From Zygnema circumcarinatum SAG 698-1b (lineage: Eukaryota; Plantae; Zygnematophyceae): DNA of 64,000 nucleotides. Below the pieces are notes generated by a model. It made no database searches. It had not been told where the DNA came from and was given only the letters and a program-made list of their open reading frames with translations. The stretch is taken from assembly GCA_037447605.1 (NCBI GenBank), contig CM074819.1, positions 310,001 to 374,000 of the forward strand, in the 5' to 3' direction. The position numbers and the translations under genes were made by a program. Of the stretch, positions 1-64,000 are shown one piece after another (within the stretch, counting starts at the first letter, position 1; every line of letters begins with the position of its first letter).

Positions 1-3000
1 CTGAACGGATTTTTGCGTTGTTGGACATGTACACCGTTATTCGCAAAGTGGAGTCAAGGGTACGGACATGCCGCTCCCAGTTAGGCAGTGCAGCGCTTTG
101 TCTGGACATAACTTTCCGTTCCTTCCTTTTTTTTAAAGCAAGGGGCAGCATGCACCTTTTTGTCAGTTGGCTATGTTCTAAGCTGCTGTTCGTGGCTTTG
201 CTCTTTCCCAGATATTTCTGATCGCGGGGGAGTCGGGGAATTCGGAAGTGAGAGACTTATTGTTAAAGATGCCGTTGACTTTATCGGAGGCAGCGTCTGC
301 CACGTTTTCCGGATTTCGGCAAATATTGGACGACAGCTATGTGGCGAGTGCCCCTCGCCAGACCCCTTTCATCAGGTCCATCTTCGAACGCATCCGTTGA
401 AAAAACTCTATTCTCCGCGTATTCTCATGTGTTTCTATGTATGAATGGTAGGTTTTGAAGCATAGCAGATTTGTAAGGCTTCGAATGAGCCTTGTCTCTT
501 TCTCCTTTACTTCGCCTCACAATCTTTGTTTTTCCTCCCTTTATATCCCGCATTTTTCCTCCCTTCCCCTTTCTCCTCCCTCCCTCCCTCTTACAGAATG
601 AGCTTGGCATTTGCCTCTTTGATTTCTGCTCACGTTTTCTGAGCTTGAAATTGTCGCGGAAACTGTTTTTTGTATGGCTAATTTATGTTTTGAGATCCTG
701 TCCGTGGTTGCAGATTTCCCTGGAGGGCTCAAGTTTCAGAAGCGGAAGAAGTGCTGCCCCCTGATGGCAGTGTGCATGCGACGACGAGCTATGTGGTAAA
801 TTATGTGAAGCCGTTCCTTTGCAGGTCAGCTCCTCACCTTCGCCCTTCCCTGCTTTTCAAGAATGCAGTTCCTGCACATGCGTCGTCAGGAGACGACGAG
901 GGTTCGCAGATGCCTCCAAATACCCATCCACTCGTGTGGATTGATGAAAGTATTTTGGCGATGTGGGGAATGTGGTGTTGGCAGAGGTCGAGGACGAGAC
1001 CATGGAGCCCTTCTGGAGGAGCTGCTCAGCATTGAGGCTGCGAAGAGAGAGGGAGAGAGAGAGGGAGAGGGAGAGGGCGAGGGAGAAGGAGAGGGAGAGG
1101 GAGAGGGAAAGGGAGAGGGAGAGGGAGTGCGAGAGGGAGAGGAGGTGCGGTCCCTTGTGAGCGGCGAGTGCGGTGCGCTGCTGGGCGCGTTGGGGCGGTG
1201 CTTGGAGAGGTTGGCGAGGGGGAGTCAGGACGCGGCGCTGAGGGAACTCTTCCTCATGAACAACTGCAACTACGTGCAGCATGCCATGTGCGTGCCGCTT
1301 GCATGGGGTGGAGGGAGAGGGAGAGAGGAGAGGAGAGAGAAGAGAGGAGAGAGGGGAGGGAGGGAGAGAGGAGAGAGGAGAGAGAGAGAGAGAGGAGAGA
1401 GAGAGAGGAGAGAGGAGAGAGGCGAGGGAGAGAGGAGAGAGGAGAGAGGGAGAGAGAGAGAGAGAGAGAGGAGAAGAAGCAGAGGAGAGGAGGAGAGGGA
1501 GAGACAGGAAAGGGAGAGGAGAGAGGAGAGAAAGAGGAGAGAGGAGAGAGGAGAGAGGAGAGAGGAGAGAGGGAGAGAGGGAGAGAGAGAGAGAGAGAGG
1601 AGAGAGGAGAGAGGAGAGAGGAGAGAGGAGAGAGGAGAGAGGGAGAGAGGGAGAGAGGAGAGAGGAGAGAGGAGAGAGAGAGAGGAGAGAGGAGAGAGGA
1701 GAGAGGAGAGAGAGAGAGAGGAGAGAGGAGAGAGGCGAGAGGAGAGAGGAGAGAGGAGAGAGGAGAGAGGAGAGAGGAGAGAGGAGAGGAGAGAGGAGAG
1801 AGGAGAGAGGAGAGAGGAGAGAGGAGAGAGGAGAGAGGAGAGAGGAGAGAGGAGAGAGGAGAGAGGAGAGGAGGAAAGAGAGGGAGAGAGGAGAGGAGAG
1901 AGGAGAGAGGAGAGAGGAGAGAGGAGAGAGGAGGAGGAGGAGAGGAGAGAGGGAGGAGAGAGAGAGGAGGAGAGGAGAGAGGAGAGGAGAGAGAGAGAGG
2001 AGAGAGGAGAGAGGAGAGAGGAGAGAGGGAGAGAGGAGAGGAGGAGAGAGGAGAGAGGAGAGAGGCGAGAGGAGAGAGGAGAGAGGGAGAGAGGAGAGAG
2101 GAGAGAGGAGAGAGGAGAGGAGAGAGAGGAGAGAGGAGAGAGAGAGAGGAGAGAGGAGAGAGGAGAGAGGAGAGAGGAGAGAGGAGAGAGGAGAGAGGAG
2201 AGAGGAGAGAGAGGAGAGAGGAGAGAGGAGAGAGGAGGAGAGGAGAGAGGAGAGAGGAGAGAGGAGAGAGGAGAGAGGAGAGAGGAGAGAGGAGAGAGGA
2301 GGAGAGAGAGAGGGAGAGAGGAGAGGAGAGAGGAGAGAGGGAGAGAGGAGAGAGGAGAGAGAGAGAGGAGAGAGGAGAGAGGAGAGAGGAGAGAGGAGAG
2401 AGGAGAGAGGAGAGAGGGAGAGAGGAGAGAGGAGAGAGGAGAGAGGAGAGAGGAGAGAGGAGAGAGGGAGAGAGAGGAGAGAGGAGAGAGGGAGAGAGAG
2501 AGAGGAGAGAGGAGAGAGGAAAGAGGAGAGAGGAGAAGGGGAGGGAGTGGAAGAGGGAGGAATGTCAGCAGATTTCTGAAGGAAGGTGGATTCCTGCCTT
2601 GTTCTTGCGCAAGGGCAGGGCTGAAGCAGGCGCTTCGCATGTTCTTCGATCGAAATGGGAGTCGGGCGAGGTGGTAGAGGAGCATGCAATTCTCTTTAGG
2701 AAAGCGGCGTTAGGCAAGGTGCGTCGCAGGGTCCGCCTTCTGCCTGTGGTCTCTCCCTTCGGATCTCTGTTACTCCTCTCCCCGACCACGTTCTCCCTCC
2801 TTTATTCTTTGCTTTCCTCTCTCTCCAACAAGCTCTGCAATACTACCTGTCCTCTTTCATTACCGCTCCCTCTCGTAATGACTCTCTCTCCACCGCTTTC
2901 GCTCCCTTCCTCCCTCCCTCCCTTCCTCCCTCCCTCCTTCCCTCCCTCCCTCCCTCCCTCCGTCCCTCTTTCGCATTCTCATTTCTTCTCGTGATATGAG

Positions 3001-6000
3001 CAAAGGAGAGGACCCCCAGGCCGTAGGGAAGTCTGTTTGTGTTTCGTGACTCGGGTGAAGTTTGAGCGCGGGACGCAGCAGGTGACCGCCATCCTCACGG
3101 ACTCGCAGCAGAGTCTGCTCTCGGGCCTTTCGGACGTCAGGCAGGACTGCAAAAAAAGGTGATCCAGGATTTCACCTGAAGCCCAAATCATACATTTTAT
3201 CCATGGCGCAGCAAGTTAAGCTACGTCAAAAATACGAAGTGAATTCGAAGGCTTACAGTGAAGGTGCCAAGAGGGGAACACAGGGGGAAGTAGGAGCAGA
3301 GGGAGAAGGAGCCGGGGAAGGAGAAGGAGAAATAGTGATGGAAGGCGGAGTGAGCAGACAAGGCAGGAGGGTAAGAGGGGAAAGAGGGACAGGAAGAGCG
3401 GAGATGGGGAGGGAATGTAGAAGCGAGGTGGGAGCAGGAAGAGAAGGAGAAGGGAGTGAAAGTGGAGAGGGGGCAGGGATCGGGAGCGGGAAGAGGGAAG
3501 GGAAGGGGGAGAGTGGGAGAGGAAGCTTTGCTTTCCTTTCATGCTTATGTCCTCTTCTTTTTTATGGGTTTGAAGCGTGGCTGAGACTTGGTTCTGCCTC
3601 CTTGTTCCTCCTGGAATGCGCTTCTTGGCGAGGTTTGGTGTGCTTGTGTCCGGCCGTCAACTGACTTCGGGTTTCAGGCTTAGGTGAGGCGTCAGGATAG
3701 GAAAGCACAAGCGTGAGGATGAGATGGGAGAGCCGTGGAAACAGAGTAGGAGAGCCACCCAGACAATCACGTGGATGATTGTTGACGTGCTCCCAATTGT
3801 GGGAGGAGTGAACGATAACAGGATGTGGAAACACCTTGTGCGGTTCCCCCTCCTACTCCTCCTCCTCCACTTCCTCTCCTCTCCTCGTTCGCCCGCTCCA
3901 TCCCCTCATACTCCTCTTCCTCCTCTCCCCCCGCCTCCTCCTTCTACACCTCCTCTCCCTCCTCTTTCTCTACTCTTCCGCCCGGTCCTCCCCCTCCTCC
4001 ACTTCCCCTTCCTCCTCTTCCTCTCCTCATCCGCCCGCTCCGCCTCCCCCTCCTACTCCTCCTCCCCACCCCCCCTCCCTCTTCCTCCTCTTCCCTCTTC
4101 CCTCCCTCCTCCTACTCCTCTTCCCCCTCCTCTTCCGCCTTCCTCCTCCTACTCTTCCTCCTCCTGCTCGTCCTCCTCCTCCTCCTCCTCCTCCTTCTAC
4201 TCCACCTCTTCCTCCCCCACCACCACTTTGAGGGAGGCTCAAAGCTGCGAGAGACCGCTATCTGCAGTTCCCAACGTTAGAGAGTCAGCCACACTCCCTA
4301 TTCAGTCCCGACTTTAGAATCCCTTTAGAATCCTTTCCTCCTCGTCTTCCTCTGTGTTTGTTTCCCACATAATCCTATCACTGTCGACTCTTTCGCTGCA
4401 GACCTCGCACCCCCACGCGCAGTCGGCCGGTGGCCTCGCCCGCCCGCGGCGTGAAAGCAAAGCGCCGCTCTCTCAGAGGGGACGGCTGCTTCGGGCTGCA
4501 GCAGGGGCTTGCCAAACGCGCGTAAGTCGGGAGAGGGAGGTGGAGGCCCCTGTACGAGAGAGAGGGAGAGGGAGAGAGGGAGAGAGGGAGAGAGGGAGAG
4601 CGAGCAAATCAACCTTCTAAGCACATGAGCTTGTGACTTGGAAGTTTCTGAAGTACACCTTCGAAGGTGCTTTTCGGGTTGGTTGGTCAACCATCTGGAA
4701 AGTCGTTTGTTTGTCTGAGATATCGTAGAAGCTAGAAGCTTTTCGCCTTCTGTTAGTGTTTATTGGAAAGCTTAAGGTTTGTAGTTTCGGAAGGCGGATT
4801 TGTCCACTTGATATTTTCTAAAATATCAAAAACTGTTCACCTTCACAAGCTCGCAGAAGTCCCCGCACTTCAAAAAAAAAAAAAACATCTCACTACTTTT
4901 TGAGATTGTTTTTGGCATCACTTGTCGAAATGTAGCTCCTAGAGGACTATTTTTTGTCCCTTTTCTATCGTTGTTAGGCCGCCATTGACATTAATTCTGC
5001 TCTCTCCATTCATCATGTCGATGACTTTTAGGGCAATGTCTAGTTTCTAGACTGTACAAAACTGATGCGTTATGTTTATTCTCTCAATTCGAATCACTTC
5101 AATTTCCTGTCCTAAAGTTCTACGTTGCGTGTTAGCCCAAGAGCGTAAGTTTGTCGGATGTGACAAAGAGATGTGGTGTTTTTGCAACAGGAGGGACAAT
5201 GTAAGGTGTTGCAGAGGCTGTGCTGTGAGAACTTTACTGTGAGTAAGCGGTGGGAGTGACCAAAGTTAACCAAAGTTTCATGTGGACGGAATACGATTAG
5301 TCATCGCGGGTGCTAAGCTCTGAAGGATTTGAAACCTTCCCTTTCAAGTTCACTAACAAACAGTTTTCTGGCATTGCATGGTCTCTTTGTTTGTTCCCAT
5401 CCCGAGTTCGACCCGGCTGATGGGGTCTATCTTGCTCAGGATTTGGACCTTGGCTTCCTCCATCATTCACTTCAACGTTTCTATGTAGTCAAACTGACAG
5501 CTCTGTTTCCTGCTGCCATGGAGTGAAGCGTGTACCTCCTGTTAACTGCTGATGCTTCGTTGCCGTGCTGCCAGTAGCAAATTTTCTAGGAAGGAAGGGA
5601 GGCCATGGTTGTGGAGGAAGTAGCGCACATGTATGATGGGTTTCTGAGGTCGGGTTTTCAATCTAACAAATGACATTTCTTATACTGACGTCCCATTTCC
5701 CATCCATGCCTCCCTGTTTTGGTCTGCAGCACATCTGACATCGCTCTCCTTCGTTCTCTGCGGCAGGCTGAGGAAATTCAACGACGCATTTGAGGAGTTG
5801 GCGCTGCAGCAGGGCACGTGGGTGGTGGTCGACGAAGAGAGGCGGCGCAAGATTCGACACGAGTGGTCGTCTGCGCTGAAGGATGTCTACGCAGCCTTCC
5901 TCATGCCCCACCGGTGGGGGGCCCTTTTAAACCCTCACTCCTACAACTCATGACCCAGGACACCCTTCTCTCTCCGTTTTCCTCTCCCCTGTTTTCTATT

Positions 6001-6229
6001 TGACCTGTTTTACTGCTGAAAAGGGCTTCGCTTTATGTCGAAGTCCTCTTCTGAATTGTACGATCATATATTGATAGAACTGTGGAAATTCGTTCTGCAT
6101 TAAGTTGCATGATGTCTGACGATGCGTCTGCGTGTCGCCAGGGACTACCTCGGGGATATCCGCTCCTATCGCTACTCTCCAAATCACATCGAGCGTGTTG
6201 TGCTCGACTACTTCTTCCTGGGAAGCTGA
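1..6229 (+). CDS. EXO70: Exocyst subunit Exo70, 5'-incomplete. Exons approx. <1-59, 212-375, 713-823, 985-1291, 2572-2718, 3082-3158, 4402-4521, 5767-5913, 6142-6229
   Basis: Spliced translation gives the Exo70 motifs in the expected order: ERIFALLDMY, LPPDGSVHATTSYVVNYVK, ALRELFLMNNCNY, VVEEHAILFRKAALGK, LRKFNDAFEELALQQGTWVVVDEE..VYAAFL and YRYSPNHIERVVLDYFFLGS*. GT-AG boundaries have compatible phases. Confidence 0.9.
1311..2560. repeat. About 1.25 kb purine-only (GAGAGGA)n-type microsatellite inside EXO70 intron 1292-2571
   Basis: Almost pure G/A on the + strand with a 7-nt period. The long ORFs called across it are low-complexity artefacts. Confidence 0.95.
3845..4225. repeat. Pyrimidine-rich (CT/CCT) low-complexity tract in an EXO70 intron
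   Basis: Direct reading. A purine-rich counterpart lies at about 3250-3520 in the same intron. Confidence 0.85.
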
Positions 6230-7346
6230 CGGCCTCAGGGACGCACGGGGGCTTGTGATGGCCTTCAAGCGGAGATGCAGATGCAGGAGTGTAGAGAGCA
6301 GAGAGGGGTGGGTCTATGTAGCCAGCCAGGTACGCAGAGGGAGGGCAAGCGGTTGCCAAGGAATTTGCAGCTAATGGCGGTTGTACGGCGAGCTCGGGGC
6401 CCCATTCAGCAGCGCTGCTCTCCTTCTATGATGATGGCGCACATAATTGTAATGTGTAAATGTTGACGGGACGTGACGGTGCGGGACGGGATGGGGCGGG
6501 GCGGGGGTGGGCGGGATGTGGAAATGTTGTAGACCTGCAGCCTCTCAGAGTGAATAAATTTCCCATGTTGCAGAACCAGAGAGAGAACGTGTCTAAGTAC
6601 CGCAGACAGACGGGTGCAAAACGATGATGTGCGCGGAAGGAAGAGAAGCGGCACTAAAGAGTCTCTACCGAGAATTACGGCCGCAGATGCTCCTCGGGTT
6701 ACATCACTTTATTTAGAGTTTCTAGGGCTTCCTGAGTCAAGCGCAGAGTGCTTCCTGGGTCAACCAGAGAACTGGGGAACGCCGTGACCGTTTGGAACCT
6801 GTTTCACCGTTAGGTTCTTTGGTTCCTTCTTCATCCAAAATTACAGTAGCATTCCTCACCTTACAAACTAAAATGGAAATCGCCATTTGTCACTTTTCAA
6901 ATACACAAAAGATTTAATTTTTAATTAAATTAATTTAGAATCATAACAAGGTACGGTATCCTCAAAATTTCTTTTTTTTTCTACCCTACGTTTTACCCAG
7001 TTGCTTGGCTCTGTGCTTGTGTAAGTCTGAACTAACTGCGCAAATGCAAGCAATGTACGGCTGCATCCTCACTGCAGATCACTACCACACATCCCAGAGG
7101 TTGAGAAAGCTTCACCCCCCAATTGAACCTGTAAGGGGAGCAGGATCCACCCCACCTCCAGGTGGGCATTTCAAAATCCCGTGATGAGCGATTACTAGAC
7201 GTCAACTCTGCCGGCTTCTGCAGAATTTATTACCTTAAGTTGGGCGTTCTTTGGCGTTCGACATTCGTCCTCCGCCTGCCTGACTGCGCGGCAGCCCATT
7301 GCCATTGCCCGCCCTCCTCACTGCACTCGGAACGCTCCTCCGGTTC

Positions 7347-7428
7347 GGACCAGTCCGGACCAGTCCGGACCAGTCGCGGACCAGTCCGGAGCAGTCCAGG
7401 ACCAGTCCCGGAGCAGTCCGGAGCAGGC
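7347..7428. repeat. 10-bp tandem repeat (CCGGACCAGT)n, about 8 degenerate copies
   Basis: ggaccagtcc units read directly, about 30 bp downstream of the GT2-A stop. Confidence 0.85.
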
Positions 7429-7456
7429 CCCGGCCGGCCCTCGGGTGAGTTCCAAG

Positions 7457-10400
7457 TCACAGCCACGGATCGACGGGCAGCAGGAAAAGGTTCACCCGCT
7501 GGACCTCGCGGAAAATTCGATCTTCTTCTTGCAGCCACGGGCCGTTGAGCTGACTGTTTCTTGCGCGGATGTACTGCTGCTTGCCGGCGTACGTCCCCCC
7601 CAACGCCTTCGCTTCAAAGAATAGGCCTTCTGAAAACATGTGTGCGACCTGATAGCCCGCAAGCCACATGCGCATGGCCATGTCCCAGTCACAAAATATC
7701 CCGCTTTCTCCTTTCTTGCCCATTATCCCTTCATCTTGCCCGCCCAGCTCGAAGTAAACTCTCTTCCGGTAGATAGTCGGGGAAGAATCGACAACCGTTG
7801 CAAAGTGCATCCTTACATTCGTGACCGAGTCAAACAGCGGCATGTTGTCTCTGCGGTCTGACATTCTTCCAATCCACGCCATAAAAGGTCGGTTGTTGTC
7901 GACTGCGAAGCTCGACCCCCGCATCCCTATGAGGCCCACATTCGGCCATGCATGCAGCACGGATTGCAGCCGCGGCATCCACATGCAGCTGGCAGGAGGC
8001 TCTTCGTCGTCTTGGAGGAGAACCAAAAGGTCGCCCTTTGCAACTTGAGCGGCTCGATTATAGCCCCTCACTTCATTCACGTTGTGGGAAAACACAAGCA
8101 CAAGGAACTTTCCAGGCCTGGTCTCTTGCCAAAGCTTCTTCCACTTTGCCGCAGTTGAGGGCTCATCCACATTCACCACCAATTCCGTCGTAAGACCAGA
8201 GACGGACCCTTCGCCCAGCGAGCCACAAGTGCAGTCGTACAAACGTGTCACAATTTTTTCCATGAGGTCGGGCTGCCGAAAATACTGCAGCAACATGCTG
8301 ACTTTCACATTCTCGGGGTACCGGAAGGGGTCCCGCTTCCACACTCCCTGGGGTGCCATCCGTCCACCATCTCTTCGCCTATCGCTACACGTGGCAGTCA
8401 GCCAGCGTCTCTCACTACAACGGTTCCGCCATAGGAGGCTCGTGCCCTCGCCCTTCTCTGAGTCTCCATGTGCTTCCTCCGTTCCGTTCCTTTCGCTTCG
8501 CCGCAAAGCCTGCGGGCAGCGCGCGCCTGCACGCGGCGGCCGCAGCTTCAGGCAACTGGACGAAAAAAATACTACTTATGCACGGTCTGTTTGTGGTCCG
8601 CATAGCTCCACTATGAGAGAAAAATGAATGAGACTGCACCTTCCCAGAGTCTCCCTTGCAACAGATGTAGGCGTTTGGCCATTCGTTCGGGAAATCGCGC
8701 TTTCGCGGATGCATCCACAGCGGCCCGCCAGCCGCCACGTGCCGCTGGGCGGCCTGCTCCGAGGGGTCGAGTGTCATTACGAGCTGCCACGTGGCGTGTT
8801 TCTAGAAGTTCGCGACGACGCAGGTTGGCAGCCTGGTGGACCCATGTGAGACCGAATGGAGGGTCAAAAATCCGAATGATGTGTCTCAAACCTTCCTTGT
8901 GAAAGAAAAAGCTTCACGGTCGGATATCTTCAGTGAGAGCCGGTTGACACCATTCCCGGTTGATGTGTGAGGGCAAACTGCCTGAGGTCACCTGAACAGC
9001 AGCGGCTAAAGTCTCCTCCTGAGCCAAGGCTGCTGCTATGGCGCGTCTGAGAGCTGTCTCCAAAGGGCGAAACTCAAGCCTTCTTCTCAGCCTTAACGCC
9101 GGGTCCACTGACGGAGCCAAACGCTTTCCTGAATAGCCTCTGAAAAGAACGAAAGCAGCATGCTTTGCTAAGAAAGTTGGCAGGAACAATAAAGTTGTAC
9201 AACACTTAGGGGGAGAGCAAGAGAAGAGGGTGAGTGAGAGAGAAAGAGAGAGAGAGTGAGAAACAGAGACGGAGAGAGGAGCAGCGACGTAAGACTGAGG
9301 AAAGTGATTGATGCCAGTGTACTGTAACACTAACGACCTTATAAACGTTTGGAGCAATAGATGGTACAATCGGTTGAATTAACTTGTCTAGCGAAAAAAG
9401 GCCTAGACCTAAAAAATGGTTCTCAAGCAGAATACAAAATTTTATTATTAAGTTGTTTCTGATTAAATCTGTTATATGACATTTTTTTTTTTAAGACTGC
9501 TTTTTGAAATTTCCAAAAAATTGATGTGATGTAGGTTCCATTCGTTTTGGTGTTCCTGTCTGCTCAACCTTCGCGCACTTTGAGCGTGAAGACCACAAAC
9601 CGCTGAGCTTATGTTGCTGCCGCTTTGAAAACTAACTATACGAGAACGAACAAAGGATCAAAGGCGCGGTTGTTGGCCAATTTCACAGAATTGCCGCTGT
9701 CTGGCAAGGATGTCAATCTTGAACCGCGGAACACGGAGAAAAGAAATCTCGCCTTCGAATTCCGCCTGTTCGAAGATGTCAGCACATGCAGTTTTTCTCT
9801 GCAGTGTCAGGGCACACTCAGTGCAATCCAAGAGCAGACTGGAGCTCATTTTTTACCTAACGACGAAACTGCTGCAGGAATTCCATTGTCATTTCGATAC
9901 TCGCTCTCAAACTTCATCATACTTTCACACTCACACAGTTCCCACTCGCTTTCATTCTTACTAATACACTTATTCTCAGTAGGTTCACTGATTCTCAAGT
10001 TCACGTTCCGCTCGCACTCCCATTCTCAATTCCTCTCCTGCTCTCACTCCCCCATCTTTTCGTTCTGCCGAGTCATAGTGTCGAACTGGTTGACATTACA
10101 AAAGTCAGTTTTTTGCGACTCAAGCAGACCCCATCAGCGCTTGCGGTTATGTCAAAATTACATTTGTTGACACCTCATGTCCAATAATGAAGTAGAGATC
10201 AAAGTGCAAAATGCCCTCAGAGTTCGGAGTGGGCGGAGGTAAAAGCGAGTCGCTTAAAGGAAAGCAGAGCGGAGGAGTTTCCAGGCAGGTAGTCAAGCGA
10301 AGCGGCATTGCCTTGGCAAGAGCCCCACCTGAGCTGGCTCCAGAGCAGCCCTGCGACAAGCGCTCCGACAACGACGCCGGCGCAGAGCGCGGGGAGGTGC

Positions 10401-10504
10401 AGGCCCACCCTCGCCCTCACCCGCCCTGGCCCCGCCGCCCGGCGCAGGCCCGCGGCCCCGTCCGCGGCAGCGGCAGGAGAAGGGGCGGGGGCCATGGCCG
10501 CCAT
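7457..10504 (-). CDS. GT2-A: type II membrane GT2/GT-A family glycosyltransferase. Exons approx. 10504-10329, 9139-8992, 8832-8640, 8526-7457
   Basis: Exon 1 has a hydrophobic anchor (ALCAGVVVGALVAGLLW). The catalytic exon has VSMLLQYF, ELVVNVD, EVRGYNRAAQVAKGDLLVLLQDD (DxD-like), GGQDEG and DWDMAMRMWLAGYQV. Splice phases are compatible and shared with the paralog at 28684-32019. Confidence 0.8.
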
Positions 10505-10607
10505 CAGCGCGCTGCGGTGCGAGGGCGAGGGCGAGGGCAAGAGCCCGCCACCATGGCCGTGGCGGCCATGGCTTTGCCGCTGCCTGCCGCCTGGCAGTCC
10601 CGCCCGT

Positions 10608-10672
10608 GCTGTATCGTATTGTATCGTATCGAATTATATCGTATCGAACCGCGGCGAGTCGTATCGTATCGT
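10608..10672. repeat. (TATCG)n pentamer tract about 100 bp upstream of the GT2-A ATG
   Basis: gtatcgtattgtatcgtatcgaattatatcgtatcg...tcgtatcgtatcg read directly. Confidence 0.8.
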
Positions 10673-10682
10673 GAACGCTGCG

Positions 10683-10974
10683 CAGGTCGGAGCATTGGAT
10701 CAACCGTTGGAATGGTTCGAACCATTGATTAGAGACCCAGCCAACCATTGCTAATGATTCCAACCACTGGAAAACCATTGGATGGCAATGGTTGGACGTC
10801 TACTGGTTGGCAACCAGTCGAATGGTTGGCAAGCATTGGCATCCAATGGTTCTGCACCATTCGATTGGTTGCCAACCATTGGCATCCACTTGTTCCGAAC
10901 AAGTCGAATAGTTGTTTCGATCCGACGCCAAGGGTTGGCAACCAGTCGACTGGTTGGTCCAATGGCCCGACCTG
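10683..10974. mobile_element. 292-bp MITE-like foldback element with 23-bp imperfect TIRs
   Basis: Left end CAGGTCGGAGCATTGGATCAACC versus reverse complement of the right end CAGGTCGGGCCATTGGACCAACC (20/23). The interior is built of CAACCA(T/G)T repeats in both orientations. No TSD seen. Confidence 0.65.
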
Positions 10975-11111
10975 TAAGGCGCTTGCGCTTCCACGGAAAC
11001 GCTGCGGATGTTTCGAATCCGCTCACAACTTCGAAATCCAAAGAATAGGGAATAACACCCTCAGAATGACTGCCGGGATTTTAATGTAAGGCTTTAGGAA
11101 ACGAGGAGTGG

Positions 11112-11204
11112 ATGTGGCATTGATCCCACGATGGCGATGATGTTATCGAATGTACATGGACGAAAATCAGCAAGGGGAACCACGAGGGACTGGGCGCAAA
11201 GGAC
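11112..11204. repeat. Dispersed conserved non-coding element, copy 1 (copy 2 at about 24387-24488)
   Basis: Core ATGGCGATGATG..ACATGGAC..GGGGAACCACGAGG..TGGGCG.CAAAGGAC is shared with copy 2, roughly 80% identity by eye. Confidence 0.75.
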
Positions 11205-12147
11205 ATTTCCTTTTCAGGAAACGCATTGAATGATTGAAGGTAAAAGACGTTCGGAAAGGTAATGATGTTGGGAGGCTTCCCTCTAAATCAAGCAACATTC
11301 AAATGAGGCCGCTGGTTGTCATTCGGTCAAGATTATTCAAGATTGTACGGCTGGCTGGCTGGTGGCTGGCTGCCGCACGGCAAGCGGGAAGTCTGCCGAG
11401 CTGTTGTGCGGACGCGGAGGAGGCATCCGTCCATCCCTTGGTACTGCACGACTGCGGGGAGGGGGGGGCTGGTCCGGCTGGTTGAAAGCCTTCCGATGAA
11501 GGCACAACTGGCGGAGGCGACACACTTGAGTTCCGCTTGGGGTGCAGACCGCTCTGCGAGCATGAAAAGAGCGGGATTGAATATGGGATAGGATTCCAGT
11601 GCAGCCAGGCAGAACACCCGCCATGTATGATTTACTCACTCTGACTCAAAACGTAAAACGACAAAGAAGTGACTATATTCTTGACAGATTGTCAAAGGGG
11701 GCGCCGAGCTCTCACTGCTCAATTGGTTGCGCCGCTTGGTCTCACATGTGCGACGGCCTCGTGAACACTCGACTAGCACAAGAGCGATTCCTCCGGGAAT
11801 CGCGGCAAACTGTGCCTTGATGCGACCGTTCAATCGTGCACTCCATTGGCATTGAGATGATAGGTGCCATCCAAATGACGGCTTCACAGAGTGACAAGGC
11901 CATGAAGGCATTTTACCGGGCTTCATGGGCGCGGGTTCCCGGGCGGGAAGTTTTCCTCGCCACAGGGTGGCCCATGACTGATGAACGCCGTCAACTCGGA
12001 TTGCAGCATGCAAGGGGCACTAGCTGAGATAAAATACAAGTGATTTAACATCATAAAAACTACACAACACTTCCCCAAAGCCTTCAAATCCGCCAACCCT
12101 TCTCAATATATCCTTTTCTTTTTCTTCTTCGTTCTATCGCCAGCCCG

Positions 12148-15100
12148 TCATCTGCGCTCGCAGTCGCATTCCGTGCCGTGGTTCTCCACCAGCGCGACCT
12201 CGTCCCGCGGCCCGAGGTCGAAGCCGAGCGCGTCCTTGAGGCGGCGCAGGACGAGGGCCGCCCAACAGAGCACGTCCTGCTGCCTCATGCGCGTCAGGAA
12301 GTGCCGCCGCGCGCTCTCACTGATGGCCTTCAGCGCGCCCCTGTCCTTGAACACGTCCGCAATCTCCTGCACCAGGATACCAACCCTCCACGCAAGTCCT
12401 GGCCATCGCATACGCTCACACCTTAAAGCAACAACAAAGAAACCCACCACAATGAACTCCGTGATGCACCGCCCCCCTCGCTCACCTGTTCAAACTCCTC
12501 CGGAGCGACCTCCAGCTGCAGAAAGTCAGCCATGGGTCGCAGTGCCAGCTCATAGTACTCTCGCTTGTTGCGTTTTTGCGTCACCAGGACCGCCCCCGAA
12601 GCCACAACGTCCCATGGCTGCACGGTGCTGTCCTCCTCGCGGAGCATGACGAGTTTGTTCTGAAAAACGGAGCCGTCTTGGGCATCGAACACCAGTTTAT
12701 CCGTGCGCTCTTCCCAGGACGGCAAGCTCCCTAAGAGCTCCCAGTCCTTGCCTCCCAGAGAGGTGTTGATAGTGTGAAGGGAGGGGAAGGGAACGTCCTG
12801 AAAGTTGGCCTCCGTGACGGGCCCGAGGACAGGTGGCATAAAGGAGCCGGAGGGCGATATGGGGGAGTTATATGGGTGCCAGTAGAACTCAACATCCACC
12901 ATTTTCACTTTTCGCAAAAGCGATAAAATGAGAGTGTTGAAAGCTTCCCTTGCAGGGTCTCTGTCTTCTGGATTGCTACAGTACAGCTTGTTGGAGAGGA
13001 TAGTACAGCGAACCACCTGCTTATCACCCCACCAAGCAAATAACGAGGCTTGGCATCAACATAAAGTAAATGGTAACGAAACACATGACCGTCGTTTAGA
13101 CAGGAAACTCGTGAATCTGCGGTATACTGTAGTTTGCATGAACACCAACTATCCTGACTCAAAAGAAAACAAAAGGAAAACGTACAGATATAATTATTTG
13201 AAGGACCATGTGATCGGAGGATTTTACAGCTTTTTACATACATTCGGCAGATCTGGCGCACCGCGCCCTTGAAACATGTCCCAATTCACTCCTCGTGATC
13301 CCCAAAAAGAGAATAAATCCGATATCCTGTTTGCATCTGCGGACGGACGACCACACATCTCGCCCGTAAGAAGGCCACAACGAGACTCATCTCCCATACT
13401 GCATGAAGGATATAGGAACATCAATAATGGGACCTGGGACAATATTACATCGCCCTTTGATGACCATCCTTAATGCAGACATTCACTCCTATTGCTTATT
13501 TGGAAGGCTCATGACAGTGCTCGATCATTGAGAGCCGGTGGGAAAGACTCTGAATCTATTGTCAATCTCTTCCAGGCATTTCTTCCCTCCCAAATGCGCC
13601 AAAAGGAAAAAAAAAAAAAAAAAAAACCCGTACATCTCTCCCGGGAACCTCCTTCATACAAAAACAGATACAGCCGTGATTTTCTGAGTTTTCACGGCCG
13701 CTGCATTCCAGGATAAGCCCGTGTTTAAATCTGTGGATTGAATCACCTTCAGCTGAACACTGGTATTGTTGGAGAAACTGCTCAAACTCCAACGGGCAGT
13801 CGCATTCATCAGGAAGAACATATGCCTCCATAAGTACTTCATCGCGGTTGTCAGCATTCACCACCCTGCACACTCAAAACCAACAACCCGACATTGTCTA
13901 GAACGAGTGAACTTGAGACATCCGAACTTTTCCCAACAGCAGTTCACGTGGAACAAACACAGGGCGTCTGTCTATATGTCAAATTATTGGGGCACATACT
14001 GACGAAGTGCAAAGAAGTCAAGCAGATCGTACTTCCTTGAAGACTCGCACAGTCCCGCCTTTCCCCCACCTGTACTGACCCGCCTCCGTGGGACGGTACG
14101 AGTAGAGCTGGAAGCCCTCGAGTGCGCCGAGTGGCCGCAGCGCCACGTCAGCGGCCGCGCCCACCATGACCGGGGTTGGCGCACCACCGGGCGCGCAGAG
14201 GACCCTGGAAGGCAGGGGCAGACTGTGCCTGCTCGCCGCCTTGCCTCTGCCCTCTCCTGCATAAACGACCGGGCAACGCGGCTCACCCCTTTGCCAAGAA
14301 CAAACACACATCTAGGACTGCTCTGCAACATGTTTAATACTCATGCACCCTAACACTTTTGCACCAAGGCTGCCTATTTTACAGACTACTAAAACGTCTC
14401 TACCTCTTTCAGCATTCTTCCGCTCCCCGTCAGACTTGTAGCTGGATGACTTCATGAAACATTCAGAGGCTTGAATGGAATGTTGCACGGGACAACGAGG
14501 ACAGAAGCCCCTCTGGAGCACTTCTAGCCCACCGAGAGGAAAAACAGTTTTATGTTTCCTATGTTTCCTTAGTATTCCCAGGTCGCAGCAGTTTTAACGG
14601 GCTTGCGTCCATGTTTCTGAGTCTGGACGTTTACCAATTCGTATGATTTCGATCGCACTGCAAAGCGCCGTGCCAGCAGAAGCATGAAAGTCGACAACAA
14701 TGGCGTGCTCTTCCGTTTCCTTCACTTGGATGTCAAAGCCGGGAATCTCGAAGCGCCGGTCTGGTCCCACTGCTGCCGCCACGTCGACGTCCTTCGCTGC
14801 AATCTCCCCTTGCACTAGGACAGTGAAGACTCGCTTTCCAGTGTCCTTCCAATGGGGTTCATACGTATGTACGTGAACTCGATAATCGCCCGGCCGTATG
14901 GGGAAATTATAGCCAAAATCTGCCCCAACTCTGCCTGATTTACAAAGGGGCTCCTGTAACTTCGTCTGCACTGTTTCAGATTTCCCAGATTTCTCCACGT
15001 TAAGGAAGGAATCCTCTGGATAGAAGACTTTGGAGACAAGCTCGCCATTTTCACAGCTAATAAGTGCATCCTCGAGACCCTCCCCGCACAACATGTAATA

Positions 15101-16145
15101 CGATGTGGGCAGACCGTCTGCACAGGGCACAACTCACGAACAATGCTTCGTGAGGGAGAGCTACATCGACGAAACGCACCCAGAAAGTTAAGCTTCTCTC
15201 CCTGTTTTGTTATTCCAAGGTTCTTCTGAAAACTCGGCGTGCATGCTTTAAAAACTGAGAACCAACGAAACAATTCTGCGTTTTTGGAAATCAACCAGAG
15301 AACAAAAGAGGTTAAGGAATGGAGAAATGCCTGTTCCTACACAGGCCAAGGCAAGCCCTTGAGGCACTACAGGAAAACAAGAGACAGACAAATGACGGAG
15401 GTCGAACGGCAGTGTTGAACAGGGGGGAGGGATGTTAAGCGTTCGGTATCTCGTCTGCACGAAAAGCAAATAATCTCCCTCGGAAAGCACAATCTCTGAA
15501 TGCATTATTCTGCCTCGTGAGTTTCCTTCACTGTTCATCGATGGAAATAGCACGCTTCGGCACCAACGTAGTCACGGATATTTGGTAATGCCGCTCAGCC
15601 TAATCTCTCCTTGTGTGAAAATCCTGAGGGAAGGAAAATAGACTCTGTACTCCTTCAATCGGCCATCTATTGCTGGTTCCCCAGCCAGCGCCGATGCATG
15701 CGCGCGCTGTGAATAACCATCCCCCCATGCCCGCCATGCTCTGTATGGAACGCGTTAAGCAAACGGTTCAGGGTTGAGAAGCTTCACCGAAAGGTTGTGT
15801 GGTTGGGGTGGAACTCTGCGCAGAGTCGGGTGCAGGCCCCTCCTGCGCCAGCCCTTCCTGCGACGGCCCTGCATCCACGCCCGCAGCGAAGGCATCTCCC
15901 ACCGGTTCCGGGCCTTCAGAGAGGCGGCTGAACCCTCCCAGCAGCACGCTCGCGGTGCTCGTGACGTACGCAGCGCGGACGACGAGGTACACGAGGCAGA
16001 ACAGCACGAACGCTTTCCGGACGAGGCTCGCGTAGGCGGCAGAAGACTCGCGGTTCTCCACCTTGCCGGGCGGGGGCACGGGCACGGGCAGGGGCAGGAG
16101 CGGGCCATTTTCGCCGCGGGCGTCCTCGAGGTCCGCCATGGCCAT
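12148..16145 (-). CDS. Type II membrane protein: TM + malectin + short filamin/Ig-like segment + KDELC/POGLUT2-3-like GT90 (CAP10) domain. Exons approx. 16145-15788, 15117-14635, ~14260-14071, ~13865-13750, ~13326-13234, 13016-12486, 12366-12148
   Basis: TM: KAFVLFCLVYLVVRAAYV. Malectin: YNFPIRPGDYRVHVHTYEPHWKDTGKRVFTVLVQG...ALCSAIEI. Filamin-like: YSYRPTEAGQYR. KDELC-like: PDECDCPLEFEQFLQQYQC, ILSLLRKVKMVDVEF, FQDVPFP, SWEERTDK, EYYELALRP and a C-terminal helix. All junctions found are GT-AG and in phase. Confidence 0.8.
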
Positions 16146-16361
16146 GGCGAGGATAGGCGAGGCAGGCAGGGCCTGCCTTAGGGCCGATCCCAGCCCGTTC
16201 CATGCGCCGACCGCCGTGCGCCTCGACAGCACTGGCCGCGCTTCGCATGGAACCGTCCTATCACCTCTCCGTACAGGCCCCGGGGGCGTCCGTACGGCCG
16301 CAGTTAGGCCTCCCGCAGTCAACACTACGCGACAAGGCGCCGCCCGGCTCGCACTTGGCGG

Positions 16362-16530
16362 AAGGGAGAGGGAGGGGGGAGGGGAGAGGGAGTGAGAGAG
16401 GGAGAGGGAGAGGGAAGGGGAGGGGAAGGGGAAGAGGGAGAGGGAGAGGGAGAGGGAGAGGGAGAGGGAGAGGGAGAGGGAGAGGGAGAGGGAGAGGGAG
16501 AGGGAGGGGAGAGGGAGAGGGAGAGGGAGA
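16362..16530. repeat. (GAGAGG)n tract in the ~495 bp between divergently transcribed genes
   Basis: Direct reading, between ATG 16145 (-) and ATG 16641 (+). Confidence 0.85.
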
Positions 16531-16640
16531 GCTTGAGAGAGGAGGACGGCGCAGCGCGCCAGGGGAGGGAAGTGCGAGAGGGGGAGAGGGAGACTCGGCG
16601 GGAGGGAGGGAGGGGAGGGGAGAGGAACCAGCGCGGTCGG

Positions 16641-19600
16641 ATGGACGATGAGGGTGCCGGCCTGGTGGAGGCGGGGAGTGGTGGTACCGTTGAAGGTGGA
16701 GACAAGGTGGGGGAAAATATTGGAAGGCCTGGTTTGGCTTGGAGTGTGATGCCGGCATTGTTAGCGAGGTGACCCTGTGCATGCTTCGCCGTTTCTGCAG
16801 TTCTTGAACGCTCAACGGTAAAAAGGTTTTTTTTATGTGATTTGTGTGTCTCGATTTATTTTTCCCTTGCATCTTTCTGTGATTTGAGCCGACTGTAAAA
16901 TGTTGACCCCACGCAACCACTAAAGAACTCACTGAGCTGCATTACTTAAACATGGAAGCTACTGCCGTTCAGACTTGCACGCTCAAATTTATCCCCCACA
17001 AGCGTCCGTCTACTTGTGGTCTGCTTCCTGACCCGGCTTCCAACAGCTTTGTCGTCTATGAGCTTTGTATTTTGTGTATTTTAACGTTCTCCATAATCAA
17101 ATCACGTTGTATGTGGGTCAAGTTCGATGGCAGCTTATGCTCCAGCCCTTTGTCTATAAACCAATCTGGCTGGTTTGAACGCAAACTAAGCACTGAACTT
17201 GCCTGTCTCTGTAGAGAAAGGACCCTGTTTGGTCGAGTGCGGTCGAGCTCTTGGCTCATCCGGCAGTGGCGATAACTGCGGGCCTGCTCGTGCTTGTCCT
17301 GCTCGCCAACGACCTCTCCTCCGTGCTGCAGCGCCCTGCCCCCACGCAAGGCCCGGCCCCTTCACAAAGCCCGGAAGGTGTGACATTGGAGGCAGTAGAA
17401 GGCACGAAGCAGCCAGATACGCCACTGTTCACTGCTGAGGCGGAGCGCCTGTATCAGGTTCGATAAGCTAATCATTTGCAAGCTGAGCTCAAAGCGTAAT
17501 CGAATACTTCGTCCCAAATTCTTTTGCGTCTTTCGAATTGGCCTATCAAAGTTTCAGAAGAGCATCCTCGCGGTTATCCCTATCAATTTGACACTTGAGT
17601 AATCCATTTGGACTCATAGACTGAACAGTTTTTAGGCTTTTTGGTGATGCAGACATGGAGCGAAATGTATGCTCTTAATAGCAGCGAACCCCCTTCGGCC
17701 ATCACTCCGCGTGAAGGATGGCTCAGTGGACGCAATTTCCCGCCGGCTCCCCACCTGCTCAACTGCGAAGCGGTCAGCCGGCAGAGAATGGCGGCCTCCG
17801 AGCTCGGCCCCAACGGGGAGCCGCCGCCATGGCTCACCTCCAGGACCGACCTGCGCTCGCTGCAGCCCCCGTGGGTGCGCGTCAGAAGCCCGTGTAGACG
17901 AGAAGAACAATCGCTTTTCTGTTGCCTTGTTTGGGGCTTCTTCCAACACAATCCATTCAGTGAAGGCAATTGGGAAAAAGCACCTTCATAGTAGTCAAAC
18001 TTCTCTTGTCTTTCAAACCTGATTGAAAGGTATCCATCTGGATACACTTGAAGGCAAGGGCATGCGAGCACCGTTAGATTATTCTTCCTCCCCAGGGGGG
18101 GCGGATGCATGCAGGTGGCGGGAGGCGAGGCGGACAACACGGCGATGACGCGTCACGCGCAGGCGTACCTGTGGTCGCGGCAGTTCCCGGTGCAGTGCGG
18201 GGGGGCGGGGGCGCGGTTCGCGGTGGGCCGGCACCCCCCCCCGCAGCACCACGGCCTCGGGTCGACGCTGCACCTCGCCGCGGACGCGCTCACGCAGGCG
18301 CTCGCCGCGAACCGCCTCTATGTGCCCGCGCCGGGGACATTCAGCAGGGCGGATCACGACGCCTGCAAAGGTGNNNNNNNNNNGGGGAGGGGGGAGGGGG
18401 AAGGGGGAGGTCGCCGCCGCGCCTCACCATGCCTCTCTTTCGCAGTTCCATTTCCGTGCTAGGCTCTCATCTCCGCTAGACAGAGAGGACATGGGCTGGC
18501 CGTATTGGAAGGAAATCAGACATTGCAAACGATGGCTGAAAGGGAGCGTAGCTGACCTCTTTAGGGATTTCCTTCGTGTGTTTTCAATGCCTTGACTGTG
18601 AGCTCAGGAGACGATCGCGGCTCTCTTGACTGCTATTTTTTTCGATCGGTGTCGCCCCAATGTGCCGAACTCGCTTTTGAGATTCTGAAAACTCAGAAGG
18701 ACGAAGAACAATTTTGGAGCAGCCACATCAACGACAGGCTCAACTCTGAAACGCGTGTGATTGTGTTTGAAGGGGGCGCTGACTACGTGCCAAGAGCAGT
18801 CTGGTTTGATATCCCGTATGTTTCATTCTCACCTGTGCGTTTCCTTGAAAAAGGATCTGACAGGCATTGCATTTTGGTGCACACAATTCGGGAATGTTTG
18901 TCGTTCTGGGCTGGCTGATCTTGACACCATTCGAAACACTGGAAAATTAAAACGGTCAGAATCGCTCTATTTTTTTTGTGAATGTCAATGAACTTAAAGC
19001 TAGTTGGAATATGATAAGTTGAATATGGACATTGACTAAGTCCGGCGGGCGCACGCAGGGAGTTGGATCAGCCCTGGCTGCAGGACCCGCTCTATGTGGA
19101 GAACATGGGCCGCGTGCTGCACTACGCAGAGCAGCAGGAGTACGACGGCATATTTCCGAAAAACAATATTTCCTATTTCTACCTGAAAGTGAGTTTTTTT
19201 TTATGGTGCTGGTCTGCCCCTCCAGTTTTGTCCATGTGATGCCGGTTTCTTTTGTTCCCTCTTTCGTTTCTCTTTCTGATTCGTTAACTCGCCTATATCG
19301 TCTCCTCACTTTTCGTCTCCCATTTTCTCATCTTTACATCTCCCATCACATGTGCCTTACTCTTTCCATCTGGCTGCTTCCCCTGGCTCACCCCACACCT
19401 CTGTACTGTATACCGTTTGACCATGCTACGCATAAGCGATTTTTCAAATGACGTCTTTTGCATAACTGCAAAGAGCCAGTTGGGCATGACCAAGATAAGC
19501 CACTTGTCGACTACGACGCCCAAAGTTCCATTTCACGTTCAAGGACCAGACGCATAAACATTTGTCAAAACTGGTCTTTCCCTGATCCTTGCCTGGTGCC

Positions 19601-20508
19601 GCGGAGTGGCTGTTTAACCATTGCCACTCTTCACTTCCTGTGCTTCTAAACCCCTTGTTCGCCTGCTTCGCCTGCTTCCTGTGAATTTCTTCACAGCTCT
19701 GGTGGTGGAAAGCGCAATCGACGAGTTTCCTCCTCCGGTGGCCCACCGCAAGGCTCTGCCACATAGTGAACCGCGTGCGCCATGACGTGTACGGCCTGGA
19801 GACCGCCCGCGGGGTGGTGCAGTCCGACGCAGACCTGCGCTTCGCCGCGGAGCGGTCCCGCGCGCGCGACGAGGGGGAGGCGGCGCTGCTCGCGGGGACC
19901 GCTCTGGGGGAGGAGGACACGCTCGAGGGCACCCTCTGGGCGGACGCGGAGGCGTACATTCCGCGGCCCATCACGAGCGTGCACGTGCGGCAGGGCGACA
20001 AGGGCGGGGAGATGCACCTCTTCTCGTTCGCCTCTCACATGTGGCTTGCGGCGCGACTCCGCCGTCACAATCCCAGTCTGCAAACGGTGTGGCTAAGCAC
20101 GGAAATGCAGGTACGGTATGCAGAATCTCGCCTCAGCATGTTTTGGAATGTCAGTTTACAATTATTGGTCATGGCAGTTAAAGGTCCTCAGCATTTGCGG
20201 ATGTAACTGTGCTTGAGCGCGCGCTGGGACAGGAGGTGATTGACGAGTCGGAGAAGTTTTCCAATTGGAAGTTTCTTTACACAAGAAACCACCGACAAAC
20301 AAGGGACTTGCCAATGTCGGCCTACGAGGCACAAATAGGTTCGGCTGTGTTGACCGGCCTTAGCTTTGCGAATCTCCTCATTGCCGTGGAATGCGATTAC
20401 TTCATTGGGCCGTTGGGCTCCAACTGGGGCCGATTAATTAGAGAACTCCGCGTCACCAAAGGAAGACTCAAATCAGGCATTCTCAGTGTCAATTTTGACG
20501 AGATGTAA
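16641..20508 (+). CDS. Plant-type alpha-(1,6)-fucosyltransferase-like protein (GT23-like). Exons approx. 16641-16706, 17215-17457, ~17683-17875, ~18116-18371, ~18608-18803, 19059-~19186, ~19698-20110, ~20233-20508
   Basis: TM: [15 protein letters not shown]. Motifs: [95 protein letters not shown]. An N gap at 18374-18383 falls in an intron. Confidence 0.88.
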
Positions 20509-21477
20509 AGTCGCCATTGTATATGAATTTCTCCCTTCCACTCCCATTCGCTAGGTCCGAATGCTGCAAAAGAGTCGCCTTACATCGCCTGGGCAAAGGG
20601 CGCCTGCCTGTCTGAACCGGCTTTGGGATCAAGGAGAGCCGACCGCTCAGCCAATGAACAAGGTGCGCGTGTGCTTGGAGCCACTGTTCTACTCTCCTCT
20701 CCCTTCTCCGTTCTCTTTTCCTCTCCTCGCCTCGTCTCTCTCCTGTCTGCTCTCCTCCCCCTCGCATTCGCCCCTCCATTCCCGTCTCTCTTCCTTCTCC
20801 CCAGCCCCCCCTCTCCCTCATCCCTTTGCCAGGTGCGCACAGCGAAAACTAAACGCGCCACCTACCCTATTACCCCTCTCCCCTCCCCATCCATTCCCCC
20901 ATCTCCTTCCTCATTCCCCCTTCCCGTTTCCCTTTCGTCCCCCTTCCCCCCTCCTCCCTTCCCCCCCCCTCCCCCTCCCCTACCCTCCAGGTGCTGACGC
21001 CTCCGCAGGCCCGCCTGTGCACTCAGAGTGCATAGCTTTTTAAGACCATGCGCAAGTGATTCGTAGCATTTTAATTTATTGACATAGGTACAAAAGTTTT
21101 GTTTTATCACACGACATTTTGTGTCGTTGCAATCCGCCATATTCTACACATTTTTTTGCAAACACAATAAAAATTTCTATCATGTCTTGCGGGCCTTCTT
21201 AAAAACAACCTAATGCCTCTGGGCTCTCATCGTTCGACGTACTCCACCCCGACCTGCTACCCGTGATCGAGCCTCAGACCGGACTGCGCAAGTCTTCAAA
21301 AGCCAGAGTCGTTCTCCGATTGAGAAGCCGGTCATCTACATTCATCCTTTTCCGCATGCCGAACTTGTCAATCTTCGCTGTTAACACGGCATACCTTTTG
21401 CAGCTCGACGTCGTCGCAAACTTGCCATGCCTTGCCTCTTCCCTCCCCTTGCGGATCATCAGGCTCCGGGGCCGTGT

Positions 21478-23973
21478 TCAGGCCCAGAGGGCCGCCCCGT
21501 TCTCCTCGGGGGGCTCGAGCGTGCAGGGCTCCTCTGCGGCCACCTGCACCCTCTCCCGAAAAAACTCGCCCTCCGCAGGAGAGCTGCTGAGCACCGACTC
21601 CATGGTGACCTCCATGGCGTCCGGCACGCGCTGCGGCTGAAACCGCTGGAGGGAGTGGTACTCGCGGAGGAGGTGCAGCATGTACATGTACACCACGTCC
21701 ATGCTCAGCTCCTCCTCCACAAATGCGCTTCCCGCTGAGCCAATCCTCCGGGCTTGCTCTGCATGCGCCTCTCCCCACTCCACCGCCTCCTGCGCGGCGG
21801 CCCGCCATCCCATACGTGAGTTGTATGACATGTCACAAACAACCACTTGACCATAAGCCGCACCACTGCAAAAGGGAAGGGGAAGGGAAACTGGCTGGAG
21901 CAGGGCATTAAACGGAGAAGCGCCATCCACTAGATGACCAGCGCAAAATTGGCCAATACCTGTGTGAAAGTTATCCTCCGCCCATACCAAAAAAAAAAAA
22001 AAAGATGGGATGGGGATACAAAATTGACACCAAACTACTGGACCTGAACTTGGCAGGACTTGCCTTGATAGTATCACAGATAGACCGCTCTTCTGACAGG
22101 GCTATGGGAAGATAATGCACGCCCTCTTCAAGGGCCCGAGAGTAGAAGTCCACGTAGGGCGACTCCACAAAGAGAACGGTTGATGCGCATGCAAGCACAT
22201 ATTTGAGGCTGCAGGACCATGACCTGCCTTCCACATAGATCTTATACCTGCACCCAATCCGGAGGAAAACCAGTTGTATGGCTTGGGTCGTGAAGGGCCA
22301 CAAGCGGTGCCGTCAAGGAACTGCTGCGCTGGCTAAGGGCTGTGCGCGAACCTGTGCGTGCACTGCGTTTGCAGGCGCGAGGCCGCCTCCTGCGTGGCCT
22401 GCCTCCACTCGATGTGCTCGGCATGCACGGGGGCGGAGCAGCCCTTCAGCGCCATCCTCAACTCCGACGTTTCAACGTTTCCTTTCCACTGCGCAAAAGG
22501 AAGACGTTCTTCCCACGGAACTGCAGCGGTTCCATTGCGGATCAATTGGCGCTGTTTGTCCCACTTGTAAATCAGAATTTCAGGCCTGCACGGCCATGCA
22601 TATAGAGAGACACGTTGGCTACGAGCAGCAGCAGAAGGATCATTGTACACACGACGACACGGAAAGGCAGGAGTGCACCTTTCTTGGAGAACAAAGAGAA
22701 GGTGCCAACAAATGTTCACCTACAGGAGCGGCACAATGATCTTCCTGAAGACATGCCCATAAGGCTCAACCTGGCGGGAACAGACCTTCAGACTCACCAG
22801 CCCCAAAAGGAAAAGTCCGGCCATAGCACCTCCAGGTTCGTGTTGGTGGTGCAGAACCTGAAGAGCAGCGGCGGATTCAAGTGAAAAGCGTACGAGCTGC
22901 GGCGGAACACCGGCATGTCCTCGCATTCAAGCATGAAGTCGACATCCGGCACCTTGCCCGGGTACCTGTCGCCCCACTCTCGATTGCCTTACAATGAGCC
23001 GAGCGAGGGAGGAGGGGCAAGGGAGCAGTAATGGGGAGAACAGAGCAACGAAAGGGGGCGAATGGTGGATTGAAGGACAATAGTTTTCAGAAGGGAAGTT
23101 GGCGATAAGCGTGGGGAAGGAAGTCAAGGAGCGCTACAAGCACATGACAGGAGACTTGAGACAGGAGACCCGTGTGGGCGTGTGGCTAAGAGCTAGAAGC
23201 CCACCTCTGCAAGAGTTGCAGTATCCCCCACAGTGTGAAAATGGACCTTGTCTGAAAGCATACCTGGATCAAGAACAGCACGCAAATGTTCAGCAAAGAA
23301 AAGGGCCTCAAGACGGGAATTCGCGACAAGGAAAAACGCAATCTCATAACGGAAACCAAAATTCATTCTTCTGTAGCAGTCTCCACTGACCCGCATTCAT
23401 AACTCATAAGCTTTGCGCTCAATTTTCATCCAAGCCTTCTTGACGTATGTTTCGACCTCAAAACGCACCCAGTACTCGTGGACGAACAAATTGCCCTTTA
23501 TGATCTGCACCCTCATTGCTGCGCGAGGCTGCGCGTTCGTCACAGCCTCAAGGCTTATGCCTCCTCTCGTCCTCCACGGCGCCAGATCCTTGTGGATGTT
23601 TCGAAAGTACTTTGGGCAAGTGCCGCTATCTCTGCTTCTGCTGGCAGGAGCCGAACCAGCGTGCTGATTGCTACCATTCTTGGACGGGCACAAGGCGAGC
23701 TGCACTGTTTGATAGGTCGGTGACGTGAGGTACAGCAAGGCACAAAAGGCCTGCCACAGGATACAACCCATTCGCCATCACCGAAAAGTCGAAGAAATAC
23801 ACAAATGCTCCTCTTGCTTTTGCGGGACCAATGGTAGGCATATCGATGCAGGACGGGCAAGAACCCACCAGCACAGTTAAGGACAGGCAGGGAGCCAGCA
23901 GGCCTAGTCTTCCTCCTGCGATGCCCATGGCCCTGAGCACCAGCGCCCTCTTGTGCGACCGCCCGCCATTCAT
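21478..23973 (-). CDS. Plant-type GT90 (DUF821, rumi-like O-glucosyltransferase homolog), multi-exon
   Basis: Motifs: TCPKYFRNIHKDLAPW, CFQTRSIFTLWGILQLL, YPGKVPDVDFMLECEDMP, WPDFSFWGWPE, PWEERLPFAQWKGN, YKIYVEGRSWSCSLKYVLAC, EEELSMDVVYMYMLHLLREY. N-terminal hydrophobic segment present. Confidence 0.92.
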
Positions 23974-24386
23974 CTGCGCACTCGCGCATGTCTAATGCAG
24001 CGCCCGGCCCGGCCCTGCACCCGCTCGCGTCCTCCCCCTCGCCTCTCCTCTCCTCTCCTCGCCTCCTCTCCGCACGCGTACCTCCTGCTGTGCTGCTGCT
24101 GCTGCTGCCACTGCGGGCCGAGCCGGGCCGGGCCGTGGTCAGCCGACTCACTGACGGCATCACGAGCCAAAAAGATACGCCGTGCGGCTAGCAACGCCCG
24201 GCGGCGGTACTTTGCGCCAGCTGGACCTGGGCGCTCACGGTACCTGCGACCGTGCGCGTCCACCGTCCGCTGACGGACGCGGGTGAGGACGCGGCGCGAT
24301 GACACGGCTAGGAGGGATCTACACTTGTCCGTACAATCGACTTAGAGTAGAGTTTTAGATTTCAGCATTAGAACGGGGTCGAAGGA

Positions 24387-24488
24387 AGTGACATTGTTGC
24401 TCTCACGCATGGCGATGATGCCATCACATGCACATGGACAAAAGCAGTAGCATGGGGAACCACGAGGAACAACTGGGCGTCAAAGGAC
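24387..24488. repeat. Dispersed conserved non-coding element, copy 2
   Basis: Aligns with 11112-11204 in the same orientation. Confidence 0.75.
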
Positions 24489-24632
24489 CTAAGCACCAAC
24501 GAACAAAGCACAGCATTAGAACGATCACTGTACTGTAATACCAGGGCGTTGTGTCCATACCACTGATCGCGAACTTTTCGCAACTTTCCGAGTCAACGTC
24601 CGTCAAAATTGAGCTCCCGAAGCAACCGTGAT

Positions 24633-24989
24633 TAGGGATGGCTTAATTACGACTATATAATCTATATTATATTATATAACTGTGACGACTAAATAACGGC
24701 TGTTATATAATACTTTACAACGCCTTTACAACATGTACGGTCGTACGACTGTACGGTATTATGCGGTGAAGACAGTGAACCAGACGGACGCATTTCGCAA
24801 CGCCAACGCCAAAACGACCTAATTTTGGTATGGTACGACCGTACGACCGTACGAGTACGGTCGTTAATTGTTCAAAGCTGGTGGGTATAATATATGTAAT
24901 AAAGTGTTTTACTTTGTACTATATCACTACTTTTAAACCCGTTGTAAAGTATATAATATAGTCGGACTTTATAACTCGGGCCATCCCTA
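24633..24989. mobile_element. 357-bp non-autonomous hAT element
   Basis: TIRs TAGGGATGGC / GCCATCCCTA (Ac/Ds-like end). Perfect 8-bp TSD ACCGTGAT at 24625-24632 and 24990-24997. Internal CGTACG/GTAC repeats. Confidence 0.92.
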
Positions 24990-25979
24990 ACCGTGATCGT
25001 GACACGTGACCGCGTCCGCCCTCGCGCGGGGACGCGCGCGTTGTAAGACCCAAAAACGGCCCAGCGGTGCGTCACGTCACGGCCCGCCTTGGGGCCGAGG
25101 ACAAGGGCAAAGGCAAGGGGCCGGCCGCCCTGCCGCCATTCGGGGGCCGGTTGTACTGTGGTTGCAACATTCGCCAATGACAAATCGCCACTCGGCAGAA
25201 TAGATCGAAAATGAATACGTGGCTGGCAGCCATTGGGTTTTTTCTAGATTACAAATAGCAACGGAAACCCTTCCTATAAACCTAAGTTTTGAATTGCAAA
25301 CCTCTCCCTCGCCCTCTCGTGAGATCAATGCCACTCACTCTCTCCCTCTTCCTCTCTCTCAGTTTCTATGCTTTCTCCTTACCTTAATCTAATGTTTTTA
25401 CCTTATGTGAGGGAGTTTACTGTTGCAATCAACATCGTGTTTCTTTCCTTTCTATGTCGAGTTGGCAGGAAACCTTGCCTTGCAAGTTCATGGAGTGTTG
25501 ACATTCAGGTCCAGGTTAAAATTCGTACAAGGGAGGGTGGGAGGGAGGGAAGAGAGGGGAGGCGGAGGCGGACGCGACCGTGGCGCCTCTAGGCATTGCG
25601 CGGCGGCTGTCGTACGGACGAAGGCTGAGCGCGCCGTCCTCTGCCCTCCGCCGGGCCCGCGCACTGCACGCGAGGGGCCGCGGGGCCCTCGTGGAGGCAT
25701 GGCATGGCATGGCGCGATGGAGGGAGGGGCTGCGAGAGCCTTTCGTGGCGACCGACCGAAAACTCCAATTCAGCGGCCCTCGTTCAAAACTTGAGCAACT
25801 CGCGCACACGTGAGCCCCCCTCCAGCAAGGCAAGGGGAGCCTCAAATCTCACTTAGGAAGGACTCCGTAATGACATATGATAGATAGATGGATAAAAAAT
25901 AATGAACTCTGGTTATAATGTAAAGAACAAAAAAATTCATGTAAGATTTGTAACCGAGTCCCCCTCCGCATGCTTTGAT

Positions 25980-28329
25980 TCAGTTTGAGCAGACAGGATT
26001 GGATCGCGGCACCACCACTGCCTCGCGCTGGATGCGCTCCTCCGCCCAGTTCTTCCCTGCAGGCGGCAGAAGTGCCCCGTCAGCCCACGCTCGCTGAAGG
26101 GGGACTAGCCCCCTGCTACAGTTAGCCTCTAATGACTGATTCGAGAAATGCACATAAAGAGAGGTCACAGCGCACACAACAACGTGATGTGAAGGTAAAC
26201 ATGACGAGAGTCATTATCACAGGCTTTCTGTCTCTCTCTTTCTTTCTCCCTCTCTTGCTCCCTCTACTACTCTTCCTCTGTGACCGATTCTCGTTCCCTG
26301 TCCTCCTCATTTTGCCTTTGGCCATCCTGCTTTTCGCAATTTTGCGCCCATTTCTGTCCACTCCCTCCCCACTCCACGGTTCTTTCTTCCAGTTTCCACT
26401 TTCTTTCATTGTCCCGTTCTATTTTTCAATCCTTCCGGCCCCAACATATAGCCCCTCCCATCTCTCTTCCGTTTCCCATTCCCTTTCTTTCCCCTCGTCA
26501 GCCTCTCCGGCCTCGTCCTGTCCATACCCCACCTCCGTCCCCCTCACACAGACTCCATTTCCTTCTCCCTAATCAATTTCAATCCATTCAAAACCCTCTC
26601 ATTGCCTTCCCCTCATCGATACACCTTCAACCTTCCTCTTCCCTCACCATCACTTTTTTTTGTCCTTGTCCTTCTCCTGCAGCCCTTCGACAAGATGCTT
26701 TCTTCGTTTCTCCATTCTAATATTTCTTTCCCTCTTCCCTCTTCCATCCATTCACCGTCCTTGTATTCTTTCCTTTTCTTGCTTTCTATTCAGTTCCCAT
26801 TCCCTCTTCCGTCCGTCCCTCCGTTTCCACCCACTAACTATTGCCCATTAAGTCTACCTTCCATCCCGCCCTTGTGCCACTGTCCACATTTCCTTCCATG
26901 TCTTCTCTATGCCATATGCAAAAGCCTTTTCCCTTTCCACTACTACCTTTCCTACCCCTCGTCCTTCAGGCTTCACCCTCTCCTGTCCAGCACTTTCTGT
27001 TCCATCTGTCATTCAAACATCATCAAAAGTTCAATCGTGTTGATTGCCACATACCGATTGGCAAGACTTGGATCGCATTGCAAAGACCATTGTCTCGTGA
27101 CCCTCTAAATTCAATTTCGAGTCGGGAGCCCTCGTTCACATCTGCTATCGCTGTTGGATATGTATACATAGTGTCTTTTCCAACAAGCTGTGCTAAATCG
27201 AGGTTCTCTAAAATTTTCCTTCCTTGCACTGAAACGTCGAACATCCTTTCTCCCGGTAAGAACCACGACTCGTGTCCGTACACTCTGACCAGGTACCTGC
27301 CGGGCCGGATCGGCAGACGGTACCCCCACAACGGGCCGCTTCTCTCTTGTCTGCAGAAGGGCCCGCAGTCGGTCTCAAAATCGTAGTAGTTAGAGTTGCC
27401 GAACAAAATCGATGGACCAAATGCGCGATCCCGCTGGTACGTGACCTCCACCGGCTTCTTTCCTTTGCACTCCAGCTCGGTAATGTCCGCAAGTCCTCCA
27501 CACAGCAGGCGATATGACGACGGTAACGCCGAGTCTGCGTGCCACGATGCGTGGAGCAGCATCGAATGAGAGCCCAAACCATAAAATCCTCCAAAGTGCA
27601 GGCCTTCAAATCCAGAACTCCTGTCTTCAAGCTCTCTTAATCAGCCCTCTGTTCTCCACGCTCCCATGCACTAAGCGAGCAGTGCTCATGGGGTCGACTG
27701 GTTGCCTCGATCTACATGAGCCTCACCCCATCTCGTTCATGTTCCATGGCCCTGGCTATGGTGGCAAATAAGAAAAAGCCGCTCGCAAAAAAACATATTC
27801 CCACGTACGCATCACTTTGCGATGGAAACTTTTTGAAAGGTAAGAGATCAATTATTTAGAAATCTCAAAGTCTTACTACATTAGTCTTGGACGTACAAAT
27901 TTTGAGGTTTTTTAGCTCTATCCACCTATCTGTATAATCACTCTCTGTTTTGAGAGAGACTATACAAGAAACCAGAAACCAGAACCATACATCAATGCAG
28001 CACCCATTCCAGCAAAGACAGCATCGATTCCGATATTGAAAATCCCAAACTACTTTCCCACTTACGCAATTCAGAGGCTCTCCAGAGGTTTCTGTGGGCG
28101 CTAGAGATGTGGGCCCCGCCCCGCCCCACGCCCGCACCTACCTACCTCGGCCGTCGTCGGGCGCGAACGCGGGCACGCGCACGGCCTCGCGCAGCAGCCG
28201 CAGCGCGAGGTACGCCAGACACGTGCCCGCCACCGCCAGCCGCACCGCGCCCCCGAGGCCCCCCCCCGGCTCCTCCGCGCGCTTCGCCCCGCCACCGCCG
28301 CTCTCCGCCACCGCCATCGCCATCGCCAT
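25980..28329 (-). CDS. Type II membrane malectin-only protein. Exons approx. 28329-28146, 27534-27055, 26056-25980
   Basis: TM: VRLAVAGTCLAYLALRLL. Malectin exon: WGYRLPIRPGRYLVRVYGHESWFLPGERMFDVSVQGRKILENLDL...GLCNAIQV. Phase-1 junctions; the 25-aa tail ends in TGA. Confidence 0.78.
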
Positions 28330-28683
28330 GCCCGCTCTCGCCCCGCCTCGCCTCGCTTCGCCTCGCCTCGCCTCGCCCGCTCGCCCGGCCGGGTGGGAAC
28401 GAGGGAGGGAGGGAGGGCCCGAGGGAGTCAGTCGAGGGGCGCTGCCTCCCTCGCGGCCGTGCCGTGGCCGGAAAGGCTTGGTCATGGCTTTAGTCATGAT
28501 TTTGTCCATAACTTTAGTCATGGTTTTGGTCATGCCCTCTCTCTGTCGTACTGTACGGCACATATTTCCGTACGTAGCCGGGCCCCGGGGGGCGGGGCCG
28601 GGGGGGGCCGGGGAAGGGGGGGCGGGGTGGGGAGCCGGGGGAGGCGGAGGGAGGGAGAGCCATTGGGAGAGGGGAGAGGAGCT

Positions 28684-31600
28684 ATGGCAACCTCCGCGGA
28701 GGAGCGGGCGCGGGCGGGGGCGGGGGAAGGAGGGCGCGGGCCCGTGTGGGCCGCTGCGGGGGGCGTGGCCGTGGGCGTGCTCTGCGCGCTCCTCCTGCAC
28801 AGCCTCGCCTCGCCGCCGCCCCCACGTGCGAACAGCGTCCCAGAGGCCGTGGCGGCCATGGACGAACTGCGGCAGGAGGTTTGGCGTGCGCTCAGGCTCG
28901 CCCGAAAGGAGGAGGCTGTTCTGACCCGCGCGTTGCAGGTGCGCTCGCTCTCAACCTCTGTGGCTTGAGCGTGCGTTTCTCGGGCACGTTAAGTTCTGCA
29001 TGCAGCTGTTTCTCGCCCGTGCTCGGGTGTGAGCGTGGAGGAGGTCATAGGACACAGCAAGCAACAGCCTTTGCGGCATGCGCTGAGTGTCCTTCGCGTT
29101 GGCGTCGTTCGGCGGCGGTTCGTCGTTCGGCATCTCGGTCCGCTCATGAGGGCATGGGGGTTATGAAGCATATTTTTCGGTCAGGTCGAATGACGTCTGA
29201 GCTCGTCACGGGTTCACGATTATTGAGGTCACCCACTTGAGAAGTAAGGCGGAGCAGCATTGCATCCGTTGGATACGCGGATCACTACAGTAATTCCTGT
29301 TGCAGGAATCGTGGAAACCGGTCGAGCAGGTCTCACTGGCTATGTTGGACTAAAATTTGAGGAAAGCAGGGACTTGCTTACAAGGAAACATATCAGTCAA
29401 CCCACGATGCGCAGGTTGGGCAGTAAACTCCGAGCGCCAAAATTCAGGGGTCTTGTTTGTTGGGCATGCTAAATGACGCGTGCATGCGTGAAAAACAAGT
29501 GCATTCAGCGAGAACAGAATTCCGGCAGCCTTGTCTCGGGCCACAATGCTGCAGATTCGATTCTTTCCCAGTCTTGACCTGCCTGACATCGCGGCACCCA
29601 AGATGGGCTGCAGGCTGCTTCGCGCGGGCGGCGACAAGTGGCAGACGCGCGGCTCGTGTCGCGGGAGGCGGTCGGCCCTGGAGGGGCGGCGAGCTGGCAG
29701 GACGCGGTGGCGCGCGCAGCCGCGGGGCAGCAGAAGGAGCGAATCGCGCGCTGCCAGACGCTGCGCATGCGATGCGCCACTCTCGAGGCCATGCATTGGA
29801 AAGGTATGGCTGTTCAGCATGTAGAAAATGAGAGGACATGTCTGCGTTTCACGAAATAATGCTGTAGAGGCAGAATGAGTATCAGAAAAATGGACTATAC
29901 GATGGGCCCATTGAAAATCACTGTCATTGTCTGTGATTTAAACCGGTACTCCGAATTAAGCTTCTGTCCGTTTATCTAAAGTTAAGGAACCAGATGATTT
30001 CTTGTTTCTTGTCACAAGGGCCTATACTTGTAGGCATGGATTTAGCCAAGGAAATGCTTTGGTGACTTGCCCCTTCACTCAGAAGCACTTCCGTAAACAC
30101 CATAAGTATGTCCATGATCACAAGATTGTTCTCTAGCTTGCACACTGTCTCGAAGGTGGTTGGTCAAGGTTTCGTCTTGTTTATGTTTCGTCGTGCTCAC
30201 CCCTGTTCACAGCAAGTCATACGCGAGTGTAAGAACTAGAGTTACAGGAGGGAGCAGGTGCTGAGAGGCATGACCGGGCATGGCCCTGTTTGTGACCTGA
30301 GTCGCGGGAAGGAGGGGTGCATGAAGGCCAGCCCGGCTGCGGGCGAGGCCTCGGGGGGAGGCCCCACTCGCTGCCGGCCCTGCGGGCCGTTCCTGCCACA
30401 CGCCCTCACCAGGTGGGCGGGCCTCTCTAAAGCTAATTCAAAAATTGGGACGATGACTTCATTTTAAATGTCAGTCTTAAAGATATGATTTCAGCATTTG
30501 CCAGACGCTTGGCCAATGGTTGGCTGTGGTACTGGCTTCGCAACTGGCTATTGGTACTGGTTCAGTTATTTAACTGTGTTTGAAGTGAAACTAACTGACT
30601 CTTGTTCGTGCTCAAATCCGAGGGGCTTGTACATCATGCGTTCTCACCATTACTTCGACAGTCCTTGGTCATTTGGAGGGTCGAACTACGCTGCATGATT
30701 ACATCTGTTTTTGCAAAACCGCGTATCATATGAACAAAGCAAGCCAGAGCAATTTTTTTTTTGTACTCGCTTGCTGCGGATTGACAATGTCCTTTCCTGG
30801 AATACCTGCAGACTCTCAAGATGACTCTCAATACGATTGGAGCATCCATGAGACTAAAGTAGAAAGCTGGAGTGATGATTTTGTCCGCGTCCTTGAGCCT
30901 TTGGAGAGGCCAAGCTGCAATTGGACGCATGACGAGGCCCTCCTCGCTCGGTCCGTCCTCGCCTGCACGAAGAGTCTCTGGACCACCTGCCGGATTGAGG
31001 TGCGCCCCTACGGAGTCGCCCTCGGGAGGGAGTGCCGCTACCTCCTCAAGCAGCAGCCGAAGGGGCGCGCGCGGAGGGACCCGGGGCTGCTGGCACACCC
31101 CCGCGTGTGGAAGCGCCACCTGGACCACTACCGCGACAGCGCCACGCTCAGCCTCCTCGTGCAGTACTTCCGCCAGCCCGACTTGGCGCCCCACATTGTG
31201 CGCCGACTGTACGACTGCACCAAGGGCAGCCTCGCTCGGGGCCAGGTGGTGGGTGTAACCACGGAAATGCTGGTGCATGTAGACGAGCCTTCCGCTGCTG
31301 CCATGTGGCATCAGCTCTGGAAGGAGACCAGGGAGGGAAACTTTCTTACTCTGGTGTTCTCCCATAATCTTGGAGAGGTGAGGGGGTATAATCGCCTCGC
31401 ACAGATTGCGAGAGGAGGCATCATAATGCTTCTGCAAGACGATGAAGAGCCGCCGGAGACGTGCGCGACGTGGCTCCCACGGGCACTCACTATGTTCGAT
31501 GCATGGCCCAAACTCGGAGTGATCGGTATGAGGTACTCCAATCTTCATGGAGGGAGTGATGGGTCTACAACTCTACACGGGTCAGTCTACTACTACAAGC

Positions 31601-32019
31601 ATCCCACCTGGCCAGAACAGATGTCGCTGTATGACACTCACACCAATGTTCGTATGCTCTTTGCGACGTATGTGGACTCGTCGCCCATGCTATACAGGCG
31701 GTGGCTGTATTGGGACTTGGGCGGGCAGGATGAGGGGGCTATGGGTGGAAAGGCCGACAGTGGAATTTTTACAGATTGGGATATGGCCCTTAGAGTATGG
31801 CTGGCGGGGTACTTCGTGGCGCATCCGGCGATGAACGAGACGGACCTGTTCAGGAATCCGCCGGGGGTGGAGGGCACCACGCACAGGGTCGGGCGGGGAG
31901 GCTTCACGCGCCGCGTCGGCTCGTGGCTCAACGACCGCTTTCGGATCGAGCTGGCGAGGGTGTTCGAAGAGGTCAAGCGAGCGAACGGATTCTTACGGGG
32001 CATTGACCCGTGGCAGTAA
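28684..32019 (+). CDS. GT2-B: paralog of GT2-A. Exons approx. 28684-28938, 29614-29803, (possible extra small exons 29.9-30.6 kb), 30812-32019
   Basis: TM: VWAAAGGVAVGVLCALLL. Catalytic exon: LSLLVQYFRQPDL, EVRGYNRLAQIARGGIIMLLQDDEEPP, GGQDEG, DWDMALRVWLAGY. The stem exon WQDAVARAAA..ERIAR matches WRAAVDASA..ERMAK in GT2-A. Confidence 0.85.
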
Positions 32020-32686
32020 CGCGACCCTTCTTGTTTCATAGGCACTCACTGCTGTCTGCACTCGTCCGGGGTTGCTCGATGCCGTGCCGGTCGCAAGATG
32101 CTGCCGATGATGGCCTGAGACAAAGCGTTTTCGCCAGTCGGATTGACCGCTGAGAAGCGAAAGCATGCATACGCAACTAACTAGGAAGCTGTTGTCTTAG
32201 CTGTTACCTTCACCATGGCAGGCGTTCTGCTGTTTCTGCGTCTCTTGCCGCCTCTCTCTGCGCTTGAACGCTGGAGGGAATACGGCAGCAGACAGCTCTT
32301 TAGGCGGGACCGGGCCTTCTGTCAGCGGACCTTTGCCTCGGGCCCAAAACGAATCCTTGACTTCTTCAAGACCCAACGAAAAGAACACTTTGTGGGGAAA
32401 ATGACCCGACGAAATGAATGTTGTGACTAAGATGGAGAGCGACAGAGGGGGGTGGTTGATTTTTCCTCTGCTTGGGTTGCCATCCTGAGGACGGTTGACC
32501 ACTCTCGCTCAAAAATACAGTGGGGTTGACCACTCGCTCAAAAGTACAATTGGGTGTCTGATCTGGCTTGAACATGACGAGAACATTTATCCACGCACCA
32601 AGTTCCAATACCAATGAGATTGAATTACCACCTGCCTTGAGCATGACGGAAACAATTTCAAGGACTGAGATCCAATACCGATGCAC

Positions 32687-33170
32687 TAGGGGGTGTCAGA
32701 CTTAAAAAATTCTCGTAATACTAAAAATTCGATATTCGTAACATTTCGAGTCAACGTTAGTAAAACTAAAATTCTCGAGCGTAGTTTTTCGCACTCGCGG
32801 CGCGGGGCCCTCAGACTTAGAAACAGCGCCGGCGCGGCGCGCGGAGACCGCTTGTCGTTGTGTCGTGTTGCGCGTCACGCCGGGAAAACAACCATGACGT
32901 CACGTTGACGCGATTTTCGCCAGTATTTTCTTCGCACGTCCATTTCGGCGCCTCTTTTGGGTGCGAACAAAATCGTGCGAAGAAGTGCCCTTTTTAGTAA
33001 ACCCCACGGGTCAATCTTCGCAACGTTGACCCGTTGACTTAGCACAGTTGACTTCCGTTCGGTTCGGTTTAGGTTCGGGGGCGCGATGATTTTTAGTACT
33101 TAGTAACCTCGATTCTCGTAATACTAAAAACTCGATATTCGTAACATTTTGTTATGTCTGACACCCCCTA
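32687..33170. mobile_element. 484-bp non-autonomous hAT-like TIR element
   Basis: Perfect 15-bp TIRs TAGGGGGTGTCAGAC / GTCTGACACCCCCTA. A 37-bp subterminal direct repeat occurs near both ends. No 8-bp TSD (CGATGCAC vs CTTGAAAT). Confidence 0.8.
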
Positions 33171-33328
33171 CTTGAAATACCTGCCTGGAACATGAAGAAA
33201 TTGATTCATTCAAGGACTGAATGCGAAACAAAAGTTGGACACAGCACAAAGCCCACCCATGTGCTCGAGGTGCTCGACAGCCTCCCTCGCAGCAGCAGCA
33301 GCAGCGGCGGGCGGGCGGGCGGGCGGAG

Positions 33329-35488
33329 ATGGAGGGGATGCGGCCGCCTGCGGGCGCGGGCAAGGGCCGGCCCACGGCGGAGGGCGAGGGCGCGGTCAGA
33401 GATCGCCGCCATGGCGCCGCGCGCCTCGCTGTGGTCGCCTCCCTCCTCGCCGTCTACGTCGCCTTTACTGTCCTGGATTTTGAGAGCCAAGGACATATGG
33501 AGCCGAATGTTCGCCATCTTGAATCGCGACTATGGGACAGGTATTTGCATTGGGCACCTCACCACCTGTCTGTAGAAAGTTATGCGAGGAAGAAATCACG
33601 TGCTTCTCTTGCCTGTTTGTCAAAAAATGGGGGGAGGATGAACTATTTCGCTTCTGCTATATGAGTCATGGAAATTCTTTTTGTAAAACTTTGTAGGTCC
33701 CCTGACTGTCCCTCGCGACTATGCCAATTAATTTTTACTAATGATTAATTATTTTTAATCTGTGATCTTTGGTGGTTTTTCGGCTAAGGGAAGCCTGTAG
33801 ACAATGGTCTCAGTTGGGATGAAACTGAACGGTTGGTGCGGCAGACCCATTGAGGATCGACCAAATTTGTTCTACTTTAGAGGCAACCTCGGGTTCCGCT
33901 ATTTCCATGGGAGGCCAGAGGAGAGGTAGGAGGAATGCGAGTGTTTTCAAACCTCTCATTTTTAATTCTTGCCTCTCTATTTTAATCCTAACTGACGGCA
34001 GACCTCGCAAATCCTTATCCTTCAGTTGTGGCTAGACATTTAGGCTGGACCCTCTGCCTTACTTTGTTGCCTCTGCTCCTGTGTTTGGACTTCTTTCATA
34101 AGGCGGAATTTGAATGAAGCCTTCGATTTCTGCTGGTCGGCAGGTACAGCATGGGCACTCGGCAGAAGGTGGTGAGGCTGTTTGGCTCCTCCCCTGACTG
34201 ACGTGGACAACAAGCTTGGCGACCTCCACGAAGAGGGCGTGATTGTGACAAGCGGCCAACATGGGGACTACCGCAAAGGAGTACACCCTTGACTCGACCG
34301 CGCCTACTTCTTTGCCATGCCGTATGAACCTAAATCCTATTGGCCTGACCGGACCTTGTAGCGCCTTATCACAGTACACAGTGCTCTTAAGACGGCGCTG
34401 CGGTGGGGAGGGGGGGGGGACAGCTGTCCCAGTCGCGCTTTTGTTGGGTGTTTCCTGGCGACGGGTTTAGCGCGCGCATGGAAGACAGCGTCCTGCACGG
34501 CTGCATCCCTGTCATCATTCAGAATGGAATCCAACTGTCGTATGAGAATGTTCGTGACTACAGGGACGTCTCCGTTCGTGTCGCTGAGGATGATATTCCC
34601 AACATGGTGAACTTCCTTAAGGTTTGTCAATCACCAGCTGCTCATCTCTTGTGTCCAGTCCAGATTACATTGCTCTCCCACCACTCTTCACGTTAATTGA
34701 AATTAGATAGTCGATTTTTGTTGTAGTTTTTTGCCCTTGTGGACTGGTCTATTCTGGGCTTAAAGACTGCTTAATTTCATAACTCTGACCGGTATCATGG
34801 CTAATGGTGTTGCAGGCCATTCCTGAAGAGCAAGTGCGTAGAATGCAGGCCACAATACAAGGCCTCTGGCAGCGGGTGGACGCACACCTCAGTCCTGCGG
34901 GCGGATGCGCAGAGGCAGCGGCAGTGGCACGGCCTCAGCGCCGACTGGCGTCCCGCCACGTCAGCGCCTGCCACATCAGCACCTGCCACATCAGCACCTG
35001 CCACGTCAGCGCCTGCCGCGGAGACGATGCCATCGCCACGCTCCTTGAGGTGCTCCTCCACACAGGGGAAGAGGGGGGGGGGGGTTTACCCGAAACTGTC
35101 AGCGAGCAGTGCGTGGGTCCTGTTGTAACTGTACACTATGTCAGCCAGCCTGCAACAATACTTCCCAGTGGCGTCTGCGGTTCTTTTTGTGCCAAACAGC
35201 GCAAGCGATGCGACTGCAGTTCTGCTCAACGGTTGTTGGTCGTCTGCCAAGCGTTTAGCAAAAGCGTCGTACAGCGTGCCATGCTTCGTTGTGTCATTGG
35301 TGGGGGGGGGGGCGGCCGGCGGCCTTTGCGAGGCTTGCAGAGGGCTCATCCGGGCTTTGGGAGGGTCTCAGATTCTGCATCACAAGCTGCACAACGACCC
35401 GCGGAGGCGGGACGCGGTGTTCGCTCGCAGAAGTGCAGCGGAGTATGGAGTGCCTGAGAAGTGCTTGCAGGCCAGCCAGAAGGGCTGA
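33329..35488 (+). pseudogene. Exostosin/GT47 gene (At3g57630-like), N-terminally truncated and frameshifted
   Basis: TM first exon, then RPNLFYFRGNLG, YSMGTRQK, FCWVFPGDGFSARMEDSVLHGCIPVIIQ, VAEDDIPN and ILHHKLHNDP. A TGAC duplication at 34195-34202 creates a stop. Further apparent frame changes near 34880-35020. The first half of the GT47 domain is not found. Confidence 0.75.
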
Positions 35489-35715
35489 CATGGCCGGGCG
35501 GTGCTGCTGTTCATGTACTTACTCCTTGGGAGACTGTGTTGCCATATGTTATTCTGTCACCTTTTGTTCCTGGAATGGGGGTTGTCGTGTATGGCTCTCG
35601 GTGCGAACGTTTCGTTGAGACACGAACACGGACCAGTGAGGGGCAGTTCCGGCGGCGGCACCCCCCAGGCAGGGGAGGGAGAGGCTGCATGCATTCCCCT
35701 TGCAGGCGGGCGGAC

Positions 35716-35822
35716 AGTTTCTGTCTCTGTCTGTCTGTCTGTCTGCCTGTCTGTCCCTGTCTGTCTGTTCGTCTGTCTGTCTGTCTGTCTGTCTGTCGGT
35801 CGGTCGGTCGGTCGGTCGGTCC
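35716..35822. repeat. (CTGT)n-(CGGT)n compound microsatellite upstream of the first kinase
   Basis: Direct reading. Confidence 0.9.
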
Positions 35823-36146
35823 GTCGCAGTCGGCCAGCTCGCCTTCGCGGCTCGTGCCAACCGCCGTGCGGTGAACCGTGCGGTGTACCATGCGGCGAAC
35901 CGCGCGGCGCGGCGACGCGGTCGTCCGAATTCTCCGGCGGGCCTCGGCCCCGGGCAGGCGCACTCACGCACACGTGCGGCGCGGCGCCGCGATTGGGCGG
36001 GCGGCCGGCCGGACCCGCGGAGAAAGCCGTTGACTCGGGTCCTGAGCCGTACGGTTTTGATAAGAATCAATGCCCCGCCCCCGCCCCGCCCCGCCGCGCC
36101 TCGCCCGCTCGAGGAGGGAGGGAGCGCGGGAGGGAGCGCGGCGGCC

Positions 36147-38635
36147 ATGGGCGCGTGCGCGTCCGCTCCGCGCGGGGGCGAGGGCGGCCCCGTCGGCGGC
36201 GGTGGCCATGGGCGGGCGGGGGGCGGGCTGCGCAATTTCAGGCGGCGCGAGCTCGAGGCGGCCACGCGGCGCTTCCGGGACTCGGCGCTGCTGGGGCAGG
36301 GCGGCTTTGGGAAGGTCTACCTCGGGCAGCTCAAGGCGCAGGAAGGCGGGGGCGCGAAGCTGCCGGTGGCCGTGAAGCGGCTGAATGTGAACCATTGCTC
36401 CGGCTACCAGGAATGGCTGGTGCGCTGCCGGGGGGCTGCGGGGAGGGCTCGTGCCTTTTGTCCTTTGTGCACGCTCCTGGGGGTTCTGAACGACACTGAC
36501 TTATCGGGATGCTGGGCGTTGGATGGAATGTCACAGACTGAAGTGCTCATTCTCGGTCGTCTGAGCCACAAGCACCTCGTGCAGCTGATTGGCTACTGCT
36601 CAGAGGGCGACGACGCCATGCTGGTGTACGCGTACGCTCCGCGCGGCAGTCTGGACAAGGCGTTATTCAGCGCAGGTCAATCTCAGACAGCCCCTTCAGC
36701 CAGATACTTCGCTGACTCCTGTAAAACGTTGAATTCGCTGTCCTTTTCTCCTTAAACAGCAACCATGTATTGGACGTGGAGGCAAACGGTTTGCCTTCGG
36801 ACCGGGCCGCGGGACTGCTTGCTGCTTCCGTAGGTTCATGGTTCTCTTTTGTATGGAAGGTTAGAAAGCGTTGCAAGTGAATGAGGGGTTGACATTGCAG
36901 CCCGGAGCCTTTAGAGTAACGCTCGCGACGCGTTGCTGTTGCTATAGCGCGAGTTGGTTCTTACAGAAGCGCGTCAGAGGGTGAAGCAGCGCGGGGCATG
37001 TGCCACGCTGGGCGCTCTCGCGGAGCCGCGCATGGAGATATGAATAGAGATTTCTTGGACGTTTGGAGAAGGAGTCGGTAGCTTTCTTCGACGGGGCTGC
37101 ATTGCCCTTGATCCAAGTGACTGTAGGGGCTTATCTCTTGTTGAGTTTTCAGTGCCTATGGCATGGCGGAAGCGGCGCCTTCCACTCAAATTGAAATTGA
37201 CGTGTCCTTTTCGCCTGGCAGATGACTTGCATGTGCTTTCTTGGTCACAACGAGTAAAGATTGCACATGGCGCAGCAATGGGGCTGGCTTATCTTCATGC
37301 GCGGAACATAATCCATCGAGACTTGAAGTCTTCAAATGTCCTTTTGACAGAGGTAAGCATCCCTCTCTCCTTGCATACAAATTTCGCGTTACGTTTGTTT
37401 GAAGGAGGGTTTAAGTTTGTCTTTCACCTGCCAAGGATGTGTGCTGACGTTTGTAGTTTCATCGTGCTTCTTCTCAGGACCTTACAGCGATGCTGACCGA
37501 CTTTGGGCTGGCCAAGACAGGCCCCCGCGGGGACTGTACCCACGTGTCCACCCACGTGAGGGGGACCATTGGGTATCTTGATCCGCTCTACCTCCTTACT
37601 GGTGGGAGGGCTTTCCTGTCCTTTGAAATTCCGTTAATTGTTTCGATCTGGAAATCCAGTCGGCACCGTCGTAACCGTCGTAACCGTCGTAACCGTCGTA
37701 ACCGTTTCCAAACCAGCCCTCGGTATTGAAGCTCGTTAGCTTCGATGTTTCGTCATTTATCGATGAATATTGGCATGTCACAATTTTTCATCGCACATTT
37801 CCAAACCATGAATCTGCCAGAAAAAGGATAAATTCCCGCCTTGCATCTCAGAATGCAGATCGTTAGAAACCTAGTCTGCCGTTGTCTCCCGCTGCTTCCT
37901 TCATTGCTTTGTGTCTTGTGAAGGTGTGGTAGAGTGGAGAGCTGTATCTGGCAATTCCTTGCCACGTATGAGTGACACGTGTGTGAACTTCTTCTGCTGA
38001 TGAGAAACTGTACAGGCCATCTCACGTTCAAAAGCGACGTGTATGCCTTCGGCGTCCTGCTGCTTGAGCTGCTGAGCGGCCGCCCGGCGGTGGGCGTGCA
38101 GCGGTGGGCCGCGCCGCTCCTCCTCCGCAGCGGCGGCTCTGCGCCGAACCTCGCCGCCCTCGTGGACCCGCGCCTCGCCCTCGCCCGCGGCCGCGCCTTC
38201 TGCAGCGCCTCCGCGGGGGCCCTCGCGGCCCTCGCAAGGGACTGCCTCGCGGAGGAGGAGGACCTGCGGCCGACCAGTGCTCAACTGGCAAAGCGAGTCG
38301 GAGAGGCGTGGCAGATGACAGTGTGTGGGGAATCCACAGGAGGAAAGTTGCAGAGGGGTGCATGCGTCGAAAGCGGGATAGCGCAGGAAAATTTTGAGGG
38401 GAAGGGGGTTGTGGTGGAGGGTTTGCGTTTTGGAAATGGGGAGAGAGCTGGGTGGGGAAGCGACGACCATTTTCCCACCGCGGTCATGTTTCACAGCGAC
38501 TGCGGGTCGCCCGACCTGCTGTCGCTGGAGATGGGCGACTCGTTCCCCTCGCCCATGAGCTCCTTTCTGCAGTCCAGCTCGGAAGATGCCTTTTCGCCGG
38601 TGCCTATGCCGGTTGGGTTTCGCGTGCGCAACTGA
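36147..38635 (+). CDS. Receptor-like cytoplasmic kinase, RLCK-VII (PBS1/BIK1-like). Exons approx. 36147-36419, 36537-36673, 37221-37351, 37478-37601, 38016-38635
   Basis: MGACAS N-terminus; [56 protein letters not shown]. Canonical RLCK intron positions; Ser-rich C-terminal tail. Confidence 0.92.
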
Positions 38636-39735
38636 CCTCACTCAGCTTCGTGATGTCTTGGACGAGACAGGAGGGCGATTCTGTATTTTTTGTATTATTG
38701 TGTTTTGGTTACAATTACGTAGCTGTTACAAATAAGGCGGGGTTGTATTGCCACTCCTGTGCCAGTATATATGATGGCACTTACACAGGATTGTGTGTAG
38801 CAATAACTGTTTGTGGAGTTAGGCTGGAGTAGCGAGGTCCATCTTGGCTAAATACTCAAGTGGATGGCAGTCTAGTGAGATCCTCCGTTGCAGTGCGCGC
38901 AGCATGCAGGGAGTCCATAAACAGAGGCAATTTCCCCCCAGCGAAAGATTTGTGCTCTCACGTGTTCACTGTAGTCGCGGAACTTGGAATGATCGTCCCC
39001 CCTGCTTGCCCGCGCTTGAGATCCGCGTCAGCTATCCAGAGAGGAGCCGGACGGGCAGACATGCTTTTTGGTTGGCCTGGCGGCACGCCGCTCCCTGATG
39101 GGATTAAGTGCGATCGATCGCGCATGAGCTCGTTCAGAGTGTGTTGGTTCCCCTTCGCGGCATCCCGGCTTCTGCCTCGAGTTCTGTGCAGCCATGTAGC
39201 CGCCACATCTCACAGTTACTCGACCTCTGAGACGCACCTCTCTGGCTGCACCTCTCGCATACATAGTTCTCTAGAGTCGCTCCCCACGATTTCAAGCTGA
39301 CTCGTCCTTACTGCAATGGACAGTTGTCAGATGAGCGAACGACGTCATCTCTCTCGCCCAGCACAGCCCAGCCCCGGGCAGTCGTGGTTTCTCGAGACCG
39401 GCCTGCGGCCGTACTGTATCTCTCTGTACGGAGGCGCATGGCCGCCCGGCGGGCCCTGTCGCGAGCTCCTATTGGTGCCGTACATATACCATACGATCTA
39501 GAGATTCTATGCGTAATTACCGTACAACGGAATATCGTGACCCATGTTCGAAATCCGTTTCGATTAACAGGTTTTGTATTGAAGAATAAGTCAGGTTAGG
39601 TTAACACCCCTAACACATTAACACTGACTAAGTGCGGAGACAAGTGGTTTCCTCCAAATCAGGGCGAATTTCTTGGGTAACGAAAGTCCTCGGGTGGAAA
39701 ATATTTGAGGGGGTACAGTACTGGAAACAGAAGGC

Positions 39736-42700
39736 TGTAGCACAAGATAAGTGGGGTTAAACAAAGACTGCTGAGCTAGCTGCAGGTGCTGTTCGGCCAC
39801 ACGCGCGTCCGTGCTGAAACTAATGAAGGGTTGGGTTGGTTCTGTGGGTCTGCCTGCAGCATAGAGCCAGGATCCGGGGGATTCAGAGGTACGCGCAGCG
39901 GAAGACGTAGGGATCCTGAAGATGTTCCCACCGGCGGCTGGACTCGATGCGCGAAGAGCCCTTCCTTGGGGGCTCTCTTCCCCTATCCTCTCCTTGGCCA
40001 GTCTCTTAGCTAGGCTTCTAGTTATCATCGGTCATTGGAATAAGCGTAGGGCAGATTAGGACAAGATGGCAGCTTTGCATAGTGACAGCAAAGGGAAAAC
40101 AGTGCTCAACTTAGATAAAGGTTGCATTTTGGAAACTCACCCCAGCCAGCGGTTGGCTGGGGAATGTCATTACAATGAAATTGTCTTCTCACTGAAATCT
40201 TTGTCTAGCTGGGCTGAATGGGACGTCTAAATGCGATCAGCAAGAAGACTCTTTCTCTCTCTCTCTCTCTCTCTATCTATGGCATGGAACTCTCTCTCTC
40301 TCTCTTACTCTTACTTAGCATCTGTTGCTGTAACTGAAGAGCAAGGAAAAAAGAAGAAAGAAGAACAAGAAGACAAACCACACAGCAAATACAAATACTA
40401 AGCCCAAAGACTAAAGACAAAATAAAGATCACCGCATATATCCCATCTATACTTAACACCTAATAATAGATCTTGAGGTCCTAGTGCTGGATACCTCCCC
40501 GATACCCAATGCTTCCACCTATAGTACCCCACCACTACGTGGAGCCTTCGGATAGGTCAACGTAATGATAATCGCCATCGGGCGGTGTTCCCGAAAGTGC
40601 GCCTTGGCTGATGGTGTGTTGCTCAGCGTAGGGCCGCCAACGATGGCGCTTTCTCTCAATCTCCGCTGGTAAATCTCCCTGATTCGCGATCTCGCGATAC
40701 GGCATGGCGGTGCCGGCATACAATTGAACTGACGCGATCCGCTGAACGCGAAGCTCCGCTACGCTACATCCGTAGCGACATGCCGGGAAAATAAGCGCAC
40801 GTACGCGAGGAAGAAGAGACAAAGGCAGGGAAGGGACCAGATGACGCGGATCGCGGACCGCGCTGAGAGAAGTCTCGGCGTCGCCTCGAGAAGCTTCCGC
40901 ATATCCGGAAATGGGGAGCATCAGCGCGGATCAGAGGTGGAGGAGGAGTAAGACAAAGTCGAAATCGAAATTTACTACCGACAGCGCAGAATGTGGGCTT
41001 AAGCGCAAAAGTGGCTGAATTAGAAATGGACCAATGAGGAGTCGCCATGTCGGGTACGAGGGGAGGTCAAGGCTGCCGTCGCGAACGCCACCATCGGGAG
41101 GATCACGTGGCAGATCTAATGTCGATCCAGTTGTGAACGCCAAGTGTTTTGCACTAGAGTCGTGGCCTTCCTAAATGATAGCCCAACCCGATCTCCGACG
41201 GACCGACACAAATGAAGGCCCAACCTACCGAAAGCCCGCGGAGTCGGTTTGCGCAAGAGCCCCTGCCGAGCCGATGTGGTACGCCCACGGGCGGAGGAGT
41301 GGAAGATCGCCGCACGCTTCCCAAAGTCGGGTGAGTTGTCGCCTGTGGCGCCGGCCGAGGTGATGGGAGCTACGGAATCGTATTTCAGCTTTGACGAGCC
41401 GGCGCCGGGCGACCGGATCCGGGATGATGCTACAGATGTAGCGTGAATCGAGCTGGGCGTTTCACGGATCCGCTGGGTCCGCTCAATCAGGCTTCTGGAT
41501 ATGCCTTCCGCGTCACTGACAATCTAATCCGTGAGTTGCCAACTGAGATTGAGTATAAGGCGCCATGCGCGGCGCCCACGGTCAAAGACACCATCCAAAG
41601 AAGGCGCACCGGGAACACCGCCGTGAGGCCGCCGACATCATTCGCTGACCTATCCGGCGGCTCCACGAGGTCACGCGTCTCCCAAGGCCAATCGGGGTGG
41701 ATCACAATGCTAGGACTCAAGATCTATTGTCAGTGTTAAGTAGATGGGATGTCAGTGATGCTTTTTTTGTCTTTTAGTGCTGGGCTTAGTATTTGTATTT
41801 GCTGTGTGGTTTGTTGTCTTGTTCTTCTTTCTTCTTTTTTCCTTGCTCTTCAGTTACAGCAACAGATGCTAAGTAAGAGTAAGAGAGAGAGAGAGAGTTC
41901 CATGCCATAGATAGAGAGAGAGAGAGAGGGAGAAAGAGTCTTCTTGCTGATCGCATTTAGACGTCCCATTCAGCCCAGCTAGACAAAGATTTCAGTGAGA
42001 AGACAATTTCATTGTAATAACATTCCCCAGCCAACCGCTGGCTGGGGTGAGTTTCCAAAATGCAACCTTTATCTAAGTTGGGAGTAATCGCTTTTCCCTT
42101 TGTCACACTATGCAGTCACATCTTGTCCTAATCAGCCTTACGCCATTCCAATGACCGATGAGATAACTAGGCCCGCTAAGAGATCGCTAAGGAGAGGATA
42201 CGGGAAGAGAGCTCTAAGGCGGGAGCGGTTCTTCGCGCGATATCGAACGCCGTGGGAACATCTTCAGATCCCTACGCTTCGCTGCGCTGCATTCTCTCAA
42301 TCCCCGGATCCGCTCTGCGCCGCAGTGTAATCTAATGTAACCAACCCAACCTTCATTAGCTTCGCAAGACGACGCCAGCGCAGGTCAACAAAGACTGCTA
42401 GCCTAGCTCAAGCAATTTTTGTTTAACCCCACTTATTCTGCATCGGTTTGTTGTTTGGCATCCACGCATCTTTGATACGCGAGGGTGCCGATCCCGCGGA
42501 TCCGGTGTCACAGCCTGCCATGGATGAAGAGCGCCGCGTTGAAGAGGATGTAAGCGTGATCTTCATCGCGATCAGAGGAAGACTGGCACCAAGAAGAAGA
42601 AGAACAAGCGATCGGAACCGAGATCTGATTCAGACTGCAGGAAGAGGCAATGAGCGAACAAAATGTGGGCATCACCGGCGAGAACCCTTATCCCAGCCTC

Positions 42701-45700
42701 AAGCTTACCTTGAAGCAGATCGAATGACAAGAGCCGCAGCCGACCGGCTCAGTACCGATGGCCACCAACTCCTCACTGGCAAGATGCACGCCAAGATGAT
42801 CAAGCCGCGCCTGCCCAGTCAGCCGCTACCACCGGGCCGATGCCGCGGAAGAGAGGAGCACCACCAACCCAGGTCCCCCACGCCCCACGTAAACGTAACT
42901 CCACGGGTCTCGGGCCGATAACTACCGCACTGAGTCCTTCTGCTAATCAAGTACCAAGACGCTACCCCACAGCCAGAGCAAGGAATCATCGAATACACCC
43001 TCACTGCTTTCACGACTTACCCATCCTACAGAGTCTCCGTGCGAAGCGCTTAGTAAGGGCAGACGACGCAAGTGACCCTCCAGCCAAGACCAACCTCGCA
43101 TGTAAGCACACGAGTCGATCCGAAGTTTCAAAGAAGATGGAAGAGATGATGACCAAATTGATGTAAAATTTTGATTCCTCAAAAAGAGTGAGGTGAGGGA
43201 TAACACCCGCATCATCACTCAGAGAGGGCTTCCACCGGCAAAGCGTGAAGATGCGGTCTTGGCCGGTGACACCTTTGAGGAGAAGGCGCTACAGTGCATC
43301 CGGCTGAAGACAAAGGATCGCTTGCTCGGAGCTCGAAGCGCGAGGCAGCTTCAATCGGAAGCCGCCCGAAATCGCACAAAGCGTATGTCGCCGCCACCGA
43401 CAAGGGACACATTCAAGCAAGCCGCGACAACGCGGATTTCGACCGACACCGCGGCTAGACCGACTTCAAGCATATGTGCACGCTACGTTGATGAGCGGCC
43501 GCTTAATTCACCGAGCGCTTTTGCGCGCATGGCAAATACGACGAGAATCACCGACTTTTCCGAAGTGCTCCGCTGGTTCCGCTAGTGCCATCGTACGAGA
43601 AGGATCTCCACTGATCGTGGACGCGCTGACAACCCACCAACAGATGCCCGTGCCTTGTTGTAAAGGGCGAGCTTAATCCGTATGATCAAGAGAGGCAATC
43701 GACATGTAATGACCACATTACATGAACGCTTACCGATCCAAGACAAAGAGACTTTGCCTCTACCAAATAGCCTCAAGACATGAATCAATAGCTTGTTCGG
43801 ATCCCTACGCTTACATCTACTCTAACAGTAGCCTTCCTTCTCCCGCTGCCACAGATTATCCTGCGCAGGTGCCTATTATAGCCAACACAAACAAGCCCCT
43901 TCCCCTTTCCCCATACCCTCATGATCCGGCGCATCCCATTGAGCCGGCAGTGAATCCTCACATACCAGATGTCTCGCGTCCAGGATATCGGGCTCCTTAT
44001 TCCGATCGCACGCCCGAAGAGAGAGAAGCTGCCAGGGCCGATCTGCGCCGGCGGATGACAGAGGCAGGGGTTCCAGAGGGCGTCTGTCTGGCCTGTGGCC
44101 TAACTCACAATCCACGGCCTGCGTTGCGGACCATGGACCTGCACCTTCTGCCAGATCACGGGACATGATGCCCGTGTGTGCATGCGGAGACTCTCAAGTG
44201 AGAAGGCCCGAAAAGGGAAAGAGGCAGCGGCAGGGAACTCACCTGCCGAGATCACTTTCATGGATATGCTCCCGGCTGCTCCCACACCATCAAGAACACC
44301 GGCTCCCTTTCGCCCGACGCCACCTCCTTCACCCGCTTACACCATCCTGCAACGACCACCTATCCATCTGCACCCCATGGACTCCCCTTCCCCGTCAAAC
44401 GTATTGGGTGCTGCGCCCGATCCTGCTGCCCGATCACGCACCGCCCAGGTTGCCGCGGCATTTCAACCGGCTTTGTCANNNNNNNNNNTGACAAAGCCGG
44501 TTGAAATGCCGCGGCAACCTGGGCGGTGCGTGATCGGGCAGCAGGATCGGGCGCAGCACCCAATACGTTTGACGGGGAAGGGGAGTCCATGGGGTGCAGA
44601 TGGATAGGTGGTCGTTGCAGGATGGTGTAAGCGGGTGAAGGAGGTGGCGTCGGGCGAAAGGGAGCCGGTGTTCTTGATGGTGTGGGAGCAGCCGGGAGCA
44701 TATCCATGAAAGTGATCTCGGCAGGTGAGTTCCCTGCCGCTGCCTCTTTCCCTTTTCGGGCCTTCTCACTTGAGAGTCTCCGCATGCACACACGGGCATC
44801 ATGTCCCGTGATCTGGCAGAAGGTGCAGGTCCATGGTCCGCAACGCAGCCGTGGATTGTGAGTTAGGCCACAGGCCAGACAGACGCCCTCTGGAACCCCT
44901 GCCTCTGTCATCCGCCGGCGCAGATCGGCCCTGGCAGCTTCTCTCTCTTCGGGCGTGCGATCGGAATAAGGAGCCCGATATCCTGGACGCGAGACATCTG
45001 GTATGTGAGGATTCACTGCCGGCTCAATGGGATGCGCCGGATCATGAGGGTATGGGGAAAGGGGAAGGGGCTTGTTTGTGTTGGCTATAGCCAGAGGCTG
45101 CACCATAGGGGCTGCCCGGATGTCCTGAGCAGTGACGCCGGAGAAGGAAGGCTTGTTCCGAGTAGATGTAGCGTAGGGATCGAACAACTGTTGATTCTGT
45201 GTCTTCAGGAACTGCTGGTAGAGTCGATCTTGTCTTGGATCGGTAGCTGCCCATGCACGTGGTCGCATTACGTCGATTGCCTCTCTCTCTTTATCCTTCA
45301 ATTCGCCTCGCCTCTTTCTAACAAGGCCCCGGCATCTGGCCGGGTGGGTTGTCGCTAAACCACGATCCAGGCGAGATCCTTCTCGCTGATGGCCTGGCGA
45401 ACCACCGGAGCACTTCGAAAAGCCGCAAGTTCTCGATCAGATTTGCTACGCGCATTGTAAAGCGCCACAAGTGAATTCAAATGTACCGCCATCATCAGAA
45501 AGCATTCTATGCAGCTAAGCCTGCCTAGCACAAAGGATCGGATCTGAATCCAACGCTGGTTCGAAAAGCCATTAACGTGTCCTTGTCGTGGTGGCGTAAT
45601 TTACATCTGTGCCAGTTCTCGGGACAGCCTTCCGCTTGATCGGGCCGGGCCTGCAGCCCAAGAGCAAGCTTTGATCCACTCGGTCTTCCTTCTCAGACTG

Positions 45701-46226
45701 GCCAAGGCCGCTTCTCTCCTCAAGGTGTCTCACCAAGACTCGTGATCTTCCCGCTGTCGGTGAAGCCTCTAGTGATGATGCCCGTGGTATCCCTCACCTC
45801 ACTCTTTTCAGGAATCAAGGCTATCAATTTGGTCATCATCTCTTCCATCTTGCTGGGAAACTCAGATCTGACTCGTGTGCTTCTGTGCAGGTTGGTGCGA
45901 AAGCTGGAGGGTCCTTGCGATCGTCCTGCCCTTGCCCCCGAAGCCGCTCGCCTGGGGCTGCCGGATGGGTAAGTCGNNNNNNNNNNTGACTGACTACGTG
46001 GAGCCTTCGGATAGGTCAACGAATGATAATCGGCGGCCTCTGGCGGTGTTCCCGAGTGCGCCTTGCTGGATGGTGTGCTGTTCCGTGGGCCGCCAACGCA
46101 TGGCGCCGCCTTCTCTCAATCTCCGTTGGCAACTCCTGGATTCGTTGATCCGTGACACGGAAGAGGCATATGTCAAGTACAATTGAACGGACGCGGATCC
46201 GTCGAACGCAGCTCCGTTACGCTACA
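39736..46226 (-). mobile_element. LTR retrotransposon complex: LTRs TGTAGC...GCTACA, gag with zinc knuckles, internally inverted
   Basis: LTR copies at 39736-40768 (-), 41437-~42430 (+) and 45987-46226 (-, cut by a gap). AGGC flanks both outer ends (4-bp TSD). Gag CLACGLTHNPRLRC..CTFCQITGHDARVC occurs on both strands either side of the 44479-44488 gap. No RT seen. Confidence 0.72.
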
Positions 46227-46681
46227 AGGCGCTTGTACGAACAAGTGCACATCCCCACTGGCAGGCAGGCGGGCAGGTGCCGTACGGCGCGGCGCGGCGC
46301 GGTGCTCGAGCCCGCGGACGGACCTGGCGGACGGATCGGTATCCCGCAGCCTGCGGCGCGGAGGACGCTGCGCGGGGCCGTACGACGCGCCCCGCGCCGT
46401 ACTGTACCCCTTTGCAGCTTCATACCGTACCGTACCGTACCGTACGGTCGGGTCGTCTCGTTTCCCTTTGTTTCGCCGCGCGGCCCTGCTCTGGCTCGCT
46501 GTCCGAGGGAGGCTTCTGCTGCGCCTTGCTCTGCCCGCTTTCTCTCCTCCCAGACTTGCTCGCCCGTCCCCTTGACTTCGCTCTCTTCCCTTGCTCTCAC
46601 ATCGTATCGTATCATATCATATCACCTCGCCGCGTCTCCCTCCTGAGCTCGTCGGTCATCGGTTGCTGGCAAGTGCGAGTC

Positions 46682-49600
46682 ATGGGGTGCACGATATCTC
46701 TTCCATGGAGCTATGGGGAAGATCCACCGCAGCGGAAGGGAAATGAGTTGAAAGAGATGAACGGTAATGGCTGCCTCTCATCTCCTCCGCCGGTTGGTAA
46801 ACGCTTTCACTCCATGTCAAATCTCTGTCTCCCAACATATTCTTGCATTGCCAATGTTTCTCCAGAAGCATGCTTCCCATTGGAGAAGTGCCATAAGCAG
46901 TCGATTTCCAAACCACTTCAAGCTCCATTGTCGAGGATTTGTTTCTATTCGCTATCTAGCTCGCCCTTGCCCTTGAGGAGGATGAGATAGGAAGGCTTTC
47001 ATATAAATGTACCTGATATTTGATATCAGGTACAACCGATCAAATAATTCACCGCGGGCATAACAACCGCGGGCTTCTTCCGGGGCATTGAGTGTAGTCG
47101 AATTTTCCCACGCAGTCCGTTCTTGTGAAGTGAGGAAAGACAAATGCGCCCTGCCTTTGTCTCCGGAATTTGCACAGCATTTTGCCGTTTCTGCAGGTGC
47201 ATGTGGTGGCTGGAGCTGCGGATGTCCTGTAGAAGTTCTTTCTCTTCTCCCTTCCCTACTTCTCCCGCGTCTCTTTTTTAGCCCTGCATCTTCTGCTGTT
47301 TTACCTGATTTGTCCACTCAAAATGTTGAAGTGTGCATTTTGTTGTTGCGAGGGCGCTTACGGTCATACGCTAAACATGTTATAAAATAGGCATCTTTAT
47401 TCTTTGTTAAATTCCATAACAATGACGAACGCAAAAGGCAAGGAATTACGCAGGAAGAGTGGACGTGCGTTGAAGTGATAATTGCTCGCCAGTGAACGTG
47501 TGCCAACCTTCATCATCGTCATGAGTTTCCTTCTTTGAGGAATTTTGGATTATTGTACACTCCCTTAGATGAAGCTTTCCTGGAATCTTTCTCGGTTGCG
47601 CAATTCAGTGAGCTTTTTTGCTGTAAGGGAATGAAAAACCCCGTTGTCCTTGTGTTCTGAGCCGAGTAGCCCGAAACGTGGCCCCTGCACTGTGGTCCCC
47701 GGTTGCTTGTTGGCAGTTTCCGACAGCGTATTTCTTACAGAGACGCCATATCTGATTTACATACCTTTGGAATTTTCCTTTCAGACGCTTTTCGAAGTAC
47801 TGACCATGAGTTCGACTCCAGACATTTCATACTCTTGGATATCAGGGTTGGATGCTGTGGGCTTAGCTCTAAGCTTGAAAATTGAGATGAAAAGGAGCTC
47901 GTAAAATCTGCTTCCATTTTTCATGAATGCTGGATAGCACTTGAAGCCCACCGCAATCTCAGACAAGCATAAACCATGTCGCATCTGCCGACTTTGCTTT
48001 GTAGGTTCCTTTCGGCGTGCCTCAAGTGTTCGGGATAAAAGCTATTACACCAGCTCATCAATGTTTCCTCGAGTACCAGCTCGAAAATATAAGCTGCAAG
48101 AGCTGCAAAAGGCAACGTCGTATTTCAGTTCAAAAAAGTTGCTGGGAGAAGGGAGCTTCGGGAAGGTGTACAAAGGCGTCATCCTTGAGAAGACCATTGA
48201 TGGGGCCATAGTTAATCGGCTTGTCGCAGTAAAGCGACTCAATCCGGAAAGCTTTCAAGGATACAAGGAATGGCTGGTGAGTTTTAGCCAGGCAACTCGC
48301 GTGCGGCTGTTCCTGGAAATAAACCTTACTCTCCTTTGGAAACAAAGGTGTCCTGGAGGTTCCAAGTTTTGCACAGCATTGCTTCTGCTTGTTGGTCACT
48401 GTTTTGATGGGGGCATTATGCACGAGACAGGCTGAGGTCCTTGTTCTGGAAAAACTACGGCACGAGAACTTGGTCCAGCTCTTGGGGTATTGCGGAGAAA
48501 AGGGAGAGGCCTTGCTCGTGTACGAGCTGTGCCCTCTGGGCAGCGTCGACCAGGTGCTGTTCAACGAGGGTGAGCTCACCCACTCTTCTGCTTCCTGCAC
48601 CACACTTTGCTTTACTTCGGGAAAAGGGCAGAAGCGCAGCAAGAAGCCATCGATTGAGCGGGCAATGGCGCTTCTACTTGGAGCATGATGGCTGGGCAGC
48701 AATGAAGATGGAGCTGACATGGGACCGCAGAGTGAAAATTGCGCTTGGAGCGGCGAGGGGCCTCCGGGCATTGCATGAAAACAATGTGATCCATCGGGAT
48801 TTCAAAGCATCCAACATCCTGCTGGATGAGGTGCTTTGCTAACTCTGTCCTGCGCTTCACTTCTTGGAGTTGCCCTGTCAGAAAAAAACGAAGTAATAAA
48901 AAAAACCCAACGTTTCCCTGTCAGTCTACGATAGTCTATTTTTTCGTGATTCCATTGCCGACCTTTCAGCTGGAGAGATGGTTGGCGCATCGGGCCGGGT
49001 TGGAAGCAGGACTACAATGCGAAGTTGACCGATTTTGGACTGGCAAAAGCGGGGCCGGACGGCAACCAGACGCATGTGTCCACTCGGGTGCTCGGAACAA
49101 TGGGCTATTTGGACCCCACCTACGTTGAAACAGGTGCGAGACTGCGCTGCATGCAGCCGATATCGCGCTTCATTCTTGCTGTCGCATTAGGTCTGGGGGT
49201 GCTAGGAAACAAAAGTTGGGACAACAGTGGCAAACTTACATATTGTTAGAAAATGGGATGGAGTCGATGGAAAGTCTTTGCAAAAAAGTGTTTTTAGGGT
49301 TTGTAGGGTTTTTAGAGTAGACCGGCATGATAAGGATTCGCTTGGAATAAAAAAAATGGTTTCAGAGACTTTTTCTTACCTGGTATATTTTATTTTTCCA
49401 TTGCGATTGTCGCATCATTCATGCATTGTCATATACACTGCGAAAGTGCGTGTAGTTGTTTCAAAAGCTTACTCAGTTTTACGGGTTTTTCTACTCTTTG
49501 GACAGTAGCATCCACGTATGGTTTAAGCTTGATTGAGAGGAATAGGACAAGGGTCTCTGTTGCAAAGGGGATAACTTGGAGTAAATATCTCATGCTTGAG

Positions 49601-50094
49601 TTGAGAGTGCGGGAAAACCGCAGTAAAGGACAGTAAAGTGATTTAAAGGTTGGAGATGATCGTGTGCATGATTACATTTATCGGGACGCTTCCCCAGTCG
49701 TTTTTCTTTTTTTTTTAAGCGACGATAAGAATGTACATTTCAAGGAAAGATGGGGGAAAGGGTTGCAGGTCATTTGACGAGAAAAAGTGATGTATATGGT
49801 TACGGCGTGCTGCTGTTGGAGATTCTGACGGGGAAGAAGACGGTCGGCGACAACGGGTCGATGAGTCTGACCACGTGGGCGAGGCCCTATCTGGGGCAGC
49901 GGCGGCCCGACATGAATGTGCTTGTGGACGAGCGCTTGGAAAATGACTTCTCGACAGAGGAAGCCATCAAGGTGGCCGTCATAGCCAAGCACTGCATAGA
50001 CAAAGACCCGACCCTTCGGCCGGAGATGACGGTCATTCTTGAGAGCTTCGAGGGCATGGCGAAAGCTCGCCAGCTCGCCCGCAACGGAGTGTGA
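46682..50094 (+). CDS. Second RLCK-VII kinase. Kinase exons approx. 48004-48276, 48432-48569, ~48685-48830, 49010-49133, 49770-50094; N-terminal exons uncertain
   Basis: MGCTIS start; [86 protein letters not shown]. Same intron positions as the first kinase. Confidence 0.92.
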
Positions 50095-51002
50095 GGAACT
50101 GGGCCGGGTCCCTCCCTCCCCTCCGCCCCCGCACAGCCCCGCGTCGTTATCCCGCACGCTTGTACTGCGCCGCGGGGAGGGGACGGGGAGGGAGGAAAGG
50201 GGAGGGCGGCGCGCCCGCAGACGGACGATGTGCTATAAGCAAGCAAGCAAGATGACGGGGCCGCCCGCCGGTCGTATTTATTCAAGGAAGGAACGACTGC
50301 TACTGTCAGGGACTCGATTCTGTCCTGGGCCCCGTCCATTCCTTCTATAAACAGCGAATAGAGCCCGTAATTCTGTCATTTTATTTTTATTTTTTATGAT
50401 GCCCTAGAAGTAGAAAACTTTTCTTTTGTAGTCATTTAACTTGAAGATAATTATCGTAAGCGCCTTCTGTAGTGTTGAAAGGTCACGTGTCTAGGAACTT
50501 GACGTCGGCCAGCCGTCGCTGCCCCCGTATTGTATACAGTTCGGCGCATTAGTACTTGCTCCTTACATTAGCACTTACTTGCATTAGTACTTACTTGCGT
50601 GCTACTTTGCACCGTTTCGATATGGGATTGGGATTTCGCGTCAGTGGCTGAGTCAAAGGGTGCGCGGACGTCACGCCGACAACGGGCCATCTCAGACTAC
50701 AAAAAAAAATTGAGAGAGAATCTTTTTTTAAATAACTACCGTAAAATCAAACAGGTTGACAAAAAGAAATTAAAGATTTTGGCTTCTCAAAACAACAGGC
50801 TGCGGATCAAGATCCTCGTGCGTTGCCTTTTTATAGAAATGTCTTCGAACCTTAATTATGTGAAGTGAACTGAAACGGAAACTGATCGAACACATAAGCT
50901 ATTTAATATTGTGTTCTGTTCAGTTGCGCGAGGTGCGATTTAAGCAATTAGAATGCACCACGTGGCCACTTTTAACACGCTGCGACACATACNNNNNNNN
51001 NN

Positions 51003-53340
51003 CGAATGGCATGTCATTATCTTGAATGCCATGGGCAGTGATGCCTTAGTGCAATGTGCATTTGATGCCTTGCGCTTGCTGCGGTCGAAGGACCATGTGC
51101 TCAGTCTTCGAGTCCTGCTCCCACAACATGTGGCAGTGAGGGCTTATCCACAAACTGATTGGAAAGTGGTAAAGCTATGGAAGAAGGGCTTCCCCCTTCT
51201 TAGGTGGATGCAGTGGATCTCCCACCGCTAGCGCCGGGTGAAGTCCCCTCATTCCTTGTGTAGGGATCGCTTCGCCCCCACGCATCACATGTGCTACGTC
51301 CATTTTCCACTTGGCTCATCGCAAGGCGACCTTCCCGCTGCTCGGCTGATGGGCACCGCCAGCGGTACCGCTGACACCGGCGCTTACGCTTAACTTTGCT
51401 AGTGCAGCTTTTGTCGTGACCGGGCAGGTTTGCGGCCCGTTCCTCAGCCCGGAGCAGTGTAACTTTCGGGATGTACCTTACTCGCCGCATTTCGCGCCAA
51501 GAAGGCACTTGAAGATTCGCCATACCGTAGCCAACTCCGCTTGTTGACGTTGTTAGCCCCAGGAACAGACTTTATCTTGGGGAGCAAATGGCTGACGCAT
51601 ATGGGTGCCCAGCTGGATTTTGTTGTCCCTAATTGCGTCCTCCGCAGTGAAGGTAGACGCATAACGCTGCAACCAGGCAGTCCTTCCGGACCGGCCTCTT
51701 CGCAGTCGTCTTTGTCGTTTCTGTGCTCTGCCATGCAAATTGGCAAGGCCCTGAAAACGAATAGCATCTTGTTTATGGTGCAAGTCATGACGGCAACCGA
51801 GGATGCTCATGACGAGGATCAGGAGTGGCAACCCACTGCGGGTGAGGCCATGCCCACTGTTCCAGCTATGTTTCAACCTTTGTTGAAGGCGTTTGAGGAT
51901 GTGTTCCCAGACGATCTGCCAAGGGGTTTGCCTCCAGCCCGCGGGGTAGGGCATACCATACCCCTTGAGCCAGAGCAGAAACCTCCTTGGCGGCCTATCT
52001 ATAGGCTTAGTCCAAAGGAGACCGAGGAGATGCGTAAGCAACTCGCTAATCTGCGTGATAAGGGCTGGATTGAACCCAGCCAGAGCCCTTTTGGAGCTCC
52101 CATCCTTTTCGTCGGAAAGAAGGATGGATCTTTGAGAATGTGCATCGATTATCGGGCACTCAATAAGATCACGGTAAAGAACAGATTTGCCTTACCACGC
52201 ATAGACGATCTGCTAGATCGTCTGCAGGGGGCAAAGGTGTTCACCTCGCTCGACCTTGCCCAGGGGTACCATCAGATTCGAGTCACGGATGCTGATGTGC
52301 CTAAGACGGCATTCCGGACGCCGATCGGTCACTTCCAATACAAGGTGCTACCTTTTGGACTGACCAACGCTCCGGCTACTTTCCAAGCCGTGATGAACGA
52401 GATGTTCATCGGCATGGATGAGTTCGTCCTGGTCTACCTGGATGATATCCTGGTATTCAGCAAGACAAACACAGAGCACCTTGTGCATGTGCTAGTGTCC
52501 GGTGAGGTGTTGCTAAAACACACGCTTTATGCCAAGTTTAAAAGAAATGTGGAATCTCATGCAACGCAGCTGTTATATCTTGGGCATACACCCTGAATGA
52601 TCAGTATTCTAAACCCCATCCAGCCCAAGGTGTCTCACAGAAATATACTGGTCAGTAATCGCTGATCTTCATCAGCTTCGCGGTCTTTCTGGATTTGCGA
52701 CTATTTCCGTAAATTTATCCAAGGCTTCGCCAGCAGAATTGGTGACACACCGGCTAATTAACTTCCGGGATACGCCCGTGTCGCTTATGCATGGGACGCT
52801 GGTGCCGCATTTCCACCTTTGATGGTGTTAGACATGCGCTTGTGACAGCACCTACGTTGAGGTTGGCTGATCCGCGGTTACCATATGAGGTGGTATGTGA
52901 CGCTTCTGGGTTCGCTTTGGGTGCGGTCTTGTTCCAAGACGACCAACCTCTTGCTTACGAAAGTCTAAAGTGATGAACCCAAATGGAAGCGAACTATTCT
53001 CGCCATGCAGCAGGAGGTTTGGTCGCGGGTTCACGCCCCGGTGACATGGCGCTGTTATTCGAGGGGCGGTGGCAAATACGCTGGTCACGCATCACCGCCC
53101 AATCGACGCCTTCCACTCAAAGAAACTCTTTTCGAAAGCGCGTGCGTGCACGCCGGGGTCCGAAGTTCCTCCAATCCGCTCGACCGCGAAGTGGGTATAC
53201 GTGCCCCGGGAGGTCAATGTAGCGGACCCACTTAGCAGGCAACCCATTCATCTAGCCTGGATGATGCGCTCGTCGACTCGAGTGTTGGTGGTACGAGATG
53301 GTGGAAACGAAGGGCCGGCCAACCCAGCGTTTACATCTCC
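51003..53340 (+). mobile_element. Decayed Ty3/gypsy gag-pol fragment (protease end, RT, RNase H; integrase absent)
   Basis: DFILGSKWL; RT motifs SPFGAPILFVGKKDGSLRMCIDYRALN, LDLAQGYHQI, PFGLTNAPATFQ, YLDD; RNase H motifs VVCDASGFALGAVL, NVADPLSR. Several frameshifts. Confidence 0.92.
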
Positions 53341-53353
53341 AGTATGTTTTGTA

Positions 53354-54800
53354 TGTAGCGTAACGCTTCAGCGTGACCCTGGAGGCGTACTCATAGTGAT
53401 ACTATGACTATCCCTTCATCCGCTTAGCTGTTGTTAGACGTGCCGCCACATCCTGCGAAGAGGTCTTGGGCTCGATCCTTGTTGCGTGCAAGGGGATCTT
53501 TTGATCAGACTAGCCGTCCGCATGCGTATGACGCGACCGGCATACGGATCCCGCCAGCCAGAGCGCCGCCAAGACGCGCCGGGCGCACCGCCGCCATTAC
53601 AATTCGGGCGAGATGCGGGCGCATTTGATAAGTACCGGGCCCTAGACAGACGGACGTATCGGGATGTGTCCGCTCATGCATTTCTAGCCGCGGCGCCAGC
53701 CGTGACGACGGGCGCCGCCGCCGCTGGCCGCGATACCGTGAGATGCTACAAACCATCGGTTTGTCCCTCTCTCACCATACGGGCTTAAGGATCTCCGCCA
53801 CACCCGCCGGCTCGGGATAAGGTGTCCCGGCCCCGTCCTCCATGCCGGGTAGGGGGGTTCAACCCGGGGAGCTTTAAGTCAGCCTCGATGGGGAGACCAT
53901 CCGAGCTCTTTGTACCAGCATTGAGCTCACGCTCCTCTCTCTCTCTCTCCTTCTCTCTTTGACACTTAGACTTTCAGAGCAGCCTGCCAGGGGGCAGGTT
54001 GTTACATTGGTATCAGAGCCAGTGCCCGGTATTTGTAATCCACCCTAAAAACACCGTGATCTCTGAGCATGGTACGGAACCCGTTCCTTAGTGGCCTGAG
54101 GGGCTAAGGCCGTAGTCCATGTGTTGAAGGAGCTTGAACGCTGCTCGTGAAAACCCTTGAGTGCGCTCGAGGACGAGCCCGGTTTAGGTGGGGAGGAATG
54201 TTGCGAAACCCTATACATGTGTTGTATGGCCTGGTACTTACATCCGCGGTTGCCTTTTAATGGTAAAGCACCGGTGTGGGTACCGGGAGGTCTTGTGTTC
54301 GAACCTTGCCAAGGGCAGGTTCGTTACACATTCGGAGGCGACTCCACTAACGCTTCTTTCCGCCGCTTCATTCGTCGCGCGGGCGCGAACAAAAATTGAC
54401 GGAAAAGGAAAGTTACGAAATTCAACAAACGGCCGGTGCGACGGCGTCATATCTGCCTTTGTCGGGGCATTAATCAGCCGACAATCACAATCCCGCCGAC
54501 ATTTAAAACGTGAAAAGTATATTTCAAATAGAGCCAAATAGAGGCCGTTTAGATTGCACAATGCGGAGACGTCGTGACGTTCGATGGCAGAAACTCTTAC
54601 GGAACAACAGCGATATCATCTTCCCTGTTCTTCACCTCCTCCCGACTTCCATTTCTTACACTCGCCCGTCTAGCCTAAGAGTTGCCGGTGGTGCTTGCCG
54701 CCAAGCTCTTTGTTCCGTGGGGGGGTCTACCCGTAACCAACACTTATATTAAGCTGCGGTTTTTCTCTGCCCGTTAAACTGGCTGCCTTCGCTGCATTTC
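53354..54800 (+). mobile_element. TRIM-like unit: LTR (53354-54006), PBS, ~190-bp internal region, PPT, second diverged LTR (from 54199; right end uncertain)
   Basis: TGTAGCG...GTTACA, then TGGTATCAGAGC (tRNA-iMet-type PBS, 54008-54019), AGGTGGGGAGGAA (PPT, 54186-54198) and TG. The two LTRs share patches (CATCCGC, GAGGTCTTG.G.TCGA.CCTTG, AGCTCTTTGT). Confidence 0.55.
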
Positions 54801-55079
54801 ATCTACCGAGAGAAACGAAATGACGATAAATAATGATTGGTGGAGGAGGAGGAGGAAAGAGGAAGGAGGAGGAAGGAACATGGAGTGTGGTGAAAGGGAG
54901 AATGGTGGAAGGGCGAAGGAAGAAAAAGGAGAGGGTGTTGAGGAAGGAGGAGGAGGAAGAAGGAGGTGTTGAGGAGGAAGGCGGAGGAAGGAACATGGAG
55001 TGTGGTGAGAGGGAAAATGGTGGAAGGGCGAAGGAAGAAGTTGAAGAGGGTGTTGAAGAAGGATGGAGGCTACTAACCA

Positions 55080-55100
55080 AATGTTGTAATATTAAGATTT

Positions 55101-55134
<34 letters not shown>

Positions 55135-55880
55135 TTTTGTTTGTTTTTTTTTTGTGTGTGTGTGTTTTTTTTTTTTTGTGTATTTGCGTGTGTGAAAAAA
55201 ACAAAAAAAAAAAAAAAAAAAAAAAAATCAAACTAATTAATACAACATGAGGCCTCATGTTGTAATATTTAGATTGATTATGTTTTTTTTTTTTAAACCA
55301 CACACAAACTGCGACGACAGAATGAGGCCTCATTCTGTCGTTTGTGTGTGTGTGTATTTGCGTGTGTGACTTTTACAAACAAAAAAAAAAAAAAAAAAAA
55401 AAAAATCAAACTAATTAATACAACATGAGGCCACATGTTGTAATATTTTTTTAGATTGATTATGTATTTTTTTTTTTAAACCACACACAAACTGCGACGA
55501 CAGAATGAGGCCTCATTCTGTCGGCGCAGTTTGTGTGTGTGTGTATTTGCGTGTGTGACTTTTACAAACAAAAAAAAAAAAAAATGATAAAAAAGATATC
55601 ATGATGTACATAACGTTCGTACTTACGCTCACACTCATGTATTGTATAGCAAATAACCCTGGAAAGATTTCGGAAGGACCCGGTCCTGAAGATAATGATG
55701 TTCGCATTCTTCATCATTTTCTTCATCATTTTCTTCATCATTTTCTTCATCATTTTCTTCATCATTTTCTTCATCATTTTCTTCATCATTTTCTTCATCA
55801 TTTTCTTCATCATTTTCTTCATCTTTTTCTTCATCATTTTCTGATTTTTTTTTTTTTTTTTAATTTTCTGTGATTGTGAA

Positions 55881-55940
<60 letters not shown>

Positions 55941-55957
55941 TGTGTGTGTGTGTGAGG

Positions 55958-55990
<33 letters not shown>

Positions 55991-56057
55991 TGTGTGAGAG
56001 TGTGTGTGTGTGTGAGGATGTGTGTGTGAGTGTGTGAGAGTGTGTGTGTGTGTGAGG

Positions 56058-56098
<41 letters not shown>

Positions 56099-56117
56099 AG
56101 TGTGTGTGTGTGTGAGG

Positions 56118-56149
<32 letters not shown>

Positions 56150-56386
56150 TTGCGTGTGTGACTTTTACAAACAAAAAAAAAAAAAAATGATAAAATGACG
56201 TCATGATGTACATAACGTTCGTACTTACGCTCACACTCATGTATTGTATAGCAAATAACCCTGGAAAGATTTCGGAAGGACCCGGTCCTGGAGATAATGA
56301 TGTTCGCATTCTTCATCATTTTCTTCATCATTTTCTGATTTTTTTTTTTTTTTTTCATTTTTTGTGTGTGAGAGGGTGTGTGTGTG

Positions 56387-56459
<73 letters not shown>

Positions 56460-56485
56460 GTGTGAGAGACTGTGTGTGTGTGAGG

Positions 56486-56527
<42 letters not shown>

Positions 56528-57870
56528 TTTCGTGTGTGACGTTTACAAACAAAAAGGTCAACAAACTAACAAGTCAGTCAGCCAGTCAGTCTATGAGTCC
56601 ATCTGTCAGTCAGTCAGTCAATCAGAAGTCAGTCAGTGTCTATCAGTCTGTCGGCCAGTCAGTCAGTTAGTTAGGTTGTCCGTCCATAGTCAGTCAGTCC
56701 TCTGGACTTAAAAGATTTTACAGTCCTCTGGACTTTAAAGATTTTGCTGGAAATCGCTGGAAATCGCTGGAAATCGCTGGAAATTTTGAAAAGCTGGACA
56801 TTTTGAAATCTTGGACATCTGGAAATTTGGACATTTGGCAGTTTTGAAAATTACCAAAAAAAAAAAAAAAAAAATGATAAAAATGACGTCATGATGTACA
56901 TAACGTTCGTACTTACGCTTGACTTATGTGTTGTATAGCAAATAACCATGGACAGATTTCGGAAGGACCCGGTCCTGGAGATGACGATGTTCAAAAAGAT
57001 CGAGAAAATTTCGGAAACATAAGATCTTGATGAAAAAAGGTTCGTACTTACGCTCACACTCATGTATTGTATAGAGAATAACCCTGAAAAGATTTTGGAA
57101 GGACCCGGTCCTGGATATGGTGATGTTCGAAAAGATCGAAATTTTTTCGGAAACATAAGATCTTGATGAAAAAAGGTTCGTACTTACGCTCACACTCATG
57201 TATTGTATAGCAAATAACCCTGGAAAGATTTCGGAAGGACCCGGTCCTGGAGATAATGATGTTCGCATTCTTCATCATTTTCTTCATCATTTTCTGATTT
57301 TTTTTTTTTTTTTTTCATTTTCTGTGAGTGTGAGTGTGAGTGTGTGTGTGTGTGTGTATTTTCGTGTGTGACTTTTACAAACAAAAAAAAAAAAAATCAA
57401 ACTAATTAATACAACATGAGGCCACATGTTGTAATATTTAGATTGATTATGTTTTTTTTTTTAAAACCACACACAAACTGCGACGACGAATGAGGCCTCA
57501 TTCTGTCATCGTAGTTTGTGTGATTTTTTCTTGGTTTGTTGCAATATTTAAATTGTTTTTATTTTTTAAACCAAACCAAAGAAAAAATACACTCTCAATA
57601 TTACAACATAAGGCCAAATGTTGTAATATTAAGATTTGTTTTTTTTTTTTTTTTTCCCTGTGACTGTGTTTGTGTGTGTGTGTATTTGCGTGTGTGACTT
57701 TTACAAACAAAAAAAAAAAAAAAAAAAAATCAAACTAATAAATACAACATGAGGCCACATGTTGTAATATTTAGATTGATTATGTTTTTTTTTTTTAAAC
57801 CACACACAAACTGCAAAGACAGAATGAGGCCTCATTCTGTCGGCGCAGTTTGTGTGTGGTTTTTTTTTGG
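55080..57870. repeat. AT-rich complex satellite: palindromic ~190-260 bp units, ~135-bp units, (CTTCATCATTTT)n, (GT)n and (GCTGGAAATC)n
   Basis: Repeated blocks read directly. All ORFs here are low-complexity. Confidence 0.9.
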
Positions 57871-57884
57871 TTTTTTTCCCATTT

Positions 57885-58460
57885 TAGGGCTACGTGGCAA
57901 CACCTGACTGGATAACAGACATCCAAAAACACACTACAGCACCAACGTGGCAATTTCTGACTGGATAAGAATTATAACTAATTCCGTTCGTGCTAACCAA
58001 TAGGAATGCACCACGTGGCCACTTTAAACACGCTACGCAAATACCCTATTTACAACAATACGTCCCGTAAAACATCCAAACCACAAACTGTCGTACATAG
58101 AAAACGACACGTGGCAATGACAGAATGGGTACGCGATATACCACATTTTCTACGCATTCGATCCGACGAAACGCACAACCAATCATGACGCGCGACGTGG
58201 CAACGTCAGACTCGCGGCAACTATACCCCATTTTCATTAAATTCATCATTCACAACCTAACCGAATCCGTACACCACATAAAACATCAAAATCGAACACC
58301 GTCGTACGTAGAAAACGACACGTGGCAATGACACAATAAGTACGCAATATACCCCATTTTCTGCGCATTCGATCCAACGAAACGCACAACCAATCAGGAC
58401 GCGCGACGTGGCAACGTCAGACTCGCGGCAACTATACCCCATTTTCATTAAATTAATCTT
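57885..58460. repeat. ACGTGGC (G-box/ABRE-like) repeat with an internal ~210-bp tandem duplication; partial second copy at about 50945-50992
   Basis: Seven ACGTGGC motifs (57892, 57945, 58013, 58109, 58195, 58320, 58406). GAATGCACCACGTGGCCACTTT.AACACGCT also occurs just left of the 50993 gap. Confidence 0.8.
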
Positions 58461-59132
58461 TCACAACATAATCGAATCTGTCGTACGGATCAAAACGACC
58501 GCAAAGCTTTTGCCTACGGCAACGCAAAAAACAAACCTTTCAGAAGCGTTAGGCCTTCGTTCATTCAACCAAATGAACGAGGTTGAACCATGAAAACGCA
58601 CCCTTACTATTCTTCCGTACGTGTAAGGATTCATCCGTACATGTCATATTTTACGGAGTTTTTCAAATACAATTTAGGGGACAACCCCTTATCTTAAGCC
58701 GAAATCCCCTATTTGAATAGGCCTGAAGTAGGGTAAACTTTATTTTTTTTTCTTTCATAACAGTACGAATGAGTGTACTTCCTCGTACGGAAAGTTCAAG
58801 TGCCGTGGTGGGGTCGCCTCCCTCCCTCCCTTCCGGCGACCCTCGAACTGCGACTCTCGCCCGCACTTCGAACTGCGTTCCCGCGCGGGGAGGGGAGGGC
58901 ACGGGAGGGCAGGGGAGGGGCAACTCGCTGCGCTGAGCTCCTGCCCGCGCTCTGCTCCTCTGTTCAAGCACGGCCAATGCCTTCTCTCTTCTTTCTGAGT
59001 TCCACTCTTCCTCTTGCTATTCTTTCTTATTTTGCGGCTTTCTCTTGCAAACGACAGCTTTAGAGTTTTCCGGCTCTAGCTCTCCTCTCCGTTTCTAGAG
59101 GAAGCGAGCCGCAGCTTGCTTCCTCTTCCGCC

Positions 59133-62100
59133 ATGGTGTGGTGTAGTTATTGCGGTCGCGACCAGGTTGCCGGAGTCGACGAATCCAACGGATTTACGTG
59201 CGTACCTCTCCCCCTTTGGCTGCGTCTTGCACTCCATATTCTTCATGGCGGTTTTGGAGTGTCCTTTAGTTCTCAAAGCATCGACTACGCCGATTGGTCG
59301 GCCTGGGATGCTAGCTTCTATTTAATGCGGAGTGGGGGTCAATTAGCGAATTTTGAAACTAGTTAAGTTTCAAAGCGTGAAAGTTTTTTGCTATAAACAT
59401 TTTGTTATTTTGGGTCAGTCATCAGCATACCACCTGGCATTCATATTAGAAACACGAGAGTATGTTGCAGCGAACCTTATTGCCAGCTGGGTTTTGGGCA
59501 ATTGTCTGCACCGACCTTGCTGCTGTTCGTGTTTGAGCTGTGAACTACGGGGACAATGAGCAACTGCACAATCATTCACTTGGCTTCTAGCTCGGTCATA
59601 TTGTTCTGACGATGAGGCAAAGCTTCGTCATTTCATGTCGCTGTACTTGCCATACTATGTGAGATAGGAACACTCGCTGTAATTGCCTGCACTTTAGCTC
59701 TGAAATAAATAAAGTCCAAGATTTCGCTAGAGGCTCTCAGCCCGTAGGCACCTTGACCTCAAAACTCAACGGACCTCTTGGCGAATCAACCACTCATATG
59801 CTAATGAACTTACGATATGATTATGATTTTTCTTGCTACCTTATGTGAAATGCCGTTTGATCTTGATTGAACCGTTTACATAGATTTGAGCTTCCTTTCT
59901 GTCATTATCGAGGGGGTTCGGTGAGGATAGCTTTTGCCTCATGTTTCAGTATTGCAAGTTGATCCTTTCCCTCCCTTGATGCCTAAAGAAGTTTGTGAAG
60001 TTTTGGAGCTCCAGTTCCTCACATGGCTGATTTTGATCGTTTTTGATGGCTCCATGTATTTGGCAGATGTTGCACAGGATGTGGGCGTGTCATAGACGAT
60101 ACTGTCTACTCCAGTGACGTGACCTTCAGCAAAGGGCCTGGAGGTGTGGTATGTATTTTCTTGCAACGATGAATGTAGTGCTCCCTTTTTCCCTTTCTTC
60201 TTCATTCACTCTGCCCCCCTCTATCATTCTCTGGTTCCTTTTTCAACTGGACAAATTGTTTCCCTTTCCCTTTGTTCGGTCATATCGTCTGTTTCATGGC
60301 TGGCCTTCTTCCAGTCCTCCACTTTCTCATGTGCTGCCTTTCCTTCTCATTCTGCACGCGCTTCTTATTGCTCTTTCTGGTTGCTCGCTTGCCTTTCCCT
60401 CTGTTTTTTCATAACCTACACTATGCCTTTTTTTTCCTTTTCCCTTACCTCTCCATTCTGCTCTACTCGAGGTTTTCTGTCCTGTCCTTCTCCTTCTTGC
60501 CTTTTCCCTCTAACATTTCCTTCTGGGCTCGTCTCCACCACTGAGCTCCCTTAATGAATCATCTCACCTTTATTTTTGTTTCTCCCGTATTCCTGTGCAC
60601 TCCTTCGTGACTGCAGTCACTTTGGCAGATTTTGCCGAGAATTTTCGCCTTTTATTCATTTCCTTGTGTTTCTCTTTTCCTGACTCTGATTCCTGCGCTC
60701 GCGTCATGAACCCAGGAATCTTCTGTCCCTTTTTTTTTTTCCCTTTCTTGCATAAAACCCTGCTCGGCGAACATGTTAGTCTCAGAATTCTAAGCGTTGT
60801 TTTGCCAGCTTTGGTGCTGGAGTGGACGGCTACACAACGTTTCCGATGTCTCTCCCGTAGCTGAAACCCTACGAGAGCCACAGGTTGAATCTTGAGAATG
60901 AAAAATCTCCATTTTCTTCACATTGGAGGTGGCGGGGGTGCAGAGCACGGCCGACGGCAACTTCGTGGGCGACTCGCAGGCGAGTTTGGGCCGCTTGGGG
61001 GGGGCGGGGCCGCGCGGCTTCGGCTCGCAGTCCTTCTCGCACGAACGCACTGCAGCGAAAGGTGCTGCTCTGCACCCCCAACCCACTCCTATTCATGTTT
61101 TCTTGAATCAGACGAGTTTGTGTGTAGATCACCCACAATACGATAAGCTACTGTGTTGTTTCCAGATCGAAACCTCCGTGCTTTCTATTGGTTCTCCGTT
61201 CTTCTTTTTGTTATGAACCTGTGCTTTAGTCCAACAGCCCAGTAGGTCTGCCATCTCCCTGCGCGCTTGAGACCCCGCATAGTGTAACGCAGCGCTGAAG
61301 TTATGTTCACAAAAGCCATCTTCAACTCACATGATGCCGAGGGAGTTTGCTTCACAAATTTGAAAGACCCTCCGTTTCAAGTTGTGCTTGTCACATCATC
61401 GTCTAAACATCATATGCAGAAAATTTAAAGGCCCATTTGGCTTATGCCAGCAAATGGCAACAACAGCAAGTTTTTTTTCCCGGGGGAGGATGCCATTGAG
61501 CTCATGTAACCGTACATTCTGCTTCCATAGGCAAAAACGAAATAGTTGACATAGCGGACCGCTTAGCCATTCGCCCACGCGAGGAGGTGGTCAGTGCGGC
61601 GCACCGACTGTACCGGGTAAGACGCTTTTTGTTCGTATTCGTTCCATAAATCGGGGTTGGCTCCTCTTTCCTTGATTGTTTGACTGCTAGGGATTTGAAG
61701 TTTTATCATGGCCGGCTCATCTTACCGATGCCTCATTTGGAAGTGCTGTTGTTTGGGATTGTGGGGGGATTCAGATAGCTTTACAGCACAATTTCACACG
61801 TGGACGGAGGACCAATCAGGTGGGCGCAGCGTGCCTCTACATCGTGTGCCGGTCAGTCCGCTGCCCCTCCTCCACTCCGCCATTGCTGCTATAGAAGCTG
61901 CTGCTCGACAGCGCACGGAAATCGGAATCGGTCATGGGCAAGTTGAAGCTTGTGGAGACGAGAAGTGACGAGGAATCTCATATAGAAGGTCTGTAAGAAG
62001 GCGAGCAAAAGGGTTATAATTCTTCTGCAGAGCTATCCTGATTTGTTTTGCTTGTCATGGCTATGGGGAACAGTCAAGAAAGGAAGCCATACATGCTCAT

Positions 62101-64000
62101 CGATTTTTCAGACTCACTTCAAACCAATGTGTATGTTACAACCAGGCTTTGCACGCTTCCTTGACCCTCTTTTCTCTAATCCATCTGTGGCAAGCGATGA
62201 TTCACCTGTTACCTGAGTATATTGTTTGCTAGACATGGAAGAGAGTATGCTTGTTTTTTGTCGAAAGTTGTGCTAGGCTGCCATCTAGTATCCTAAATTC
62301 TCTAACAGCCTTCACAGCTGTGTGCATAGTCACATATGCAGTTTTCACTGGGGGAGTGTTTCCAAGGTGAATTACGTATATATGTTTCCACGGCATGAAA
62401 ACAAGGAACGTCATGGGCCAAATGGTTGATTTTTGGTTTTGTTATGATTGCAAGGAAATAAGCAACCTGTTTGTACACATTTGGAGAATATACCGAGAAG
62501 CAGTCTGATTGATATGCCTCCCTTTTGTTCTTCTCTATGCAGTTACATTCTTGGCGCTGTATTTCTGCAGCTGTGCCGAGTCCTCCGCTTGGAGCAGCAC
62601 TCCCTTCTCTCCTCGCCGGTCGACCCGTCTCTGTTCATCCACCGCTTCGCTGACCGTGAGTGCTCGCGAATGCACACCGCCACACTGTCAGCCTCTCGCT
62701 TTGCAGGAGAGTTTTTCCTCCAAGGAGAGACCGTGACCGTGACCGTGACCGTGACCGTGACCGTGGTGGTGAGGGCCTCCCGGGGCTCTCTCTGCTGCAG
62801 GGCTCAACTTCGGCCGCAAAATGCACACAGTCGCGAACACCGCGCTGCGATTGGTGGCGGCCATGAAACGCGACTGGCTGCAGGTGGGTGGGAGCCTGCA
62901 TAACTGCCACGTGGCGCTCTCACATGCCGGCATCCGGCCTGGCACACTTTCCTTTCCGTCTTTTCCCTCTAAGAGAGTTCTCACCTGGTTTCATACTCTG
63001 CTCTTCTTCTTTCTTTTTCTTGCGGGCAACTCATCGATTTGGTATTGTATGTCTTTGTGATTCCTGCATCAATTGGATATTTTGACAGGGAAGGCGATCG
63101 TGCGATTGAGATGGAGACCATAGTCATTGGTGCGAAGAGCCTTTGAACAGCTTGTTGCATGCTGCATTCTCCCTGTTGGCCCTTTTTGTGGTGTGATCCC
63201 ACCCCTAGTGAGCGGGGTCAGTGGTCGTCGCTGTGCGCAGACCGGGCGGCGGCCGAGCGGCATCTGCGGGGCGGCCATTTGGATAGCGTCGCACATCCAT
63301 GGCTTCGAGCGGTCCAAGCAGGAGGTGGTCAGTAGCCCCCTGCCTCCCGCCCTTCCTTCAAAACGTTCCGCCCGTCTGCCTCTTATTTCTATTTTAAAAC
63401 GAAGGAGAGGTGTACCAAAGCCATGTATCAATGATATGAATAAATCTGTAACACAACCTATCATGAATGCTACGATCCTGCTCATATTTGCAGCAGTAGG
63501 AAGGATATATATATCCGTGAGAAATGGCATGATGGCTGTGCTGGGCAGCAGGAATATGCAAAACACGTGGCTGCTTGTAAGCTGCTGACAATGGTGTTAA
63601 TATGGCTCTTTCCTCCTTGCAGGTGCGAGAAGTACACATTTGTGAAGCTACTCTGAAGAAGCGACTTGTGGAGTTCGAAAACACGGAGTCTGGTGGTCTC
63701 ACGGTAAGGCCGAGCACACTCACTCTTTCTCTCTCTGACACACACATTCACACAGACACGCGTTTTCAGCAGAGACTGGGTTGCAGGTTCAGGCATCTCG
63801 GGGGTATCTTGCATAGGCTGGGTTTAGGGCATGCACAACAGTGAACTTGGTGCTTGAACCAAGCAATTACTCTCGATGGCAAATCCTGAATGGAATGCCG
63901 AACCAAAACACGCACAGGTCCATTTTGTTTACGTGCTTAATCGATGCATTGAGATGTGTTTCGGCTTGATCTGAGTAGGATAGAGCACTGAATGACGGGT
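59133..64000 (+). CDS. BRF1: TFIIIB subunit BRF1 (TFIIB-related), 3'-incomplete, many short exons
   Basis: Zn ribbon MVWCSYCG...CCTGCGRVIDD; NFTRGRRTNQVGAACLYIVCR, KPYMLIDFSDSLQTNVY, VDPSLFIHRF, MKRDWLQTGRRPSGICGAA, HICEATLKKRLVEF. In-phase GT-AG introns. Confidence 0.95.

Follow-up and report, generated by a model that had tools for sequence, protein, structure and literature searches.

A run of seven glycan-related genes from unrelated families in Zygnema circumcarinatum

In plants and their algal relatives, Golgi glycan synthesis normally relies on scattered genes, whose partners are guessed from co-expression. A stretch of 64,000 nucleotides from the green alga Zygnema circumcarinatum SAG 698-1b, a relative of the land plants (contig CM074819.1, positions 310,001 to 374,000; here, the window, in which all coordinates are given) raises the question of whether such genes can also be linked, and what the linkage means. 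An earlier note on this DNA described seven contiguous glycan-related genes and proposed a co-regulated module making one wall, mucilage, or glycoprotein glycan. A linked set of this kind would provide a ready hypothesis on which unrelated transferases and lectins cooperate and would give handles on the plant-type GT90 family, on a GT2-like clade (about 490 representatives), and on a fucosyltransferase-like (FucT-like) family. Our analysis shows that the physical cluster of seven genes is real; their joint function on one glycan is hypothetical. The reading that we prefer, with a probability of roughly 0.55, is a transcribed 28-kb neighbourhood of type II secretory-pathway glycan genes that arose by duplication and juxtaposition and in which the gene pair is the likely working unit.

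Gene content of the run

All recognisable genes between an EXO70 gene on one side and a kinase gene on the other are glycan related (n = 7) and come from several unrelated enzyme families: two GT2-like GT-A genes, a malectin–GT90 fusion, a FucT-like gene, a canonical GT90 gene, a malectin-only gene, and a truncated GT47 gene. The run extends over about 28 kb and brings at least four sequence-unrelated glycan families together; six of the seven genes look intact, the GT47 gene being the truncated one. Profile searches and language-model neighbours located all seven features where they had been described. The statement that no unrelated gene lies in between also held, in that no Pfam domain was found in about 20 further open reading frames (ORFs), located between the genes or within their spans, and neither tRNA genes nor Rfam families were found in the spaces of the run. 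Unannotated transcripts are possible in the spaces at 10.6-12.1, 24.1-27.0, and 32.0-33.3 kb. With GT2-like GT-A, GT90 (with or without malectin), FucT-like, and GT47 fragment genes side by side, the run contains three or more adjacent non-homologous genes, one of the features that define a biosynthetic gene cluster in the plant or fungal sense.

RNA contigs show the structures of two genes (FucT-like and GT90b), while the models of GT2-A, GT90a, malectin-only, GT2-B, and GT47 are ORF readings. An N-terminal hydrophobic anchor, which had been claimed for every gene, is readable in a candidate first or early exon in 7/7 and is backed by RNA contigs for GT90b alone; we infer the membrane topology of the other six.

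GT2-A (7457..10504, minus strand) has a single large exon for the catalytic domain (ORF 7460-8575, stop codon 7457-7459), of which the region 7463-8488 was mapped by tblastn with 30 family members; its predicted first exon, read from ORFs, starts at Met 10504 and encodes a membrane anchor. GT2-B (28684..32019, plus strand) also has a large catalytic exon (ORF 30595-32016) and an anchor in a first exon predicted in the same way (Met 28684), as well as a probable exon near 29.6-29.8 kb, where a match of the N-terminus of P0001 to 29695-29805 (E 0.003) lends weak homology support. Both paralogues fall below the Pfam gathering cut-off of 23.3 bits for PF00535 (GT2-A, 19.9 bits, E 7.7e-4; GT2-B, 16.7 bits, E 7e-3) and are not GT2 members by score. 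Some proteins of their family, which comprises 489 representatives at E<=1e-3 in a library holding one representative per 50%-identity cluster, pass GT2-type models (P0067, 33.1 bits; P0013, 27.7 bits with PF13632). An AlphaFold model of the GT2-like domain (GT2-B; pLDDT 86) adopts a GT-A fold and resembles GT-A structures of GT27 and GT2 (TM 0.5-0.57, E 1e-9 to 1e-8). A Q-D-D motif that hardly varies across 40 family members is found in both paralogues; the GT2-like domain combines a GT-A fold with an acidic DxD-type motif. GT2-A and GT2-B are 52% identical and, judged from their sequences, are old local duplicates.

GT90a (12148..16145, minus strand) is predicted, by ORF reading for the exon joins, to encode a type II protein that starts at Met 16145 with an anchor and consists of a malectin domain, a linker, and a divergent POGLUT2/KDELC-like GT90 domain. 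Its malectin exon (14597-15133, minus strand) matches PF11721 (E 1.4e-12), and its GT90 part (12426-13055, minus strand) gives a sub-threshold match to PF05686 (E 1e-3, 18.5 bits) and an E value of 0.004 with POGLUT2 (9w47). The malectin-only gene (27023..28329, minus strand), likewise modelled by ORF reading, has a predicted first exon (Met 28329 and an anchor), followed by a malectin exon (27026-27640, minus strand; PF11721, E 4.2e-9) and a stop codon. With 48.4 and 37.0 bits, the two malectin domains exceed the PF11721 (CBM57) cut-off of 23; their exons are 33% identical, and we regard the pair, on this comparison, as old local duplicates too. A word-based search returned no homologues of the malectin-only gene.

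GT90b (21478..23973, minus strand) is a complete canonical GT90 (CAP10-domain) type II gene of seven coding exons encoding 447 aa. It is spliced and expressed, with six joints in contigs of four RNA runs; its last intron (21790-22063) is of the GC..AG type. In the RNA contigs, the spliced ORF starts at Met 23973, with an in-frame stop upstream, and encodes a membrane anchor. The full GT90 domain (PF05686 positions 3-375) is spread over five exons scoring 37.8-79.1 bits each, against a cut-off of 24. No pairwise similarity was found between GT90a and GT90b. Because GT90b has its own start codon and anchor, the malectin-only gene upstream of it is a separate gene; the GT90b transcript contigs stop near 24.0-24.1 kb and contain no joint to it.

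The FucT-like gene (17215..20508, plus strand, stop codon included) has an inferred anchor exon (17215-17457), joined by splice reading to an exon (17653-17874) whose 3' end at 17874 is RNA backed and whose 5' end at 17653 is inferred, followed by the RNA-backed exons 18115-18370, 18608-18815, 19059-19188, 19697-20110, and 20233-20505. Four joints, all GT..AG, and a loose end at 18114 are present in 4/4 RNA runs, and the frame is open for 427 aa from 18115. An assembly gap (N run, 18374-18383) falls within the third mapped intron (18371-18607, intron positions +4 to +13). Since contigs of the RNA runs X1, X2, X6, and X7 join 18370 to 18608 (GT..AG) with the frame open across the joint, the gap is intronic and the flanking exons are in frame. 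The earlier label for this gene was GT23-like. Its atlas neighbours in the language-model search, which belong to the wider FucT superfamily, have O-FucT, FUT8_N_cat, NodZ, or GT11 domains, and it contains a recognisable H-V-R-x-G-D-K motif. No exon matches Pfam, no PDB sequence was matched with a single exon or a three-sequence profile, and the sequence match to FUT8, NodZ, or PF19745 that would mark a GT23 (FUT8-type) member was not found. The gene is best described, at the superfamily level, as a putative fucosyltransferase-superfamily member rather than by a GT23 family call.

The GT47 remnant (33329..35000, plus strand; end coordinate approximate) begins with an anchor exon (Met 33329), which is followed by short motif exons (33801-33926 and 34176-34289) and a C-terminal exon (34391-34693, plus strand) that covers PF03016 positions 224-291 of 293 (E 9.6e-20, 71.5 bits). 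The N-terminal 170 to 220 or so profile positions were not found in ORFs of the approximately 830 bp between the anchor exon and the C-terminal exon, and the exostosin domain (PF03016) is incomplete. Among the family labels, those of GT90b and malectin stand above threshold, "GT2" and "GT23" are reduced to fold- or superfamily-level calls, and the GT47 gene has no N-terminal half.

Transcription, gene pairs, and linkage

RNA support was obtained for four of the seven members (FucT-like, GT90b, GT2-B, and the GT47 remnant). The large exon of GT2-B is present in full in contigs of seven runs of the same organism, from four studies, which were judged to be RNA from the splicing seen in the contigs. 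When words were sampled from 33300-35100, 60-67% of them occurred in contigs of seven runs belonging to these four studies, and the GT47 remnant is therefore transcribed. Transcript contigs with members of the run come from a common set of four studies.

Two pairs of non-homologous genes are arranged head to head, which favours pairwise co-regulation. The predicted ATGs of the malectin-only gene and GT2-B are 354 bp apart, and GT90a and the FucT-like gene, whose start codon was not located, would begin less than 0.9 kb apart. The latter estimate comes from the spacer between GT90a (minus strand) and the FucT-like gene (plus strand) (16146..17214), which, besides a GA/CT low-complexity tract, should contain one or more unplaced FucT-like 5' exons. 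One RNA contig has 669 letters upstream of 18114, 204 of them beyond the two placed exons; therefore, by reading, a FucT-like 5' exon would lie within this spacer of about 1.07 kb, less than about 0.9 kb from the GT90a ATG. The FucT-like gene and GT90b are convergent with overlapping 3' ends, and contigs are unspliced across 20233-21789. A crude search found no k-mer shared among the five putative promoters.

Conserved linkage, a check named by the earlier note, was absent from the loci compared. In 83 metagenome loci (772 kb) around distant GT2-like relatives, no relative of the malectin, GT90, FucT-like, or GT47 genes was found; contexts L001 and L003 contain unrelated genes. A 12-kb contig of a relative (L084) has no co-located relatives of other run members; there, the gene opposite the FucT-like gene is a second FucT-like copy instead of a GT90. 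This is a weak negative, the loci compared being from outside close-relative genomes. Among multi-domain relatives, none fuses the GT2-like domain with any other family of the run.

Origin and possible working units

Such a run is unlikely to have arisen by chance alone. Under random gene order, 0.002-0.16 runs of four independent glycan loci are expected per genome, an estimate that rests on an assumed glycan-locus fraction of 2-5% and not on the density of this genome. The argument that tandem duplication alone cannot build a run of four non-homologous families is borne out by the sequence-unrelated mix, with the qualification that the GT2-like and malectin pairs are old duplicates, leaving about four independent founders. 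A neutral neighbourhood, in which local duplication, rearrangement, and chance in a glycosyltransferase-rich genome have assembled genes of independent function and regulation, with no selective meaning, would account for these two duplicated families, for a truncated GT47 gene (as expected where genes are born and die), for the missing synteny, and for promoters that have no words in common. However, four unrelated families remain adjacent when the duplicates are collapsed, for which fewer than about 0.2 occurrences per genome are expected even under generous assumptions, and two pairs sit on short divergent promoter regions; we thus consider this explanation unlikely.

A single-pathway cluster would have the seven genes, or most of them, under common regulation and working in sequence on a single wall, mucilage, or glycoprotein glycan, the malectins being acceptor-binding or scaffolding partners. 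It is favoured by an unbroken series of genes from four or more sequence-unrelated glycan families that random gene order makes improbable, by head-to-head pairs that both join non-homologous members, by transcript contigs from the same four studies, by an EXO70 gene just upstream, and by a fungal precedent in the five-gene galactosaminogalactan (GAG) cluster (PMC8224951). It is doubtful nonetheless, given that linkage was not conserved in the 83 loci, in L001 and L003, or on the relative's 12-kb contig, that fusions of the GT2-like domain with the other families were not found among multi-domain relatives, that the putative promoters have no common k-mer, and that GT47 is truncated. The co-regulated module of the earlier note is partly supported, by a real, mixed-family run with RNA for four members and two head-to-head pairs, and finds no backing in linkage, shared k-mers, or fusions. 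Its boldest form, a true co-regulated ER/Golgi cluster for one lineage-specific glycan, with malectin/CBM57 targeting the enzymes to their acceptor, would be the plant lineage's first cluster of glycosyltransferases from mixed families and one case of a genome-wide habit of glycan-gene clustering; we hold it to be improbable. Example products under that reading are an O-glycan carried by secreted proteins on their cysteine-rich domains (made by the POGLUT-like GT90, the FucT-like protein, and a GT-A enzyme) or a mucilage polymer.

Our preferred reading, the transcribed neighbourhood, combines two processes. The run would have been built partly by old local duplication (the GT2-like GT-A pair and the malectin modules) and partly by juxtaposing unrelated genes (the POGLUT-like GT90 fused to malectin, the canonical GT90, the fucosyltransferase-superfamily gene, and the GT47 piece). 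The working unit is most likely the gene pair and not the whole run, with GT90a paired to the FucT-like gene and GT2-B to the malectin-only gene, each pair presumably sharing a short promoter region. The most likely site of action of the products is the lumen of the ER or Golgi, with secreted glycoproteins or wall and mucilage glycans as their targets. By analogy with the lectin domain of ppGalNAc-transferases, malectin (CBM57) probably acts as a lectin that draws the glycan acceptor to the enzyme.

Comparison with known systems

Plant metabolic gene clusters produce specialised small molecules with cytosolic or ER enzymes, and their definition rests on evidence of co-expression and of a shared pathway. 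Like the Zygnema run, they are adjacent non-homologous genes in a plant-lineage genome that arose partly via local duplication; whereas they encode small-molecule enzymes, the run encodes predicted type II lumenal glycosyltransferases and lectins. The cereal CslF cluster is a tandem single-family glycosyltransferase array. Arrays of this type share local expansion with the GT2-like and malectin pairs, but the run interleaves at least four sequence-unrelated families.

The two head-to-head pairs resemble plant bidirectional gene pairs (PMC4997330, PMC5045660) in lying on opposite strands with starts 354 bp and <0.9 kb apart; promoter sharing and co-expression are putative in the run. The GAG cluster of Aspergillus and Metarhizium (PMC8224951) comprises five co-regulated genes; it is conserved among fungi, and genetics has proven that it makes a single polymer. 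Like the run, it is a eukaryotic chromosomal cluster of non-homologous genes for glycan synthesis and modification; its members include an epimerase, a hydrolase, and a deacetylase, whereas the run has transferase-type and lectin genes only, one of them truncated, and no conservation was found for it. A parallel at the protein level is with the ppGalNAc-transferases (GT27 with a ricin-type CBM13 lectin; 2ffu, 6nqt). Lectin fold, module position (N-terminal in GT90a), and catalytic family differ, and binding by malectin is putative, but a carbohydrate-binding module is joined to a transferase in both, as the malectin (CBM57) of GT90a illustrates, and these enzymes may be a plausible model also for the free malectin protein encoded beside GT2-B.

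Gene content of the run and its flanks

The window is eukaryotic nuclear DNA with spliceosomal introns, and G+C content is 50-60% within the run of seven glycan-related genes. On one side the run is bounded by EXO70, represented by Exo70_C pieces at 998-2530 and 5648-5950 (+), and on the other by the first of two kinase paralogues (35640-38632, +; kinase match tabulated at 36.5-38.6 kb). Between them lie GT2-A (7457-10504, -; sub-threshold PF00535 match), the malectin-GT90 fusion gene GT90a (12148-16145, -; PF11721, E 1.4e-12; PF05686, E 1e-3; POGLUT2, E 0.004), the FucT-like gene first read as “GT23-like” (about 17215-20508, +; no Pfam match, language-model neighbors in the fucosyltransferase superfamily), the canonical GT90b (21478-23973, -; a full PF05686 domain spread across five exons), the malectin-only gene (27023-28329, -; PF11721, E 4.2e-9), GT2-B (28684-32019, +; PF00535, E 7e-3; GT-A fold), and a GT47 remnant (33329 to about 35000, +; only positions 224-291 of PF03016). 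Domain, fold, and neighbor evidence for each gene bears out the place, strand, and order that the earlier note had given for all seven. Its view of the run as uninterrupted also stands as far as recognizable, in that about 20 further ORFs from the inter-gene spaces and unplaced upstream stretches have no Pfam domain and no tRNA genes or Rfam families occur between the genes; this is absence of evidence, with RNA contigs placed over 6 kb only (18000-24000).

Several features of the surroundings were recorded as well. Long Glu/Gly/Arg-rich low-complexity ORFs occupy several frames at 998-2994, within or next to the first of the EXO70 pieces. The two kinase paralogues (35640-38632 and 47938-50091, both +) are about 12 kb apart, with exon pieces 47-67% identical, and no ectodomain was recognized in the pieces scanned. 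An inverted repeat of 326 nt (40107-40432/41755-42080; 96% complementary, arms 1.3 kb apart) could represent transposon ends. A 100% palindrome at 43877-45089, with arms of about 600 nt and its center exactly at the N gap 44479-44488, is most likely a fold-back assembly artifact and not biology. Finally, an AT-rich block with dense internal repeats (54000-58500; 37-42% G+C) is unlike the remaining window.

Gene structures and transcripts

Contigs of four same-organism runs were aligned to 18000-24000; being spliced, they are RNA-derived. In all four, 18370 is joined to 18608 across a GT..AG intron, and the N run at 18374-18383 begins three bases past the donor of this intron. The reading frame is continuous over the joint, immediately after which comes a conserved Cys-rich stretch. 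Thus, the gap does not disrupt a coding exon of the FucT-like gene, and both of its sides belong to one transcript. The joints of this gene (17874|18115, seen as a loose end; 18370|18608; 18815|19059; 19188|19697; and 20110|20233) are all GT..AG, and the open frame encodes 427 aa from 18115 to a stop at 20506. Candidate in-phase exons read from the sequence lie upstream at 17653-17874 and 17215-17457, the latter with a strong predicted hydrophobic segment. Because one RNA contig carries 204 5' letters beyond the placed exons, the first exon, with the start codon, would have to sit closer still to GT90a, within the spacer between the two genes. The FucT-like gene has no match in Pfam or, by sequence, in the PDB (including a search with a FucT-like exon); its language-model neighbors have O-FucT, FUT8, NodZ, or GT11 domains. 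It is a member of the fucosyltransferase superfamily, an assignment made at superfamily level only.

For GT90b, the RNA contigs define six introns, the last of which (21790-22063) is GC..AG in contigs of all four runs. The spliced ORF of 447 aa begins with a Met at 23973; an in-frame stop lies ahead of this Met and a membrane anchor comes after it. Since the transcript contigs stop near 24.0-24.1 kb, the malectin-only gene at 27 kb is a separate unit; these contig ends, together with GT90b's own Met, the in-frame stop ahead of it, and its own anchor, rule out a second malectin-GT90 fusion in which the malectin-only exon would form the 5' end of GT90b. A word-based search found no homologues of that exon. 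Over 20233-21789 the contigs are unspliced and connect the final exon of the FucT-like gene (+) with that of GT90b (-), so that the convergent 3' ends overlap or abut, and antisense interplay between the two genes is possible. Both malectin domains and GT90b score above Pfam thresholds. GT90a is a divergent GT90, sub-threshold in Pfam and with a weak POGLUT2 match. No report of malectin and GT90 in one protein was found in the literature.

GT2-A and GT2-B are 52% identical, fall below every Pfam GT2 threshold, and belong to a family with 489 representatives at E<=1e-3 in a 50%-identity library, one of them from Mesotaenium. The predicted structure (pLDDT 86) has a GT-A fold, matching ppGalNAc-transferases (GT27) and the GT2 enzymes SpsA, TarS, and hyaluronan synthase alike, with a TM of about 0.5; a PDB sequence search with GT2-B gave no match. 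“GT2-like GT-A” is the defensible name for the pair. The N-termini of relatives give weak, collinear matches at 28.8-28.9 and 29.6-29.8 kb, which suggests that GT2-B itself includes the 2 kb ahead of its large exon.

Of the GT47 profile, only the final ~70 positions are matched; two short motif exons and an anchor exon make up the rest of the remnant. Between the anchor exon and the C-terminal exon lie ~830 bp, which leave no room for the N-terminal half. The remnant is nevertheless transcribed, as 60-67% of its sampled words occur in contigs of seven runs. In X8-X10, three RNA runs of 2017 labelled as this species, the words sampled from two expressed genes of the window are absent; another strain or a wrong species label may account for this.

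Founders of the run

The earlier note had called the glycosyltransferase families non-homologous. This holds at the sequence-family level, but GT-B-type folds are common to GT23, GT47, and GT90. Sequence-family distinctness is the level that counts, and it excludes recent duplication among the families. When all ORFs of the window were compared with one another, the only paralogues within the run were the two GT2-like genes and the two malectin modules; between GT90a and GT90b there is no pairwise similarity, and they are not recent duplicates. Hence, the seven features reduce to about four independent founders. Assuming that 2-5% of loci in this genome are glycan related, the expectation for four such independent loci in a row is 0.002-0.16 per genome. 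A 12-kb scaffold of a relative, from an environmental metagenome, carries two convergent FucT-like genes (1603-7100), each 50-65% identical to the window's gene, and nothing else recognizable; the FucT-like family thus duplicates locally elsewhere too. A giant-virus or phage origin of the stretch is ruled out by the lack of GT2-like relatives in IMG/VR, the spliceosomal introns, and the flank-like G+C content.

Linkage, layout, and proposed joint function

The earlier note proposed a module making one glycan. That all or most of the genes act on one glycan seems unlikely to us, because linkage is not conserved in the relatives reached and long GT2-like relatives are not fused to the other families. 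In 83 loci, 772 kb in all, that surround distant GT2-like genes, no member of the other run families occurs, and two further contexts have unrelated neighbors. Linkage is likewise absent from the contexts of the GT2-like relatives P0016, P0003, and P0020, from 80 metagenome loci, and from the loci L084-L088, so that synteny lends no support. Likewise, of eight long proteins related to the GT2-like domain, none contains a GT90, GT47, FucT, or malectin domain, and fusion proteins therefore lend joint function no support. One relative, P0036 (1594 aa), is predicted to combine the GT2-like domain with a C-terminal protein kinase domain; this could be a genuine fusion or else the product of merged gene models. 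Five putative promoter regions, compared by a crude k-mer search, share no words above random expectation. In the literature we found no account of streptophyte algae with a cluster of mixed Golgi GT genes, and the Zygnema genome preprint (PMC9915684) says nothing of gene clusters.

As a physical arrangement the cluster is real and out of the ordinary, built in part by duplication and including one remnant. By predicted start codons, the malectin-only gene (28329, -) and GT2-B (28684, +) are head to head, 354 bp apart. GT90a (predicted start at 16145, -) is likewise head to head with the FucT-like gene, whose 5' exon is predicted within the ~1.07-kb spacer. The best-supported mechanism is that lumenal glycan enzymes and lectins are co-regulated in pairs, and head-to-head gene pairs in plants are often co-regulated (PMC4997330, PMC5045660).
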